IMG/VR virus record: IMGVR_UViG_3300037484_000460 | Location: 1-53,367 of that record | DNA from: a virus | Lineage: Duplodnaviria > Caudoviricetes | Reading direction: 5' to 3' (one strand) | DNA: 53,367 bases | Part shown: one piece after another, positions 1-53,367 of the stretch | How the letters are laid out: every line of letters starts with the position of its first letter | Position numbering within the stretch: the stretch's first letter is position 1 | Program-made: the position numbers and the translations under genes | The notes under the pieces: model-generated | The model's database searches: none | Told to the model about the DNA's origin: nothing | The model's input: the letters and a program-made list of their open reading frames with translations, nothing else

Positions 1-127
1 CTCCTGGGCCCGGACGGGAAGCCCGTGGTTCGCGCCGCGGTCTCATCCGACTGCCCCCACTGCAAGGCCCCGATCGGACGCCGTCGTGTCGTCAACGGGT
101 TCGGTGAACCACAGGTGTGCTGTGGCA
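1..127. repeat. 127-bp terminal direct repeat, copy 1 (circular assembly overlap)
   Basis: Identical to 53241-53367; an ORF reads continuously across the junction. Confidence 0.95.
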
Positions 128-176
128 CGTGTGGGTACGACTTTCCCCCGGGCACCCCGGTGCCGAAGGAGGCCGC

Positions 177-437
177 TTGAAGGGCGCCGACTACATCGCG
201 GTTCGACGGCTCACGCTTCGCGAGGATGGCGACAAGCCGGGCAAGGACAGGTGGACCGTCCTCGCCGAGGTGGGCGAGACGTGCGAGCGCATCCCGCCGC
301 AGTTCCTCGCCGACTGCATCTCGTGCGGCGACATCCGGCCAGCGTCGGAGGGCACCGCGCCCACCGCCGACAACGTGCGCGAGGCCAACGCGAGACGGAA
401 GCGCGTGGCTCCGGCGCCCACGGAAGTGAAGGAGTAG
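177..437 (+). CDS. Hypothetical protein
   Basis: TTG start overlapping the previous stop, GGAGG upstream. Confidence 0.6.
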   Translation: MKGADYIAVRRLTLREDGDKPGKDRWTVLAEVGETCERIPPQFLADCISCGDIRPASEGTAPTADNVREANARRKRVAPAPTEVKE

Positions 438-441
438 GCCC

Positions 442-1434
442 GTGGCTCAAGGAAAGTACGGCTCGCCCTCGTGGTGGTTCCTCGTCGCCGGCTTCAACAT
501 GCTGGCGAACAAGCTCCAGGACCTCCGCTACAAGGTGACCTCCCTTCTCGAGCAGACGGACGGAGGCGGCGATTCCTGGCAGGAGCACACGCCCACGGGC
601 GTTGCCATGCTCGAGGTGTCCCAGGACGGTGCCTACTTCGACACCACGGCCGGGAACGTCCACGACGCCATGGCGGCCCAGCCCGGCGGGCTCGGCCCGC
701 AGTCGGTCGCGCGCGTGACCGCGCTCGGCTACGAGGGCATGGCCATCGGCTCCCGGTTCATCGGCGTACAGGGCACCTACAACCACGAGTACGAGGTCCT
801 CGGGAGCGTAGGCAAGCTCCAGCGCGCCAACGTCGGCTACAAGGTGAGCGGCCAAGTCGACGAGGGGGTCATCCTCCACACGACCACCGCGCCGGAGACC
901 GCGGACGCCAACACCGAGGCGTCGTCCGTGGACAACACGACGGTGCCACAGCGCGCGATCCCGATCACGTCCTCGGCCACGAACGACCGCATCACCTGCC
1001 CGGTGCCCCACGGTCTTACCGCGGGCGACACCGTGCTGATCTCGGGGCACGCTGGGAGCACACCGAACATCAACTCGGAGCAGACGGTGGCCTCGGTCAT
1101 CGATGCTCTGACGTTCCAGATCGCCACCGACATCACCGTTGGCGGTACCGGCGGCTCGTTCGTGCGGGGCGAGACGAACCAGGGCGGCGTCGCCTACCTC
1201 GAGTGGACCAACCTCGCCCTTGGCGGCCACAGCGGGGCGCTCGTCACGATCCGGCACTCCGTCAACAACTCCACGTTCGTCGACCTCGTGGCCATGACGT
1301 CGGCCACCGCGGCGCGAGGAGCGGAGCGCAAGACGGTCGCGGGCGAGGTCCGACGCTACCTCGCACAGGCGGTGGATTTCCAGGGGGCGGGCAGCCCCTC
1401 GTTCACGTACATGGCGGGTTGCGCCCGCAACTAG
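442..1434 (+). CDS. Tail tube-like protein with C-terminal accessory domains
   Basis: Position between tail terminator and chaperone; N-terminal ~135 aa paralogous to 1444-1878; RBS AAGGAG. Confidence 0.65.
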   Translation: MAQGKYGSPSWWFLVAGFNMLANKLQDLRYKVTSLLEQTDGGGDSWQEHTPTGVAMLEVSQDGAYFDTTAGNVHDAMAAQPGGLGPQSVARVTALGYEGMAIGSRFIGVQGTYNHEYEVLGSVGKLQRANVGYKVSGQVDEGVILHTTTAPETADANTEASSVDNTTVPQRAIPITSSATNDRITCPVPHGLTAGDTVLISGHAGSTPNINSEQTVASVIDALTFQIATDITVGGTGGSFVRGETNQGGVAYLEWTNLALGGHSGALVTIRHSVNNSTFVDLVAMTSATAARGAERKTVAGEVRRYLAQAVDFQGAGSPSFTYMAGCARN

Positions 1435-1443
1435 GAGGAAGGC

Positions 1444-1878
1444 ATGGCGGCAGGGAAACAGGGTTCGAGCGGCGTCGTCATAACCTATGACGACGCACCG
1501 GGCGGGACGCCTCGCACGATGACATCGCACATCCGCGAGATCGGTGGCGTCAAGGTCGAGGCGATCACGCAGCAGAGCAACCCGTTCGGCACGTCGTGGG
1601 AAGAGCACACGCCGAGCGGGATGGCGAAGACCAACGACGTCACCGTCCACGGGTCCTTCGACACCACGGCCACCACGGGCCCGCACGTCGTATTCCAGGT
1701 CCAGTCCGGCGACCGTGATCCGCAGGGCTTGCTTCGCACGTTCACGTTCTCGCCAGGGGACAGCAAAACCTTCACCTCGGAGACGCGCCTGCTGAGCTAC
1801 GAGGTGCTCGGCAAGAACGGCAACCTCACCGAGTACGAGGCGGTCATCCGCTTCAGCGGCGCTGGCGCCTGGTCGTAG
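1444..1878 (+). CDS. Major tail tube protein
   Basis: 144 aa, beta-rich, directly upstream of the tail assembly chaperone; RBS AGGAGG. Confidence 0.75.
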   Translation: MAAGKQGSSGVVITYDDAPGGTPRTMTSHIREIGGVKVEAITQQSNPFGTSWEEHTPSGMAKTNDVTVHGSFDTTATTGPHVVFQVQSGDRDPQGLLRTFTFSPGDSKTFTSETRLLSYEVLGKNGNLTEYEAVIRFSGAGAWS

Positions 1879-1965
1879 GCCCCATTCCGTACCGCGGTCC
1901 GGGTGCCGTCGAGAGGGGACGTCGCCCGGGCCGCACCTTTAACCCTCTCTTAGAGGAGATCGAGC

Positions 1966-2379
1966 ATGTTTGTCGGCAAGGTCGAAAAAGAGATCACGGT
2001 CGGAGACGGGACGCTCACGATCCGCAAGCTCTCCGCAAAGAAGCTCCAGAAGGCCCGCGATGCGCGCTCCCTGGCCCAGGCCGAGGGACTGAAGGTCATG
2101 GGCGGCGACGTGCTCAAGGCGATGTTCCGTAGCGACGAGGCCAAGGCGCTCAGCGCAGAGCGACCCAAGCTCACGCCGGAGGAAGAGCGCAAGGCGTTCT
2201 ACGCGGCCCACGATCGCGGCGTGATCCTGACCCTCGGCATCGTCTCGTGGTCCTGGGGACCGCTTCCGGACGACCCGCTCGACTTCGTAGACGACGAGAC
2301 GGCGGACGAGATCCACCGGACCATCCTCGACTACGCGGTGCCACCGAAGGCGGCCGAGGTCCCAAAAGGCGACGCCTAG
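1966..2379 (+). CDS. Tail assembly chaperone (gpG-like)
   Basis: Between tube and tape measure genes; slippery heptamer near the 3' end. Confidence 0.8.
   Translation: MFVGKVEKEITVGDGTLTIRKLSAKKLQKARDARSLAQAEGLKVMGGDVLKAMFRSDEAKALSAERPKLTPEEERKAFYAAHDRGVILTLGIVSWSWGPLPDDPLDFVDDETADEIHRTILDYAVPPKAAEVPKGDA
2361..2367 (+). other. -1 programmed ribosomal frameshift site C CCA AAA
   Basis: X XXY YYZ heptamer in the correct register, 3 codons before the stop; the -1 frame is open to 2714. Confidence 0.8.
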
Positions 2380-2714
2380 CCCTACACCAACTGCTCTCAG
2401 ATGAGACCCCGCACGATCCCGACATTCACCGGCTGTGGGCGGTCGCCACGGTCGCGCGGACGTTCGGGGTCCTGCCGTCTGTCGCAGCCCGGGCCATGGA
2501 GAACGATCCGGAGGGCCTCGACCTCGTGTGCGTGCCGCTCCTGCACTACGGAGACGCATTCCACGCCTACCGGAAGAACAGCAAGGCGGCGATGGACGCG
2601 TGGAAGAACGACCCCCTCATGGCCGAGGTGCAGCAACGTGAGTTCGAAGCCGCCGCTGGCGCCCTGGGCGTCTCGCTTGAGCCGGACGAGGGAGAGCCTG
2701 GCCCTGACGGCTAG
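2361..2714 (+). CDS. Frameshifted extension of the tail chaperone (gpGT-like)
   Basis: -1 frame PKRRRLALHQLL..ARTFGVLPS.. with no obvious start of its own. Confidence 0.75.
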   Translation, partial: PKRRRLALHQLLSDETPHDPDIHRLWAVATVARTFGVLPSVAARAMENDPEGLDLVCVPLLHYGDAFHAYRKNSKAAMDAWKNDPLMAEVQQREFEAAAGALGVSLEPDEGEPGPDG

Positions 2715-2769
2715 CGCACGCCAGCGGGCCGGCGAACCCCGTAGCTACGGCTCGTGGGGGGCATCGTAG

Positions 2770-5472
2770 ATGGCGGCCATCACGGTAGCAGAACTCCAGG
2801 CGATTCTGACCCTGCGCGATTCCTTGTCCCCGGCGCTCAAGCAAGTCGAGGCCAACGTCCAGGGCTCCGCGGTGTCCTTCGGCTTCCTGGAACGAATCGG
2901 GCAGCGGGCCTTCGATGCTCTGCTCGTCGGTGTGCGAGCGGTCGTGTCCGGTATCGTGGGCCTTGCTGGTGCGGCCATCCAAGCGGCCGGGGACTTCGAG
3001 CAGACGAACATCGCGTTTACCACCATGCTCGGCTCCGGTGAGGCCGCGGCGAAGTTCCTCAAAGAGCTTCAGGACTTTGCGGCGGCTACACCCTTCGAGT
3101 TTCCCGACCTGGTGCAGGCATCGCAGAAACTCCTCGCCATGGGCTTCGCGGCACAGAACGTCATCCCGATCATGACCGCAATCGGGGACGCTGCCGCCGG
3201 TCTGGGCGGCGGCGCCGCGATGATCGACCGGCTCACGCTCGCCATCGGCCAGATGCAGGCCAAGGGCAAGGTGGCGGGCGGCGAGATGCGCCAGCTCGCG
3301 GAGGCCGGCATCCCGGCCTGGAAGTTCCTGGCCGACGCCATCGGGGTCTCGATTCCCGAGGCGATGAAGATGGTGGAGAAGGGGGCCGTCTCCTCCGCCA
3401 CGGGTATCACCGCGATCCTCAAGGGCATGGGCACCAACTTCGAGGGCCTGATGGAGCAGCAGTCGCAGACGCTCCTCGGGAAGTGGTCCACGCTCAAAGA
3501 CAACGTCGGGTTCATCCTGCGCGACCTCGGGGCGGCGTTGATCCCCGCGGCGAACGCCATGGTCGACGTTACGGCGCCGTTCCTCGAGCTGCTGCGCGAC
3601 CTCGCCAAGGTAGCCGCCGAGAACAAGGACGGGCTCGTTGCGCTGGCGCGTGATGGACTTGGGCTCTTGAGTGCCGGCCTACAAACGGCGCTCGTCGGCA
3701 TCGGTGCCGTGAACGAGGGGTTCCTCAAGGCCCGGCTGGTCTACATCGACATCATCGGCTGGCTGACTAAGATGGCGTTCGCCTTCGAGTTCCTTCAGAA
3801 GGTCAAGGAGCATCCGCTCCAGCTTGCCGGCGCGTGGGAAGAGCTGAAGATCAAGGTCCAGGCCACGGATATCGTAACGAATCAAATGAAGGTCAGCGCC
3901 GAGGGTCAGGCCGGCGCGATCGCAGGCCTCGTGGACAAGGTCGGCTCGGCCAACGCGAAGTTCGCGGAGCTCGCCGCCGGTACGCGCACCCTCGGCACTG
4001 CCACGAGGACCCAGGCGGGAGACTTCGACCTCCTCGGTGGTGCGGCCGCCGAAGCAAGCGAGGAGATCAAGAAGCTCGCCGCCGAAACAAGGAAGCTCCT
4101 GGAGACCGAGGCCGCGCAGTCCTACGAGGACATGGCCAAGGAACTGAAGGCGCTCGGCGAGGAGGGCGCGGCCGAGGCAGCGGAATCACTCGAGGCCATG
4201 GTGAAGGAGGCCAAGGCCCTCAAGGAAGCCGACCTCGCACAGGCCGGTGACGAGGCCGCAAAGTCCTTCGAGGGAATGGCCAGTGAGCTGAAGGATCTGG
4301 GTCCGGCTCCCACCCTATTCGACGAGATCGCTAAGGCGATCGGCGGTGCGGTGCAGATCACGGACGCTCTTGAGTCCGCCTTCGCCCAGATGGGGATCAG
4401 CGCGGACCACGGCATCGGCCAAGCCGTGAAGGGCCTCGGGGACCTCGCCCATGCGGCGTCGGATGTCGCCAAGGCCGTCGCCACCGGTAACCCGGTGCAG
4501 ATCATCGCGGCGTCGATCAGCGCCCTGGGAGGCGTCATCTCTGGGGTGAAGAACATCTGGAACGGTCTGTTCGGCAAGGGCGAGATCATGAAGGTCAACG
4601 ACATGCGCGACGCCTTCTTCGCGGCGCATGGCGGGTTTGCTGCGTTCGGCGCCGAGATGGCCAAGGTCTCCGGCGAGGACTGGGCGGCCAAGATCTTCAA
4701 GGCCACGACGGTCGAGCAGTTCAACGCCCTCGTGAAGGAAGCGCAGGGGCTCCTCGACACCCAGGGCCAGGCCCAGGAAGCGCTCAACGCCGCGGTCGAG
4801 AAGTACGGGTTCACGATCGACGAGCTGGGCCCGAAGTGGGCGCAGCAGGAACTCGACATCAAAGCCGGCGAGCTGCTGAAGGACTACGAGCTGCTCAAGG
4901 CCAGCGGCATCGACGTGAACACGATCATCGAGCGGATGGGGCCGAACCTCAACGAGTACGTCCAGAGCGCGATCAAGGCGGGCTCCACGATCCCCGAGGC
5001 CATGCGGCCGGTTATCGAGAAGATGATCCAGAACGGGGAGCTGCTCGACGAGAACGGGAAGGCGTACGAGTCCGTGGAGGCCGCCGGGCTTTCGTTCTCG
5101 AAGACGCTGAGCGAGGGCATGGCCGAGGTGGTCGAGCAGATCAAGGCCCTCGTCGCCGCGCTCACCGGCATCCCGCAGTCCGTCTCGCCGATTCACGTGC
5201 CGGTGGTCTACGACGACCCCGGGTACGACGGGCGCCCCGGGCCCGAGGAGCACGCCGCTGCCGCGGGCTTCTCCGGCATGGTCTACGGGCCCACGCGCTT
5301 CCTCGTCGGCGAGTCCGGCCCCGAGCACGTTCAGGTGACACCCGCGGGCAAGGGTGGCCCCGGGCCCTCGAATGCCGACGTCGTGAGCGCGATCAACGGG
5401 ATGCGCTCCGACCTCCGCAACCTCCCGTACGTGCTCGCCAAGGCCACCACCGCGGCCTGGGCGAAGGCGTAG
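2770..5472 (+). CDS. Tape measure protein
   Basis: 900 aa, Ala-rich and helical; tape-measure domain motifs (FAAATPFE, AIGQMQAKGK, LAEAGIP, WSTLKDN). Confidence 0.95.
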   Translation: MAAITVAELQAILTLRDSLSPALKQVEANVQGSAVSFGFLERIGQRAFDALLVGVRAVVSGIVGLAGAAIQAAGDFEQTNIAFTTMLGSGEAAAKFLKELQDFAAATPFEFPDLVQASQKLLAMGFAAQNVIPIMTAIGDAAAGLGGGAAMIDRLTLAIGQMQAKGKVAGGEMRQLAEAGIPAWKFLADAIGVSIPEAMKMVEKGAVSSATGITAILKGMGTNFEGLMEQQSQTLLGKWSTLKDNVGFILRDLGAALIPAANAMVDVTAPFLELLRDLAKVAAENKDGLVALARDGLGLLSAGLQTALVGIGAVNEGFLKARLVYIDIIGWLTKMAFAFEFLQKVKEHPLQLAGAWEELKIKVQATDIVTNQMKVSAEGQAGAIAGLVDKVGSANAKFAELAAGTRTLGTATRTQAGDFDLLGGAAAEASEEIKKLAAETRKLLETEAAQSYEDMAKELKALGEEGAAEAAESLEAMVKEAKALKEADLAQAGDEAAKSFEGMASELKDLGPAPTLFDEIAKAIGGAVQITDALESAFAQMGISADHGIGQAVKGLGDLAHAASDVAKAVATGNPVQIIAASISALGGVISGVKNIWNGLFGKGEIMKVNDMRDAFFAAHGGFAAFGAEMAKVSGEDWAAKIFKATTVEQFNALVKEAQGLLDTQGQAQEALNAAVEKYGFTIDELGPKWAQQELDIKAGELLKDYELLKASGIDVNTIIERMGPNLNEYVQSAIKAGSTIPEAMRPVIEKMIQNGELLDENGKAYESVEAAGLSFSKTLSEGMAEVVEQIKALVAALTGIPQSVSPIHVPVVYDDPGYDGRPGPEEHAAAAGFSGMVYGPTRFLVGESGPEHVQVTPAGKGGPGPSNADVVSAINGMRSDLRNLPYVLAKATTAAWAKA

Positions 5473-5475
5473 CCC

Positions 5476-7032
5476 ATGGGGGTCGCCTACACCACGCTCG
5501 CGATCGAGGCCGAGTTCGCTGGCGTCGGTGGCGGGTGGACCAACATCACCGGGGACATCCGCAACGCCAACCAGCAGATCACTGTCAGCTACGGGATCCG
5601 CGGAGGTGGCCCCACGGCACTCGTCGCAGACCAGGGCATCCTCACCATGGCCATGAACAACGTGGCCGGCGGGGTCCTCGGCTACTACGCCCCGAGCCAC
5701 GCGAGCCACCGCTCCGGGTTTGGCCTCGGTATCCGTGTCCGGCTCAGCGTGGTCTCGGGGGGCGTCACCTATTACAAGTTCTTCGGCACCATTGATTCGA
5801 TTCGGCCGGAGCCCGGGAAGCTCAACCGAATCTCCACGGTGCGCGCCGTCGATTGGATGGACGAGGCTGCGCGGTACCAAATCCAGGGGATCCCCGCATC
5901 GGTAGGCGTCCGCGCCGATCAGGTGCTCACCACGATCCTCGCGGCGATGCCGAAACAGCCGAACGCTACCAGCTTCGGCGTGGGCTCGGACACGTACCGC
6001 TACGCGCCGGCCATGGGCGGCACCGAGAAGTTCACGTTCCTGTCCGAGGCCCAGCGGTTGATGATGTCGGAGCTGGGCCTGCTCGTGATCCGGGGCGGGA
6101 CCGCGGCCGCGGCCGCGGGCACTCTCGCGTTCATCTCGCGCGGCCAACTCGTCACGAGCCCCTACAACGTGTCACAGGTGACGCTCACGGACACCATGAT
6201 CTCGCTTCCCGCGGAGATGTCGCGCGAGGCGGTGCTCAACGTGTTCCGCACCGTCACTCACCCGAACCGTGTCGACCCTCTCTCGAGCAGTGCCGTGGTG
6301 CTGTTCTCGATGCCAGAGCCGCTCCAGATCACGGGCGGCGCGGCGGCGATCACGATCCTCGGCCAGTACAGCGACCCGGCGCAGCAGGCGCAGCGCGTCA
6401 GCGGCTACGCCATGATCGGGTCAGCCGGTCAGCCCGCGATGGTCAACGGATTCGACTACTACTTCACGGCGAACCCGGACGGCACCGGGGCCGACCTCTC
6501 TGGCTCCCTGACGTTCACACCGAGCCCGGGGTCCGAGGGCGTCCGCTACGTGGTGTCGTCGAGCGTCTCTGGGTACTTCTGGGCCCAGGCACGCGGCTAT
6601 GGTCTCTACGACTACGACGCGACGGTCACAGAGAAACGGGATACCGCGAGCGTCACCGCGTACGGTGAGAGCCCGGTAGACCTCGACCTCCACTACCAGC
6701 ACGACCCCACGTTCGGTCAGAACGTCGGGCTCTATCTGCTCGCGTTCTGGAAGGATCCCAACACGCTTGTCGAGAGCGTGGGCTTCTTCGCAAACGACTC
6801 CTCGACCAACATGCTGCACGCGCTCGCGCGGGAGCCCGGGGACCGGATCACCGTCGCGGAGACGAGCACGGGTGTCAACAAGGCGTACCGCATCCAGTCG
6901 GTGGACCTGCTGTTCAAGGACAAACTGCTTTGGTGCACGTGGGGGCTTTCGCCCATGGCGGATACCACCGACTACTGGGTGCTCGAAGAGGGCGGATCGG
7001 CGCTGGGCACGAACACGGTGATTGCGTTGTGA
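5476..7032 (+). CDS. Tail tip / baseplate hub protein
   Basis: Follows the tape measure gene; AYGE..D and EPGDRITV hub-type motifs. Confidence 0.75.
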   Translation: MGVAYTTLAIEAEFAGVGGGWTNITGDIRNANQQITVSYGIRGGGPTALVADQGILTMAMNNVAGGVLGYYAPSHASHRSGFGLGIRVRLSVVSGGVTYYKFFGTIDSIRPEPGKLNRISTVRAVDWMDEAARYQIQGIPASVGVRADQVLTTILAAMPKQPNATSFGVGSDTYRYAPAMGGTEKFTFLSEAQRLMMSELGLLVIRGGTAAAAAGTLAFISRGQLVTSPYNVSQVTLTDTMISLPAEMSREAVLNVFRTVTHPNRVDPLSSSAVVLFSMPEPLQITGGAAAITILGQYSDPAQQAQRVSGYAMIGSAGQPAMVNGFDYYFTANPDGTGADLSGSLTFTPSPGSEGVRYVVSSSVSGYFWAQARGYGLYDYDATVTEKRDTASVTAYGESPVDLDLHYQHDPTFGQNVGLYLLAFWKDPNTLVESVGFFANDSSTNMLHALAREPGDRITVAETSTGVNKAYRIQSVDLLFKDKLLWCTWGLSPMADTTDYWVLEEGGSALGTNTVIAL

Positions 7033-7775
7033 GGATACGAGGCTTGCGATGGCGCGAGGCGGAAGGGCTCGTCGCGATGGAAGGCCGCCCAGATGTTGCA
7101 GCGGTGGCACGCGGCCACGAGATTCTCGGGCGAGCAGTTCAGTTTGTTGTGATCGAGGTGGTGAACGTGCAGCGGGCGTTTCAATTCGCCCTGGTGCTTG
7201 CCGCAACGCTGGCAGTGGTGTCCGTCGCGAGAGCGGATCTGCCGTTTGAGCCGTGGTGTGAAGCCCGGCCCGTACTGATTTTTACTGAGACCCCCACGCC
7301 AATTCGGATGCTTCGCCCCAGCGAAACGTCCGAGCATGTAGGCGGAGAGTTTCGCGGCGCCGCGAGCCCGGGCCTCGGCGGAGATCGGACCGAAAATCGG
7401 CTTGCCGCGGCCGATGGCGTTCTCGCGGGCCTTGGCCCGATGTGCTTCGCCATGCTTCCAGCCACGAGCCACCGGCTTCCCGGCTGCGCGATTCGTCCAA
7501 TAGGTTGCTCGCTGTTTCGCGATCCATTCTGGCTTCTGTTCCCGTCCTTTGAGGATCGCGCTGATATCCGGTCTCGGTATGCCCGTTCTACTTCCTGGGC
7601 GCCGACTTCCAAGCGCCCGCTTCGACGGTGCGTGCCCCTTCAGCCAGCGAACAGGCTTCTTGGTTCTCCCAATCGGGATGACCAGTCCTCCACAGCCACA
7701 CTCGCACGGGGCCTTGGGGAGGCCGAGTCGGTACTTAAGCCATCGTTGCTCGTGGGGACGAAGCGGCTTCGCCAC
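6972..7775 (-). CDS. HNH homing endonuclease
   Basis: CECGCG N-terminus, HPNWRGG, RDGHHCQRCG..LHVHHLDHNKLNCSPENLVAACHRCN. Confidence 0.9.
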   Translation of the reverse strand: MAKPLRPHEQRWLKYRLGLPKAPCECGCGGLVIPIGRTKKPVRWLKGHAPSKRALGSRRPGSRTGIPRPDISAILKGREQKPEWIAKQRATYWTNRAAGKPVARGWKHGEAHRAKARENAIGRGKPIFGPISAEARARGAAKLSAYMLGRFAGAKHPNWRGGLSKNQYGPGFTPRLKRQIRSRDGHHCQRCGKHQGELKRPLHVHHLDHNKLNCSPENLVAACHRCNIWAAFHRDEPFRLAPSQASYPHNAITVFVPSADPPSSSTQ

Positions 7776-7819
7776 GCTACGTATGGTACCGCGACACGCT
7801 GTCAGGGGAGGACCTAAGA

Positions 7820-8689
7820 ATGGCGTGGACCACTCCGCGTACTTTCGTTGCGGCTGAGCTTTTAACAGCTTCGATTTTCAACACTCATCTACGCGACAAT
7901 CTCAACTTCCTTAGGGACACGCTTCTAGGATCATCTGACCTCGGGAGCAACTGGAAGATCAGCAGCGGGCGGAAGCTGACCATCGCGAACGCGACGAGCA
8001 TTGTAGGTGATGCAACCGCCGTTCTCCAGGTGAGCCGAAGCGCAGCAAACGAGACCGATGGGCTACTCCTCGAGAACGCCAACGTTGGCGGCTGGGGAAA
8101 CTCGATTCGGTTCTACTCGCGCCAAAACTTCTCCGGCAACCTCATCAAGGAAGCGGCCCGGCTCATGTGTACCGGATCGGAGTCGTGGACTAGCGACGCG
8201 CTTACGTCCTCGAATTTCGAAATCCACACGATCCTCGACAACACGCTGACGAAGGCGGCCGTCTTCTCTGGGCAGGGTTTGAATGTGCCCGCTGGCCTGG
8301 GCTTGGCCGTAGGCTACACCGGGGTGCCCACTGCGGGGGCGCTCATGGTGGGAGACGCAGACTTCAAGCTGTATCTGTCCAGCGGGAACCCGACGATCCA
8401 GTTCAACTCTGCCGGCGCCGGCATCCAGTTCGATCGGAGCAACTCCCATCTCGATCTCGGAGGAGCACTCCTCGTCAATGTGGTCGCGGGGCAGCAGGGG
8501 GTGACGATTGGAAGTACCGGGACGGCCAACAACGAGGTGAGCACCATCATGATGGGAGAGCGGGCGGACCCTGCGGCTCCGGCAGCCAATTACGTTCGAA
8601 TCTACGCCAAGGACAACGGCGCCGGGAAGACCCAGCTCATGGCCATCTTCGCCGCTGGCGCTGCTCAGCAGATCGCGATTCAGCCATAG
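7820..8689 (+). CDS. Tail fibre / minor tail protein
   Basis: MAWTTPRTFVAAELLTASIFNTHLRDNL N-terminus typical of fibre anchors; Gly/Ala-rich beta sequence. Confidence 0.75.
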   Translation: MAWTTPRTFVAAELLTASIFNTHLRDNLNFLRDTLLGSSDLGSNWKISSGRKLTIANATSIVGDATAVLQVSRSAANETDGLLLENANVGGWGNSIRFYSRQNFSGNLIKEAARLMCTGSESWTSDALTSSNFEIHTILDNTLTKAAVFSGQGLNVPAGLGLAVGYTGVPTAGALMVGDADFKLYLSSGNPTIQFNSAGAGIQFDRSNSHLDLGGALLVNVVAGQQGVTIGSTGTANNEVSTIMMGERADPAAPAANYVRIYAKDNGAGKTQLMAIFAAGAAQQIAIQP

Positions 8690-8698
8690 GGAGGGCGC

Positions 8699-9022
8699 GT
8701 GGTAAAGCGCATCGTGGTGTTCGATCCACCGAGCTTCGCGCTCGCGTACGAGACCTTGGCGACGTGGCAGCCAGGACCGAAGGAAGATGCGGCTGCGTCC
8801 GCGCTGGAGAAGCTCGGCCAGCATGGCGAACCCGTGCGGACCGAAAACCCGGATCTGTTCCTGCGAAAGACCGCCGATGACATCACGGTTGAGCTGCTGG
8901 AGTCCGAGAAGGATGTGCTACTCGACGCGATCCGAGCCCGCAACTGGCACACGTTCGCGCTGGCGAAGAAGCGGCGGACCGTGGAGTTGCTCACGAACGC
9001 GCAGACGGTCGAGGCTACTTGA
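8699..9022 (+). CDS. Hypothetical protein (possible fibre chaperone)
   Basis: RBS GGAGG; last gene of the late operon. Confidence 0.6.
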   Translation: MVKRIVVFDPPSFALAYETLATWQPGPKEDAAASALEKLGQHGEPVRTENPDLFLRKTADDITVELLESEKDVLLDAIRARNWHTFALAKKRRTVELLTNAQTVEAT

Positions 9023-9458
9023 GGTAGCCGACCACGTCCAGAATGACGTGGACGGATCCTCCAGGGACGCGCGCGAGCGCCACCAGATCGGCCGCGCCTT
9101 CCGGCCCCTGGCCTGTCGGAGTCAGCCTGACGATGGCCATGTTGGCGATCGTCTGCCCGGCTGAGAAGTTGAGGGTTGACGTCGGTGGGACGGATGCGAG
9201 GGGATCGAAGATGCTGAGATGCCCCGCCACAGTGCCCCCCGTCACGGTGACGTTGAGGATCACGCCGCCCGCGCCTTCGGGGACATCGCACGCGCCCTCG
9301 ATGCGAAAGAAGCGGTAGCCATCCAGGGGGCCCAGGGCGCTCTCTCGCGTGTCCACGAAGCGGCACGGCTCCACGAGGTACACCGACAAGGGCCCCACGG
9401 GAGCCGCCTCCGCGCCCACCGTCCACAGCACCAAGGCCAACCCGATCAGCGTCCGCAT
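9015..9458 (-). CDS. Secreted protein with a PCRxxDTR..LNVTV..DVVGY surface-protein domain
   Basis: Sec signal peptide MRTLIGLALVLWTVGAEA; RBS AAAGGA. Confidence 0.8.
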   Translation of the reverse strand: MRTLIGLALVLWTVGAEAAPVGPLSVYLVEPCRFVDTRESALGPLDGYRFFRIEGACDVPEGAGGVILNVTVTGGTVAGHLSIFDPLASVPPTSTLNFSAGQTIANMAIVRLTPTGQGPEGAADLVALARVPGGSVHVILDVVGYLK

Positions 9459-9459
9459 G

Positions 9460-9633
9460 TCACACGTCCTTTTCTGGAGGGATGGTCACGCCGTAGGCCG
9501 CGAACGCTCTTGCGGCCCGCTTGCCAGCACGAGCGAGTCGCCAGAACGAGAAGCGAAGACGCCAGCACTGGACGTGCAACCGCAGGCGCCACCAGCGGGC
9601 GCGGAGGACTTCCAGCGATGGGTTGGCGCTCAC
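9460..9633 (-). CDS. Hypothetical protein
   Basis: GTGA overlap with the upstream gene. Confidence 0.5.
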   Translation of the reverse strand: MSANPSLEVLRARWWRLRLHVQCWRLRFSFWRLARAGKRAARAFAAYGVTIPPEKDV

Positions 9634-9887
9634 GGCTTCTCCGCCTCGGCCACGAGCGCGGGCCAAGTACACCCAGAATAATGGACGCCACGGGTTAGGC
9701 AGCAAGGGCAAGGCGGCTTGTCTCGCCATGCGGCACGTTGTTGCACCACGGCCCTGATCAGCGCGCGGAGGCGCTCCGTTTCGTCGGAGATGCGCTTCAG
9801 CTCGACCGCCGGGAGGGTTACGCTCACCATCTCGAGCGACATGCTGACGTGGGCCGTGCCGTCGGCGTCGATCGTCTTCTCGATCAT
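9630..9887 (-). CDS. Hypothetical protein, Cys/His motif CPCC..HYSGC
   Basis: ATGA-coupled to the RHH gene. Confidence 0.65.
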   Translation of the reverse strand: MIEKTIDADGTAHVSMSLEMVSVTLPAVELKRISDETERLRALIRAVVQQRAAWRDKPPCPCCLTRGVHYSGCTWPALVAEAEKP

Positions 9888-10027
9888 CGCGCCTTCTTCC
9901 CGGCCGCCTCGCGCACGAGCCGCGCCAGGACCGCCGTCTTCGTGGTCCCCTCTCGGCGAGCCAGGGTCTCCAGCATCCGCTTGACGTCGGGGGAGAACCG
10001 GAACGAGGAGTGGGGTGTAGTGCTCAC
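9884..10027 (-). CDS. Ribbon-helix-helix (CopG/Arc-like) regulator, 47 aa, not in the ORF track
   Basis: MSTTPHSSFRFSPDVKRMLETLARREGTTKTAVLARLVREAA; directly after a sigma70 promoter. Confidence 0.8.
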   Translation of the reverse strand: MSTTPHSSFRFSPDVKRMLETLARREGTTKTAVLARLVREAAGKKAR

Positions 10028-10033
10028 GTCCTC

Positions 10034-10062
10034 AATGTACATACGTTTGTTGAGAATTGCAA
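10034..10062 (-). promoter_or_regulatory. Leftward sigma70-type promoter
   Basis: TTGCAA-17 bp-TACATT in an AT-rich gap. Confidence 0.7.
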
Positions 10063-10135
10063 GGGGAAAGTGGCGGGCTTGACGCCCGTGCTACCCTCGC
10101 GACCCTAACCCGGCTCCCTCCGGAAAGGCCGGCAG

Positions 10136-11122
10136 ATGGAGTGCCCGACGCTCGGCGCGTGGGGGCGGACGTGGATCGAGCGCATGCGCGCCCTCGGCGC
10201 TCAGGGCATACTACGATCGCCCACCGTAGCTGCCTACGAGCGCGTGGTGCGTCTGCACCTGGGGCCGCTCCTGGAGACGCCGCTCGACGAGCTGCGCCGG
10301 CCGGCCCTCATCGCCTGGGCGAACCGCCAAATAGCGGGCGGGGCCTCGCGCAAGAGCCTCGTCCTCCGGGTAGCGGTCCTCAAGGTCTGCCTCCGGGACG
10401 CCATCTCGGAGGGCCTGATACAAACGAACCAGGCCGAACGTCTCATCTCTTCGCTGCGGCTCCCACGGACAAAGCCGACCGTGCGGTGGTTCAGCGGACC
10501 CGAGGCCGCCGCTGGGTTCCTGACCGCTGCCGAGGATGATACCGAGTGGCCCGGGCTCGCGCTCATGGCCTACACAGGTCTCCGCATCGGGGAGGCCACG
10601 GGCCTTTGCTGGGAGGACGTGGACCTCGATGGGCACCGTCTCGTGGTACGAAGGCAGGTGACGCCCAACGGGCAGATCAGCGAGCCTAAGACGGCGGCGG
10701 GGTCGCGGCTCGTGGATCTCCCCGCAGTCCTCGTCGAGGTCCTTCGCCGTCAGCGAGCACACCAGCGCGAGAGCGCGCTTCGTGAGGGTCGAGTGGGTCC
10801 GATGCCGTGGGTCCTCGGGATCGTGCCGGCGCACAACGCGGCCGGCCGGAAGCGACTGAGGAAGGCGATGTCCAAGGCGCTCCATTCGGCGGGGCTCCCG
10901 CACCTGACACCCCACGGGCTCCGTCATTCATGGCTGAGCTTCCGGGCGCTACTCGGCCAGGATGCCCGCCTTATCCAGGCGCAGGCCGGGCACTCCGACC
11001 CGGAGATGACCAAGCACTACACGCACTTAGAGCGATCCGACGCCAAGGCCGTGGACGACGTGGCAGACTCGATCCGGCCCCGGCAAGGCCGACTCTTCCG
11101 CCGGACGCAAAATAACACTTGA
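10136..11122 (+). CDS. int: Tyrosine integrase
   Basis: YTGLRIGE, PKT, HGLRHS, GHSDPEMTKHY catalytic motifs. Confidence 0.95.
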   Translation: MECPTLGAWGRTWIERMRALGAQGILRSPTVAAYERVVRLHLGPLLETPLDELRRPALIAWANRQIAGGASRKSLVLRVAVLKVCLRDAISEGLIQTNQAERLISSLRLPRTKPTVRWFSGPEAAAGFLTAAEDDTEWPGLALMAYTGLRIGEATGLCWEDVDLDGHRLVVRRQVTPNGQISEPKTAAGSRLVDLPAVLVEVLRRQRAHQRESALREGRVGPMPWVLGIVPAHNAAGRKRLRKAMSKALHSAGLPHLTPHGLRHSWLSFRALLGQDARLIQAQAGHSDPEMTKHYTHLERSDAKAVDDVADSIRPRQGRLFRRTQNNT

Positions 11123-11147
11123 CACGGCGCAAGCGGTGGAGTAGATT
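11119..11147 (+). promoter_or_regulatory. Rightward early promoter (probably a leaderless transcript)
   Basis: TTGACA-17 bp-TAGATT with the ATG 6 nt downstream. Confidence 0.8.
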
Positions 11148-11153
11148 CCGGTC

Positions 11154-11336
11154 ATGACGGTAGGCGACTTCAAGGCGGCGATCAAAGAGCGCGGGCTGAG
11201 CCAGCGCGAGGCGGCCATCGCCCTGGGCGTGACCGAGGCCACCGTCTCGAGGTGGTGCAACGGCCGGAACCGGATCCCGGACATCGTGAGCATCGCGCTC
11301 CGCGCCGTTCCCAAGGCCAAGAAGCCAGCCGCATAG
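11154..11336 (+). CDS. Cro-like HTH XRE regulator
   Basis: GLSQREAAIALGVTEATVSRWCNG. Confidence 0.9.
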   Translation: MTVGDFKAAIKERGLSQREAAIALGVTEATVSRWCNGRNRIPDIVSIALRAVPKAKKPAA

Positions 11337-11347
11337 AGGAGCGCCCC

Positions 11348-11647
11348 ATGAGCGGTGACAGAACTTCGAGTTCTACGAACCTAAGTAGCGACCCCGCCAA
11401 GGCCATCCGCGATCTCGTGTGCGAATGCGGGAAGGTCCGCGGCCACGAGACCGCGTGCTTTGGGGCCGCCTCGGTCGTAGACCACGCCGAGGCGATCGTC
11501 CGAGAGGCCAAGGCCGGGATCGCGGTGGCCATCGACGCCCTACAGGCAAGCCGTCCCCGATTCCGCATCCGGACCCGCTGCTACACCACCTACGACGCCG
11601 AGGGATACGCCCACGACGAATACGTGGACGAAATCCTTCCCGCATGA
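11348..11647 (+). CDS. Hypothetical protein
   Basis: RBS GAGGAG; part of a coupled gene string. Confidence 0.6.
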   Translation: MSGDRTSSSTNLSSDPAKAIRDLVCECGKVRGHETACFGAASVVDHAEAIVREAKAGIAVAIDALQASRPRFRIRTRCYTTYDAEGYAHDEYVDEILPA

Positions 11648-11787
11648 GCGCGATGGTACCGGAGAGCGTCCGCCTGTTGCTGGGCTTCTTCATGCTCGGG
11701 CTCGGCTTCGGTTGCGGCGCGGCGCTGTCGTTCTGGGCCATCGCTGCGGCCCACGACTGGGTCGACAACTGGAGGCAAGACCGGTGA
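11644..11787 (+). CDS. Small membrane protein
   Basis: ATGA overlap; single hydrophobic segment. Confidence 0.55.
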   Translation: MSAMVPESVRLLLGFFMLGLGFGCGAALSFWAIAAAHDWVDNWRQDR

Positions 11788-11894
11788 CCACCCTCATGTG
11801 GTTCGCGCTTCAGGCCGCCGTCACCCTCGTCGCGTGCTTCGGTGCCGCCTGCATCGTGGACTTCGCCTACCGCGTGCCGCCGAGGGGACGATGA
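11784..11894 (+). CDS. Small membrane protein
   Basis: GTGA overlap, GGAGG RBS; hydrophobic. Confidence 0.55.
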   Translation: MTTLMWFALQAAVTLVACFGAACIVDFAYRVPPRGR

Positions 11895-12154
11895 CCGCCG
11901 CGCTGGTGGTCGGCCGCTTGGTCCCTGCCCAGGTGGCGCCGGAGACCCAGGAGACACGCGCCCTCCACGGTGCCGCTGAGGCGTGGCGGGAGGATCAGGT
12001 CAAGCGTGGTGGCCGTGCCCTCGCTGCGACCCGGACGGTGGTCCCGGTGCTACGCGGGATGCTGGTGGACCCGAGGATTCCCCAGCCATGGCGGGAGAAG
12101 GTCGAGGCGTGCGTCCAGACGTTGGAGGACGCGCTCGTTGGAGGTGGCCAATGA
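11891..12154 (+). CDS. Hypothetical protein
   Basis: ATGA overlaps at both ends. Confidence 0.6.
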   Translation: MTAALVVGRLVPAQVAPETQETRALHGAAEAWREDQVKRGGRALAATRTVVPVLRGMLVDPRIPQPWREKVEACVQTLEDALVGGGQ

Positions 12155-12486
12155 GCGGCGTTAGTTCCGCGGCCCGCCTGCGTCGCGACCTCGCCGAGGA
12201 CGCCCGACGCGTGACCGCCAACCGCGCACGCTGCCCCCGGGCGGTCGCCATCGAAGCGCTGCTCATCGTGGCGCTCGACCACGAGCGCGAGGTGCCGCCC
12301 GAGGACCAGATGCCGCTACCTGCCCGCGGGTATCTGGAGTCCATCGCGCTCGACGTGTCGGACGCGATCCGCCGGGGCATCGAGGCATCGGAGCAGTACC
12401 AGGCCGAGGTGATTGCGTACCTGCACGAGCATGTGCGGGACCCGGAGGCGCTCATGCGCAAGGTCGCGGAGCGCGTGGGCCACTAG
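12151..12486 (+). CDS. Hypothetical protein
   Basis: GGAGGT RBS, ATGA overlap. Confidence 0.6.
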   Translation: MSGVSSAARLRRDLAEDARRVTANRARCPRAVAIEALLIVALDHEREVPPEDQMPLPARGYLESIALDVSDAIRRGIEASEQYQAEVIAYLHEHVRDPEALMRKVAERVGH

Positions 12487-12530
12487 AGAAACAGAAGGCC
12501 CGGGGTGAAGGCCCGGGCCAGGAGGGAACG

Positions 12531-13538
12531 ATGGGAACGACCGACGTGATGGTGCCACAGATGGCCGAGCCGACGCAAGCCCTCACCCCCCGTGACGTGG
12601 GCGGCGTCATGGGGCTCGCGCTCATGACCGAGCGGGAATTCGAGGCGCGGCTCGAGGCGCTCAAGACTGGCCAGGAGCGAGTCCGCCGGATCCAACGGGA
12701 TCTCATGGCCGAGGGCGAGGACTTCGGGAAGATCCCGGGGGCGCCCAAGCCCACATTGCTCAAGCCGGGCGCCGAGAAGCTGTGCGCGGTGTACGGACTC
12801 AAGGCGACGTTTCAGAAGATCGAGCGGTTGGGCGACGGCGTGACCTCGCCCCACCTGCGCATCGCCATGACGTGCCGGCTCCACCAAGGCAGCGAGGACG
12901 GCCCGGTGGTTGCCCAGGGCGAGGGCGCCGCGAACTCGTGGGAGACCAAGCACCGCTATCGCTCTGGGAAGCGCACGTGTCCCGCGTGCGGCAGCGAGGG
13001 GACCATCCGCAAGAGCAAGTACCCGGACAAGAAAACGGGCGACATCGGGTGGTGGTGCAAGGACGAAAACTGCAAAGCGAACTTCCGCTCGGATGACCCG
13101 GCGATCACCGAGCAGGTGGTTGGCACCGTGGACAATCCCGACCCATTCGACGTCGAGAACACCCTGGTAAAGATGGCGTTGAAGCGGGCGTTCATCGACG
13201 CCACGCTCCGAGCCACCGCGACCTCGGGCTTGTTCTCTCAGGATCTCGAGGACATGCAGGCCGAGGACCGAACCGAGCGTCGGCCCGCCACGCGGCCGGC
13301 TCCCGCCGGCCCTCCCCCGACCCCGCTCGAGCCCGGAGCCGACGACGGGATGACCGACCAGGAGCGCGCGGCCTACGGAAAACATGGTGTTGAGCCGCCC
13401 GTCGAGCGGACGAGTGGGGCCGCCTCCGGTGTGAATTGCCCCAAGTGCGGGACGCCCGGCAAGCCGCAGCGGTTCCAGAAGCCGGGCAAGACCCACTTCT
13501 GCCCGTCGTGCGCGTATGCCTGGGAGCCCAGCAAGTGA
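12531..13538 (+). CDS. Putative single-strand annealing/recombination protein with Zn ribbons
   Basis: DFGKIPG..KPTLLKPGAEKL and NTLVKMALKRA..SGLFSQDLED motifs; position in the early operon. Confidence 0.6.
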   Translation: MGTTDVMVPQMAEPTQALTPRDVGGVMGLALMTEREFEARLEALKTGQERVRRIQRDLMAEGEDFGKIPGAPKPTLLKPGAEKLCAVYGLKATFQKIERLGDGVTSPHLRIAMTCRLHQGSEDGPVVAQGEGAANSWETKHRYRSGKRTCPACGSEGTIRKSKYPDKKTGDIGWWCKDENCKANFRSDDPAITEQVVGTVDNPDPFDVENTLVKMALKRAFIDATLRATATSGLFSQDLEDMQAEDRTERRPATRPAPAGPPPTPLEPGADDGMTDQERAAYGKHGVEPPVERTSGAASGVNCPKCGTPGKPQRFQKPGKTHFCPSCAYAWEPSK

Positions 13539-14308
13539 GCGCAGCCTCTGAAATCGTAACGGCGCTCGCCCGCTATCTGCCGAAGGAACGCTGTGAGGAC
13601 GCCTGCCAGCTCTTACACCAAGACGCGTTGCCCAAACTCGAATTGATGGCCCGTGAGATCCGGTCCATAGCCGAGGCGGCCACATCGAAACCACTGGCCG
13701 ACGACGCCGACGAAGGCCGTGCGGCCGAATTGGTAACGCGCGGGACGATCGCTCTGCGTGAGTTGGATGCGTTGCGCCGGAAGCACACTGATCCGCTCAA
13801 CGAAGAGGTGAAGGCCATCAACGCGCTGTTCAAGGTCCTGACAGACCCAGCCGAGGCCCTGGTCGGCAAGGGTGGGAAGCTGGAGAAGGCGATGCTCCTC
13901 TACCGTTCCGAGAAGCGGGCCCGAATCCAGCGAGAGCAAGCCGAGGCGCAGCGGCTCCAACGCGAGGCCGCGGAGCGCGAGGCTGCCGCTCTCCGGAAGG
14001 TCGAAGAGGCGAAGACGGACAAGGCCCGCGCCAAGGCGATGGCCGAAGCCGAGGCCGCGAGCAAGGCGCAGACGGCGGTGGCCCTCGCGGCTCCGGAGGT
14101 GATGACCCAGGGCGTGCGCACCGACTCCGGGACAGTGGCCGCCCGCGAGGTGTGGCGCTTCGAGGTCGTGGACGCCGCCCAGGTCCCGCGGTCGTTCTGC
14201 ATCCCGGATGAACGCGCAATCCGCGCTGCCGTCGCGGCGGGCGTGCGGCAAATCGCCGGCGTGAACATCTTCCAGGAAGAAGCGCTGACGCGCCGGCCTG
14301 GTCGGTGA
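13535..14308 (+). CDS. Gp157/Gam-like coiled-coil protein
   Basis: Long coiled coil and C-terminal VPRSFCIPDERAIRAAVAAGVRQIAGV. Confidence 0.6.
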   Translation: MSAASEIVTALARYLPKERCEDACQLLHQDALPKLELMAREIRSIAEAATSKPLADDADEGRAAELVTRGTIALRELDALRRKHTDPLNEEVKAINALFKVLTDPAEALVGKGGKLEKAMLLYRSEKRARIQREQAEAQRLQREAAEREAAALRKVEEAKTDKARAKAMAEAEAASKAQTAVALAAPEVMTQGVRTDSGTVAAREVWRFEVVDAAQVPRSFCIPDERAIRAAVAAGVRQIAGVNIFQEEALTRRPGR

Positions 14309-14495
14309 TGAGAAAGGAGGCCGTATCGAGCAAAGCCCAAGTCAGGGAGAGAAACCCCAAGCGGCGCGGCCGGTTCAGTCGGCTCGGTCGCGCCGCCGTT
14401 TCGTCCGAGCCCGCGTCCCTCCCGTGGGCTCAGCCGATACGGGGACGGACGGCCGTCCGTGGTCACGGTGACGCATGCGTCAAGAGGGGTACGGC

Positions 14496-14798
14496 ATGCA
14501 CTACGAAGCCCACGACCTCGCACGGTTTATGGGGACCATGCAGCCGCTCGCGTCGAAGTGCACGACGCCCGCCGCGGTGCGTGCGCGCGTCCGAATGGAC
14601 CAGATGCACCCCGACGACTTCACGGCACGCGGGGGCGCGCTGTGGACATGGGAGGGTGTGATGAGGGAGCTGGCCGCAGAACGGACGCTGCAACACAAGG
14701 CCCTGCGCCTGGGGATCAAGGACGGGAACACGTCGATCCTGCTTCAGCGCCGGGCGAACCGAGAGCCAGAGCAGCTCCGGCTCGAGGCCGTGGCATGA
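14496..14798 (+). CDS. Hypothetical protein
   Basis: RBS GAGGGG; coupled to the next gene. Confidence 0.6.
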   Translation: MHYEAHDLARFMGTMQPLASKCTTPAAVRARVRMDQMHPDDFTARGGALWTWEGVMRELAAERTLQHKALRLGIKDGNTSILLQRRANREPEQLRLEAVA

Positions 14799-14998
14799 CC
14801 GGCGACGGCTACGTGACGGCCCGAGAAGCTCAGCTCACGGCGAAGCGCCGGACCCTGCTGCACCTGGCGCGGAAGAGTCAGGCCGACCCCGTGCAGTTCA
14901 AGCGGGCCAATCCTGGGGTCTGGCGGGTGTGGCTGGTGCTGTGGTTGACGGCTCTCCCTTGGGTGGCCCTGGCCGTTTGGATTTGGAGGACGCAGTGA
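14795..14998 (+). CDS. Small membrane protein
   Basis: ATGA overlap, C-terminal hydrophobic segment. Confidence 0.55.
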   Translation: MTGDGYVTAREAQLTAKRRTLLHLARKSQADPVQFKRANPGVWRVWLVLWLTALPWVALAVWIWRTQ

Positions 14999-15009
14999 CG
15001 GCTGGGCCA

Positions 15010-15810
15010 ATGAAGATCTCGACCATCAAGATCGGCGATCGTCCCCGAAAGGACATGGGCGACCTTGCCGAGTTGGTGGCGTCAATGGAGCGCGTTGGGA
15101 TGTTGCATCCGGTAGTTGTCACGAAGGAGGGCATTCTGGTGGCCGGGCAGCGACGAATTGAGGCCGCGAAGATCCTGAAATGGCCCGAGGTGCCCGTGAC
15201 GGTAATCAGCACTACCGATCTCTTGTCCGCCGAGCGTGACGAGAACACGGTGCGGAAGGACTTCACGCCTACCGAGGCCGTGGCGATCGGCCGGCTGATC
15301 GAAGAACAGGAGCGCCCGAAAGCGCGGATCGAGCGGGTCGAGAAGATCACAACGACGATGAGGAAGCGAGCGGCCGGGGAAGATCTGGGGGAATCCCCTA
15401 GATATTACCGCTCAGTAACCGATCGCGTGGCCGCTGCCGTAGGAATGGAGCGCCAGCAGTACGACCGCGCGAAGAAAGTGGTCTCCGCCGCAGAGGCAGA
15501 GCCAGAGAAGTTCGGCGACCTGCCGGCCCGCATGGACGAGACCAAGAACGTGAGCGGCACGTATCGCGAATTGCAGGAACGAAAGACAGGCACCGGTCGT
15601 CATGCTGTCCACTACAAAAAGCGGTATCCGAAGACGAACGACATGATCCGCCGCGCCATCAACTCACTCGACGGCATCTGTGCGGCTCTGACCGAAGTCA
15701 AGGCGGAAGAGGCGGACGCCAGTGAGGCGCCGGCCTGGGCCAAGTCTCTGGAGGAATCGGCTTCCGCGATTCGCCAGTTTTCGAGGAGATTGAAGAATGT
15801 CAAAGGCTAG
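15010..15810 (+). CDS. ParB N-terminal domain protein
   Basis: GMLHPVVV..LVAGQRRIEA..ERDENTVRKDFTPTE. Confidence 0.85.
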   Translation: MKISTIKIGDRPRKDMGDLAELVASMERVGMLHPVVVTKEGILVAGQRRIEAAKILKWPEVPVTVISTTDLLSAERDENTVRKDFTPTEAVAIGRLIEEQERPKARIERVEKITTTMRKRAAGEDLGESPRYYRSVTDRVAAAVGMERQQYDRAKKVVSAAEAEPEKFGDLPARMDETKNVSGTYRELQERKTGTGRHAVHYKKRYPKTNDMIRRAINSLDGICAALTEVKAEEADASEAPAWAKSLEESASAIRQFSRRLKNVKG

Positions 15811-16633
15811 CGTCGCGCGCATCACGACGTCGGTTCCCCACGCGTCGGCCGTGCAGTGGCTCGCAATCGAAGATCTGCGGATTGACCCGGAAGCACAGCG
15901 CGACCTCCGAGTGTCCTGGGTGAAACAGCACGTTCAGAAGTTCGACGCAGATCAGCTCGGCTACATCGTCGTCAACATCAGGAGGGACGGGCACCACTAC
16001 GTGATCGACGGCCAGCACCGGGTGGAGCTTCTGCGTGCTGTCGGCTGGGGCGATCAGAAGGTTTCGTGCGAGGTTTTCACTGGGCTTTCCCAGAAGGAAG
16101 AAGCGGCACTCTTCCTCTCGCGGAACGACCGCCTCGCTGTGCGGACCTTCGACAAGTTCCGCGTTCGGATCACGGCCGGCGAACCGGTGGCCACCGACAT
16201 CAACCGCATCGTGCTCGCGGCGAGTCTGTCTCTCGCCCAGGCGACGACCGGATCGGGCCACGTCTCGGCAGTGACGGCCCTCGAACGCATCTATCGTGGC
16301 GGCGGAATCGCGGGGGCTAAGGATGGCGCGTCCGTCCTGGCTCGCACGCTACGGACGATCGAGCAGGCTTGGGGCCGCGAGTCCACCAACTTCGAGGGGC
16401 AGGTGATCGAGGGCGTGGGGCTCACGCTGACGCGCTACGGCACAAAGCTGGAGCAGGCGGGCCTCGTGTCGAAGCTCTCGAAGATCGGCGGGGGAGCGGC
16501 CGGGCTGATCGGGAAGGCGCGCGGCATGCGCGACATGCGAGGCGGAACCGTCGCCTACTGCATCGCCGGGCTCATCGTCGAGCGTTACAACCGCGGCCGA
16601 CGCGGAGGGAAGCTCGACGGCTGGTGGTCGTAA
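15797..16633 (+). CDS. ParB-like (DUF6551-type) protein
   Basis: LRIDPEAQR..YVIDGQHR..EEAALF. Confidence 0.75.
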   Translation: MSKASVARITTSVPHASAVQWLAIEDLRIDPEAQRDLRVSWVKQHVQKFDADQLGYIVVNIRRDGHHYVIDGQHRVELLRAVGWGDQKVSCEVFTGLSQKEEAALFLSRNDRLAVRTFDKFRVRITAGEPVATDINRIVLAASLSLAQATTGSGHVSAVTALERIYRGGGIAGAKDGASVLARTLRTIEQAWGRESTNFEGQVIEGVGLTLTRYGTKLEQAGLVSKLSKIGGGAAGLIGKARGMRDMRGGTVAYCIAGLIVERYNRGRRGGKLDGWWS

Positions 16634-16635
16634 GC

Positions 16636-16818
16636 GTGATCGGCCTAGGCCGGTGTCTCGACTGCGGACCTGTCCCGCTGACCCGTGCCGGGGCGTGCTC
16701 TCTCTGCGGCGGGGACTCGATCTTGCCCCGCCGGCGGTTCGAGCGGCCGGATCCGCAACCGGAGTTGACCCTACTCGCGCTCAACGTCGAGACCACGCCG
16801 GATGAGCTGGTCGTATGA
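16636..16818 (+). CDS. Small Zn-finger protein
   Basis: CLDC..CSLCG. Confidence 0.55.
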   Translation: MIGLGRCLDCGPVPLTRAGACSLCGGDSILPRRRFERPDPQPELTLLALNVETTPDELVV

Positions 16819-17183
16819 GCCTCGGGTTCTACGCTGGTCGGCACTCGAAGTTCAATGCCCGGCCGACGCGCTGCCGCGAGGAGAAGACCCACCACAGCGG
16901 CATGGAGGCGTCCCGCTGCAACGAGCTACACCTGTTGCAGGCCGGTGGGCTCATCCGAGACCTCGAGGCCCATCCCCAGCCGCGGTTCGACCTCAAGGTG
17001 AACGACACGCACGTCTGTCACTACCTGGCTGACTTCGCCTACGTGGATTGCGAGACCGAGCAGCGAGTGGTCGAGGACGTGAAGGGCTACGCCACTGCCG
17101 AGTACACGCTGAAGAAGCGGTTGATGCTGGCTTGCCTCGGCATCGAAGTGCAAGAAATTCGCAAGGTGAGGGGGCGACGGTGA
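16815..17183 (+). CDS. DUF1064-type PD-(D/E)XK nuclease (possible resolvase)
   Basis: SKFNA..YLADFAY..VVEDVKG..YTLKKRLM. Confidence 0.85.
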   Translation: MSLGFYAGRHSKFNARPTRCREEKTHHSGMEASRCNELHLLQAGGLIRDLEAHPQPRFDLKVNDTHVCHYLADFAYVDCETEQRVVEDVKGYATAEYTLKKRLMLACLGIEVQEIRKVRGRR

Positions 17184-17374
17184 AGAAGAAGGCCAAGCCC
17201 AAGAAGACGCATAGCTGGATTCAAACGTGTTGCCACGGCATATGTGGCTTCGGGCATTGCTCTTGTGGGGTTGGACAAAGTCCCGGGCACCCACGCGCGT
17301 CAATCTGGCTCATTGCTGACTGGCGACGCCATGCCAAGGCTGCGGAGAAGCGCGGCGAGAAGGTGATCCGGTGA
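17180..17374 (+). CDS. Small Cys/His protein, paralog of 18864-19076
   Basis: GTGA overlaps; shared termini with the paralog. Confidence 0.7.
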   Translation: MKKKAKPKKTHSWIQTCCHGICGFGHCSCGVGQSPGHPRASIWLIADWRRHAKAAEKRGEKVIR

Positions 17375-17547
17375 AGGGCAAGAAGCCGACGACGTGGTGG
17401 TGCGGTCGCTGTAACAGGCCGCTCCGTGGGCAGGCGTGTCCAGACTGCCGGATCTCTCGTCGCGACTCTGACGAGCTGGTTGCGGAGAGGGTCGCGGCAA
17501 TCCGGCGCGAGGTGGACGCCGAGAAGCTGGCCAAGGGGGCGGAATGA
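17371..17547 (+). CDS. Small Zn-finger protein
   Basis: WWCGRC..ACPDC; overlaps at both ends. Confidence 0.6.
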   Translation: MKGKKPTTWWCGRCNRPLRGQACPDCRISRRDSDELVAERVAAIRREVDAEKLAKGAE

Positions 17548-18218
17548 CCACGGCTGCGCTCTACGCAATGCCGCGAAGTCCTTACCACGGCTTCCCCGTG
17601 GCCGCCCTCTACGTTATGGTCGCGGGGCCCTACTATGGCCTGCCCGGGGTTGAGCCCTGGGGCCTGCCCGACCTCGACGCACGCGACTACAGCGGGCCCT
17701 GGCCGGTCGTGGCACATCCGCCGTGTGAGCGCTGGGGACGGTACTGGTCTGGCGGTCCGTCGGCGCGGGTACGGCGGAAGAAGGGCGACGACGCCGGGTG
17801 CTTCTCGGCAGCGCTCGCGGCTGTGCGCCGGTTCGGCGGCGTCCTTGAGCACCCGGAGGCGTCCTGGGCCTGGCGGTTCTTCGGAATCGTGACGCCGCCA
17901 CGGTCGGGTGGCTGGGTCGCCGCGGGGGACGGAATCGGTTGGACCTGCTGCGTCGAACAAGGCCACTACGGCCACCGCGCCCGAAAGGCAACGTGGCTCT
18001 ATGCCGCGCACTGCGTCCTGCCATCGCTCCGCTGGGGCACGTCCGGCACTCGCACGCGGCTTGACGATGGCTACCACAGCGCGGAGGAGCGGCGCCGGGA
18101 GCAGCGTACCGGCGTCTGTCAGCGGCTCTCGAATCGTCAGCGTGCCGAGACGCCGGCCGCCTTCCGCGACTTACTGCTTTCCATAGCACGAACGGCCAAG
18201 GCAAAGGGGGCAGCATGA
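17544..18218 (+). CDS. C5 cytosine methyltransferase-like protein (motif I not evident)
   Basis: AHPPC catalytic motif, VLEHP, QGHYGHRARKATWLY. Confidence 0.65.
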   Translation: MTTAALYAMPRSPYHGFPVAALYVMVAGPYYGLPGVEPWGLPDLDARDYSGPWPVVAHPPCERWGRYWSGGPSARVRRKKGDDAGCFSAALAAVRRFGGVLEHPEASWAWRFFGIVTPPRSGGWVAAGDGIGWTCCVEQGHYGHRARKATWLYAAHCVLPSLRWGTSGTRTRLDDGYHSAEERRREQRTGVCQRLSNRQRAETPAAFRDLLLSIARTAKAKGAA

Positions 18219-18496
18219 TGGTGTGGGACGTGCCCGTCGCGGCCCAGGAGCCCGCAGGAACGGTTCCGGGGACGCCGGCAAGGGGCGAGCCGTGCGCCTG
18301 CGGCTGTGGGCTCTCCGTGTCACGCAAGGCCGGGGCTCGCTATCACTCCGACAAGCACAAGCGCGCTGCGGCGACCCGGCGCGCCCACGAGACCGGGAAG
18401 ACCACCCGGCTCAGGAATGACGCGGACGAGGACAGGGACTGGGGCACCTACGAGGCCAAGGTCAAGGCTCTTCTCCGCGCCTGGGGGAGGAAGTAG
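18215..18496 (+). CDS. Hypothetical protein (CACGC motif)
   Basis: ATGA overlap. Confidence 0.55.
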   Translation: MMVWDVPVAAQEPAGTVPGTPARGEPCACGCGLSVSRKAGARYHSDKHKRAAATRRAHETGKTTRLRNDADEDRDWGTYEAKVKALLRAWGRK

Positions 18497-18679
18497 ATGG
18501 CGAGAGTGGAGATGCGGTACTGCGCTTGGTGCAGAGCCGAAATAGGCGAATCCGACTTCAGCGAGCCGGACCACTGCGGGGAGCGCGAATGTGCTCGCGA
18601 GGTGGTGAACCTGTACCTCCAAGAACGCGAAGAGGCCCAATACGCCGCCGAGCGGGATGACTACGAGCGGTACCGATGA
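18497..18679 (+). CDS. Small Zn-binding protein
   Basis: CAWC..CGEREC; RBS GGAGG. Confidence 0.6.
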   Translation: MARVEMRYCAWCRAEIGESDFSEPDHCGERECAREVVNLYLQEREEAQYAAERDDYERYR

Positions 18680-18867
18680 CCCCGCTCAAGACGGCATTCG
18701 GCAAACGCCACGGCTGGGAGATTCAGCACCTCCGGATTGGCTCTAGACGCTATACCTCCCAACGCCTGACCGGCGAGGACTGGTGTCGGGAAGCGAACTG
18801 CTATGAGCTGGCGCTATGGAATCGGCTGAAGAAGCTCGACCCCGAGCAGTTCAAGGTGACGCGATGA
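18676..18867 (+). CDS. Hypothetical protein
   Basis: ATGA overlaps. Confidence 0.55.
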   Translation: MTPLKTAFGKRHGWEIQHLRIGSRRYTSQRLTGEDWCREANCYELALWNRLKKLDPEQFKVTR

Positions 18868-19076
18868 AGCAGAAGAAGGCGAAGAAGCCGGCGCATTCGT
18901 GGCGTCAGTGTCATTGCTCGTCGTGCCGAGAAGGCGTCGATCTCACGCCGGTGCTTGGACGCTGCACCTGCGGCTGGCCGGATTGCGCTCCAAAGTGGTG
19001 GGTGGTGGCGTCAAGGCAGGGATGGTCACTGCATGCACGCGCAGCCGAGAAGCGCGGGGAGAAGGTAACGCGATGA
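18864..19076 (+). CDS. Small Cys/His protein, paralog of 17180-17374
   Basis: ATGA overlaps; shared termini with the paralog. Confidence 0.7.
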   Translation: MKQKKAKKPAHSWRQCHCSSCREGVDLTPVLGRCTCGWPDCAPKWWVVASRQGWSLHARAAEKRGEKVTR

Positions 19077-19288
19077 CCCCGCCCACCTCTGTTTCCGCCG
19101 GGAAGAAGAGGCGCCCGATTCCTGGGTATGTCGGATGGTGCATCGTGTGGAGCAGGTCTGGGAGGCCGCTGATTGCCGAGTGTGGCCATTACCAAGTCTT
19201 CTGCACAAGGCAAGACGCGCGCTGGAGTCTTGAGGGCTTCAGCGCGCGCTCTGAGTTGCGTGTTGAGAAATGGGCTCCCCGTGGCTAA
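19073..19288 (+). CDS. Hypothetical protein
   Basis: ATGA overlap. Confidence 0.5.
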   Translation: MTPPTSVSAGKKRRPIPGYVGWCIVWSRSGRPLIAECGHYQVFCTRQDARWSLEGFSARSELRVEKWAPRG

Positions 19289-19427
19289 GCCCTCTGTCTC
19301 CGAAGCCAGTTGGTCCAAGCTGCCGAAGCCTGATGTACCGCGCTGTGATCTCTGCGGCAAAGTCGCTGTCTGGCAACACCCCAAGGGAGGCTTACGGTGC
19401 CGAACATGCCCGAAACCGACTCGTTGA
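19281..19427 (+). CDS. Small Zn-finger protein
   Basis: CDLC..CRTC. Confidence 0.5.
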   Translation: MAKPSVSEASWSKLPKPDVPRCDLCGKVAVWQHPKGGLRCRTCPKPTR

Positions 19428-19825
19428 CTGTCGCCGAGGCCCTTGCCAGTATCCGCGCGGCCATCGAGGAGGCCCGGAAGCTCAGGGCCGCAGCAACTAC
19501 CGGACCCTGGGAGCGCGGAGGCGACCGCAACGACGTCTGGATCTCGGGGCGCGATAGGGACGCAAATGTGATCTGCGATCTTGTCCGACGTGCGGATTGG
19601 ATCAGGAGCTTCCTAAGCGACGAGGATGAATCCAACATTTGCTTAATCCTTTCGGCCAAGAACTCCGACCCCTGGAGCGCCCTCGCCGAAGCGGTGAAGG
19701 CGCTGGAGGCCATCTCCATCCCAATTGGCCCAGGAGCTTGCTACACGTTGGCTGGCGAGCAGTGTTGGTGTAACCAGCACGTTGCTGTACGAAGCTTGGT
19801 CCGTATCGCGTCCACGCTGGGATAA
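19397..19825 (+). CDS. Hypothetical protein (Ead/Ea22-like ATxGPW motif)
   Basis: AAATTGPW motif; GGAGG RBS. Confidence 0.6.
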   Translation: MPNMPETDSLTVAEALASIRAAIEEARKLRAAATTGPWERGGDRNDVWISGRDRDANVICDLVRRADWIRSFLSDEDESNICLILSAKNSDPWSALAEAVKALEAISIPIGPGACYTLAGEQCWCNQHVAVRSLVRIASTLG

Positions 19826-19828
19826 ATA

Positions 19829-20062
19829 GTGGCCGCCGCAAGTTCGTCTCGATTCGAACGTCGTTGCTCTCAACATCCCTGGCTTCAGGTGGTACAGCGG
19901 GTCCACAGCATCCTTTATTGCCCGGCGGGTCACAGGGCTCCGCACTGGAACATCTACGACACAAAGACCGGACAGATTGTCGGTCGTGCTGATCACGAAC
20001 TCGGGGTGCTAAGTGGATCGGTGGCCGATGTCCGCATCGCGTCCAAGCTGGAGGGCAAGTAG
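19829..20062 (+). CDS. Hypothetical protein
   Basis: Fills a gap in the gene string; no recognisable motif. Confidence 0.35.
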   Translation: MAAASSSRFERRCSQHPWLQVVQRVHSILYCPAGHRAPHWNIYDTKTGQIVGRADHELGVLSGSVADVRIASKLEGK

Positions 20063-20287
20063 ATGGCTTGTAGGCAATGCGGCGTTAAGCACTACAACTC
20101 CGGGGAAGCGCATTTGTGCGATCACCACTTTGGTTTGCATGACTTTGGACAGCAGTTAGGCTGTACTGAGTGCGAACGGCTTCGCAGCCTGGCCGGTCTG
20201 ACTTTCGGTCCAACTAACGGTCAAGCCGACCTGGCCCTCCCCTCCGCAGGCCCTCTCGAGCCAGACCAGGGACCGGAGACCGAATGA
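20063..20287 (+). CDS. Small Cys/His protein
   Basis: GGAGG RBS; CRQC..CTEC. Confidence 0.55.
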   Translation: MACRQCGVKHYNSGEAHLCDHHFGLHDFGQQLGCTECERLRSLAGLTFGPTNGQADLALPSAGPLEPDQGPETE

Positions 20288-20418
20288 GCCCCTCTCTCTC
20301 TAGGGTAGAGACAGTACGTAAAAGCAAGAAGCAGAACGCAGAAGCAGAAGCAGGACTTGTTACGTGGGACGAATCCGGTTACGCGAACGTTACGCGTGAT
20401 GTTACGCGGCGAGACTGA
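20284..20418 (+). other. Putative replication origin (iterons) inside a 44-codon mini-ORF
   Basis: A-rich GCAGAA repeats, then GTTACG(C/T)G four times at 20359, 20378, 20389, 20401, directly before the replication gene. Confidence 0.6.
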
Positions 20419-20813
20419 TGGCTGGCTTTGTGAAGGTCTTCACCTCGATTCTGACCAGCACGATTTGGGGGGAAGACCATGCCACGGTAAGGGTTTGGAT
20501 TGCCATGCTGGCGAGTGCTGACGCGGATGGGATGGTCGAGGGCAGCGTGCCCGGGTTCGCCCGCGTCGCCAACGTAACGATGGCCGAGATGGAACATGCC
20601 CTGGAGGTGCTCTACAGCCCTGACCCGCACAGCCGGACGAAAGACCACGAAGGCCGGCGCATCGAAGCATTCGATGGCGGCTGGCGGATTCTGAATCACA
20701 CCAAATACCGGGAGACGGCCAACGCACAGGAGGGGTCGCGGGCGCCGTACATGCGCGAGTACCGGAAGCGCAAGCGCGCCGAGGCGTTCCGCGAACCAGG
20801 AAGCGACGAATGA
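20418..20813 (+). CDS. Phage replication initiator (replisome-organizer-type N-terminal domain)
   Basis: FVKVFTSILTSTIW..MLASADADG..SPDPHSRT..EGRRI..GGWRILNHTKYR. Confidence 0.75.
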   Translation: MAGFVKVFTSILTSTIWGEDHATVRVWIAMLASADADGMVEGSVPGFARVANVTMAEMEHALEVLYSPDPHSRTKDHEGRRIEAFDGGWRILNHTKYRETANAQEGSRAPYMREYRKRKRAEAFREPGSDE

Positions 20814-21049
20814 GTGACCAGGAGAAAGCGACCTACGCGAACGCCGTGTGGGACGCCTTCTGCGAGATGACGCGGCGTCCTCGTCTCATGGGTCCGGTGG
20901 AGTTCAGCCTCGTGCGGTTCTGGATGTCTGAGGGCGTGCCGCTGCGTCTGGTCCTGGGCGCGATTCGGGAGACGAAGCCGGGGTGGTCGCTCGTCTACTA
21001 CGAGAAGCCAGTCGAGGCGGCCGTGCGTCGATCAGTGGGGGGCATGTGA
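20810..21049 (+). CDS. DnaD-like domain protein
   Basis: W..EGVPLRLVLGAI..SLVYY..V pattern; follows the initiator gene. Confidence 0.5.
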   Translation: MSDQEKATYANAVWDAFCEMTRRPRLMGPVEFSLVRFWMSEGVPLRLVLGAIRETKPGWSLVYYEKPVEAAVRRSVGGM

Positions 21050-21228
21050 CGTACAAGCCAGGCGCAATGAGTCAGTGGGAATGGGACCGCTTCGCCCAGG
21101 TCAACCCGAAGCGAGAGGGCGAGAGCATCACGGATTGGATGGCGCGGCTTCTGGCGCTGGCGGATGGGCGCCGAGCTCCGGTGGAAGCTGCGCGGTTGCC
21201 CTACCGTGAACCCGGTGAGGACGCATGA
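21046..21228 (+). CDS. Hypothetical protein ending REPGEDA
   Basis: Coupled ORF. Confidence 0.6.
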   Translation: MTYKPGAMSQWEWDRFAQVNPKREGESITDWMARLLALADGRRAPVEAARLPYREPGEDA

Positions 21229-21422
21229 AGGCCAAGCCGAAGGGACGACCGAGCAACCCGCCGTTCATCATGTCAGGCAAGTACAGCGAGGAAATGTGGA
21301 AGCGCATCAACATGGCCGAGATGGTAGCGGACTTGCGTGAGGCTCTCTACCTGGTCTGCTGCCGCTTGCAAGAACTCGAAGGAAGAGCCGCTAGGCCGTG
21401 GGCAGAGAGGGACTACAGGTGA
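21225..21422 (+). CDS. Hypothetical protein
   Basis: Coupled ORF. Confidence 0.6.
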   Translation: MKAKPKGRPSNPPFIMSGKYSEEMWKRINMAEMVADLREALYLVCCRLQELEGRAARPWAERDYR

Positions 21423-21655
21423 GCGCCCCGACCACGATACGCGACGGGATGCGCTGGTGTACCGGTCACTGCGGCCGGCTGCTTCCGCTGAGCAGCTACT
21501 ACCGCAACGGCCGAGGCGAGCCGAACACGGAGTGCAAAGGGTGTAGGCGGGTGAGCCGTCGTGAGTCTTGGCGGCGGTGGATCAAGCGACGAGGGGTGAA
21601 GGTGAGGGAGAACGCACGGTTCCGGGCGATGTACCACGCGACGAGGATGGCGTGA
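21419..21655 (+). CDS. Zn-finger protein
   Basis: CTGHCGRLLPLSSYY..ECKGC. Confidence 0.6.
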   Translation: MSAPTTIRDGMRWCTGHCGRLLPLSSYYRNGRGEPNTECKGCRRVSRRESWRRWIKRRGVKVRENARFRAMYHATRMA

Positions 21656-22632
21656 GCCTTCGCGCGCCCTTCCCATGGTTCGGAGGCAAGTCGAAAGTGG
21701 CTCACCTCGTGTGGGACCGTTTTGGCAACGTGCCGAACTATGTTGAGCCGTTTGCCGGCTCGCTAGCGGTGTTGCTCTCGCGGCCAACACAGGCTGGCAC
21801 CGAAACCGTGAACGACCTCGATGCCTACCTCTGCAATTTCTGGCGTGCCATTCAGGCGGAACCGGTGGAGGTGGCGCTCTGGGCCGGCTGGCCCGTGAAC
21901 GAGACGGATCTTCACGCGCGCCATCGTTGGCTGGTGCGCTACGCCGCGCAGGAGCTTGAGCGCCTGAAGGAAGACCCGCTCTTTCATGACGCGAAGATCG
22001 CCGGCTGGTGGGCCTGGGGCGTTGCCTCGTGGATAGGTTCGGGCTGGTGTCGGGTCCGCGGGGATGGGCCTGCACCGTCCGAGCAGCTCCCGCACCTCGG
22101 GTCCGCGGGGATGGGCCTGCACCGGAAGCTCCCGCACCTCGGGGACGCGGGGAGGGGACTGCACCGGAAGCTCCCGCACCTCGGGGACGCGGGGAGGGGA
22201 GTTCTCGTCTGGTGTCTTGACCTGGCGGAGCGGCTGCGCCGTGTGCGTGTCGCCTGTGGCGACTGGACGCGAGTTATGGGCGAGAGCGTTACCGTGAAGC
22301 ACGGTACGACCGGGGTCTTTCTGGACCCGCCCTATTCCGACGACGAGCACGCCATCGAGTATTCGGCCGGAGGTGACGTCGCGGCCGCGGTCGCGGCGTG
22401 GGCCATCGCGAACGGCGACAATCCGGCGCTGCGAATCGCTCTCTGTGGTTACGCGGGCGAACACGAGATGACCGGCGAGTGGACAGAAGTCGAATGGAAG
22501 GCTAGGGGCGGGTACGGGTCGCAAGGCGACGGGCGCGGGCGAGAGAACGCGGGCCGCGAACGGATCTGGTTCTCCCCACACTGCCTCGGGAAGCGCATCG
22601 CCGGCCCCCTCTTCGCAGACACAAGCGCATGA
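21652..22632 (+). CDS. DNA adenine methyltransferase (Dam/D12 class)
   Basis: PFPWFGGKS, YVEPFAGS, ETVND, FLDPPY. Confidence 0.9.
   Translation: MSLRAPFPWFGGKSKVAHLVWDRFGNVPNYVEPFAGSLAVLLSRPTQAGTETVNDLDAYLCNFWRAIQAEPVEVALWAGWPVNETDLHARHRWLVRYAAQELERLKEDPLFHDAKIAGWWAWGVASWIGSGWCRVRGDGPAPSEQLPHLGSAGMGLHRKLPHLGDAGRGLHRKLPHLGDAGRGVLVWCLDLAERLRRVRVACGDWTRVMGESVTVKHGTTGVFLDPPYSDDEHAIEYSAGGDVAAAVAAWAIANGDNPALRIALCGYAGEHEMTGEWTEVEWKARGGYGSQGDGRGRENAGRERIWFSPHCLGKRIAGPLFADTSA
22050..22200 (+). repeat. Tandem 42-bp coding repeat (LPHLGxAGxGLHRK) inside the methyltransferase
   Basis: AGCTCCCGCACCTCGGG at 22085, 22127 and 22169; a partial copy offset by 47 bp starts at 22050. Confidence 0.9.
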
Positions 22633-23087
22633 GCGAGCGTATCAACCTCGATGTGGGCCTGACGAGTAGCCGCAAGTTCGCGTGCCGAATCTCCGACAAG
22701 GGAACCCTGAAGCCGGCCGAGCCCGGACGCTGGATCGCTTGGCTCGCGGAAAACAAGGGCCGCACCGTAGAGGTGGCGATCTCGAGACCGAAGCGGTCCA
22801 ACCGGGCTAACGCCTATTGGTGGGCCGTTGTCGTTCCGCTCGTCGCTGAGATTCTGACGAGAGAGGCAAAGCTTGATCTTCCGCTGTCGAACGAAGCGGT
22901 TCACTACCGGCTTGTCGCAGTGTTCGGGCCGGCGCAGAAGACGCCGCTCGGTCGCGTAGGAATCCGGTCGAGCGAGATGGACTCGGCGCAGTTCTCGGAG
23001 CTGGTCAATCAGACGCGGGAGTGGTTGCTGCACAAGTACGGCGTGATCTGTCCGACCCCGGAGGATTATTGGGAGGGGGCGGCATGA
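22629..23087 (+). CDS. NinB/DUF1367-like protein
   Basis: KRSNRANAYWWAVV..VHYRL..SSEMDSAQFSELV. Confidence 0.7.
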   Translation: MSERINLDVGLTSSRKFACRISDKGTLKPAEPGRWIAWLAENKGRTVEVAISRPKRSNRANAYWWAVVVPLVAEILTREAKLDLPLSNEAVHYRLVAVFGPAQKTPLGRVGIRSSEMDSAQFSELVNQTREWLLHKYGVICPTPEDYWEGAA

Positions 23088-23422
23088 GGAGGCGTGGACC
23101 GATGGCGAATGACGAAGGCGTGGAGGGAAGGATGAGCGCATTTATCTGTGAGCATTGCGGGCACCATTGGGACTGTCACCGCAGCGGAGAGTGCTCCACC
23201 TGCGAGATGGGCGGGTCCTTGTGCATTCTCGGGCCGTATCGCTTCCAAGGTTGGCACGCACAGCTTGAGTGGAAGTTGGCCGACCTGTGGATTGGGGCCT
23301 TCTGGAAGCGCACCGGGAATTGCGTGGATCTGTGGGTCTGTCTCGTCCCATGCATTCCGTTGCACGTCTCGTGGTGGTGGTCGCGCGAGCCCAATTTCGG
23401 TTTCGTGGAGCCTCAGGCGTGA
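23084..23422 (+). CDS. Hypothetical protein
   Basis: Coupled ORF; DLWIGAFW..WVCLVPCIP. Confidence 0.55.
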   Translation: MRRRGPMANDEGVEGRMSAFICEHCGHHWDCHRSGECSTCEMGGSLCILGPYRFQGWHAQLEWKLADLWIGAFWKRTGNCVDLWVCLVPCIPLHVSWWWSREPNFGFVEPQA

Positions 23423-23664
23423 CCGCCCCGAAGGACAGCGAGGAGCCGCGATGCCCCAATTGCGGCGATCTCCAATCGGTGTGCTTAGAGAGGGGGCAAA
23501 CCGTGTCAGAGGAGCCCACCCCAGCCAAGCCGGAGAAAAGCAATCCCATGCGCGTAGCGTGTGACAGGCACAATGAGTTTCGCCCCGTCTACGTCACCGG
23601 GAGGCCGTTGCTAGATGATCGGTGCCCGTGGTGCAGGATCGAAGAATTGGAGAAGCGCAAGTGA
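23419..23664 (+). CDS. Small Zn-binding protein
   Basis: CPNC, CPWC; coupled. Confidence 0.5.
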   Translation: MTAPKDSEEPRCPNCGDLQSVCLERGQTVSEEPTPAKPEKSNPMRVACDRHNEFRPVYVTGRPLLDDRCPWCRIEELEKRK

Positions 23665-24512
23665 CCCCGTTTTGCCCACGCTGCAACATTTACCACGATA
23701 GGCGGGATGGATGTCTCGACAAGCGGGCCACCCCACCCAAGCAGCCCGATCCGACCAAGCCGGAGACGTGCGCGCTCTGCGGGAGTCTCGCCATCGAGTG
23801 CTTGTGCCATGCCAAGCCGGAGGCCCCGAAGGACCGGGCGCGAGAGATCGCGGAAGAAGCTCTGATGCTATCTCATGGTAACGACCGTTCGTGGAATGTA
23901 GACTACTTGGCCGTCAAGATCCGCGCCTATGGCGACGAGCGCGTAAAGGATCGTGACCAAGAGTGGACAATGAAGCTAGGCGTAAGCGGTACCGCTGTCA
24001 CTCCGGATTGGATGCAGGAATCCCAACGGATGTTCAACAAGGACCGCGAGGACAAAATCAAGGGGCTGGGGGCTGCCCTAGCCACCGAGAAGGAGCGAGC
24101 GGAGAAGGAACGTGCAGCAGCCAACGCACGGATGCTTGCCGAAGGCTGGCAGAAGGTAGCGCTCTTGGAGCGTGCCGAGGCCGCCGAGGCCGCGCTTGCC
24201 TGCCACGACTGCCGGGAATACAGAGAGGCCACGGCGGCGAGGGGAAAAGCGCGGGATGCCGAGGTCACGCTGCTCAAGGCGCTAGTTGAGGACTGCGAGC
24301 GCGACCACCCCCCGGAGCCGGAGTATCTGGCGTGGCAGCAAGCGGGGAAGCCTGATGTGGCAGCGGCGGAGCGGAGGGGGGCCGAGGCGATGCGGGAGGC
24401 CGCGGAAAGGGCGCTCCATCTTTTGTACGCCAGCGAGACGAGCCCCTGGCGCAACGAGCGGGAGGAAAGCTGTCGTGTGATCCGCGCCCTCCCCCTCCCA
24501 GGAGACAAGTGA
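23661..24512 (+). CDS. Mosaic hypothetical protein
   Basis: Coupled ORF ending IRALPLPGDK. Confidence 0.6.
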   Translation: MTPFCPRCNIYHDRRDGCLDKRATPPKQPDPTKPETCALCGSLAIECLCHAKPEAPKDRAREIAEEALMLSHGNDRSWNVDYLAVKIRAYGDERVKDRDQEWTMKLGVSGTAVTPDWMQESQRMFNKDREDKIKGLGAALATEKERAEKERAAANARMLAEGWQKVALLERAEAAEAALACHDCREYREATAARGKARDAEVTLLKALVEDCERDHPPEPEYLAWQQAGKPDVAAAERRGAEAMREAAERALHLLYASETSPWRNEREESCRVIRALPLPGDK

Positions 24513-24747
24513 TGGCCTTTATCATGCTCCTCTGCAAGTGGGGACGCTGCCAATACGCATGTTGGACTTGGGAAGCGATGCGTCGTCACATCGCGAGGAA
24601 GCACCGATGACCGCCGACCCCAAGTGGCTCGCGAAGGCGGAGGAGGGACCCATCCTGGCACTTGCGTGGAGTAGGATTGGAAGCGGGTCGGAAGGGCGCG
24701 TCAACGCCCAACCAACCCTGACCACCCAGCACGCAGGAGGTGCTTCG

Positions 24748-25186
24748 ATGGCTACTCGGCACTTTACCACCACACGATGTAAGGACTGCGGCCGTGCAAT
24801 TGGAAACGTATTCCATTCCTGCCCGTTCGTTGTAGCGAAGGGACGGTTCTACGCAAAGGTCGCTGCGGCGGACGTAAACGGATGTCGTGCTTGGACCGGG
24901 AATAAATCGCTCGGTTACGGACGGTTTTGGTTGTCCAATGCGTCTTCCTAGCGTTCTGTCCGTGAATGCCAACGCCACGAATCAGCCCGGTTCCGCACGG
25001 TTTAGTGATAGACCATCTCTGTCGCAATCGAGCTGCGTAAGGGGTCACGAGTTTACTCCAGCCAACATACTGAGAGACCATCGAAACGGTGGGCGTGAAT
25101 GTAGAGCCTGTCGCGCTATGCGAAATATCATTTACTGGCGGAAGCGCAGGGCCCGCGAGCGGTCCGAACGGGGCATGTCCGTATGA
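24748..25186 (+). pseudogene. Degenerate HNH endonuclease
   Basis: CRAWTG..GYGRF then a stop; PVPHGLVIDHLCRNRA fragment and CVRGHEFT..RECRAC fragment lie in different frames. Confidence 0.8.
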
Positions 25187-25506
25187 CCCGAGAGCAATTG
25201 GTAGACTCGCTGGCGGGGCCGCACGACGACGACGGGTTCAGCCATGTATGCGCGAAGTGCAAGTTCAACGTCACGTCGCGCCCGTGCAATTGCTCTCGCC
25301 GCGAGCGTGTCCAAGCCATCGCCCTCGCGCTGGAGGAAGCCTACGCCGCCGGGAAGGCCGATGGACGCGCGGAGACGGCGCTGTGTGCTGGGTGTCACGA
25401 TGCCATCGCGGCCCAGCGAAATGGCTACGCGCGGGGAGTGAGAGAGGCGTATGAGGCGGTGCCCGACGGGCGCATTCTGGCTCTGCTCGCGAAGGCCCCC
25501 GCGTGA
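25183..25506 (+). CDS. Hypothetical protein
   Basis: Coupled ORF. Confidence 0.55.
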   Translation: MTREQLVDSLAGPHDDDGFSHVCAKCKFNVTSRPCNCSRRERVQAIALALEEAYAAGKADGRAETALCAGCHDAIAAQRNGYARGVREAYEAVPDGRILALLAKAPA

Positions 25507-26243
25507 CCCAAGACGCCGAGGCGCTCGTGGCGTTGCTGGCCGCCAAGCACTCCGACGCAGTGTTCGTGGCCGAGTGCAAGACGGGCAGCTCGTGGGACGG
25601 ATGCCGCCGCCTTGATGCCTGGGCGCTACTGAAGACGTGGAGCCCACCGACGGCCATCGGCTACGAGGTCAAGGTGTCGCGCTCTGACTTCCTGCAAGAC
25701 CGGAAGTGGCCGACCTATCTGCCGTTCTGCCACGAACTGTACTTCGTGTGCCCGCCCAAGCTGATCGCCGTCGAGGAGCTACCTTCCGAGGTCGGCCTCA
25801 TGTGGAGCGCCGGCTCCCGGTTGCTGACGAAGCGGAAGGCGGTGCGCAGGGAACCCACGGCCGGTGCGCTCGTGTCGCTCATGAGCTACGTGATGATGAG
25901 CCGGACGCGGATCGTCGGCGACATGTGGGAGGCGAACAGGCGAGATCCGGCAGAGCACTGGCGGGCGTGGCTGGCCGATCGTGAGGAGGGTCAACGGCTG
26001 GGCGTCGAGGTGTCGCGGCGCATCCGTAAGATAGTCAGCGAGGCGAGAGCGGCGCAATCGCGAGCCGAGTACGAGCGGGACCGACTCAAGGGCGTAGAGG
26101 CTCAGCTTGAGGCCCTTGGCCTGGCCAAGGATTTGGGCGCGCTACAGGTGCGGCGGCAGCTTGGCGACGACACGGTAGAGCGGCTCCGACAGATTACGCG
26201 GCTTGCCGGCCAGATAGGCGAGCTGTCTGGACGGCTCCAATGA
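25503..26243 (+). CDS. MmcB-like PD-(D/E)XK nuclease
   Basis: RLDAW..GYEVKVSRSDFLQD.KW..Y..FCHELYFVCP. Confidence 0.8.
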   Translation: MTQDAEALVALLAAKHSDAVFVAECKTGSSWDGCRRLDAWALLKTWSPPTAIGYEVKVSRSDFLQDRKWPTYLPFCHELYFVCPPKLIAVEELPSEVGLMWSAGSRLLTKRKAVRREPTAGALVSLMSYVMMSRTRIVGDMWEANRRDPAEHWRAWLADREEGQRLGVEVSRRIRKIVSEARAAQSRAEYERDRLKGVEAQLEALGLAKDLGALQVRRQLGDDTVERLRQITRLAGQIGELSGRLQ

Positions 26244-26431
26244 CCGAAGACGCTCTCGCCCTCGCGATCGGCCGAGCCGTCCTTCAGGCCGCGCTGGGCC
26301 TGGGGGGGCGTGGGCAGCTCACGGTTCACGTCCGCGGCGACGGCCGGCCGGCGGCCATCGAAATCGCGCGGAGGGAGACGCTCGACCTAACGAAAGTGCT
26401 TGACGCCTTAGAGACTTCGGCCACACAATAG
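26240..26431 (+). CDS. Hypothetical protein
   Basis: ATGA overlap; end of the early operon. Confidence 0.55.
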   Translation: MTEDALALAIGRAVLQAALGLGGRGQLTVHVRGDGRPAAIEIARRETLDLTKVLDALETSATQ

Positions 26432-26494
26432 CGCAGACCCTCGGGCACGAGAGGGGCCGCACCCCGGCACGGCTCAGCCCGCCACCGGACTTCC

Positions 26495-26857
26495 TTGGCG
26501 TTCTTCGGAGGTCCGGGTCTGGCAATCCACTTCACCGACGACGAGATCAAGGGCCTAAGCCCCCGGCTCGTCGCCATGCTGGACGGCGCCCGGGACTACG
26601 CTGGCGTCCCCTTCCGCATCACCTCCGGGGCTCGAACGCCGGAGGAAAACCAAGCGGCGCAGGGTGTGAAGAACACCGCCCACATGCGCGGGCTCGCGGT
26701 GGACCTAGCGTGCGTCGACGGTCGCGAGCGCTGGCACATTCTGACCGCCCTGCTCAATGTCGGATTCTCTCGCGTGGGTGTGTACGACCGGCACATTCAC
26801 GCCGACTGTGATGTCTCCCTGCCGCAGGAAGTCATCTGGTGGGGGAAGTCCCATTGA
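26495..26857 (+). CDS. Endolysin, peptidase M15 family (start codon uncertain)
   Basis: ITSGAR..N..G.KNTAHMRGLAVDL..RVGVY..HIHAD Zn ligands. Confidence 0.9.
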   Translation: MAFFGGPGLAIHFTDDEIKGLSPRLVAMLDGARDYAGVPFRITSGARTPEENQAAQGVKNTAHMRGLAVDLACVDGRERWHILTALLNVGFSRVGVYDRHIHADCDVSLPQEVIWWGKSH

Positions 26858-26985
26858 GCCGAATCTCCGAAGGTTGGCTGCTCTACCCGGAGCATCTCAT
26901 CCTCGGCGGGATAGCCGTGGTGCTCCTCGTGGCCGCGGTCGTCGCGTGGTTCTGGCTCGATCCAACGGTGGAGATGGACGAGTGA
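26854..26985 (+). CDS. Small single-TM protein (43 aa), not in the ORF track
   Basis: TTGA overlap; LILGGIAVVLLVAAVVAWFWL. Confidence 0.6.
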   Translation: MSRISEGWLLYPEHLILGGIAVVLLVAAVVAWFWLDPTVEMDE

Positions 26986-27038
26986 ACCTCGGCGACCGCG
27001 GTCTGTTGTCCAAGGATAAGTGGAAAAGGATGAATGCA

Positions 27039-28550
27039 ATGCTGCTGCAAGAGTACAAGTTCTCGATCACGTTCTGGAAGGCGGTCAGGGGCGTAGCGGC
27101 CGGAGCGGCCGTCGTCGGCGGTCTCGCCGCAATCGACTACGTGCAGGCGAGCGACGAGCTGAAGAAGCTGGCGCCGTGGGCGCTGCCCGTCGTCCTCGGC
27201 CTGCTCACCGGCGGGCGGAACTGGCTCAAGGCCCGGAGTCTCGGCTCGAGTTCGGTGGTCAAGGTGCTCATCGCGGCCGCGGCTCTCCCGTTCCTGGTCG
27301 GGGCCTCGTGCCAGCCGACGCAGCCGTGTACCGGGCCGGCCCCCGACCCGACGTGCATCTGCCTCGCCGGGCAGTGGATCTGTCCGCCTCCGACGACTCC
27401 CGCGGAGCCCTACGACTGCAACAAGCCTCCGGCCAGCTCCGGGCTAGTCAAGGTCAAGGACGCGATCGCCGGCCGCTACGTCGTGGTGCTGAAGCAGCGG
27501 GCACGGACGGCGCTTGAGCTCCAGACCGCGGCCGCGCAGATCCAGACTCTCGCCGGACGGTTCGGGCTCCAGAGCGTGCAGACCTTCCGGGCGCTCGGGC
27601 TGTTCGCGGTGAAGGCGGACGCCAAGGCGGCGGCTTCGCTTGCGACCGATCCCGCGGTGGCCTACGTCCAGGAGGACGGCCGGAAGTTCGCTCGGGTGAG
27701 CTGGGGGCTTGACCGGATCGATCAGCGCGACCTCCCGCTATCCGGCAGCTACGACCCCGGAGCGGACGGGACGGGCGTCCATGCGTTCATTGTGGACACC
27801 GGCTGCCCGGCGGGCGGCGACCTGACGAAGTGCTCTCAGACGCACGGCGACTTCGGCGCGCGCTACGCCGCGGAGTGCTTCACGGCCGTGTCCTTCCGGG
27901 GCTGCATGGACGCCCACGGGCACGGCACCCACGTCGCCGGGACCATCGGCGGGACCGTTTGGGGTGTGGCGAAGAACGTCACGCTGCACGCGGCCCGCGT
28001 CCTCGACGAGAACGGGAGCGGGACCGATACCGGCGTCATCGCGGGCATCGACTACGTTACCGCCTTCAAGCAAGCGAACCCCGGCTTCGGCGTCGTGTCG
28101 AACATGAGCCTCGGCGGGGCCCCGGCGCCGGCACTGGACGACGCGGTGTGCCGCTCCATTGCGGCGGGCGTCGTTCACGTCGTCGCGGCCGGCAACGATT
28201 CGTCCGACGCCTACGGTGCGAGCCCGGCCCGTGTGGTCCAGGCGATTACGATGGGAGCCTCGGACCGCTCCGACCACATCGCGTCGTTCTCCAACTTCGG
28301 CCCGGGCATCGACCTCTTCGGGCCGGGTGTGGACATCGAGAGCGACCGCCCCGAGGGCGGGACGGCGACGTTCTCGGGGACCTCGATGGCGAGCCCGCAC
28401 GGAGCCGGTGCTGCCGCGCTCTACCTCCAGCGTCACCCGGGCTCGACGCCGGCCGAAGTCGAGGCCGGGCTGAAGGGCAACGCGACGCCGGGGAAGATTG
28501 GGACGGCCCCGGCGGACACCACTCAAAGCTTGCTCTACGTGCGGGAGTAG
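27039..28550 (+). CDS. Holin-like membrane domain fused to an I9 propeptide and S8 subtilisin (proteinase K/aqualysin type)
   Basis: Three hydrophobic segments, then GRYVVVLK..VAYVQED (I9), SWGLDRIDQ, IVDTG, HGHGTHVAG, AAGN, SGTSMASPH. Confidence 0.9.
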   Translation: MLLQEYKFSITFWKAVRGVAAGAAVVGGLAAIDYVQASDELKKLAPWALPVVLGLLTGGRNWLKARSLGSSSVVKVLIAAAALPFLVGASCQPTQPCTGPAPDPTCICLAGQWICPPPTTPAEPYDCNKPPASSGLVKVKDAIAGRYVVVLKQRARTALELQTAAAQIQTLAGRFGLQSVQTFRALGLFAVKADAKAAASLATDPAVAYVQEDGRKFARVSWGLDRIDQRDLPLSGSYDPGADGTGVHAFIVDTGCPAGGDLTKCSQTHGDFGARYAAECFTAVSFRGCMDAHGHGTHVAGTIGGTVWGVAKNVTLHAARVLDENGSGTDTGVIAGIDYVTAFKQANPGFGVVSNMSLGGAPAPALDDAVCRSIAAGVVHVVAAGNDSSDAYGASPARVVQAITMGASDRSDHIASFSNFGPGIDLFGPGVDIESDRPEGGTATFSGTSMASPHGAGAAALYLQRHPGSTPAEVEAGLKGNATPGKIGTAPADTTQSLLYVRE

Positions 28551-28555
28551 GCACT

Positions 28556-28960
28556 GTGAAGCTGAAGGACCTTGAAGGACAGCTTCTTCGGTACGAACAG
28601 CGAATGGAGGAGGGGACGTTCCTTCTTGATGTGCATGACCCGTCCAAGGGCAAGGTCACCGAGGTCCGGCCAGCTCACTACTTCATCCCAGTTGCGACCT
28701 TGCCTGAGGCGCACGCGGTCAGCTTTCTGTGTCCTCAAGCATATGCAAAGAACGGTGGCCCGGTTGGAACGCACAGCGTGATGGTTGCGTTCGAAGGAAG
28801 CCCGGTCCCTCCTCACCTCTGCGGCGGTAAGAACGGGCCGACCAGGTGGAAGGCGAGCGGGACATCTATCGAGGACATGACCCTCACCCCCTCTATCCAG
28901 GAGGTGGACGACGGTCTTTGTAGTTGGCACGGTTTCGTAACGAATGGAGATGCGTCATGA
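28556..28960 (+). CDS. DUF6527-like Cys/His protein
   Basis: FLCP..TLTPSI..CSWHGFVTNG. Confidence 0.7.
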   Translation: MKLKDLEGQLLRYEQRMEEGTFLLDVHDPSKGKVTEVRPAHYFIPVATLPEAHAVSFLCPQAYAKNGGPVGTHSVMVAFEGSPVPPHLCGGKNGPTRWKASGTSIEDMTLTPSIQEVDDGLCSWHGFVTNGDAS

Positions 28961-29010
28961 AGCGCGCCCTCGCACTCGTCCTGCTCAGCGCCCTCTACGG
29001 GTGCGGGGGC

Positions 29011-29271
29011 CTACTCGTCGCGGAGGATCTCGAGGGCCTGGCGCTTGGTCGCGTAGACCGGGCCCTCGACGTGGATCTGGCGCGACTCATCCCAGCGCAG
29101 GACGCCCCAGCCACCGGGGCGCTCGGCCACGTAGTCCTTGGCGTGCCGGCGGGCGGCGAGGGCGCGCTCCTGGATCACGGCGTACTGCTCGGGGGTGCGG
29201 CGCTTGGCCGCTCCGGTCCCGGCCTTGCCGGCTCGGCTCAGGTGCTCGCGGAGCGTAATCTCGCGGGCCAT
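29011..29271 (-). CDS. Small basic, probably DNA-binding protein
   Basis: HLSRAGKAG..AKRRTPEQ..ARR pattern; RBS AGGAC. Confidence 0.65.
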   Translation of the reverse strand: MAREITLREHLSRAGKAGTGAAKRRTPEQYAVIQERALAARRHAKDYVAERPGGWGVLRWDESRQIHVEGPVYATKRQALEILRDE

Positions 29272-29556
29272 CTACGTCCTCGCCCTGAGCGTCTCGTAGG
29301 CCCGGCGCATCGCCCGGTACTCGGACCGGATGATGCCCGGCAGCGAGGTCCGCGAGGCGCGCAGCGTGCTACCGGTGCCAGCGAGCTGCTCGCACACCTG
29401 GGCCGTGCGTCCGCCGCCAAGGTGCTCGATCACATAGACCGGCCGGTCGGCGCCGGCCGAGAAGCGCCGCGTCACGCGCTCCTCGGTGATGGAGTCGGTG
29501 TAGCTGATCTGGACGTGGCCGCTGGTCTCTACCGTCATCTGCATTCGCTTCATCAT
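29272..29556 (-). CDS. Hypothetical protein
   Basis: RBS GAGGAGG. Confidence 0.75.
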   Translation of the reverse strand: MMKRMQMTVETSGHVQISYTDSITEERVTRRFSAGADRPVYVIEHLGGGRTAQVCEQLAGTGSTLRASRTSLPGIIRSEYRAMRRAYETLRART

Positions 29557-29616
29557 GGCCTCCTCAGCGCGGGCCTTACCCGCGGACGCCCCCGGGAGGG
29601 CGTTTCGGCCTGGTGG

Positions 29617-29829
29617 TCAGTCTCCCGAGGCCAGGTAGGAGCGGATGAGGGCCTCTGCGGCTGCGTGCGCCATGGGCTCGCTGGTGAGCCCCAGGCACTC
29701 CCAGCCAGCAGCTCGCTCGCCGAGCCGGGTCACGAGATGGACGCTGTAGCTGCCATCGCTGACCGGCATGATTCTGGCCCGCTCGCCCTCGGTCTCCACA
29801 GTCCATCGGTCGCTCATCTTGGCCTCCAT
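29617..29829 (-). CDS. Hypothetical protein (start 29829 or 29817)
   Basis: Directly after a consensus promoter. Confidence 0.7.
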   Translation of the reverse strand: MEAKMSDRWTVETEGERARIMPVSDGSYSVHLVTRLGERAAGWECLGLTSEPMAHAAAEALIRSYLASGD

Positions 29830-29836
29830 ACCTACC

Positions 29837-29865
29837 AATATAGTCCGGCAACATGTTGCTGTCAA
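29837..29865 (-). promoter_or_regulatory. Strong leftward sigma70 promoter with a palindrome in the spacer
   Basis: TTGACA-17 bp-TATATT; GCAACATGTTGC palindrome at 29848-29859. Confidence 0.85.
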
Positions 29866-29899
29866 GGGAAAAGCGACAAGCCCGGGAGGGAAATCGCAC

Positions 29900-31918
29900 A
29901 TGCTGCGTAAGTCCTTTGTTTTGGTGGCACTTCTGGCGCTACCGGCGTGCACGGGCATCCCCTGCATCCCCTACCCTGGGGGCCCGCCGTGCCCAGGGCC
30001 GACCCCGACGCCAACTCCGACCCCCACGCCCACACCACCGAGTCCGGTCTGCCAACCGCCCGACCTGGTGACCTCGTGCTGGCACCAACCTCCAGGTCAG
30101 CCGTGGATCTACATCTGCCCGGGTGGCACGCAGGTGGGCGACCCGAAGGAGTGCCCGACCGTCGTGCCGGGCGAGCCGCTGAAGGCGGTCGGTGCCCAGT
30201 TTCAGCCGCCGATCCTAGGCAGCGTCACCACGCATCACAACTGGCCGCTTGTGGACACCGTGGCGCTCGACGCCATTGCGGCGGCCAGCCTCAACGCGAC
30301 GGCCATGCGCCTGCCACTCATGGCCGACGACCGAGGGCCAGCCTACGAGCTGTACGAGCGCGTTCCTGGCACCACGTCGGCCTACGTGTGGCACCCCGGA
30401 GAAGGCGAGCCCCAGCACGCCTACGAGCTTGCCGCCCTCTTGCGCAACGGCCCCGCGATCCAGGTGCTCAAGCGTCGCGGGCTCAAGATCGCGGACACCG
30501 CTCCGAAGTTCGATCTCACGAAGTTCTCGAGAGCGTTCGACGACAACCTCGGAGGTGTCCTCGAGCACGCCCGCGCGAAGGGCATCTTCGTCAACATCGG
30601 TTTGTGGGACGGCTGGGGCATGGTCCACACGGAGTTGCCTCTGTTCTGGCGGCTCGGCAACAACGTTCAGGGAATCGACATCGGCTATTGCTCCGACATG
30701 CGGCAGGCTCCGCACCCGACCATCCTTGCGCTCGTCGATCACGTCGTGCAGGTGGCGGGCCGATTCCCTCACGTCTACTGGGAGCTGGGCAACGAGGCGA
30801 ACCGCTGCCGGCCCGCGGCCGCGTTCGTGGACGGGATCCGCCAGCAGATTCGCGCCACCGAAACGCGCCTCGGCTACGCGCGGCACCTCTGGAGTCCGGG
30901 CACGCTTAACGACGATCTATCGGGGGAGCGCGGCTCCGAGTACGACTACCTCTCAGCGCACGGCTTCCCGAAGCCAGCGCAGCCGGCGCCCACGGAGGTG
31001 AACGAGTTCGGCCCGATGCGCGGGACGGAGTACCTCCAGAGGCTCGCGCAGGCGAAGCAGCTAGGCACCACTTTCCACTGGTGGTTCGACGACAACGCTT
31101 ACGGTGGGGCTTGGGATGACCCCGCGTGGGAGCGGGAATGGCTCGAGACGATGGCCGCGATGCGAGGCACCACGCCCGTCACCGGCTGCTCCGACATCCC
31201 GAACGAGGACGCCGTCGCGGTCTCGCCGCGCCCGCCCGCCGATTCCGAGATCGCATCCGCGATCAACGCCGCGATGGTCAAGGTCACCGGCTGCGCCGTC
31301 GGCTCGCAGTGCTTCATCGAAGAGCCGATGCAGAGCTTCTTCGCTAAGGTCACGGAGGAGATCCGGAAGGCGAGCCCCTCGATGTGCGCCGGGGTCCAGA
31401 CCGACAGCGAAGGCCCCGTGGACCAGATCTGCGCGGGCACGCGTGACCGCTGCCAGGGCAACCACGTGTTCTCTTGCCGCGCGGACGGCTGCCATCACGG
31501 CGCGGTCGGCTGGGCCCCGGGTAGCTACACCAACCGCAACGGCGATACCTGGGTGCGGCCGACGACCACTTCTTGCTTGCCCGCCCCGCCCCTCGGGAAG
31601 ATCGTGGTCACGAACGCGGGGGTCAACCGCGTCGTCGTCGACGCGACGCCGAAGACGTGCGACGACCAGGAATGGAACCGCCGCTGCTCTACCGGCAACA
31701 CCTGCTCACCCGGCGGCGCCGAGGGCAACACGGACCGTGAGGCGGTCGAGCGCCAGTGGGGACCGTACACATGGACCGTGGACGGCGCGTCCTGTCCGAC
31801 GTGCTTCCTCGACGGCGGGAACCCGCTGCGGCTCGTGGCCCCTGGCCAGGACGGTAAGACGATCCGCGTGACGGGCGGGAACGGCGTCTTCGCGGAGATC
31901 GTGGGGGCGCATCCGTGA
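29900..31918 (+). CDS. Lipoprotein with a PT linker, a GH-A clan TIM-barrel glycoside hydrolase-like domain and Cys-rich domains
   Basis: MLRKSFVLVALLALPAC lipobox; YWELGNE acid/base motif, VNEFG. Confidence 0.7.
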   Translation: MLRKSFVLVALLALPACTGIPCIPYPGGPPCPGPTPTPTPTPTPTPPSPVCQPPDLVTSCWHQPPGQPWIYICPGGTQVGDPKECPTVVPGEPLKAVGAQFQPPILGSVTTHHNWPLVDTVALDAIAAASLNATAMRLPLMADDRGPAYELYERVPGTTSAYVWHPGEGEPQHAYELAALLRNGPAIQVLKRRGLKIADTAPKFDLTKFSRAFDDNLGGVLEHARAKGIFVNIGLWDGWGMVHTELPLFWRLGNNVQGIDIGYCSDMRQAPHPTILALVDHVVQVAGRFPHVYWELGNEANRCRPAAAFVDGIRQQIRATETRLGYARHLWSPGTLNDDLSGERGSEYDYLSAHGFPKPAQPAPTEVNEFGPMRGTEYLQRLAQAKQLGTTFHWWFDDNAYGGAWDDPAWEREWLETMAAMRGTTPVTGCSDIPNEDAVAVSPRPPADSEIASAINAAMVKVTGCAVGSQCFIEEPMQSFFAKVTEEIRKASPSMCAGVQTDSEGPVDQICAGTRDRCQGNHVFSCRADGCHHGAVGWAPGSYTNRNGDTWVRPTTTSCLPAPPLGKIVVTNAGVNRVVVDATPKTCDDQEWNRRCSTGNTCSPGGAEGNTDREAVERQWGPYTWTVDGASCPTCFLDGGNPLRLVAPGQDGKTIRVTGGNGVFAEIVGAHP

Positions 31919-32115
31919 CCAAGCGCAAGGGTCGCCGGTCGCAAAGTCTGGGCCACAAGACCGTCGAGGACGTCGAAGCGTACAGCGCTGGCCGGCAAGC
32001 CTGGGACCGTGGCATCCCCAAGGGTTCGTGCCCCTACGAATCGGGCTCTCGGATTGCGCAGAAATGGTGTCAGGGCTGGGCCCAAGCGAAGGACGATTCA
32101 CTGGAGAAGGCATGA
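31915..32115 (+). CDS. Rmf/CrpP-fold small protein
   Basis: AYSAGRQA..G....CPY......WCQGW. Confidence 0.65.
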   Translation: MTKRKGRRSQSLGHKTVEDVEAYSAGRQAWDRGIPKGSCPYESGSRIAQKWCQGWAQAKDDSLEKA

Positions 32116-32627
32116 CGCCCGAAACCGCCGACCTTCTGAAGACGGTGGGACCGCCCCTCGTTGGAGCGATAGCAGGCTGGCTCAGCGGCTTCCTCGGCGG
32201 CGTCATGAAGTACGGCGCGATCAAGGCGAAAGTCGAAGGTTGGGACGCGGTGCGCAAGGAAGACAACGACGGGCACGAGACCGCAGACGGCCGCCTTCAC
32301 CTGGAGATCGAGGAGCTGCGGAAGGACTTCGACAAAGACCTGAATCGCCAGAGGCTCGACTGCGAGCGGTCCTTCAGCGAGGGCCGCCGCGACGCCGACG
32401 CGCTGCGTGGGTCGATCAACGGTCTTGGCGGTCGGGTGAACAAGCTCGACCGCGAGATCGGAGAGGCGAAGGCCGGCGCCGAGAAGCTTGTCGAGGCAGA
32501 GCGCCATCGTATCGACGAGCACGCGAAACGGAGCGAGGAGCAACAGCGGCAGAACGCCGAGTATTACGCCGCCGAAGCGAAGCGCGCGCTGGAGCGGGTC
32601 GAGAAGCTGATTGCGGAACGAGCATGA
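32112..32627 (+). CDS. N-terminal TM plus coiled-coil protein (lysis accessory?)
   Basis: Hydrophobic N-terminus, charged helical remainder. Confidence 0.65.
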   Translation: MTPETADLLKTVGPPLVGAIAGWLSGFLGGVMKYGAIKAKVEGWDAVRKEDNDGHETADGRLHLEIEELRKDFDKDLNRQRLDCERSFSEGRRDADALRGSINGLGGRVNKLDREIGEAKAGAEKLVEAERHRIDEHAKRSEEQQRQNAEYYAAEAKRALERVEKLIAERA

Positions 32628-32860
32628 TCTACCTCGTGGTGACGATTCTCCTCGTGCAGCTACTCCAGGCCGCCTGGCTGATCAGCCATGAGCGTCAACT
32701 CAGCAAACTCCCCGCACTACTCGAGAAGCGGGACGAGGAGATGTTCAGGCGGTTCCGCGCCGAGGTGATCGCCGCACTTAACGAGCGGATGGACACCAAA
32801 GCCGAAGAGCGAGCGCTAGGGAGTCGGCGATCGTCCGACGAAGCGCTAAGGACCAGGTGA
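32624..32860 (+). CDS. Small TM protein
   Basis: MIYLVVTILLVQLLQAAWLI; ATGA overlap. Confidence 0.6.
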   Translation: MIYLVVTILLVQLLQAAWLISHERQLSKLPALLEKRDEEMFRRFRAEVIAALNERMDTKAEERALGSRRSSDEALRTR

Positions 32861-32866
32861 GGGTCA

Positions 32867-35800
32867 GTGGCAGCACCGACCGTTAGGGGCGTCGGCGCCT
32901 TCGGAAGCGGGACCACTAGTTTCGTCGCTGCGGTCCCGACCGGGGGCAGCGCTCCGCAGGCCGGCGATGCGATGTACATCGTCATGGAGTCGAGCGACTC
33001 CACGACGGCCGCCGGAACGCCGACCACTCCCACCGACTGGACGAAGCTGTTCGAGAACACCGTAGGCGCCGGAGCCACGGGCGTCACGACCCTGACGATC
33101 TTCGGCAAGATCGCCGGTGCGAGCGAGGCCAACGTTACGGTCAGCGGCGTAGGGAACCACTGCGCCGGGGCGATGATCGTCATCGCCGGTCACGGGTTGG
33201 CGCACATCACTGCGACGGTGGTAGGTGAGCCGACCGACAACGGGACGGGCACCACCGGGCGGACGATCTCATCGATCAACGGGCCGGCCGACTCGCTGAT
33301 CATCGGGGCCATCGGACTCAGCGACGACGCGAACGACACGACGAACATGTCGAACGTCGCCAACGCCAACCTCACAGGGCTCACGGAGCACATCGACCAA
33401 ACGGTCTCAACCGGTGCAGGCGGCGGCGTCTGCATCCACACCGGGGCCTGTGCCGGGACGAGCAGCGGGTCGACGACGTGGGATCACGACACCGCGGAAC
33501 GGGCGCAGTCGGTACACCTCGGGGTTCCGCCGACAGGGGTCTCTCCGAGGCTGATCCAGAAGGCTGGTGGCACGGCGGACAACACGACGTCCGTGGTGGT
33601 GGCCTATCCCGCCGACGTCGTGACCGGCGACCTGCTGGTTATCGCGGTTGTGAAGTACAGCCCTTCGGACGACGCCTTCGTCGTCGGGGACATCTCCAAG
33701 AGCGCAGGCACGGCGACGCTCGGTTCATTCACGCTCGACCAAAACGTAAACTTCGACTTCCAGGCTTCATCGGACAGGATGGCGGGCGCCATCTACTCCG
33801 CGCCAGTCACGGCTGGAGGCTCATGCACGATCACCGTGGGCGGTGCGGTGGCCGGCTCGTTCCTCGTGATGTCGGTCTCGGAGTGGGAGGGGCTCGACAC
33901 TGGGGCCTCCCGTCTCGAGGACTCGGACACGGGGACGGGCGCGAGTGGGGCACCAGCTACTGCTACCGCGACGAGCGCGGGCGCCGCGCTGTTCGCCGGC
34001 ATCGTCCTGACCAACTACGCGGTTGTGACGACTCACACTCCGGGCGCGGACTACAACACCCTCTTTGAGTCAGAGGACGGCGCAACCCACGCGACAGGAA
34101 GCGCCGAGTATCGCGTTGTCACGGCAGGGACGACGGACGCGGCCGACTGGGTTGCGCCGACGACCTCGGACTACGCCTGCGCCCTCGCCGTGTACAAGGC
34201 CGCTACGGCAGCGCAGGAGGTGACGGGGGCGCATCTCGCCTCCACGTTCCAGACCTTTGCGCCCAGCATCGTAGGTGAGGGCGCGGTCGCCGGGGCACAT
34301 GTCGCCAGCGCACTCCAGCTCTTTCCGCCCACGCTGCGCTACGCAGCGGTCGGGACGTTCCTCGCCTCGACCCTACAGCTCTTCTCGCCGGTCGTACAGC
34401 ACACGCCGGCTTGGCCCTTGCGGGCGAGCACGAACGGTCGCTACCTCGAGGACCAGCGCAGCATCCCGTTCCTGGTGAACGGGACGGCCGTCTGGAGCCT
34501 GACGCACAACTTGACCTTGAGCGAGGCGACCAACGTCCTCGACAGGCTGAAGGCGAAGGGTCTCAACTCGGTCATCGTCTCGGCGCCTGACTCCTTCGAT
34601 GAGAGCGGGACACCATCGGACCCCGTGTCGGACGACAAACAGGGCAATCAGCCGTTCACGAGCAACGACCTGACGCAGCCCATTGAAGCCTATTGGAGCC
34701 ACGTTGACGACGTCCTCGACGCCTGCAAGGCGCGGAACTTCCTCGTCTACTTCACTCCGCTCTATCTGGGTTTCAGCGACACCGAGGGCTTCAGGGACGT
34801 GCTTGCGTCGAACAGCGTGGCCAACGCGACGACCTACGGCGAGTTCCTGGGCACACGTTACGGTGGGTTGGGTAACCTCGTCTGGCTGAACGGCGGGGAC
34901 GTGGCGCCGACCACGTGGGCATCGAAGGTGCGCGCGATCCAGGACGGGATCATCTCGACGGCATCCGTCAGCATGCCGCACGCGACGCACTGGGGACCAG
35001 ACGAGAACCCGTGGGACTTCACCACCGATTTCGCTGAATCGCGCTTCCAAATCCACAACGTCTATACCTACAACCCGGTCGGCAATAGGACGAATGACAG
35101 CTACAACCACTCGCCGACGAAGCCGACGATCTTCCTTGAGACCGACTACGAGGGCGCAGGCGGGGACGACATCTGGGCCGAGCCGTACCGCGCGATGTTC
35201 AGCGGCGCGATGGGGCACTTCAGCGGGAACATCCCGCTCTGGTACTGCGGCGACAACAACGGCGGATGGAGCGCTGCGCTAGACAGCACGGGGTTCACGC
35301 GCCTAGCCCACCTGTGGGAACTGTTCAACGCTCGGCAGTGGTGGAAGCTCGTCCCGTCGAGAGATGGCGCGTTGATGACGTCGGGGAACGGCAACCCCGA
35401 CCTCGACTCCGGGTGCCAGGGTGCCCTGACCGCCGATCAGAAGCTCGCGATGATCTTCTTCCCGTCGCAGCTGACCGTGACGGTGGACTTGACCGCTGTG
35501 GACGCCCTGGGCGCCGGATCGTCGATACAGGCGGACTGGTTCAACACGCGCACCGGAGAGGTCACGAGCGACGGGTCGTACGGCGTGACCGGCACGCACA
35601 ACTTCACGCCCCCGAGCAGCAGTTCGGAGTTCGTCCTCGTCCTGACCTCGGACGTGCCGCCAGCGACGGACTCCTCGGCTACCGGAGCGCATAGGGCGTC
35701 GTCGCTTCAGCTCTTCGCGGGGACGCTGCGCCACGTGGTGGTCGGGGTCCATCGGGCCTCTACGCTTCAGCTCTTCGCTCCCACCGTCGCTCCTGGTGCG

Positions 35801-36811
35801 GTGACGATCGCCGGAGCGCACCTATCCTCCACCCTCCAGGTCTTCCCCGGCACGCTCGCCGTCGGTGCCGTCACTGTGAGCGGCGCGCACCTGGGGAGTG
35901 GGCTTCAGCTATTCGCGCCGACCGTATCGCAGGGCGGAGCGACGCAGGATGTGACTGGCGTCCATCGGGCGTCGACCCTGGTCGTCAACGCTCCAACGCT
36001 GACCCATATTGTGGCTGGCGCCCATCTTGGACCCGCGCTCCAGGTCTTCGCCCCGACCCTGTCTCATGCCGCCGTGGGGGCGCACGTCTCCAGCGCGTTC
36101 CAGGTGTTCGCGCCGGCCTTGGCGTACCGGATCGTCGGTGCCCACGTTGCCTCTACTCTCCAGACGTTCACGCCGACAACCGCGTACCGCGTTGCGGGCG
36201 CGCATCGGACGAGCGCCCTCCAGGTCTTTGCTCCAACCGTCTCGACGTTCGGCACGATCAGCGGCGCCAACGTGCCGAGCACCCTCCAGCTCTTCTCAGG
36301 TACGGCGTCCGCCGGGCCGGTCGCGGTCCAGGGGGCGCACGTCTCGAGCAGTCTTGCGGTCTTCTCGCCGAGTGTGTCGCGCACCGTCGCCGGTGCGCAC
36401 CTGGGCTTAACGCTCCAGCTCTTCGCGCCCAGCACCATCTATCGCGTCTCCGGGGCGCACGTAGGCCCGACGCTCACGCTGTTCGCTCCGACGATCACGA
36501 CCTTTGGAACGATCGCGGGAGCGCACGCCCCTAGCACGCTTCAGCTCTTCGCGCCAACGGTCACGCCTGCGTCGTGGCCGATCGTAGGCGCGCACTCGGG
36601 CTCGACCCTTGTCGTGTTCACCCCGACGCTAGGCTACGTGGTAGCTGGAGCGCATCGGGGGCCGATGTTGCAGGTCTTCTCGCCGACTGTGTCCGGCGGG
36701 ATCCAGTACCTCGTGATCTCCCAGCCCGGTGCGGGGAGCCACGGCACGTCGTTGGGTGAGAGTCGGACGAGTTCCGCCCTCAACGGAAGTCGGAACTCGA
36801 CAGAAATATAA
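32867..36811 (+). CDS. Large virion adhesin/fibre with a DUF4038 (apiosidase-like) hydrolase, a collagen-binding-like domain and 19 shaft repeats
   Basis: NGRYLEDQRSIPFLVNGTAVW, VWLNGGD, KPTIFLETDYE, WFNTRTGE; repeats GAHxxSxLQxFxP. Confidence 0.8.
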   Translation: MAAPTVRGVGAFGSGTTSFVAAVPTGGSAPQAGDAMYIVMESSDSTTAAGTPTTPTDWTKLFENTVGAGATGVTTLTIFGKIAGASEANVTVSGVGNHCAGAMIVIAGHGLAHITATVVGEPTDNGTGTTGRTISSINGPADSLIIGAIGLSDDANDTTNMSNVANANLTGLTEHIDQTVSTGAGGGVCIHTGACAGTSSGSTTWDHDTAERAQSVHLGVPPTGVSPRLIQKAGGTADNTTSVVVAYPADVVTGDLLVIAVVKYSPSDDAFVVGDISKSAGTATLGSFTLDQNVNFDFQASSDRMAGAIYSAPVTAGGSCTITVGGAVAGSFLVMSVSEWEGLDTGASRLEDSDTGTGASGAPATATATSAGAALFAGIVLTNYAVVTTHTPGADYNTLFESEDGATHATGSAEYRVVTAGTTDAADWVAPTTSDYACALAVYKAATAAQEVTGAHLASTFQTFAPSIVGEGAVAGAHVASALQLFPPTLRYAAVGTFLASTLQLFSPVVQHTPAWPLRASTNGRYLEDQRSIPFLVNGTAVWSLTHNLTLSEATNVLDRLKAKGLNSVIVSAPDSFDESGTPSDPVSDDKQGNQPFTSNDLTQPIEAYWSHVDDVLDACKARNFLVYFTPLYLGFSDTEGFRDVLASNSVANATTYGEFLGTRYGGLGNLVWLNGGDVAPTTWASKVRAIQDGIISTASVSMPHATHWGPDENPWDFTTDFAESRFQIHNVYTYNPVGNRTNDSYNHSPTKPTIFLETDYEGAGGDDIWAEPYRAMFSGAMGHFSGNIPLWYCGDNNGGWSAALDSTGFTRLAHLWELFNARQWWKLVPSRDGALMTSGNGNPDLDSGCQGALTADQKLAMIFFPSQLTVTVDLTAVDALGAGSSIQADWFNTRTGEVTSDGSYGVTGTHNFTPPSSSSEFVLVLTSDVPPATDSSATGAHRASSLQLFAGTLRHVVVGVHRASTLQLFAPTVAPGAVTIAGAHLSSTLQVFPGTLAVGAVTVSGAHLGSGLQLFAPTVSQGGATQDVTGVHRASTLVVNAPTLTHIVAGAHLGPALQVFAPTLSHAAVGAHVSSAFQVFAPALAYRIVGAHVASTLQTFTPTTAYRVAGAHRTSALQVFAPTVSTFGTISGANVPSTLQLFSGTASAGPVAVQGAHVSSSLAVFSPSVSRTVAGAHLGLTLQLFAPSTIYRVSGAHVGPTLTLFAPTITTFGTIAGAHAPSTLQLFAPTVTPASWPIVGAHSGSTLVVFTPTLGYVVAGAHRGPMLQVFSPTVSGGIQYLVISQPGAGSHGTSLGESRTSSALNGSRNSTEI

Positions 36812-36822
36812 AAGGAGAAGGA

Positions 36823-37230
36823 ATGGCCAACGCAGCGTACGACACGTTCAAGAACGGGCTCGGGCTCAAGGTCTTCGACATGGACGCTGACGTGTTCAAG
36901 GCGACCCTGTCCGACGCGGCGGACTACACCTACAGCGCGGCGCATGATTTCTATGGTGGAGCCTCGCCGGATGTCCCGGCCGCGGCAAAGGTCGCAGTCT
37001 CTGGCGACATCGCTGGCACCTGGAGCGCGGCGGGCGTGTTCGACTCGGCGGACTTCACGTGGACGGCCGTCACTGGCGACCAGTGCGAGCAGGTGCTTCT
37101 ATGGGACGACACGATCACGGACGACCGACTCTGCGTCTTCTACGACACCGGGATGACGGGGATGCCGGTGACGCCGAATGGCGGGGACATCAACTTCACC
37201 GTGCACACGAGCGGCTGGTGCGCGCTGTAG
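36823..37230 (+). CDS. Structural filament/fibre subunit
   Basis: MANAAYD.FK..L...DMDADVFK..VFDSADFTW..PVTPNGGDI; strong RBS. Confidence 0.65.
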   Translation: MANAAYDTFKNGLGLKVFDMDADVFKATLSDAADYTYSAAHDFYGGASPDVPAAAKVAVSGDIAGTWSAAGVFDSADFTWTAVTGDQCEQVLLWDDTITDDRLCVFYDTGMTGMPVTPNGGDINFTVHTSGWCAL

Positions 37231-37261
37231 GCCACGCCCGCCGTGCCAATAGGAGTAAAGA

Positions 37262-37483
37262 GTGATAGAGACCTGCGTCGGCTGTGGCGTAGAGGCGGGG
37301 CAACACCCCATCATCGCGGTGGTGCGAGACGAGCCGGCCTGGGCCAGCAAGCCGGTCTGTGAGCGGTGCTGGCGCGACCCCGCCCACCGGGCGACGCCCA
37401 TCAAGGGCCACTTCTTCAACCGGGGCGATGCCGCGGTGGCGCTTCGCTTCGCTGGGTCGGCCAACGTCAGCATGGGCGGCTGA
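37262..37483 (+). CDS. Small Zn-binding protein
   Basis: CVGC..CERC; RBS AGGAG. Confidence 0.6.
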   Translation: MIETCVGCGVEAGQHPIIAVVRDEPAWASKPVCERCWRDPAHRATPIKGHFFNRGDAAVALRFAGSANVSMGG

Positions 37484-37876
37484 GTGACCTACGTCGGCAA
37501 CCCGAACGGGGCGAAGCAGCTCTGGTCGCGGTGGGAGTTTGAGATCAGGGAGGCGGGGAAACGGCCGGCCCTTGCCGATGTCGAGCTGAACGTAACGCGT
37601 TGGCTGCGCGCGGGCTTCGGCTCGGCGGGGCGGGCTCGTGTTGTACGGACGGTCCTCGGTTGGCGTATCGACCTCATCATCGAGGGGCCACCAGCCCATG
37701 ATCCGGGCTACGTCACGAGCGTGCGGCGCGACTTTCAACGGACGTTCGTGGAGAAGGGCTTCGGGCAGTTCGCGACGAGCGATGTGCGGGTCAACGTCCT
37801 CGCCGGGGACATCGAGGACGGTAAGCCGCGGGCGCAGATGGTCGAGCTGCTACACCCGCAGATCGAGGGGTTCTGA
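37484..37876 (+). CDS. Hypothetical protein
   Basis: Coupled ORF. Confidence 0.65.
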   Translation: MTYVGNPNGAKQLWSRWEFEIREAGKRPALADVELNVTRWLRAGFGSAGRARVVRTVLGWRIDLIIEGPPAHDPGYVTSVRRDFQRTFVEKGFGQFATSDVRVNVLAGDIEDGKPRAQMVELLHPQIEGF

Positions 37877-38307
37877 TGGCGGGAAAGATCCAGTATCTCA
37901 AGCAGAATGACGTACTACCGATTCTCGATGTGATCCTGAGGAACCCGGACGGGACGGTGCATGACCTCACAGGGTCTTCCGCCTGGAAGCTGCTGATCCA
38001 GATGCCTGACGGGAACAAGCTCATCCGGACGATGACCAAGGTGGGCGCCGACATCGACGGGCACCTGCGCTATGTCTGGGTCATGACGGACTGGGAGGCT
38101 GCGAGCGCGGCCGATGCGAACGGGAACTACACCGTCGGGGGGCTGGTCGTTGGACCAGGTCGGATCCTGGCCAACGGGACGTATCTACTCGGGCCGAAGG
38201 ACGTAGAGCCCTTCTTGGAATACGAGGTGCGTCCAGGCCCTCTTACGTTCCCGAATGACGGGATGGACATACTGCGCTGCCCGCCCCACGTGGGAGACGC
38301 GCCGTGA
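37876..38307 (+). CDS. BppU N-terminal-like adaptor protein
   Basis: LKQNDVLP..PDGTVHDLTG..GHLRYVW..EYEV..TFPNDG. Confidence 0.7.
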   Translation: MAGKIQYLKQNDVLPILDVILRNPDGTVHDLTGSSAWKLLIQMPDGNKLIRTMTKVGADIDGHLRYVWVMTDWEAASAADANGNYTVGGLVVGPGRILANGTYLLGPKDVEPFLEYEVRPGPLTFPNDGMDILRCPPHVGDAP

Positions 38308-38558
38308 CGGTCTGCACGAAGCGCCGATATGCCAGTGAAGTCGCGGCCAAGGCCGCACATCACCGTGCCGGCTACCGCCTTCGGGTCTACCGCTGCGAGA
38401 ACTGCGGGGCCCTGCACACGACGAACGCCGACAAGACGCCCCGGCTCGACTGGAGGGACGCCAAGCTACGGCGCCGGCCGGCTCGGACGCTGGCCCCCGA
38501 GCGCACCTTGGCCGAGGTGGAGGCGATCGCCGCCCAGATGAGGGCACGCGCCTCATGA
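38304..38558 (+). CDS. Hypothetical Zn-binding protein
   Basis: CTKRRY..RVYRCENCGALHTT. Confidence 0.65.
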   Translation: MTVCTKRRYASEVAAKAAHHRAGYRLRVYRCENCGALHTTNADKTPRLDWRDAKLRRRPARTLAPERTLAEVEAIAAQMRARAS

Positions 38559-39205
38559 GGCGTCAGGGCCTGGCGGGCAAGGGGAAGCCCCACCCCACGA
38601 CGGCTAAGGGCTCTAGAGCCGTAGCTACGGGGTTGGGGGCGAACGTAGGGAGCGTCAAGACCTCCATTACCCCTAAACAGGCCCGCTTCGTCCAGGAGTA
38701 CCTCATCGATTTGAACGCCACGCAGGCGGCAATCCGGTCCGGGTACAGCCGGAAGACGGCCGAACAGCAGGGCCCCAGGCTGTTGGGAAATGCTGGAGTT
38801 GCGGTGGCCATCAAGGCGGGGACGAAGGCCACGGCGGCCGAGACGGGCCACACGCGCGAGCGGGTGTTGAAGGAGCTGGCCATCTTGGCCTACTCAGACG
38901 CCGTGACGCACTACCTGGCAGACGATAAGGGGAACGTCTTCCTTGCGCCGGGTGCTCCCGAGGGGGCCCTGCGTGCCATCTCCTCGGTGAAGCGTCGGTT
39001 CACGACCACAGGTAGCGGCAAGGGCCAGCGGACCACGTGCGACATCGAAATCAAGCTCTGGGACAAGCCGGGGACCCTGAAGCTCTCCGGCCGGCATGTG
39101 GGCGTGGAGGGCTTCTTCGACAAGGTCGAGCATAGCGGGCCCGCGGGTGCCCCGATCCCAGTGCAGATCTACATGCCCGACAACGGGCGGGCGACCGAGA
39201 AGTGA
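38555..39205 (+). CDS. terS: Terminase small subunit
   Basis: TPKQARFVQEYLIDLNATQAAIRSGYS. Confidence 0.95.
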   Translation: MRRQGLAGKGKPHPTTAKGSRAVATGLGANVGSVKTSITPKQARFVQEYLIDLNATQAAIRSGYSRKTAEQQGPRLLGNAGVAVAIKAGTKATAAETGHTRERVLKELAILAYSDAVTHYLADDKGNVFLAPGAPEGALRAISSVKRRFTTTGSGKGQRTTCDIEIKLWDKPGTLKLSGRHVGVEGFFDKVEHSGPAGAPIPVQIYMPDNGRATEK

Positions 39206-40653
39206 GTACGGCCCTCGCCGAGCGTGTCGTGAGCATCCGGCCACAGCCGGGCCCGCAAGAGGCGTTTCTCTCGTCGCTGGCGGACATAGCCATCGTCGGC
39301 GGTGCGGCAGGCGGTGGCAAGACGTGGAGCCTACTCCTCGAGCCCTTGCGTCACGTCGAGAATAAGCACTTCGGCGCGGTGATCTTCCGGCGCACCTACC
39401 CGCAAATCACGAATGAGGGTGGCCTGTGGGACGAGGCCGCGGAGCTCTACCCGCACCTTCGCGCAGGCCGAAACGAGAACGACCTCGAGTACCGCTTCCC
39501 TTCCGGGATGACGGTCTCGTTCTCTCACCTGCAGCACGGGAAGGACGCCGACAAGTGGACCGGAGCGCAGGTGCCCCTCATCGGCTTCGACCAGCTCGAG
39601 GAGTTCGAGGAACGGCAGTTCTGGTACCTCCTCACTCGCAACCGCTCGGCTCGCGCCGGAGTGCGTCCCTACGTGAGGGCCACGTGCAATCCGGTACCGG
39701 ATGACGACATCGTGGGCGGATGGTTGAACCGGCTGATCTCGTGGTGGTGGGACCCCGGGACGGGATATGCGATCCCGGAGCGGTCGGGTGTCCTGCGCTG
39801 GTTTGTGCGGCTTGGCGAGGAGCTTCACTGGGCCGATACGCGCGAGGAGTTGCTGCGTCGCTTCCGCGACCGACCCGAAACGGAGATCCGGCCGAAGTCG
39901 CTGACGTTCATCCCGGCCGACCTCGACGACAACCCGGCCCTCGAGCTTGCCGACCCCGACTACCGCGCCTGGCTCATGGCGCAGCCGCTCGTGGAGCGGG
40001 AACGGCTCCTCAAGGGCAACTGGAAGATCAAGGCCACCAAGGGCAAGGTCTTCAACCGCGAGTGGTTCAAGTCCATTCTGTCGGCGGTTCCTGCGGACGT
40101 AACGTCGTGGGTCCGCTACTGGGACAAGGCGGGTACGGAGGGCGGGGGCAAGTTCTCGGCGGGCGTACTCGTGGGCAAGCGGGTGAACGGGCGTACGGTC
40201 CTCGCCAACGTAGTCCGTGGCCAGTGGTCCGCGCTCAACCGCGAGACGATCATCAAGCAGACGGCCGAGTCGGACCGTGCGCGCTTCGGCAACGTAGAGA
40301 TCTGGACGGAGCAGGAGCCCGGCTCGGGTGGCAAAGAGAGCGCCGAGGCCACGGTACGGATGCTCGCCGGGTTCGCGGTCCACGCGGACCGAGTAACCGG
40401 CGACAAGGTGACGCGGGCGGGTCCGCTCGCCGCCCAGGTCGAGGCGGGCAACGTCGACCTCCTCTCTCCGCTCGGTGAGCCCGCGGCTGGCACGCAGGTG
40501 TCGGCCCTTGAAGCCTTCCTTGTCGAAGCCCAGAACTTCGACGGCACCGGGGTCTGCGACCAGATCGACGCGGCCTCCGGCGCCTTCAACAAAGTCCACG
40601 GTGGCCCCGCGCCCGCCCGCATGGTCAACCGCTTTACCGGAGAGGCGATCTAG
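39202..40653 (+). CDS. terL: Terminase large subunit
   Basis: PQPGPQE, Walker A GGAAGGGKT, IGFDQLEE, ATCNP, nuclease YWDKA..DQIDA. Confidence 0.95.
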   Translation: MSTALAERVVSIRPQPGPQEAFLSSLADIAIVGGAAGGGKTWSLLLEPLRHVENKHFGAVIFRRTYPQITNEGGLWDEAAELYPHLRAGRNENDLEYRFPSGMTVSFSHLQHGKDADKWTGAQVPLIGFDQLEEFEERQFWYLLTRNRSARAGVRPYVRATCNPVPDDDIVGGWLNRLISWWWDPGTGYAIPERSGVLRWFVRLGEELHWADTREELLRRFRDRPETEIRPKSLTFIPADLDDNPALELADPDYRAWLMAQPLVERERLLKGNWKIKATKGKVFNREWFKSILSAVPADVTSWVRYWDKAGTEGGGKFSAGVLVGKRVNGRTVLANVVRGQWSALNRETIIKQTAESDRARFGNVEIWTEQEPGSGGKESAEATVRMLAGFAVHADRVTGDKVTRAGPLAAQVEAGNVDLLSPLGEPAAGTQVSALEAFLVEAQNFDGTGVCDQIDAASGAFNKVHGGPAPARMVNRFTGEAI

Positions 40654-40664
40654 GAGAAGGCACA

Positions 40665-42134
40665 ATGGCCAACGTCACCACGCAACATCCCGAGTACGCG
40701 AGCATGGCCGCCTTCTGGTCGCGATGCCGTGACCTCATCGAGGGGTCCGACACCGTGAAGCGGGGGTCGGCCTACGACCCGCTCGGAAGGTCTTACTCAT
40801 ACCTCCCGACGCCGCCCGGCATGAGCGCCCAAGACTTCGAGTTTTACAAGGCCCGCGCTCAGTTTTTCAACGCGATGGCGCGGACCGTGACGGCTCTCTC
40901 GGGTGCCGTGTTCACGAAGCCACCGACGGTCGAGTGTCCTGACGAGACGAAGGTGCAACTCGAAGACCTGACATCGCAGGACGAGCCGCTTGACGTTGTG
41001 GCTCAGAAGATCGTCACCGAAGTCATTTCGGTCGGGCGCGTCGGGGTGTTCTTGGAGATGCCGGAGAAGGCCCCGGCCGGTACACCGCCCTACTGGGCGA
41101 TGCGCTTGGCCCAAAACATCACGAACTGGCGCACGGCCAGGGTCGGCGACGATCCGGCGAAGCTTGTGCTCGTGGTGATTGCCGAGGAGGCGGAGGCCCC
41201 GGACGAGTTCGGCCACGACTGCGTGACTCAGTACCGACAGCTTGCGCTGGTCGATGGCAAGTATCAGGTGCGCGTGTGGACCCGGAAGGACACCGGAACG
41301 AAGACGGCCGAATACGAGCCGGGCGAGTGGATCGTTCCGATGAGGCGTGGCGTTGCGCTTGATTTCATTCCCTTCACCTTCGTCGGAATCGACGGGGTGT
41401 CGCCTTGCGTGTCGAAGCCGCCGCTTCTGGACCTGGCCAACGTGAACGTCGGGCACTTCCGCAACTCCGCGGATCACGAGCAGGGCTTGTTCAATACGGC
41501 GATACCGACGTACTTCGCGGCGGGCATGACCGCCAACAGCACGCCGTTGAAGGTAGGTGGGTCCGCGGCGTGGATGCTGCCGCAGGGCGCGACGGCCGGC
41601 GTGCTGGAGTTCTCGGGCGCAGGAATGAAGGCGATCCTCGACGCGATGACCGCGAAAGAGAAACAGATGGCAAGCCTCGGAGCACGCCTCCTCGAAGACC
41701 CGAGCGCGAATGCTGCGGAGACGGCAACGGCTGTGCGGATGCGCCACAGCGGCGAAGGTGCCGCGTTGCGCACGATCGCGGGCGCCGGTTCCACGGCGCT
41801 GACCACGCTCTTGCGGTGGCACGCTTGGTGGGCCGGTACGGGGGGGATCGACCAGTCGATCAAAGTCGCGCTCGCCCAGGAGTTCTCGAACATCCGTGCG
41901 ACGCCGGAAGAGGTGAAGGCGCTCGTGCTTCAAGTCCAAGCCGGGTTGATCGGGTACGAGACGTTCTACGCCAATCTCCAGAAGGGTGGCTGGACACGCG
42001 AGGGCGTCAGCGCGGCAGAGGAGCTGAAGGCGATCGAGGCCGAGGAGCCGATGCGGCCCGAGCCGCCCGAGCCCACGCCACCGAAGCCGGGGGATCCGCC
42101 GATGCCGATGCCCCCCAACCCGGCGGTGGCGTGA
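40665..42134 (+). CDS. Portal protein (DUF4055 type)
   Basis: Follows terL; HPEY..W..CRD..EG, KPPLLDLANVNVGHFRNSAD, LGARLL. Confidence 0.9.
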   Translation: MANVTTQHPEYASMAAFWSRCRDLIEGSDTVKRGSAYDPLGRSYSYLPTPPGMSAQDFEFYKARAQFFNAMARTVTALSGAVFTKPPTVECPDETKVQLEDLTSQDEPLDVVAQKIVTEVISVGRVGVFLEMPEKAPAGTPPYWAMRLAQNITNWRTARVGDDPAKLVLVVIAEEAEAPDEFGHDCVTQYRQLALVDGKYQVRVWTRKDTGTKTAEYEPGEWIVPMRRGVALDFIPFTFVGIDGVSPCVSKPPLLDLANVNVGHFRNSADHEQGLFNTAIPTYFAAGMTANSTPLKVGGSAAWMLPQGATAGVLEFSGAGMKAILDAMTAKEKQMASLGARLLEDPSANAAETATAVRMRHSGEGAALRTIAGAGSTALTTLLRWHAWWAGTGGIDQSIKVALAQEFSNIRATPEEVKALVLQVQAGLIGYETFYANLQKGGWTREGVSAAEELKAIEAEEPMRPEPPEPTPPKPGDPPMPMPPNPAVA

Positions 42135-42218
42135 TGGTGACCGTGGGTCAGTTAGAAGTGGTGCTTCGACTAAGGGACGAGGTGACGCCTCTATTCGGGA
42201 ACTATATACATGACTTCC

Positions 42219-42404
42219 CTAGCTAGCCTTGATGGTGCGGGGAGCCCGTTCCGGAAAATGACACGAACACTGGCACCACTCGCGCCCGTCCGCCGTCGAT
42301 GTCCAGGTACCGAGGCCGTAGTAGGCGTCGTGGCAGTCGCGCTCACGGCCGACGCCCTTGACTCCACAGAAGCAAGACGGAGCCTCCTTAGCTCTTTGCG
42401 GCAT
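42219..42404 (-). CDS. IS passenger, small Cys-rich protein
   Basis: CFCG..CQCSCH. Confidence 0.5.
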   Translation of the reverse strand: MPQRAKEAPSCFCGVKGVGRERDCHDAYYGLGTWTSTADGREWCQCSCHFPERAPRTIKAS

Positions 42405-42519
42405 CGCGCTTCGTCCTCCTCGCCCGTCTCTTCGCGGCCTTCGTCTTCGGCTTCGGACGGTAGGCGAGAACCACGTCGGTTATCCGGTCGAGCGTTGATG
42501 GTACTCGTGGCTTTCTCAT
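42388..42519 (-). CDS. Small basic protein coupled to the transposase
   Basis: ATGA overlap; MRKPRVPSTLDRITDVVLAYRPKPK.. Confidence 0.65.
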   Translation of the reverse strand: MRKPRVPSTLDRITDVVLAYRPKPKTKAAKRRARRTKRDAAKS

Positions 42520-43451
42520 GCGGTCAGCCTCTTGTAAGTGATGCGGCGGCCCACGGTTCCGTCCACGAAACTGTCCAGGCGGTCCAAGGTGTGACGCGCC
42601 ACGTTGCCAGCGTTCAGGCGGAACGTGAACTCGTCCACATAGCGGTGGAGATGCTTCCGGCTGGCGTGGTGGTAGACGCCATGAAGACCGCGCTTCAGGA
42701 CGGCCCAGACGCTCTCGATTCCGTTGGTGTGGGCGTCCCCTCGGACGTACTCCTTAGCGGAGTGGTTGACCGTCTGGTGCCGGAAGAACAGGCCGTCCAG
42801 GTCGGAGTAGCCGGCGTGCTCGTCGGTGTAGAGGTTGGCCCCGACTTCCACGGCGGCGTGTACAACGCTCTGGAGCGTGTTAACCGAGCGATCAGGAACC
42901 GGAAAGGCGAGCGTCCGGCCGCCACGTTCGCGGAGTCCAACCACGGCGACTTTGCCGACGCCACCACGACCGGCATGGAGCCGCTTGTGCTCGTGCTTGT
43001 TGGCTTCCTTGCCGCCGATGAAGCACTCGTCAACCTCCACGTCCCCGCCGAGCTTGCCGCCCCCGGCCAGAGGGTCCGAGCCGCATGCCTCGCGGAGCCT
43101 CTGGAGCATGAACCATGCGGTCTTCTGAGTGACGCCGATCTCCTTTGCCATCTGGAGAGACGAGACGCCCTTGCGGGCCGTTACGAGCAGGTACATGGCA
43201 TAGACCCACTTGTGGAGTGGGACATGCGACCGCTCGAAGATGGTTCCGGTTCGGACGGTGAACGTGTAGTCGTTCGGGCAGGCGTTACAGCGGTAGAAGC
43301 CGGCCTTGCGTGGCGTGATCCGCTCTCCCGACTTGCACTCAGGGCAGATGGGACCGGCTGGCCAGAGACGGCCCTCCAGATACAGGCGGCCCGATTCTGC
43401 GTCCGGGAACCGCTCGAAGAGTTGGAAGGTGCTGATCGTGCTTCGACTCAT
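42516..43451 (-). CDS. tnp: IS1595-family DDE transposase
   Basis: Zn ribbon CPEC..C..C, VEVDE, LYTDE, HTNGIESVW, YVDEFTFRLN. Confidence 0.95.
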   Translation of the reverse strand: MSRSTISTFQLFERFPDAESGRLYLEGRLWPAGPICPECKSGERITPRKAGFYRCNACPNDYTFTVRTGTIFERSHVPLHKWVYAMYLLVTARKGVSSLQMAKEIGVTQKTAWFMLQRLREACGSDPLAGGGKLGGDVEVDECFIGGKEANKHEHKRLHAGRGGVGKVAVVGLRERGGRTLAFPVPDRSVNTLQSVVHAAVEVGANLYTDEHAGYSDLDGLFFRHQTVNHSAKEYVRGDAHTNGIESVWAVLKRGLHGVYHHASRKHLHRYVDEFTFRLNAGNVARHTLDRLDSFVDGTVGRRITYKRLTA

Positions 43452-43454
43452 GAG

Positions 43455-43835
43455 TTACCCCTCCGCCCGAGCAATCGCGGCCAAAGCGAGCGGGATGTCC
43501 ATCTCTGCCTGGAGCAGTGGATAGCCAGCCGAGAGCGATACGATCCGCTTGAGGGCTTCCAGCAGTTCCGGAGCGGCGGCAATCAGCCGCGCGTCGGCTT
43601 CAGAGCTTGCGTCATGCCTCGCCCGCTCTGGATGTCTCTCGATGATGTCGGCGTCACCAAGACCTCCGGCCAGCCACGCAATCAGCTTCCCCGGCGGATG
43701 CTTTGCTCCACATTGGCACGGCCCGTCAAATGTCGGGTTTTCGACGGTGTAGTGGGCCGATCCGGTATCACGATAGTTAGGGCGCACGCTAAAGGTCCAA
43801 GGCCCGGGGGTGTGTCTCACAGTGAAATCCTCCAT
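43455..43835 (-). CDS. IS passenger, phage-type HTPGPW..ARLIAAAPELLEAL protein
   Basis: Characteristic motifs. Confidence 0.8.
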   Translation of the reverse strand: MEDFTVRHTPGPWTFSVRPNYRDTGSAHYTVENPTFDGPCQCGAKHPPGKLIAWLAGGLGDADIIERHPERARHDASSEADARLIAAAPELLEALKRIVSLSAGYPLLQAEMDIPLALAAIARAEG

Positions 43836-43838
43836 GGC

Positions 43839-44078
43839 CTAGCGCCGGCCGAGGGCGATGAAGCCGTCACGGGTAACTGCGTTGCCGTGTGGGTCCGTGA
43901 TCGTCCAAATACGGAACCCCATGACATCCACCTCGGCCGCGTCACAGGCCGACCAGCCGATGGATTGAGCCGCCTTTTCCGCCTCCCGGCGGCTCCCGAA
44001 CTGGATGATGACCCTAGAGTGGGCCGGCGGCAGGGGCCGGGTGGTGTCGATGGCTTGCAGGTACATGTCGCGCTTCAT
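43839..44078 (-). CDS. IS passenger, hypothetical protein (probably leaderless)
   Basis: ATG 6 nt after the -10 box. Confidence 0.7.
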   Translation of the reverse strand: MKRDMYLQAIDTTRPLPPAHSRVIIQFGSRREAEKAAQSIGWSACDAAEVDVMGFRIWTITDPHGNAVTRDGFIALGRR

Positions 44079-44084
44079 GCACTC

Positions 44085-44113
44085 AATATACATCACTCCC
44101 CCGGGGATGTCAA
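44085..44113 (-). promoter_or_regulatory. IS promoter with its -35 box inside the terminal IR
   Basis: TTGACA-17 bp-TATATT. Confidence 0.85.
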
Positions 44114-44274
44114 GTATATAATTCCCCTCTATTTGAGGCGGCCATCCGAAGCGCCACGGCTGCGCGACCCGCGTGTGGTTCTGGCGTGGCCATCGCCGCC
44201 GGCCTCGCTGCGGCAACGCAGAGCAAGCGGCCAGTGTCCCGCCGTGGCCTCTTCATGTTCTGGAGACGTCGTCG

Positions 44275-44550
44275 ATGATCCGCCTTTTCCTCTACGCCCT
44301 CGCTGCGGTCCTGGTCGTGCCCTTCCTCGTGGGCCTCGTGATCGGGATGTGCGTGCCCCTGGCCATCGGGCCGGTCCGCCGCCGGCTCATGGCCCATGCC
44401 GAGGCGATACGCTCGACGGAGAAGCGGCTAGACGCCGCCGCCGACCCGGGCAAGATCATCATGGACCCGTGGTACCGAACCGCGCAGGCCGCCCTCCGTG
44501 ACGCGAAGCGTCGCTACGATTTCCCGCCCGACGCCGGAGGTGAGTCGTGA
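44275..44550 (+). CDS. Membrane protein
   Basis: Hydrophobic N-terminus; GGAG RBS. Confidence 0.6.
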   Translation: MIRLFLYALAAVLVVPFLVGLVIGMCVPLAIGPVRRRLMAHAEAIRSTEKRLDAAADPGKIIMDPWYRTAQAALRDAKRRYDFPPDAGGES

Positions 44551-44693
44551 GCAGCACCACGCTCCCAGTCCTCCCGATGCCGAGGCCCGGCGACGCCTTC
44601 GTGATCCCGAGCGACCGCGGCCCTGTGGCGTTCTGCGTCGTGGAGTCCGTCAACGTTGCGCGGAATTGCTGCTTGGAGGTCACATGGGGATGA
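44547..44693 (+). CDS. Hypothetical protein (48 aa)
   Basis: GGAGGT RBS, GTGA overlap. Confidence 0.5.
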   Translation: MSSTTLPVLPMPRPGDAFVIPSDRGPVAFCVVESVNVARNCCLEVTWG

Positions 44694-44697
44694 ACGA

Positions 44698-44967
44698 ATG
44701 CCGGTAAACACGCCGTGCGCGGAGTACGAGGCCCACAAGGACCAGTGGGAGCGATGCCGCGACACCCGCGAAGGCTCCGACGCGGTGAAGGCGCGCGTGG
44801 CTGCCCGCCGTGCCATCTGGTTCAGGGCCGCCCGGGAGCGTGAGCCCACGTTCGTTGCCCACCTCATGGGTAGCATGGCGCTCGACATCGCGCAGGAGGC
44901 CGGAGGCTCTTGGGCCGAGGCGGTTCACGCGGTGTTGCGCCGGGCCCCGAAACGGGAGGCCGCCTGA
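44698..44967 (+). CDS. Chimeric ORF beginning with a portal-like N-terminus
   Basis: EYEAHKDQWERCRDTREGSDAVK resembles portal EYASMAAFWSRCRDLIEGSDTVK. Confidence 0.6.
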   Translation: MPVNTPCAEYEAHKDQWERCRDTREGSDAVKARVAARRAIWFRAAREREPTFVAHLMGSMALDIAQEAGGSWAEAVHAVLRRAPKREAA

Positions 44968-45149
44968 TGTCCAACGCGAAGATCCTGAAGCGGTCGCGCC
45001 GCTCAGGATATCTTGTGGCGAAAGAGCGAGGGGCAAAGGCCGAGCTGCATGACACGCTCACAGGTCTGTGTGTTCCGCCGGCCATCCGCGTCGACCGTAA
45101 GGAGGCCCCTCCTGGCGTGGTGGTCGTCAAACCCAGGGGCATGGCCTGA
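44967..45149 (+). CDS. Hypothetical protein
   Basis: TGATG coupling at both ends. Confidence 0.55.
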   Translation: MSNAKILKRSRRSGYLVAKERGAKAELHDTLTGLCVPPAIRVDRKEAPPGVVVVKPRGMA

Positions 45150-45427
45150 TGGCGCGCCTCCCCTCCGAGTACCGGGCGCTCCACGAGGCCGCCGACAAGG
45201 CCGAGCCCCGTCTCGCCCGGGCCGTGCTCAAGGCCCTGGAGCGGATCCGCGGTCAGGTGAGCATCAACGACCTCGCGATGGCGCTCGCGAACAAGAACGC
45301 GAAGCGGGCTCTTGCGCTGCTACCGCTGGCCACGGTCAAGGATGCGCTCTCGCCAGCGGGCCCCATCGTGCGGGACGCCGTGTTCAAGGGCGGCAGGCTC
45401 GGAGCCGAGCAGGTGAACAAGGCGTGA
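45149..45427 (+). CDS. Probable N-terminal part of a split minor head protein
   Basis: Helical ADKAEPRLARAVLKAL.. sequence upstream of the MuF gene. Confidence 0.5.
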   Translation: MARLPSEYRALHEAADKAEPRLARAVLKALERIRGQVSINDLAMALANKNAKRALALLPLATVKDALSPAGPIVRDAVFKGGRLGAEQVNKA

Positions 45428-45792
45428 AACCCGATCGGTCCGAGATGGGGTTTGATGGGAACGTGGTCCTCGTGTTCGACGCCGAGCGCACGCGACTGCC
45501 CATGTCGGAGCCCGACGCACAAGGTCGCCGAAGTGTGTTCACGACGTGCTGCGATTGCGGGCTCGTCCACGAGTTCGAGATAGGCCCGGACTACGTGACC
45601 GCAGTGCGCGCGCCCGACGACGTGGCCAAGAACATCCGGGCGACCGTGCTTGCCAAGAACCCCGAGTACTTCCCACTGCGACGGGAGAAAGAAAAGGGCG
45701 GGGGTGCGCGCCCCCGCCCCGTGGAGCCTGACCCGCCTGGGCAGCGTGCGGCTCCGTCCCGGGCGGATTGTAGCACCGGAGGCGTGGCGTGA
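45424..45792 (+). CDS. Hypothetical protein (CCDCGLVH motif)
   Basis: GTGA overlaps at both ends. Confidence 0.6.
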   Translation: MKPDRSEMGFDGNVVLVFDAERTRLPMSEPDAQGRRSVFTTCCDCGLVHEFEIGPDYVTAVRAPDDVAKNIRATVLAKNPEYFPLRREKEKGGGARPRPVEPDPPGQRAAPSRADCSTGGVA

Positions 45793-47285
45793 TCTTCCGC
45801 TTTGATGGCGAGAACCTCGCCGCCCAGCGCGCCGCGGAGCGGGCCGCCGCCGCCATGGTGACCGGGATCTCCGAGCAGACGCGGGCGGCCCTGCGCACCC
45901 TGATCGTGCGCGCCATCCGCGAGGGGATCCCCCCCTACGACGCAGCGCGGATGATCGTCAGCATGATCGGCCTCACCGAGCAGCAGGCCGGCGCGGCCAT
46001 GAGCTACCGGGAGCAGCTCATCAACGAGGGGCTCTCCTTCGATCGCATCAACGTCCTCGTGGACCGCTACTCGGCGAAGCTCCTGCGCCAGCGGTCGGTC
46101 ACGATCGCTCGGACGGAATGCTTACCCGCGGAGACTCTTGTTGATGCAGCTGTGGTGCGGGCAGTCCACCGAAGGCCGTTTAAGGGGCGCATGGTGGAAG
46201 TCCGCACCGGTGACGGCCGCAAGTTCACCGCAACCCCGAATCACCCAATGCTTACGCACCGAGGATGGGTTGCGGCGGGCCTCTTGGATGCAGGCGACCA
46301 CTTGATCTGCTGCCGCAGACAGCAGAAGCCGAGTCCGCCGAGAGACGAAAACGTAGCACGTCCACCAACCACGCTCGGCGAGATATTCGACGCGGCTTCG
46401 GCAGTAGGGATCATCGAGCGGCGAGGTTGTGGAAAGCCAGACTTCCACGGCGACGGGGTAGATGGCGAGGTCGAGATTGCGCGACCCAACCGGGCGTTGA
46501 TGTTCGGGAACTTCTCCCCGCTCGATGAGCCAACGCTCAAGGAGATCCTCTCCCCAACCGATCTTTCGGCTTTTCCCTTTTGCCCGACGTGTCGCCGACT
46601 GCTGGAGATCGATCAGACGCCGTGCCTCTGCAACGGTGCGTTGGCGGACCCCGCTCTTGGCGAGCCTTTTGTAGACGACGCGAGCCGACACGCCCAGGGA
46701 TTGGGCAATCCTCTTGGCCGGTTCTCCGGCGAGGTAGCGCTTGACGACCGGGCCAGCCTGGATGTCTGCGCGGTACGCGGGGCTCTCGCCCCCGCGATCA
46801 AAGAACGCACCGCGAGCATCGCTCCGAGAGCGCATGGCTCCCGCTCGCCGAACCGCCCCATGGATGGCGTCCCTACCACGACCGGTTGTTTGCGCGATGG
46901 CGGCAATGCTGAGGCCCGAGCGGTAAAGCTCGACCGCGTGACGAGCGTCGTTGTCTTCCAGTGGGCTGGTCATGTGTTCAACCTTTCTACCATGGACGGG
47001 TATTTTACCATCAATGACGGAATGGTGACAGGGAACACCATGAGCGCCCTCAACCGGGGCGCACTCGAAGCGTACGGCCAGGCGCAGCAGAAGGGCCTGC
47101 TCTCGGGTGATGCGGTCAAGGAGTGGATTTCGACCCCCGATGAGCGGGCATGTCCGGTATGCCTGCCTCTCGATGGCGTCACCGTCCCGCTCAAGGCGAT
47201 GTTCGCGACCGCCAACGGGCCCTTGCCGGGTCCGGTAGCACATCCGCGGTGCAGGTGCGCGATCGCAGTCCTGGACCCCTTGTGA
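45789..47285 (+). CDS. Minor head protein (MuF/SPP1 gp7-like) containing an intein
   Basis: TIARTE..KEWIST.DERACPVC..HPRCRC. Confidence 0.9.
   Translation: MIFRFDGENLAAQRAAERAAAAMVTGISEQTRAALRTLIVRAIREGIPPYDAARMIVSMIGLTEQQAGAAMSYREQLINEGLSFDRINVLVDRYSAKLLRQRSVTIARTECLPAETLVDAAVVRAVHRRPFKGRMVEVRTGDGRKFTATPNHPMLTHRGWVAAGLLDAGDHLICCRRQQKPSPPRDENVARPPTTLGEIFDAASAVGIIERRGCGKPDFHGDGVDGEVEIARPNRALMFGNFSPLDEPTLKEILSPTDLSAFPFCPTCRRLLEIDQTPCLCNGALADPALGEPFVDDASRHAQGLGNPLGRFSGEVALDDRASLDVCAVRGALAPAIKERTASIAPRAHGSRSPNRPMDGVPTTTGCLRDGGNAEARAVKLDRVTSVVVFQWAGHVFNLSTMDGYFTINDGMVTGNTMSALNRGALEAYGQAQQKGLLSGDAVKEWISTPDERACPVCLPLDGVTVPLKAMFATANGPLPGPVAHPRCRCAIAVLDPL
46122..46973 (-). CDS. Antisense intein-nested gene: two HTH repeats plus a Vsr/DUF559-like nuclease domain (283 aa)
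   Basis: YRSGLSIAAIA.., YLAGEPAKRIAQSLGVSARVV; EDLLERWL..G..Q..VG..LDLAI..VAVEV..LAERGW; RBS AAAGGT. Confidence 0.8.
   Translation of the reverse strand: MTSPLEDNDARHAVELYRSGLSIAAIAQTTGRGRDAIHGAVRRAGAMRSRSDARGAFFDRGGESPAYRADIQAGPVVKRYLAGEPAKRIAQSLGVSARVVYKRLAKSGVRQRTVAEARRLIDLQQSATRRAKGKSRKIGWGEDLLERWLIERGEVPEHQRPVGSRNLDLAIYPVAVEVWLSTTSPLDDPYCRSRVEYLAERGWWTCYVFVSRRTRLLLSAAADQVVACIQEARRNPSSVRKHWVIRGCGELAAVTGADFHHAPLKRPSVDCPHHSCINKSLRG
47002..47010 (-). promoter_or_regulatory. Extended -10 promoter for the antisense nuclease gene
   Basis: TGGTAAAAT about 28 nt upstream of the ATG at 46973. Confidence 0.55.
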
Positions 47286-47533
47286 GCGACGCCCGCCCGG
47301 CCCGCCGAGGCCCTGGTCGCCCCCGCGGTTCCTGCAAGCCGGCCGAGGAGCGGCTCGCGGAGATCGTCAACCTACGCTTTCGCGTCACCGATCCGCTGTA
47401 CGACGCGCTGTGCAGGCGTGCGATTCGGGAGCGTGTGAGCGTTCCGGCCCTCGTCCGGGCCCTTGTAGTCGCGCAATTTCCTGTGTCTACAATTAATTCG
47501 CGGGCCCAGTCTGGCCCTAGACTTGGAGCGTAA
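47282..47533 (+). CDS. AT-hook/RHH DNA-binding protein
   Basis: RGPGRPRG..LRFRVTDPLYDALCRRA..VSVPALVR. Confidence 0.7.
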   Translation: MSDARPARRGPGRPRGSCKPAEERLAEIVNLRFRVTDPLYDALCRRAIRERVSVPALVRALVVAQFPVSTINSRAQSGPRLGA

Positions 47534-48307
47534 ATGGCCCTCAAGTACATCGTCGCCACCCTGACCGACGTCGAAGAGACTCTCCGCTCACACTACGAGC
47601 CGCGTGACGGCAGGTTCGTCATCAAGCTCGAGGGCTTCGACTTTGCCACGGCCGAGGAGAACGCGCGGAAGCTCGCCGAGTTCCGCGACAACAACCGCGC
47701 GCTCAACGCCACCAAGGCCGAGCTGGAAGCCAAGCTCAAGGCCCTGGAGGGAATCGATCCCGCCGAGGTGACCGCGCTCAAGGCGAAGGTGACCGAACTC
47801 GAAGGCAAGCTCAAGGGTTCGAAGGGCGCCGACGATGTACAGAAGCTTCTCGAGGCCGCGGTAGCGCCGCTGAAGAAGCAGCTCGACGACCTCGGCACCG
47901 AGCGCAACGCGACGGCGCAGAAGCTCGCCGACAAGGAGCTGGAGTCCGCGCTCCAGACGGCTGGCATCAAGGCGGGGGTCGACGAGAAGGCACTCCCCGA
48001 CTACATCCGACGAGGCAAGGAAATCTTCAGCATGGTCGATGGGAAGATGGCTGCGAAGAAGGGCGACACGCCCCTCTTCAGCAAGGACCGGCCCGCGGAA
48101 CCACTGAGCATGGACGAGTGGGCGAAGGCTCTCCCCGCGGAGGCCCCGCACCTGTTCAAGACGTCGGGTGGTGGTGGAGCGACCCCGGGCCCAGGAGGGC
48201 CCGGGAACGGGGCGGTCCGTACGATCCCCGCGGGCGCGCGGATCACCGCTCAGGACATGGACGACATCGCGAAGGGCGTCGCCGTTCGCGGTGAGGCCGT
48301 AGCGTAG
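47534..48307 (+). CDS. Capsid scaffolding protein
   Basis: Coiled coil, APHLFK.SGGGG; precedes the major capsid gene. Confidence 0.85.
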   Translation: MALKYIVATLTDVEETLRSHYEPRDGRFVIKLEGFDFATAEENARKLAEFRDNNRALNATKAELEAKLKALEGIDPAEVTALKAKVTELEGKLKGSKGADDVQKLLEAAVAPLKKQLDDLGTERNATAQKLADKELESALQTAGIKAGVDEKALPDYIRRGKEIFSMVDGKMAAKKGDTPLFSKDRPAEPLSMDEWAKALPAEAPHLFKTSGGGGATPGPGGPGNGAVRTIPAGARITAQDMDDIAKGVAVRGEAVA

Positions 48308-48429
48308 GCGAACAGACGTAAAACCGCGCGGCGGCGCGTTCTAAAGCCGCAGTGGCGTAGGGCCCCCGAGGGGTCCGAGGCCACGCCCCCGAGGGGCCGA
48401 ATTCACGAAGTTGTGATGGAGGTCCACTC

Positions 48430-49575
48430 GTGGCGAACACGAACACTCTCACCGCGGTCCTGGACCGCATTCTCGCGCAGGCGATGCCGGTGCTTCGCCA
48501 GTACTGCGTGATGCCAAAGCTCGTGGCGTCCGGCTATTCCGCGCTCGCTGCGGGTCGTGGCTCCACGATCGAGATCAGCGTCGCCGGAGTCGCTTCGGCG
48601 ACCGCGGTGTCGCCCTCGAACATCCCGCCCGACATCGCGGGGGTCACCCCCGGTGTTGTGGTCATGAACCTCGACAAGTGGTACGAGTCCGGGTTCTTCC
48701 TCTCCGACAAGGACGCGCTCGACATCCGCGAAGGCGTCCTCTCCGCACAGGCGGCGAGCCACGTCAAGGCCATCGCGAACCAGGTGAACTCCGACATCTT
48801 CGCGACCTATCCTGGCATCTACGGTTACGTCGGCGCGGCTGGCACGACGCCTTTCGCAACCGGACTCGACGCTGCGGCCCAGGCGCGGAAGGTGCTGGCG
48901 AACCAGCTCTGCCCGTTGGCTGATCGACGCGGCGTCATCAACCCCGACGCCGAGGCCAACTTCATCCTGGTCCCCTCCGTGCTGAACGCGAACCAGCGCG
49001 GAGACGATCAGGGGATCAAGGAGGGCCGCATCGTGCGGATCCTCGGCCTCGACTGGTTCACCGACCAGGCGGTGCCCACGCACACCGCTGGCACCGCGGC
49101 CGGCGCGACCACCGACGCCACGGGCTACGCCGCAGGCTTGAAGACCGTGACTCTAGCCTCGGCCGGAACCGGCACGATCGTCGTCGGCGACATCATCACG
49201 TTCGCGGGTCAGTCGCAGACCTACGCCGTGACCGCAGGCGACGCCGATGTCTCCAACGCGGGCACGATCAGCTTCGAGCCCGGACTCCAGATCGCCATCA
49301 CGACGGCGACCACGGCCATCACCGTCAAGGCCAGCCACGCCGTCAACCTCGCGTTCAACATGGACGCGATCGGCTTCGCGAACCGGCCGTTCTCCGGCGG
49401 CACGCTGCTCCCCGGCGTGTCGATGCGGAACAGCTCGTACATGACTGATCCCGTGTCCGGCCTGTCGCTCCGGGTCGAGCACACCGTCGAGCACAAGCGG
49501 GAGAAGCTCTCGTTCGACATCCTCTACGGAACGAAGCTCCTTCGGCCCGAGCTCGCTTGCCGCATCGCCGGCTAG
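48430..49575 (+). CDS. Major capsid protein (P22 coat-like, with an insertion domain)
   Basis: GSTIEI..LDKW..SDK..AIANQV..SGLSLRV..FDILYG.K.LRPELACR. Confidence 0.9.
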   Translation: MANTNTLTAVLDRILAQAMPVLRQYCVMPKLVASGYSALAAGRGSTIEISVAGVASATAVSPSNIPPDIAGVTPGVVVMNLDKWYESGFFLSDKDALDIREGVLSAQAASHVKAIANQVNSDIFATYPGIYGYVGAAGTTPFATGLDAAAQARKVLANQLCPLADRRGVINPDAEANFILVPSVLNANQRGDDQGIKEGRIVRILGLDWFTDQAVPTHTAGTAAGATTDATGYAAGLKTVTLASAGTGTIVVGDIITFAGQSQTYAVTAGDADVSNAGTISFEPGLQIAITTATTAITVKASHAVNLAFNMDAIGFANRPFSGGTLLPGVSMRNSSYMTDPVSGLSLRVEHTVEHKREKLSFDILYGTKLLRPELACRIAG

Positions 49576-49647
49576 TAGCCGCGTGAGCGGTGGGTCAGTC
49601 GGGCCTGCCGCTCACGCCCTATCGAAACCGACGCGATAGGAGTGGGC

Positions 49648-50277
49648 ATGAAGCACTTGAAGACCTGGGCGATTGCGATCGCCTCTTTCGCCGTTGCGGT
49701 TGTGGTGTTCGCGCAGGCCGCAGGCGAGGTTCGTCAAAAGTACGTCGACGGCATCCTCCAATACCAGACTCCCAGCGGCACCGTCATCTACTCGATCAAC
49801 CCGAGCACCGGGGCCATCATCCGCACTGGCGTCACGAGGCAGGTAGCGAGCCGCGCCAAGGTCGGCTCGGCTGCCGGCTGGGTTGTCGGTGCCGCGACCA
49901 ACCTTCCCTACTCGGCAACCATGGCGGCCTCGCAGAGCGCGGGGACCCTGGTCATTCCGCTCGACGGTCTCAAGATCGGGGACACCATCACTGGGTTCCG
50001 GATCGTTGCCCAGGTCGAATCCGCGGGCGGGGCGGTCACCATCGACGCCGCCCTGCGCGCCGTGACGAATGTGGCCGCGGAACCCGGCGACGCCGCGATC
50101 GGCTCCGGCATCACGCAGGTGAGCGTCACCGCGGACACCGCCGTGTCGGCGTCGAAGACCGGGCTCACCGAGGTGGTCACCAGCGGCAAGAGCTACTACC
50201 TGCTCGTCACTGCGACCACCGCGGCCTCCACCGACATCATCCTCCAGCACCCCGAGGTCACCGTTACCGAGTCGTAA
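49648..50277 (+). CDS. Putative decoration protein with a signal-peptide-like N-terminus
   Basis: Follows the capsid gene; Thr/Ala/Val-rich beta sequence. Confidence 0.65.
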   Translation: MKHLKTWAIAIASFAVAVVVFAQAAGEVRQKYVDGILQYQTPSGTVIYSINPSTGAIIRTGVTRQVASRAKVGSAAGWVVGAATNLPYSATMAASQSAGTLVIPLDGLKIGDTITGFRIVAQVESAGGAVTIDAALRAVTNVAAEPGDAAIGSGITQVSVTADTAVSASKTGLTEVVTSGKSYYLLVTATTAASTDIILQHPEVTVTES

Positions 50278-50298
50278 GAAAAAAGGAGCGACATTCTC

Positions 50299-50463
50299 AT
50301 GGAGATCCCGACCAAGCGCGTGCGTGTCCTGGACTCAGGGCACGAGGTCACCATCAACGCCTCGGACTTCGACGAGGTGTTGCACGAGGAGATCGGCACC
50401 CCGAAGGTGCCCAAGGCCCCGAAGGTGCCCAAGGTCCAGAAGGGCAAGGAGTCCGAGGGCTAA
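50299..50463 (+). CDS. Small protein (54 aa), not in the ORF track
   Basis: AAAGGAG RBS; MEIPTKRV..TINASDFD..PKVPKAPKVPK. Confidence 0.7.
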   Translation: MEIPTKRVRVLDSGHEVTINASDFDEVLHEEIGTPKVPKAPKVPKVQKGKESEG

Positions 50464-50868
50464 GTGGCCCGCAACCTCACGCTCCTGAGCCGGCCGCTAG
50501 CCACGGCCGGCACCTTCATCGGCGATGCGGTGGCGCTAGCGCCAGGCACTCGCTCCGTCGGCGTGGAATCCAAGTTCGTCCGCGCCGCGGGTGGTACCTC
50601 GTGCAAGGTCTACCTTCAGACGACGTTCGACGATGGCGCGACTTGGGTGGACATCGCCGCTCACGCCTTCTTGATCACGACGGCCAGCAAGCTCTCGTCG
50701 GTCAAGGGCAACATCGCGACTGCTGCGGCCGTGGTCCCGGGTGACGGAATACTCACCGACGACACGATCCTTGACGGCGTGCTCGGCGACCGGATCCGCG
50801 CCAAGGTCATCGTGGCCGGCACCTACTCTGGGGCCTCGTCGATCACCGTGTGCGCGGTGGCCAACTAG
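50464..50868 (+). CDS. Virion structural protein
   Basis: VYLQTTFDDGATWVDIA beta-sandwich type. Confidence 0.7.
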   Translation: MARNLTLLSRPLATAGTFIGDAVALAPGTRSVGVESKFVRAAGGTSCKVYLQTTFDDGATWVDIAAHAFLITTASKLSSVKGNIATAAAVVPGDGILTDDTILDGVLGDRIRAKVIVAGTYSGASSITVCAVAN

Positions 50869-50920
50869 GAGCGATGGGCTACCTCATGCCCATCTCGATT
50901 CTCAACGGTGAGGCCGCCTG

Positions 50921-51439
50921 ATGGCGCTCGTCCTAGACGCAACCGCGGGGGGCGCCGCCGCGAACTCATACGCAACGGTGGCCGAAGCCGGCGACTATCA
51001 CCTGGGCCACCTCTACGCTTCGGCGTGGACCGGCGCCAGCGCTGCCACCAAGGACGCAGCGCTCGTCATGGCCACACGGCTCCTGGACACCCTCGTGGAA
51101 TGGGATGGCTGGGTGGTCACCGAGACGCAGGCGTTGTTGTGGCCACGGTCGGGGATGCTCTACCGCAACGGCTATTCGGTGCCGAGCAACGTGGTGCCGA
51201 TCGACCTGAAACGGGCTACATCGGAGCTGGCCCGGCTACTCATCGTCGCTGACCTCACGGCTGAGAGCGACGTCGAAAACCAGAAGCTCAAGGCTCTGAC
51301 CGCAGGCCCGGTCAGGCTCGAATTTGGGGATGGCGTCACCGTCAAACGTATCCCCGATTCGGTGTGGGCGCTCCTGCCGCCTGGCTGGGGCCTAGTGCGA
51401 TCGCGCGACAACGGGATGCGCGCAACGGTGCGGGCATGA
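50921..51439 (+). CDS. Head-tail adaptor (DnaT-like family)
   Basis: ANSYATVAEA..ATRLLD..QALLWPR..VP..LK.A..ELA. Confidence 0.85.
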   Translation: MALVLDATAGGAAANSYATVAEAGDYHLGHLYASAWTGASAATKDAALVMATRLLDTLVEWDGWVVTETQALLWPRSGMLYRNGYSVPSNVVPIDLKRATSELARLLIVADLTAESDVENQKLKALTAGPVRLEFGDGVTVKRIPDSVWALLPPGWGLVRSRDNGMRATVRA

Positions 51440-51444
51440 GCGCC

Positions 51445-51678
51445 CTACTCGTCGCCCTCGCGCCGTCTGCCCGGCGATCGGATCGGCGTGGGCCTGCGCG
51501 GCGGCTTTCGCTCTGCGGCCTCGGCCCCTTCCTCGAAGATGTCGGCGGCCTCGAGCAGCGCGGCTCGCACGGGCTCGGCGTTCTTCATGGCCAGGTCGCG
51601 AAGGACCTGTGCCAGCTCCCGGCGAAGACGTGCGACCACGCCGGGGACGTCCTCGATTTTGACGCTCGCCGTAATCAC
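51445..51678 (-). CDS. Small antisense hypothetical protein
   Basis: Amphipathic helical sequence filling the gap between neck genes. Confidence 0.55.
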   Translation of the reverse strand: MITASVKIEDVPGVVARLRRELAQVLRDLAMKNAEPVRAALLEAADIFEEGAEAAERKPPRRPTPIRSPGRRREGDE

Positions 51679-51715
51679 GTGCTTCCGCGGCGGGAAGCGC
51701 AGAGGGCGGTCTGAC

Positions 51716-52120
51716 ATGGGCCTCCAGGATCTCATCCGGTCCGGTGTCGCCACCGCCAACGGTATCACGGAGGAGCTTCAGGTGGCCGTGACTCACGAAC
51801 CGTGGGTAGGCAAGGACCAGTACGGGGGGCCAGTCTTCGGGACGCCCGTGAGCCGTCAGGCTCTCGTCGAGATGAAGCAGCGGCTTCGCCGATCCTACAC
51901 CGGCCAGGAGGTGATGCAGATGGCGGCGGTCACGTTCCTGGTCCCGGTGGAGCCGAACGGTGCCGCCGGCCGCCGCGAGCCGATCGACCCGCGCGACCGC
52001 ATCACGCTCCCGGACGGTACCACGGGGCCCATCCTCGACGCCGCCGGACTCGCTGATCCGGACACCGCGAACCCCTACTTCCAGGTCGTTGCCCTGGGTG
52101 GAGCGACCCTTGTCACTTGA
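51716..52120 (+). CDS. Head closure protein
   Basis: DQYGGPVFG..IDPRDRITLPDG. Confidence 0.8.
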   Translation: MGLQDLIRSGVATANGITEELQVAVTHEPWVGKDQYGGPVFGTPVSRQALVEMKQRLRRSYTGQEVMQMAAVTFLVPVEPNGAAGRREPIDPRDRITLPDGTTGPILDAAGLADPDTANPYFQVVALGGATLVT

Positions 52121-52124
52121 GGGT

Positions 52125-52481
52125 ATGGACAAGCTTCGCGCTGCCTTCGAAGTCATCCAACGGAAGCTCGCCCTCGGCGCCGCTCTCTACCAGGAGGGCC
52201 TCTACATCCAGCGCAACTCGATGCGGCGGACGCCGGTGGACACCGGCGCGCTGCGTGCGAGCCACGAGACCACGGAGCCCACCTTCAAGGGCGGCGAGAT
52301 CGAGGTGGCGATCCAGGTTGGTGGCCCCGCGGCTCCGTACGGATTCATTATCCACGAAAGGCTTGATCTGAATCATCGAGTCGGCGAGGCCAAGTTCTTA
52401 GAACGGTCCGTGACTGAAGCTGCTGGCGGATTCGCGGAACGCCTCGGACGTCGCGTAGCGAAGAATCTGGGGGTTGGCTAG
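52125..52481 (+). CDS. HK97 gp10-like neck protein
   Basis: TPVDTGALRAS..APYG..IHE..AKFLE. Confidence 0.85.
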   Translation: MDKLRAAFEVIQRKLALGAALYQEGLYIQRNSMRRTPVDTGALRASHETTEPTFKGGEIEVAIQVGGPAAPYGFIIHERLDLNHRVGEAKFLERSVTEAAGGFAERLGRRVAKNLGVG

Positions 52482-52783
52482 TGCGCTACCGCGAATGCTC
52501 CAGGCGTCATGATTCGGCACCCCTTCCGCAGATTACACGCGGGATGCGTGGGCCGGATGTTCTCGAAGAAGTGGCCCCCGCATCGCTTCAGCGGGCTCTT
52601 GGCTCGTTCGAGCAGCACTTCGCGGATTCGATCACAGCGGGCTCGCGAATTGGCCGACGACTTTCGGGATTGGCCGATCTTCCCGCAGAGCTTCGAGCAA
52701 TAGCGAGTCTTGCCGACACGGCAAGGGAACACCGCGAAGGGTGTGCCACACGTCTCACAGGGCGTCTGAACCTTCGCGCTCAA
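52478..52783 (-). pseudogene. Internally deleted HNH endonuclease remnant
   Basis: CETCG..RYCSKLC N-terminus joined to GGH..ENIRPTHPACNLRKG; first half of the HNH motif is missing. Confidence 0.7.
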
Positions 52784-52827
52784 CCGCTATTGTTCTATCA
52801 CCCCGCCTTGCCCCAGCAGGTCCGCGC

Positions 52828-53232
52828 ATGGGCGTGTTGAGCGAAGTGGCTGCCAAGCTCGCCGCCCTCGGGGTCGGCACCGTGGGAACCGACATTTTCC
52901 TGGGGGCGATGCCCGAGGACGTGGCCGCGTGCTGCGCGCTGTACGAGTACGGTGGCAGCGCGCCGGAGTTCGCGCTCGGGGCTCCGGGGGTCGCGTTCGA
53001 GAACCCCTCGGTCCAGGTGGTCTTTCGTGGGACGCCACACGACTACGCGGGCCCGCGCGCGAAAGCTGAGACCGCGTATCGGGGCCTGGCCGCCGTTGAG
53101 GCCACGGCGCTGAGCGGCACGTTCTTTCACTGGATTCACCCGATGCAGTCGCCGTTCTTGCTGCGCCGCGACGAGTCGGAGCGCGTCCTCATCGCTACAA
53201 ACTACGCCTGCCAGAAGGAGCCCTCGGCATGA
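52828..53232 (+). CDS. Tail terminator (minor capsid family)
   Basis: DIFLGAMP..YEYGG..PSVQVVFRG..QSPF..RDE..R. Confidence 0.8.
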   Translation: MGVLSEVAAKLAALGVGTVGTDIFLGAMPEDVAACCALYEYGGSAPEFALGAPGVAFENPSVQVVFRGTPHDYAGPRAKAETAYRGLAAVEATALSGTFFHWIHPMQSPFLLRRDESERVLIATNYACQKEPSA

Positions 53233-53367
53233 GCGCCCCTCTCCTGGGCCCGGACGGGAAGCCCGTGGTTCGCGCCGCGGTCTCATCCGACTGCCCCCAC
53301 TGCAAGGCCCCGATCGGACGCCGTCGTGTCGTCAACGGGTTCGGTGAACCACAGGTGTGCTGTGGCA
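53229..53367 (+). CDS. Small Zn-finger protein spanning the origin (continues to TGA at 178-180)
   Basis: ATGA overlap with the previous gene; MSAPLLGPDGKP..CPHC..CGTCGYDF..KEAA*. Confidence 0.7.
   Translation, partial: MSAPLLGPDGKPVVRAAVSSDCPHCKAPIGRRRVVNGFGEPQVCCG
53241..53367. repeat. 127-bp terminal direct repeat, copy 2
   Basis: Identical to 1-127. Confidence 0.95.

Follow-up and report, generated by a model that had tools for sequence, protein, structure and literature searches.

Translational coupling proceeds by termination and re-initiation at overlapping stop and start codons (ATGA, TGATG). In the window, by which we mean the whole 53,367-nt stretch of viral DNA analysed, five sense ORFs of the late region, here called bridges B1 to B5, run across antisense genes, and in four of them the start codon likewise overlaps the upstream stop (NTGA or TAGTG); the sense ORFs of a DUF982 locus in other phages overlap their neighbours at both ends. 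In the five genomes examined, the start of the following gene overlaps 156 of 396 sense stops. Unlike coupled cistrons, a bridge seems to encode nothing conserved, overlies genes of the other strand and is only predicted to be translated. Work on Rho-dependent polarity describes how untranslated operon stretches expose RNA to Rho (PMC12360218, PMC7858274); an antisense insert of 0.3-2.3 kb would be such a stretch, although this late region tolerates one untranslated gap of 248 nt.

For free-standing homing endonuclease genes, passages of a review state that an invading endonuclease can persist only if it disturbs its neighbour genes as little as possible, and describe T4 segD as one antisense case with terminators up- and downstream of it; unlike the present islands, a spanning sense ORF or stop avoidance goes unmentioned in those passages (PMC2988022). 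Inteins and other in-frame mobile insertions offer a likeness within the same genome, as its Mu-F-like gene carries an in-frame insertion of ~1 kb that is missing in relative L002 (an Intein_splicing match, E=3e-5, lies below the cutoff), and the B1 cassette of ~771 nt (257×3) keeps a pre-existing GTG…TAA mini-frame in phase; unlike inteins, the bridges occupy the space between genes, involve no splicing and have the mobile gene on the other strand. With the shadow ORFs of high-GC genomes the bridges share codon alignment opposite real genes, GC1>GC3 and the lack of a family match, but they differ in a stop density lowered in that frame only, in a depletion that depends on gene orientation, and in ends that coincide with neighbouring stop or start codons and are kept across diverged loci.

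Anatomy of the five bridges

The first-pass annotation had claimed five spanning sense ORFs, and all of them (B1-B5) are present in the ORF list of the window with the boundary strings described. Each is the codon-aligned shadow frame opposite one or more real antisense genes, with GC1>GC3 throughout, and none of the five translations has a Pfam match (0/5); B4 and B5 have no family match, and B4 no tblastn match. The bridged content comprises an HNH endonuclease, three promoter-bearing morons, an IS1595 unit with passengers, a conserved small gene and an HNH-like ORF.

5476..7032, plus strand: distal-tail-position protein, gene upstream of B1, ending TTG TGA
6972..7775, minus strand: HNH endonuclease gene (Pfam HNH_3, 28.4 bits vs cutoff 24.8)
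7029..7817, plus strand: bridge B1, sense ORF across the HNH gene; frame open from 6669, first start 6930
7820..8689, plus strand: gene downstream of B1, own SD (GGGGAGGA)
9015..10042, minus strand: leftward operon used as control, three frames with 3 shadow-stop codons

B1 starts on GTG 7029 inside TTGTGA, where the upstream stop is 7030-7032, and its TAA (7815-7817) is followed by the ATG at 7820; GC1/2/3 is 0.69/0.56/0.65. The inserted cassette spans ~7036-7806, the last ~21 codons and stop of the HNH gene being antisense to the 3' end of the upstream gene. No CTA, TTA or TCA occurs in the 267 codons of the HNH gene, which has a full-length homologue of 39% identity in G004, also antisense and also open. 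In relative L143 the site is empty, lacking the HNH gene, and already has the two motifs that bound B1, GTGA and TAA before ATG. The leftward operon at the end of the late transcript has no spanning sense ORF over 9015-10042, as had been reported.

28957..29910, plus strand: bridge B2, sense ORF across three moron genes; first start 28924
29011..29271, minus strand: moron gene m3, GC3 0.94, adjoining m2 in the same frame
29272..29556, minus strand: moron gene m2, GC3 0.93
29617..29829, minus strand: moron gene m1, ATG 7 nt past the -10 hexamer
29837..29865, minus strand (leftward): promoter-like site, TTGACA-17-TATATT, 11/12, conserved in G001
29900..31918, plus strand: gene downstream of B2, lipoprotein-like N-terminus MLRKSFVLVALLALPAC, SD GGGAGGG

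B2 (GC1 0.85, GC3 0.68) starts on ATG 28957 in ATGA and stops on TAA 29908-29910, which falls within the CGT AAG codons of the downstream gene, whose true start, by alignment with relative G001, is 29900. In G001 the arrangement is replicated, with an ATGA start and the same TAA stop, and the island content and upstream gene differ; m3 matches a G001 gene at 73% identity over 30 aa.

40665..42134, plus strand: portal gene (phrog_145, E=6e-124, profile positions 7-475 of 493)
42134..42226, plus strand: relic 30-codon ORF, from comparison with the L002 empty site; the displaced next-gene ATG overlaps the portal stop (TGATG)
42186..42219, no strand: left terminal inverted repeat of the mobile unit, holding the B3 ATG
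42210..44501, plus strand: bridge B3, 763-codon sense ORF across the IS1595 island; frame open from 42186
42516..43451, minus strand: IS1595-family transposase (DDE_Tnp_IS1595, E=1.5e-45; Zn_ribbon_IS1595, E=5.6e-7)
43455..43835, minus strand: passenger gene g2 (phrog_1273, E=6.6e-15), in frame with the transposase
43839..44078, minus strand: passenger gene g3, ATG 6 nt past the -10 hexamer
44085..44113, minus strand (leftward): promoter-like site, TTGACA-17-TATATT, 11/12
44104..44149, no strand: right terminal inverted repeat
44275..44550, plus strand: displaced downstream gene, own SD (GGAGA); B3 stops inside it
45789..47285, plus strand: Mu-F-like head protein (Pfam Phage_Mu_F) with the in-frame ~1-kb intein-like insertion

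B3 runs from ATG 42210 to TGA 44499-44501, is coupled at neither end, and its frame stays free of stops between the two inverted repeats; the whole island is missing in relative L002, of 87-96% identity, and g2 has no homologue in 80 bacterial IS loci. B3 had been placed from just inside a truncated upstream gene to a downstream gene. The stop position holds, but a truncated portal was rejected, since the PHROG 145 match covers nearly the whole profile and the portal is full-length; the "truncated gene" is the relic ORF.

50921..51439, plus strand: head-tail adaptor Ad1, upstream of B4 (phrog_477, E=4e-32)
51436..51714, plus strand: bridge B4; first start 51364
51445..51717, minus strand: conserved small antisense gene, its ATG overlapping the connector ATG in CATG
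51716..52120, plus strand: head-tail connector, downstream of B4 (phrog_3881)
52125..52481, plus strand: Neck1 / tail-completion gene, upstream of B5 (phrog_5)
52478..52783, minus strand: weakly HNH-like ORF (phrog_1271, E=4.9e-4)
52481..52840, plus strand: bridge B5, GTG 52481 in TAGTG, stop TGA 52838-52840
52828..53232, plus strand: tail terminator gene, downstream of B5 (PF12691, E=1.9e-14)

B4 starts on ATG 51436 in ATGA and stops on TGA 51712-51714, followed by ATG 51716; homologues of its small antisense gene stand at the same position and orientation in G001 (45%/60 aa) and L170/G412 (36%/50 aa). The HNH-like ORF under B5 (BLASTP E=0.02 against the HNH gene of the window) is an insertion relative to G001 and G412, and there is no gap at the site in G001 and L170.

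The strings GTGA, ATGA, ATGA and TAGTG at four upstream stops are as first described, but the frames of B1, B2 and B4 are open farther upstream, with the earlier in-frame starts listed above, so the "coupled" start is an internal start codon in these three. Ends close to the next start hold for B1 and B4, whereas B2 and B5 end 10-12 nt inside the next gene because the true starts are 29900 and 52828 (the latter ATG from N-terminal alignment with G001). Codon alignment, reported for 10 of 11 antisense genes, was tested and confirmed within B2 and within B3, where the genes share one frame, but several of the 11 are shorter than first stated (29617-29829; 43839-44078) or doubtful (42219-42404, 44110-44397).

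Boundary placement and the survey of relatives

The bridges may be chance shadow ORFs with inherited junction motifs, in a window that stands out by after-the-fact choice, a reading which we regard as rather unlikely. With 66% GC, open codon-aligned antisense frames are frequent (fully open in 15/49 ordinary genes), a genome built on 4-nt overlaps abounds in NTGA motifs, and under compact spacing the next stop falls near the next start. An overlapping start codon is found at 88/240 unused sense stops, and the B1 motifs pre-exist at the empty site. Strict start overlap was found in 4/5 islands of the window against 12.2% expected per island (P=0.001); this window was singled out afterwards in a very large scan and its statistics come from hypothesis-generating data, therefore its P-values alone do not decide, and in nine independent islands strict start coupling was at chance level (2/9, P=0.30). 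Placement beyond chance, which the first-pass annotation took as its evidence in preference to ORF length, is thus seen in the window and lost in independent islands, and it is ORF openness, not boundary placement, that is the statistically unusual feature. Moreover, each of the genes following B1, B2 and B3 has a Shine-Dalgarno site of its own, therefore start coupling is not strictly needed.

The DUF982 loci and G001 are bridged, but 60 of the 88 antisense-call islands in 61 TerL-related loci are unspanned (7 of the 60 homology-validated), these calls being automated and capable of error (one in G411 was rejected because it merely shadowed a real methyltransferase). The TerL relatives have 12 validated antisense genes, which are undepleted, with 13 shadow-stops against 8.6 expected, and in close relative G412 the aligned frame has 3 stops opposite a 675-aa antisense gene and 1 in another island. 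The proposal that insertions persist only if bridged therefore fails; antisense genes spanned by sense ORFs are real and recurrent, but not universal.

Shadow-stop codons in the aligned frame

The codon-aligned frame is the cheapest to keep open, because only antisense CTA, TTA and TCA (shadow-stop codons) put stops there; GTA, ATA, CCA, GCA and ACA served as sibling codons. The antisense genes of the window have 1 shadow-stop codon against 11-12.8 expected, and in the embedded antisense genes pooled from the window, G001 and G004 the shadow-stop:sibling ratio is 1:53, against 365:1295 in major-strand genes and 19:50 in leftward operons (Fisher P=5.8e-5 and 1.1e-4). In embedded genes the aligned opposite frame has ~12-fold fewer stops per codon (0.0006 vs 0.0075), and normal values are seen in the two remaining opposite frames (0.026/0.035 vs 0.020/0.033). 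GC content alone therefore does not explain the bridges, and this frame-specific depletion (P≈6e-5 against sibling codons) speaks against chance. So does a contrast of HNH orientation that was set up beforehand: three independent antisense HNH genes, from G004, G411 and L119, have 0 shadow-stops in 561 codons, whereas three co-oriented homologues have 10 in 710 codons and are open in 0/3 (one-sided Fisher P=0.0029; P=0.011 against sibling codons).

A DUF982 antisense island was found in 12 loci, which fall into 10 clusters at 80% nt identity. This locus was picked up after its zero counts were seen: no stop occurs in the 1,429 codons of its aligned sense frame, against ~9.5 expected from Leu/Ser usage, and the two remaining sense frames have 25 and 61. 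In 10/12 loci the start of the sense ORF lies on the upstream stop and its end on the next ATG. Matches to Pfam DUF982 at E≈1e-16 were obtained for the antisense ORFs, and no family match for the sense ORFs; identity is 70.7% in the antisense frame vs 43% in the sense frame, so the sense product is poorly conserved. These diverged lineages and the B2 replica in G001 also stand against chance, and such replications in other phages lift the window pattern above it.

Imported elements such as the IS1595 unit and HNH genes might instead bring an open antisense frame with them, by codon style or element-level adaptation and without phage selection, which we consider improbable. Open antisense frames are frequent in bacterial homologues of the transposase: zero shadow-stops were counted in 4 of the 8 closest (GC3 0.67-0.74, antisense ORFs of 372-598 codons) and in 4/15 at GC3 of at least 0.8; the B3 frame is open from repeat to repeat in an island missing from a close relative, and the two antisense HNH genes of 39% identity are both open. 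The open frames of B3 and B5 in particular may reflect intrinsic codon style or chance. However, co-oriented HNH homologues are not open, the resident conserved antisense genes (B2 island, B4, DUF982) are bridged yet not recent imports, and leftward-operon genes show normal shadow-stop rates. That the spanning ORFs are genuine protein genes under selection for their product is quite improbable, for, although the 4-nt overlaps at both ends of the DUF982-locus ORFs resemble exactly those of real genes, both-end coupling occurs in 11/28 spanning ORFs vs 24.5% of ordinary sense genes, and a report on a high-GC bacterium gives a precedent of long translated ORFs overlapping antisense (PMC8850804), no bridge has a family or structure match, the sense translation is the less conserved one, bridge length (123-366 codons) follows island content, B1 and B3 stem from recent insertion of foreign DNA, and bridge composition is that of a shadow frame.

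Proposed translation across antisense inserts

The data support some process that keeps stops out of the aligned sense frame opposite embedded antisense genes. Our best reading, held tentatively and at slightly less than even confidence, is selection for translation across the inserts. The frame would be kept open by selection, or only insertions that arrive open and in frame would survive. After leaving the upstream late cistron, ribosomes would re-initiate at an overlapping start or one close by (NTGA, TAGTG), cross the antisense segment and stop at the next cistron or just within it, so that the act of translation would count and the bridge product would not. Both bridge translation and an anti-polarity benefit are our inference: ribosome cover would shield the late mRNA from Rho-type premature termination or decay, and bridge translation would hand ribosomes on to the next cistron.

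Layout of the phage and its spanning frames

The bridging of antisense genes by sense reading frames is real and recurrent, though not universal. The window, 53,367 bases long, is an IMG/VR virus record that is complete, carries direct terminal repeats and has a GC content of 63-68%. A near-identity search of curated phage records returned no near relative of it, and its capsid protein shares 41% identity with the capsid of SSP002-like siphophages. Family searches gave the following gene layout, in which the tail genes continue across the record ends:

39202, TerL
40665-42134, portal, full-length
45789-47285, Mu-F-like head protein with an intein-like insert
48430, capsid
50921, adaptor Ad1
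51716, connector
52125, Neck1
52828, tail terminator
442, tail tube (across the record ends)
2770, tape measure (across the record ends)
5476, distal-tail-position protein (across the record ends)
9015-10042, leftward operon
10136, integrase

Sense genes in the window are packed with 4-nt or 1-nt overlaps, the next gene's start overlapping 28 of the 72 sense stops, and 224 of 375 adjacent pairs in five related genomes have the next gene in frame -1. The late region also encodes a subtilase-domain protein (26757-28550), a lipoprotein-like 672-aa protein with a Pro/Thr-rich linker (29900-31918) and a 1,314-aa protein with apiosidase-like and collagen-binding-like domains (32867-36811), which may be host-surface enzymes.

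Five sense ORFs, here called bridges, span antisense genes:

7029-7817, sense, B1, over an HNH gene
28957-29910, sense, B2, over three moron genes (m1-m3)
42210-44501, sense, B3, over an IS1595 unit
51436-51714, sense, B4, over a small gene
52481-52840, sense, B5, over an HNH-like ORF

All five, together with the boundary strings reported in the first-pass annotation, are present in the window. That annotation described their starts as coupled: the start/stop overlap is real, but B1, B2 and B4 open further upstream, so that their start codons are internal. Four of the five bridges start on or directly beside the upstream stop, a sequence feature that translationally coupled cistrons would have, and B3 is the exception; the portal upstream of B3, which had been thought truncated, is full-length. 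Alignment with the related genome G001 placed the next genes after B2 and B5 at 29900 and 52828, the former lipoprotein-like (MLRKSFVLVALLALPAC) with the SD GGGAGGG. The boundaries of B2 are replicated in G001 and those of B4 are unconserved there. Family searches with the bridge translations gave no match, and protein searches of curated phage records with both strands of B4 gave nothing informative. The bridges are codon-aligned with a real gene on the opposite strand and have shadow composition (GC1>GC3), in which they resemble ordinary non-functional shadow ORFs, but they differ from these in stop frequency and in boundary conservation.

Antisense genes and empty sites

The embedded antisense genes under B1 to B4 are real genes, and the ORF under B5, which is weakly HNH-like, is a weaker case. 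The HNH gene under B1 (6972-7775) matched Pfam HNH_3 at 28.4 bits (cutoff 24.8) and has a full-length homologue in the related genome G004 (39% identity over 238 aa). A search of curated phage records with it gave one weak, unannotated match, and a scan with the family alignment gave G004's own copy and one weak match; the family was not found in four genomes examined or in 401 genomes of one class, a result that is uninformative on absence. Before their stop, the antisense HNH ORFs continue opposite the 3' end of the upstream gene, by 61 nt in the window (6972-7035) and by 21 nt in G004 (64526-64546), and homology of the window's HNH protein stops at about residue 245 of 267. The B2 island holds three morons with GC3 of 0.84-0.94, the B3 island holds the IS1595 transposase and two passenger genes, one of which matches phrog_1273, and G001 and L170/G412 conserve the small gene under B4 in both position and orientation. 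At 51715-51718 a CATG palindrome holds the divergent starts of this small gene and the connector, with zero intergenic space.

The B2 and B3 antisense cassettes carry their own leftward promoter-like site, TTGACA-17-TATATT (11/12), and none of 100 shuffles reached three matches. These sites (29837-29865 and 44085-44113, both on the minus strand) lie 6-7 nt before the antisense ATG, a spacing that suggests leaderless moron transcripts. The B2 site is 85% conserved in G001 (reverse-complement coordinates 3049-3077), and a terminator search at the two islands found none. Successive antisense genes share a frame and adjoin one another, with the stop directly followed by ATG or with one codon between, at 29271/29272, 43451-43455 and 43835-43839 in the window, and likewise at 2801/2802 in G001 (reverse-complement coordinates).

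Two loci show what the sites look like when empty. L143, which lacks the HNH gene, matches the end of the gene upstream of B1 at 92% identity, and its junction reads CTG TGA GGAGGGCCATC TAA ATG. Since this junction has both the GTGA and a TAA before the ATG, both B1 motifs predate the insertion, forming a mini-frame of five codons whose phase stayed unbroken when the cassette of about 771 nt was inserted. L002 (87-96% identical) has neither the intein-like insert nor any of the IS island, and its portal stop overlaps the ATG of the next gene (TGATG). The window keeps that displaced ATG as a relic that opens a 30-codon ORF ending at 42226, and the displaced downstream gene has its own SD. The ATG of B3 lies inside the left of two imperfect inverted repeats and its end lies inside the next gene; thus B3 is uncoupled at both ends. 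The intein-like insert of the Mu-F-like head protein is an in-frame insertion of about 1 kb by comparison with L002 5434-5518, and it scored 24.2 bits for Intein_splicing, under the 35.8 cutoff. IMG/VR scans with the Ad1 adaptor, the 7820 protein, the 30068 protein and the S8 protease returned no usable close relative, and therefore B2, B4 and B5 have no close-relative empty site.

The IS1595 element (42186-44149) was identified by DDE_Tnp_IS1595 (E=1.5e-45) and an N-terminal zinc ribbon (E=5.6e-7), with imperfect terminal inverted repeats of about 35 nt and no flanking direct repeat seen. The DNA inserted relative to L002 (42137 to about 44274; L002 3700-3709) reaches 50 nt and 125 nt past the inverted repeats, and a third copy of the motif ATATAC(A/T)T(G/C)AC is palindromic with the right repeat. 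No terminal repeats of the closest bacterial IS copies were found within the ranges searched.

Stop codons in the aligned frame

CTA, TTA and TCA in an antisense gene become stops in the codon-aligned sense frame (shadow-stop codons), and ordinary sense genes carry 0.0062 of them per codon. Their shadow frames are fully open in 15 of 49 genes and in none of the eight with at least 400 codons. The embedded antisense genes of the window hold one shadow-stop codon, against 12.8 expected after GC3 matching. Stops are depleted about 12-fold, and only in the aligned frame. Strand mutation bias or a shortage of third-position A is out as the cause, as conditioning on A-ending codons still left 1 against 11.0 expected. 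Host-adapted lysogenic expression is likewise out, because the leftward operons have normal rates: with the window, G001 and G004 pooled, the ratio of shadow-stop to sibling codons (GTA, ATA, CCA, GCA and ACA) was 1:53 in embedded antisense genes, 365:1295 in major-strand genes (Fisher P=5.8e-5) and 19:50 in the leftward operons (P=1.1e-4).

The transposase, taken alone, has stops at the frequency that its codon usage predicts. Open antisense frames are common among 73 bacterial transposase homologues (4 of the 8 closest, 4 of 15 at high GC3), and therefore the length of B3 is largely an intrinsic trait of the element. The closest bacterial homologues (L006, L007, L008 and L010) have antisense ORFs of 372-598 codons at GC3 of 0.66-0.74, one long ORF being common to L007 and L008 at 75% nucleotide identity; a long ORF on these bacterial chromosomes could be a genuine antisense gene or reflect adaptation at the level of the element.

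Recurrence, exceptions and meaning

Similar arrangements were observed in independent phages. G001, whose portal is 63% identical, carries a homologue of the moron island, promoter included; its spanning ORF begins on an ATGA, where the upstream gene is a different one, and stops at the same CGT AAG. At the site of the window's HNH gene, G001 carries a sense ORF of 140 aa with coupling at either end (reverse-complement coordinates 32578-33000); its GC3 of 0.79 exceeds its GC1 of 0.74 over the longer ORF from 32488, and it is probably an ordinary sense gene. G004, G411 and L119 each have an antisense HNH gene in a sense operon with the aligned frame fully open, that of G411 belonging to a second HNH family (phrog_1872 at 1e-30), and none of three co-oriented HNH homologues is open. 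These three antisense HNH genes carry 0 shadow-stops in 561 codons versus 10 in 710 for the co-oriented ones (P=0.0029).

A further case is the antisense DUF982 island, seen in TerL relatives (about 49% identity) roughly 7 kb upstream of the TerL gene. It comprises 12 loci (10 clusters at 80% nucleotide identity) whose antisense ORFs match Pfam DUF982 at about 1e-16 and, weakly, the solved structure 2kpq; the gene gave no match in curated phage records. Its aligned sense frame has no stops in 1,429 codons against about 9.5 expected; the remaining two frames hold 25 and 61. In 10 of the 12 loci the sense ORF overlaps its neighbours on both sides, at the upstream stop and at the next ATG, and its translation is conserved far less well than that of the antisense ORF.

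The first-pass proposal that insertions persist only if bridged fails as a general rule, since 60 of 88 antisense-call islands in 61 loci are unspanned, seven of them validated, and G412 has antisense genes without a bridge. Islands that are both spanned and coupled at two ends number 11 of 88, ten being the DUF982 locus. Nor did start placement exceed chance in nine independent islands, where strict start coupling was seen at 2 of 9 (P=0.30). Twelve validated antisense genes have no overall depletion (13 shadow-stops against 8.6 expected); the score-margin filter favours genes with shadow-stops, and an excess from the filtered set is unreliable.

Small antisense calls in the automated island survey are unreliable, those at G003 36207 and G004 28036 probably being longer sense genes instead. 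PHROG and Pfam searches with ten large antisense calls gave no significant match; one call, in L182, had two weak Pfam matches under the cutoff. An apparent bridge in G411 (12984-13505, minus strand, reverse-complement) was rejected as a real methyltransferase opposite a falsely called antisense ORF; this shadow ORF, also seen at L250 18086-18607 (+), matches phrog_38519 ('unknown function', E=2e-7), which may have been built from spurious antisense translations.

The best account of the pattern is selection for an open, usually coupled sense frame whose product is irrelevant, or survival of suitable insertions only, and the benefit might be escape from Rho polarity. Tentatively, and as a possibility rather than a probability, there may be a class of product-less bridge ORFs kept stop-free and start/stop-coupled over antisense-embedded genes (homing endonucleases, morons and DUF982 genes), by which ribosomes would stay on the operon mRNA without ever leaving it, the antisense mobile genes avoiding CTA, TTA and TCA. 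No earlier description of such bridging was found in the literature searched.

If this is false, the case would still caution that 4-nt-overlap architecture and high GC alone can produce long ORFs and gene-like coupling. If true, some 'shadow ORFs' now discarded or miscalled by annotators would have a function, and the balance of CTA, TTA and TCA against their sibling codons would be a sequence-only signal of translation across antisense genes, showing in antisense mobile genes which strand is translated over them. The dependence of operons on unbroken ribosome cover would become directly testable, and mobile genes settling in phage operons would face a new constraint, in which orientation and reading phase count beside the insertion site.

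Follow-up and report, generated by a model that had tools for sequence, protein, structure and literature searches.

Directly behind an endolysin gene, this phage carries an open reading frame in which a small membrane module precedes a subtilisin-like protease in one chain. Is this a genuine fusion, and what might such a protein do when the host is lysed? The window, that is the whole stretch of DNA analysed (53,367 nucleotides), is a complete 53-kb genome of a temperate phage with terminal repeats. ORF 27039-28550 encodes 503 aa and lies inside a longer open frame (26757-28550). Its parts follow in the order of a 72-aa two-helix module (module 1), a lipoprotein-type signal, a Cys/Pro tether, an I9-like propeptide and an S8 domain (Table 1).

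Table 1 Coordinates in the window of the fusion gene's parts and of the lysis genes upstream
Feature	Positions	Strand	Basis
M15 endolysin, 120 aa	26495..26857	+	Pfam PF08291 Peptidase_M15_3, E 9.6e-12; PHROG phrog_894 endolysin, E 2.6e-16
48-aa single-TM protein	26839..26985	+	Kyte-Doolittle 2.8 over 19 aa; one strong hydrophobic helix
Possible 19-codon N-terminal extension	26982..27038	+	Gene call of the source record, 522 aa, starting at GTG 26982
Module 1, aa 1-72, holin-sized	27039..27254	+	GC3 0.90; free-standing homologs
Internal lipoprotein-type signal segment, aa 73-90, VVKVLIAAAALPFLVGAS, and lipobox Cys91	27255..27311	+	Hydrophobicity; lipobox rule
Cys/Pro-rich tether, aa 91-140	27309..27458	+	12 Pro, 6 Cys (lipobox Cys91 included)
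I9-like propeptide, aa ~141-215	27459..27683	+	Sub-threshold Pfam match, alignment, model, Foldseek
S8 catalytic domain, aa 216-503 and stop codon	27684..28550	+	Pfam PF00082, 121.7 bits (cut-off 21.8)

Such a chain could be an artefact, a holin gene and a protease gene run together through loss of a stop codon or through an error of sequencing or assembly. High-GC genomes yield long spurious ORF extensions, and here the frame is open back to 26757. Against this, the frame is open in three independent contigs (the window, L098 at 98.8% identity, and L084), and another module is fused in 6 further proteins. In the ORF frame, GC3 has the same value, 0.90, in 27039-27254, in 27255-27440 and in the protease; further upstream it is 0.54. 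Codon differences within module 1 show an excess of synonymous changes (synonymous to non-synonymous, 10:4 versus L084 and 6:0 versus L098), indicating that the module is under purifying selection. On the strength of the three contigs, the GC3 contrast and the synonymous excess, the artefact reading was rejected as barely credible, and the central claim of the earlier note, a membrane domain fused to a subtilisin in a lysis cassette, is upheld. As to where translation begins, the alternative GTG at 26982 shares bases with the stop codon that ends the 48-aa gene; GC3 over 17 codons of the possible extension is only 0.71. In L098 a stop codon stands immediately 5' of the ATG matching 27039, and an AAAGGA Shine-Dalgarno-like motif is common to the window, L098 and L084.

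The surroundings of the gene are those of a lysis cassette. The two genes that the earlier note had placed just upstream, an M15 endolysin and a small TM gene, were recovered by Pfam and PHROG and by Kyte-Doolittle hydropathy, respectively. The endolysin has neither a signal nor a TM segment. A promoter-like site lies upstream of it (26400-26429, 9/12 match), and no terminator-like site was found between the endolysin and 27039-28550, which are on the same strand. The 48-aa gene overlaps the 3' end of the endolysin gene; its product matched no family in Pfam or PHROG and is a candidate small holin or antiholin. Genes further downstream encode a 672-aa lipoprotein, whose Cys/Pro tether resembles that of the fusion, and a 1314-aa GH140-like protein. 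A lipobox scan of the whole genome returned two credible lipoproteins only, both large enzymes, and no canonical spanin. The nearest cultured-phage portals and M15 endolysins all come from phages of diderm bacteria, and the host is probably a diderm.

The C-terminal part is an intact S8 protease with a full D/H/S triad, as had been claimed: PF00082 is matched above its cut-off, and the catalytic residues align to the aqualysin motifs. Aqualysin-1 (4dzt) aligns to residues 221-500 (E 7e-72, about 50% identity). Catalytic D253 (27795-27797), H295 (27921-27923) and S449 (28383-28385), as well as the oxyanion N386 (28194-28196), are invariant in 13/13 aligned sequences. No C-terminal extension or secretion domain was found, the alignment reaching residue 273 of the 276 of the aqualysin-1 chain. 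The I9 propeptide is matched by Pfam (PF05922) below threshold, with 16.5 bits against a cut-off of 21.2 (E 0.014, residues 147-213). Residues 141-500 align by phmmer to pro-proteinase K (8rse_A), the propeptide is modelled with a beta-alpha-beta-beta-alpha-beta fold at a pLDDT of 75-90, and Foldseek matches the model to pro-forms over 377-400 columns. Autoprocessing is the rule for subtilases. Because the lipid anchor lies N-terminal of the propeptide, the mature protease would be released and not anchored. The proposal of an envelope-anchored protease therefore suits the zymogen; it does not suit the catalytic domain, which autoprocessing would free from the anchor upstream of the propeptide.

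Whether the N-terminal module is a holin is a separate matter. Module 1 consists of a basic N-terminus, a Gly/Ala-rich helix (~17-35, hydrophobicity at most 1.48 over 19 aa), a short loop, a second helix of only 16 residues (44-59, between K43 and R60) and the basic tail RNWLKAR. AF2 confidence over these helices is below 55, and the topology is uncertain because the hydrophobic helices are weak and the second is so short. Searches of Pfam and PHROG with module 1 gave no holin family, the matches being weak ones to DUF389 (E 0.17) and DUF7541 (E 0.24) in the former and, in the latter, a family of unknown function at best (E 0.066). A word-based protein search with the 72 aa produced 21 candidates, 0 of them at E <= 0.01, and none of the 82 stretches of viral contigs raised by a module-1 alignment was confirmed. 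Only an exhaustive HMMER search identified two free-standing homologs: P0124 (67 aa, E 3.2e-11), whose cluster has 3 members from 3 contigs, and P0125 (77 aa, E 1.1e-6). They align to module residues 5-65 and 6-67, ending where the signal segment starts, and matched no described holin family. A third match, a 2688-aa protein in 15 stretches, was set aside as compositional. Language-model neighbours bearing holin names (0.86-0.88) are weak leads only. The module has 72 aa and a basic tail but weak helices, and it adjoins the M15 endolysin both in the window and in L084. Its size and position, the free-standing homologs and the weak language-model neighbours make module 1 a candidate holin. Of the earlier description as two holin-like TM segments, the GLLTGGRNWLK ending is in place (residues 53-63), while the weak helices and the missing Pfam and PHROG holin match tell against the rest.

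Between module and protease lies the strongest hydrophobic stretch of the ORF (2.12; signal segment of residues 73-90), running into the lipobox FLVGASC (residues 85-91; Cys codon at 27309-27311). The context RNWLKARSLGSSSVVK-VLIAAAALPFLVGAS-C91 supplies a basic n-region, a hydrophobic h-region and the Cys, and fits a PROSITE-like rule when read from GTG 27255. In a usual lipoprotein precursor the Cys stands within about 15-35 residues of the N-terminus; in the 503-aa ORF, Cys91 is too far in for an N-terminal signal. The same motif forms the N-terminal signal peptide in P0010, which comes from a 61.6-kb contig, in P0012, in L097 and in 9/9 chromosomal homologs fetched, in agreement with the lipobox-like character first assigned to this third hydrophobic segment, and the lipobox and its Cys are kept in 8/8 fused forms. 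The Cys/Pro linker was also correctly described (Table 1). Proteins throughout the family retain its P(Y/F)DC motif, and the AF2 model of residues 88-134 contains only two 3-residue strands (107-109 and 112-114).

Comparison with relatives indicated that this segment is where modules are exchanged. Among 21 homologs fetched, 14 are plain lipoprotein-type precursors, one carries module 1 and six carry a second module, fused at the same point, the signal segment. Homology between the two modules was rejected (hhalign probability 0.4%); they are unrelated, and by these comparisons fusion to the signal peptide arose convergently. Relative to P0013, the module is 94% identical and the S8 domain only 51%; relative to P0004, the module is 22% identical and the remainder 90-99%. 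The alignments thus point to the signal-peptide segment as the joint of a mosaic exchange. The same fusion, sought beside endolysins elsewhere as the earlier note had suggested, was found in L084 with an M15 endolysin directly upstream. In L097, an 81%-identical homolog of the 48-aa TM gene precedes an S8 gene that is a close relative of plain lipoprotein form; L097 manages with this plain form, which shows that the fusion can be dispensed with. Another plain lipoprotein S8 gene, in L003, precedes one for a 94-aa multi-TM protein, and terminase comes next.

Relatives were sought in several ways. A search of viral contigs with P0001 gave 1 weak locus, and one with the family alignment gave 80 loci, mostly generic S8, from which L003-L006 and L067 were read. 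The degenerate pattern F[IV][IV]DTGCP[AS] matched 17 metagenome and 8 genome stretches; 3/25 were true relatives, and the other 22 were dropped as chance. Module 2 (P0004 residues 1-85), compared with shorter proteins, yielded 108 candidates, none passing, and a module-2 pattern had 0 matches in viral contigs.

How would the protease part from its membrane module? The earlier note had offered two routes, signal peptidase II or an internal start near 27255. With an internal start, the lipoprotein protease would be made mainly from GTG 27255, giving MVKVLIAAAALPFLVGASC, and the long form would be minor or regulatory, as in dual-start holin genes. This GTG is in frame, creates a textbook lipoprotein signal with the Cys at position 19, and is present in L098. 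It has, against that, no Shine-Dalgarno at a working distance, the nearest GGAG being 17 nt upstream, whereas the free-standing gene of L097 has a strong GGAGGA 5 nt before its ATG. The equivalent codons in L084 are GGT GTC ATC AAG GTC CTG, with no ATG, GTG or TTG across the n-region, and in P0005 the module is not followed by a basic n-region. Because GTG 27255 is not conserved, signal peptidase II cleavage at the internal lipobox is the likelier of the two routes, and separate products from two starts are improbable.

It could also be that the lipobox is not used at all, in which case the pro-protease would stay fixed in the inner membrane by its three helices until propeptide autocleavage, and nothing else, set the enzyme free. 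Cys91 is indeed far past the customary distance from the N-terminus, and the -3 residue of the lipobox is Gly and not Leu. The retention of lipobox and Cys in all fused forms, the service of the motif as an N-terminal signal in relatives, and the location of the recombination joint at the signal segment, as expected if its function must persist, make such an uncleaved zymogen unlikely.

We consider the best explanation to be a lysis-cassette polyprotein, a natural fusion under selection and a late gene with the endolysin, from which a holin-like peptide and a pro-protease of lipoprotein type would arise; we give it a probability of about 0.5. The analysis itself shows that the frame is continuous, that the domains come in this order, that the active site is intact, that the parts recur and are exchanged as in a mosaic, and that the gene is linked to endolysins. 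For the topology, cleavage, timing and substrates of the fusion protein, we infer the following course. A lipoprotein pro-subtilase of host type would have received, in frame ahead of its signal peptide, a complete small membrane protein of a phage. The precursor would insert with its N-terminus in the cytoplasm, in keeping with the positive-inside rule, since both this end and the loop RNWLKARSLGSSSVVK are basic; the third helix would serve as the signal peptide (type II) and bring Cys91 to the periplasmic face. Processing by Lgt and signal peptidase II would leave two products, a membrane peptide of ~90 aa with three helices and a zymogen held by its lipid anchor through the Cys/Pro tether. 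Autocleavage of the I9 propeptide would set a ~29-kDa aqualysin-like protease free in the periplasm of a diderm host, where, and after lysis, it could digest envelope proteins or debris. A more ambitious version, in which signal peptidase II splits the polyprotein into a three-helix holin, with the used signal peptide as its third helix, and a lipoprotein pro-protease that, set free in the periplasm, cuts the protein links between outer membrane and wall as a spanin substitute, a solution reached convergently by two unrelated holin-like modules, seems rather unlikely.

At about 50% identity the family consists of ordinary chromosomal lipoproteins, so the gene could be mere cargo. The phage would then have captured a host protease together with glycanase-like genes as an accessory exoenzyme (a moron or dispersal factor), acting on matrix, S-layer, receptors or food proteins, and the N-module would be only an anchor or export aid with no lysis role. 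The chromosomal homologs (~400 aa, 47-55% identity, on contigs of up to 2.57 Mb) have the same lipoprotein-I9-S8 layout in 9/9 cases. The 672-aa lipoprotein and 1314-aa GH140-like genes downstream would fit such cargo, as would the pairing of S8 with a homolog of the 672-aa lipoprotein, seen in L084 and, as a weak case, in L005. Among 50,697 phage records, 67 contain S8 genes without an assigned role, and cargo genes beside lysis cassettes are known from type 10 secretion systems. What speaks against cargo is that one signal peptide carries two unrelated holin-sized modules, and that no terminator-like site separates the gene from the endolysin, which it directly follows in the same orientation. 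Moreover, relatives are exported with a plain signal peptide alone, so that an added anchor needs another reason. We regard the cargo explanation as possible, if on balance doubtful.

The polyprotein reading combines elements of several known systems. By alignment and model, the enzyme resembles the aqualysin I/proteinase K subtilases (MEROPS S8A) in its triad, its oxyanion Asn and an N-terminal propeptide that is probably of the I9 fold. Unlike them, the phage protein lacks a C-terminal pro-domain, has a lipoprotein signal instead of a plain one and a Cys/Pro tether. Its gene belongs to a phage lysis cassette and begins with the fused membrane module; in the phage subgroup the catalytic Asp is also followed by an additional loop, CPAGGDLTKC. 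Chromosomal lipoprotein-I9-S8 proteases (records from Burkholderiales, Polarisedimenticolia and Stigmatella) share the lipobox, the Pro-rich (Y/F)DC tether, the propeptide and the S8 domain, but they start at the signal peptide; the N-module is present in 0/14 plain forms fetched, several of them on Mb-scale contigs.

Class II holins or pinholins, such as S21 of phage 21, measure about 70 aa and have a basic C-terminal tail and two helices, of which helix 1 is rich in Gly/Ala and of low hydrophobicity; some of this is covered by a spanin survey (PMC6139136). Module 1 would resemble them in size, its two weak helices, the basic tail, the endolysin beside it and the 67-77 aa of its free-standing homologs; it differs in lacking a family match and in a C-terminus that continues into a signal peptide and enzyme. 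In type 10 secretion systems, cassettes of holin, M15-type peptidase and spanin release chitinases or toxins. Their exoenzyme genes are likewise linked to a holin and peptidase cassette; those systems are chromosomal, phage-derived and built of separate genes, whereas here the phage is complete and cargo and membrane module form one polypeptide. Colicin lysis or bacteriocin release lipoproteins are signal peptidase II products whose cleaved, stable signal peptide stays in the inner membrane and adds to envelope damage. Those lipoproteins are tiny, with ordinary N-terminal signals, whereas in the fusion a protein of 90 aa and three helices would take the part of the 'signal peptide'.

In the titles and abstracts covered, we found no S8 protease in a phage lysis cassette, no holin-lipoprotein-protease fusion and no precedent for signal peptidase II cutting a lipobox 90 residues into a polytopic precursor. 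In the spanin survey the word 'protease' occurs 0 times (PMC6139136). A holin-sized membrane protein joined to a lipid-anchored subtilisin via a mid-chain lipoprotein signal is, in the literature covered, undescribed for phage lysis genes. If the polyprotein reading is right, a protease in one chain with a holin-sized protein would be a new kind of lysis component, and the precursor a natural example of signal peptidase II working deep within a polytopic protein. Because the signal-peptide segment is the joint of exchange, the fusion would also show the shuffling of lysis modules. Were the gene mere cargo, it would still document phages that bring glycanases, and lipoprotein proteases of host type, to the moment of release. 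The system is simple and testable, being a single gene.

Lysis of diderm hosts is explained by holins, endolysins and spanins and, in one studied case, by a cationic peptide; about one phage in seven lacks a recognisable outer-membrane breacher (PMC6139136, 10.1101/515445). According to the survey, lipoprotein genes in lysis clusters are rare in phages, and 91/677 phages had no spanin (PMC6139136). A non-spanin route is described in a preprint abstract (bioRxiv 10.1101/515445); the phiKT disruptin, like spanins, is an outer-membrane breacher. The fused gene shares with spanins (Rz/Rz1, T1 gp11) its place as a lipoprotein gene in a lysis cluster and, with o-spanins, a Pro- and Cys-rich mature N-terminus. 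It differs in carrying a 370-aa protease, in having no adjacent i-spanin and in an N-module without a periplasmic coiled coil. The gene was rejected as an o- or u-spanin, its mature part being about 410 aa, enzymatic and without a C-terminal TMD; no adjacent type II coiled-coil protein is present, and a PHROG Rz-like spanin was matched only at E 0.17. At 32028-32627, 3.5 kb away, a protein with a TM segment and a coiled coil is encoded, which might be an unrecognised i-spanin.

The window comprises an entire virus record (53,367 bp) bearing direct terminal repeats and is estimated to be complete; PHROG and Pfam scans show it to be a temperate tailed phage. The S8 ORF belongs to a same-strand run of genes with a promoter-like site at 26400-26429, and no terminator-like site was found separating this ORF from the endolysin. 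All elements that the earlier note had named in this 503-aa ORF were present. As judged from sequence, a holin-sized module and a lipoprotein pro-subtilase in one lysis-cassette polypeptide appear to be a new combination of parts of known kinds.

Main features of the phage genome and of the region around the S8 ORF
Feature	Position	Strand	Remarks
Tape measure	2770-5472		PHROG/Pfam scans
Integrase	10136-11122		PHROG/Pfam scans
Two ParB-like genes	14929-15810, 15797-16633		PHROG/Pfam scans
Methyltransferase	21568-22632		PHROG/Pfam scans
MmcB-like gene	25503-26243		PHROG/Pfam scans
M15 endolysin	26495-26857		First gene of same-strand run
48-aa one-TM gene	26839-26985		Second gene of run
S8 ORF	27039-28550		Third gene of run
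DUF6527 gene	28565-28960	+	Directly 3' of S8 ORF, same run
672-aa protein	29900-31918	+	Lipoprotein-type signal (LALPAC), PT repeat, Cys/Pro-rich tether resembling the protease's
199-aa protein	32028-32627	+	N-terminal TM helix, long charged helix-like region
79-aa one-TM protein	32621-32860	+	Next after 199-aa protein
1314-aa ORF	32867-36811	+	Apiosidase-like GH140 catalytic domain (Pfam E 8.5e-40), collagen-binding-type domain
Small terminase	38555-39205		PHROG/Pfam scans
Large terminase	39202-40653		PHROG/Pfam scans
Portal	40665-42134		PHROG/Pfam scans
Scaffold	47534-48307		PHROG/Pfam scans
Major head protein	48430-49575		PHROG/Pfam scans

The N-terminal 72 residues (module 1) are truly coding in the S8 frame, because GC3 was 0.90 both there and in the protease (0.54 further upstream) and codon differences from two other contigs were mostly silent (silent to non-silent, 10:4 and 6:0). 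An artefactual fusion was excluded. The source's gene call starts at GTG 26982 (522 aa). ATG 27039 is the most likely start, since an AAAGGA motif 6-9 nt upstream is common to the window and to contigs L098 and L084, and in L098 a stop codon directly precedes the matching position. Paired in-frame ATGs three codons apart (M-N-A-M, 27030-27041) occur in the window and L084 and are absent in L098; they recall dual-start holin genes, although the extra residues bring no charge.

The intact S8 protease with a D/H/S triad was borne out by Pfam (121.7 bits), by the alignment of aqualysin-1 to residues 221-500 (E 7e-72), ending at most 3 residues short of the crystal chain's end, and by D253, H295, N386 and S449, invariant across a 13-sequence alignment. 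The ORF also matched PHROG 'protease' (E 1.6e-53). The I9 propeptide scored below the Pfam cut-off, but the sequence from residue ~141 aligned to pro-proteinase K, PCSK9 and pro-subtilisin E, the AlphaFold model (overall pLDDT only 66.9) had a beta-alpha-beta-beta-alpha-beta unit at residues 142-215, and Foldseek matched pro-forms over 377-400 columns.

An exhaustive HMMER search with module 1 against 1.84 billion representatives returned three hits. Two were complete small proteins, P0124 (67 aa; cluster of three members on three contigs) and P0125 (77 aa), aligning over the whole module and ending at ...ARN(Y/W)(L/F)KN..., exactly where the window chain enters the signal segment. Because they end at the fusion point, these alignments show that module 1 exists elsewhere as an autonomous small membrane protein, and that the window gene is a gene fusion. 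The two TM segments were present but less hydrophobic than had been implied, and neither the module nor its relatives matched a Pfam or PHROG holin family. Language-model neighbours of modules 1 and 2 were mostly viral proteins of 65-81 aa; the closest named ones were holin families (0.86-0.88), leads only. 'Holin-like' suits the module in its size, location and composition, without implying family membership.

We sorted 21 fetched homologs into three classes by N-terminal layout. Module 1 was fused in one (P0013), a second module of 84-92 aa was fused at the same point in six (P0004, P0005, P0006, P0007, P0009 and P0011), and in the other 14, among them every one of the 9 chromosomal-scale homologs (on contigs reaching 2.57 Mb), the chain opens with a lipoprotein-type signal peptide. 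The window's fusion was repeated in L098 (98.8% DNA identity) and found directly after an M15 endolysin in L084, the contig of P0013. Identities over module, signal segment, tether, propeptide and S8 domain were 94, 60, 21, 36 and 51% with P0013, and 22, 90, 96, 99 and 97% with P0004; they show a mosaic gene with the signal-peptide segment as joint. No relatedness of modules 1 and 2 was detectable (hhalign probability 0.4%). One signal peptide has therefore acquired, in frame, two different membrane modules, which is hard to explain without selection for the join.

Contig L097, a close relative, carries the same 48-aa TM gene followed by two small genes; the protease comes next, as a plain lipoprotein whose ribosome site (GGAGGA) is strong. 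The small genes encode a 68-aa CxxC protein (242-448) and a strongly cationic 48-aa peptide (448-594), which has a net charge of about +7 and begins with an amphipathic stretch, features that bring to mind the peptide with which phiKT disrupts the outer membrane. Remnants of the L097 peptide (VNLG..., ...GQGPKG) lie just 5' of module 1 in the window (26982-27038), L098 and L084. The order in the viral contig L003 is plain lipoprotein S8, 94-aa multi-TM protein (its match to a holin PHROG is weak, E 0.052), secreted protein and terminase.

The charges (basic N-terminus, neutral first loop, and +4 on the second loop, which leads straight into the third helix) fit an N-in topology under the positive-inside rule. 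In this topology Cys91 would face outwards, like the Cys of an ordinary type II signal peptide. In the relatives this motif, GAS-C or P(A/G)-C, forms the N-terminal lipobox. Between the two routes to a lipoprotein that had been envisaged, we favour the one in which signal peptidase II cuts the full-length chain, because the alternative start, GTG 27255, lacks a counterpart in L084 and is 17 nt from the nearest GGAG; internal initiation, like an uncleaved inner-membrane zymogen, is possible in this particular phage. Signal peptidase II cleavage would leave two products, a three-helix peptide of ~90 aa and a zymogen that is a lipoprotein. Subtilase propeptides are cut off, then degraded. As lipid anchor and tether precede the propeptide, its removal would leave a soluble mature protease, against the envelope-anchored enzyme proposed earlier; the earlier observation is confirmed, its interpretation partly supported. 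With a probably diderm host and no C-terminal export domain in the aqualysin-1 alignment, the enzyme would act in the periplasm, then be freed at lysis.

The lipoprotein-type signals of P0013, P0016, P0017, P0025 and the 672-aa protein end in LP(A/G)C. Pro at -2 is unusual in the classical lipobox, and these endings may reflect the host clade.

No spanin was found in the window genome, neither a small lipoprotein nor an adjacent TM/coiled-coil plus lipoprotein pair. The survey by Kongari et al. (PMC6139136) counted 91 spanin-less phages among 677, and 31 of the 91 had an orphan lipoprotein gene. From these two points we infer, as a possibility, that the protease takes part in the outer-membrane step. 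The main rival, that the protease is cargo for action outside the cell, would give the 672-aa lipoprotein and the 1314-aa GH140-like protein the same end, but leaves the convergent fusions unexplained.

The 672-aa protein had no Pfam, PHROG or PDB match; its GNEANR motif is reminiscent of clan GH-A glycosidases, and homologs of it are neighbours of the S8 gene both in L084 (47% over 104 aa) and, as a weak match, in contig L005. The 1314-aa ORF, with many ~17-aa repeats (GAHxxSxLQxFxPT) on both sides of its two domains and no signal peptide, may encode a depolymerase of the virion or a tail fibre; the terminase genes come next. The 199-aa protein looks like an i-spanin; neither it nor the 79-aa protein had a family match or a lipoprotein partner nearby. 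A 283-aa ORF (32009-32860) was rejected as coding frame, GC3 favouring these two genes.

GC3 of the DUF6527 gene (about 0.6-0.7) is clearly below that of adjoining genes (about 0.9), which suggests a recent acquisition. Three minus-strand genes at 29011-29967 (86, 94 and up to 116 aa; no family matches) break the plus-strand run and are served by a near-consensus sigma-70-like promoter (11/12) at 29865-29837; they look like an insert with its own expression.
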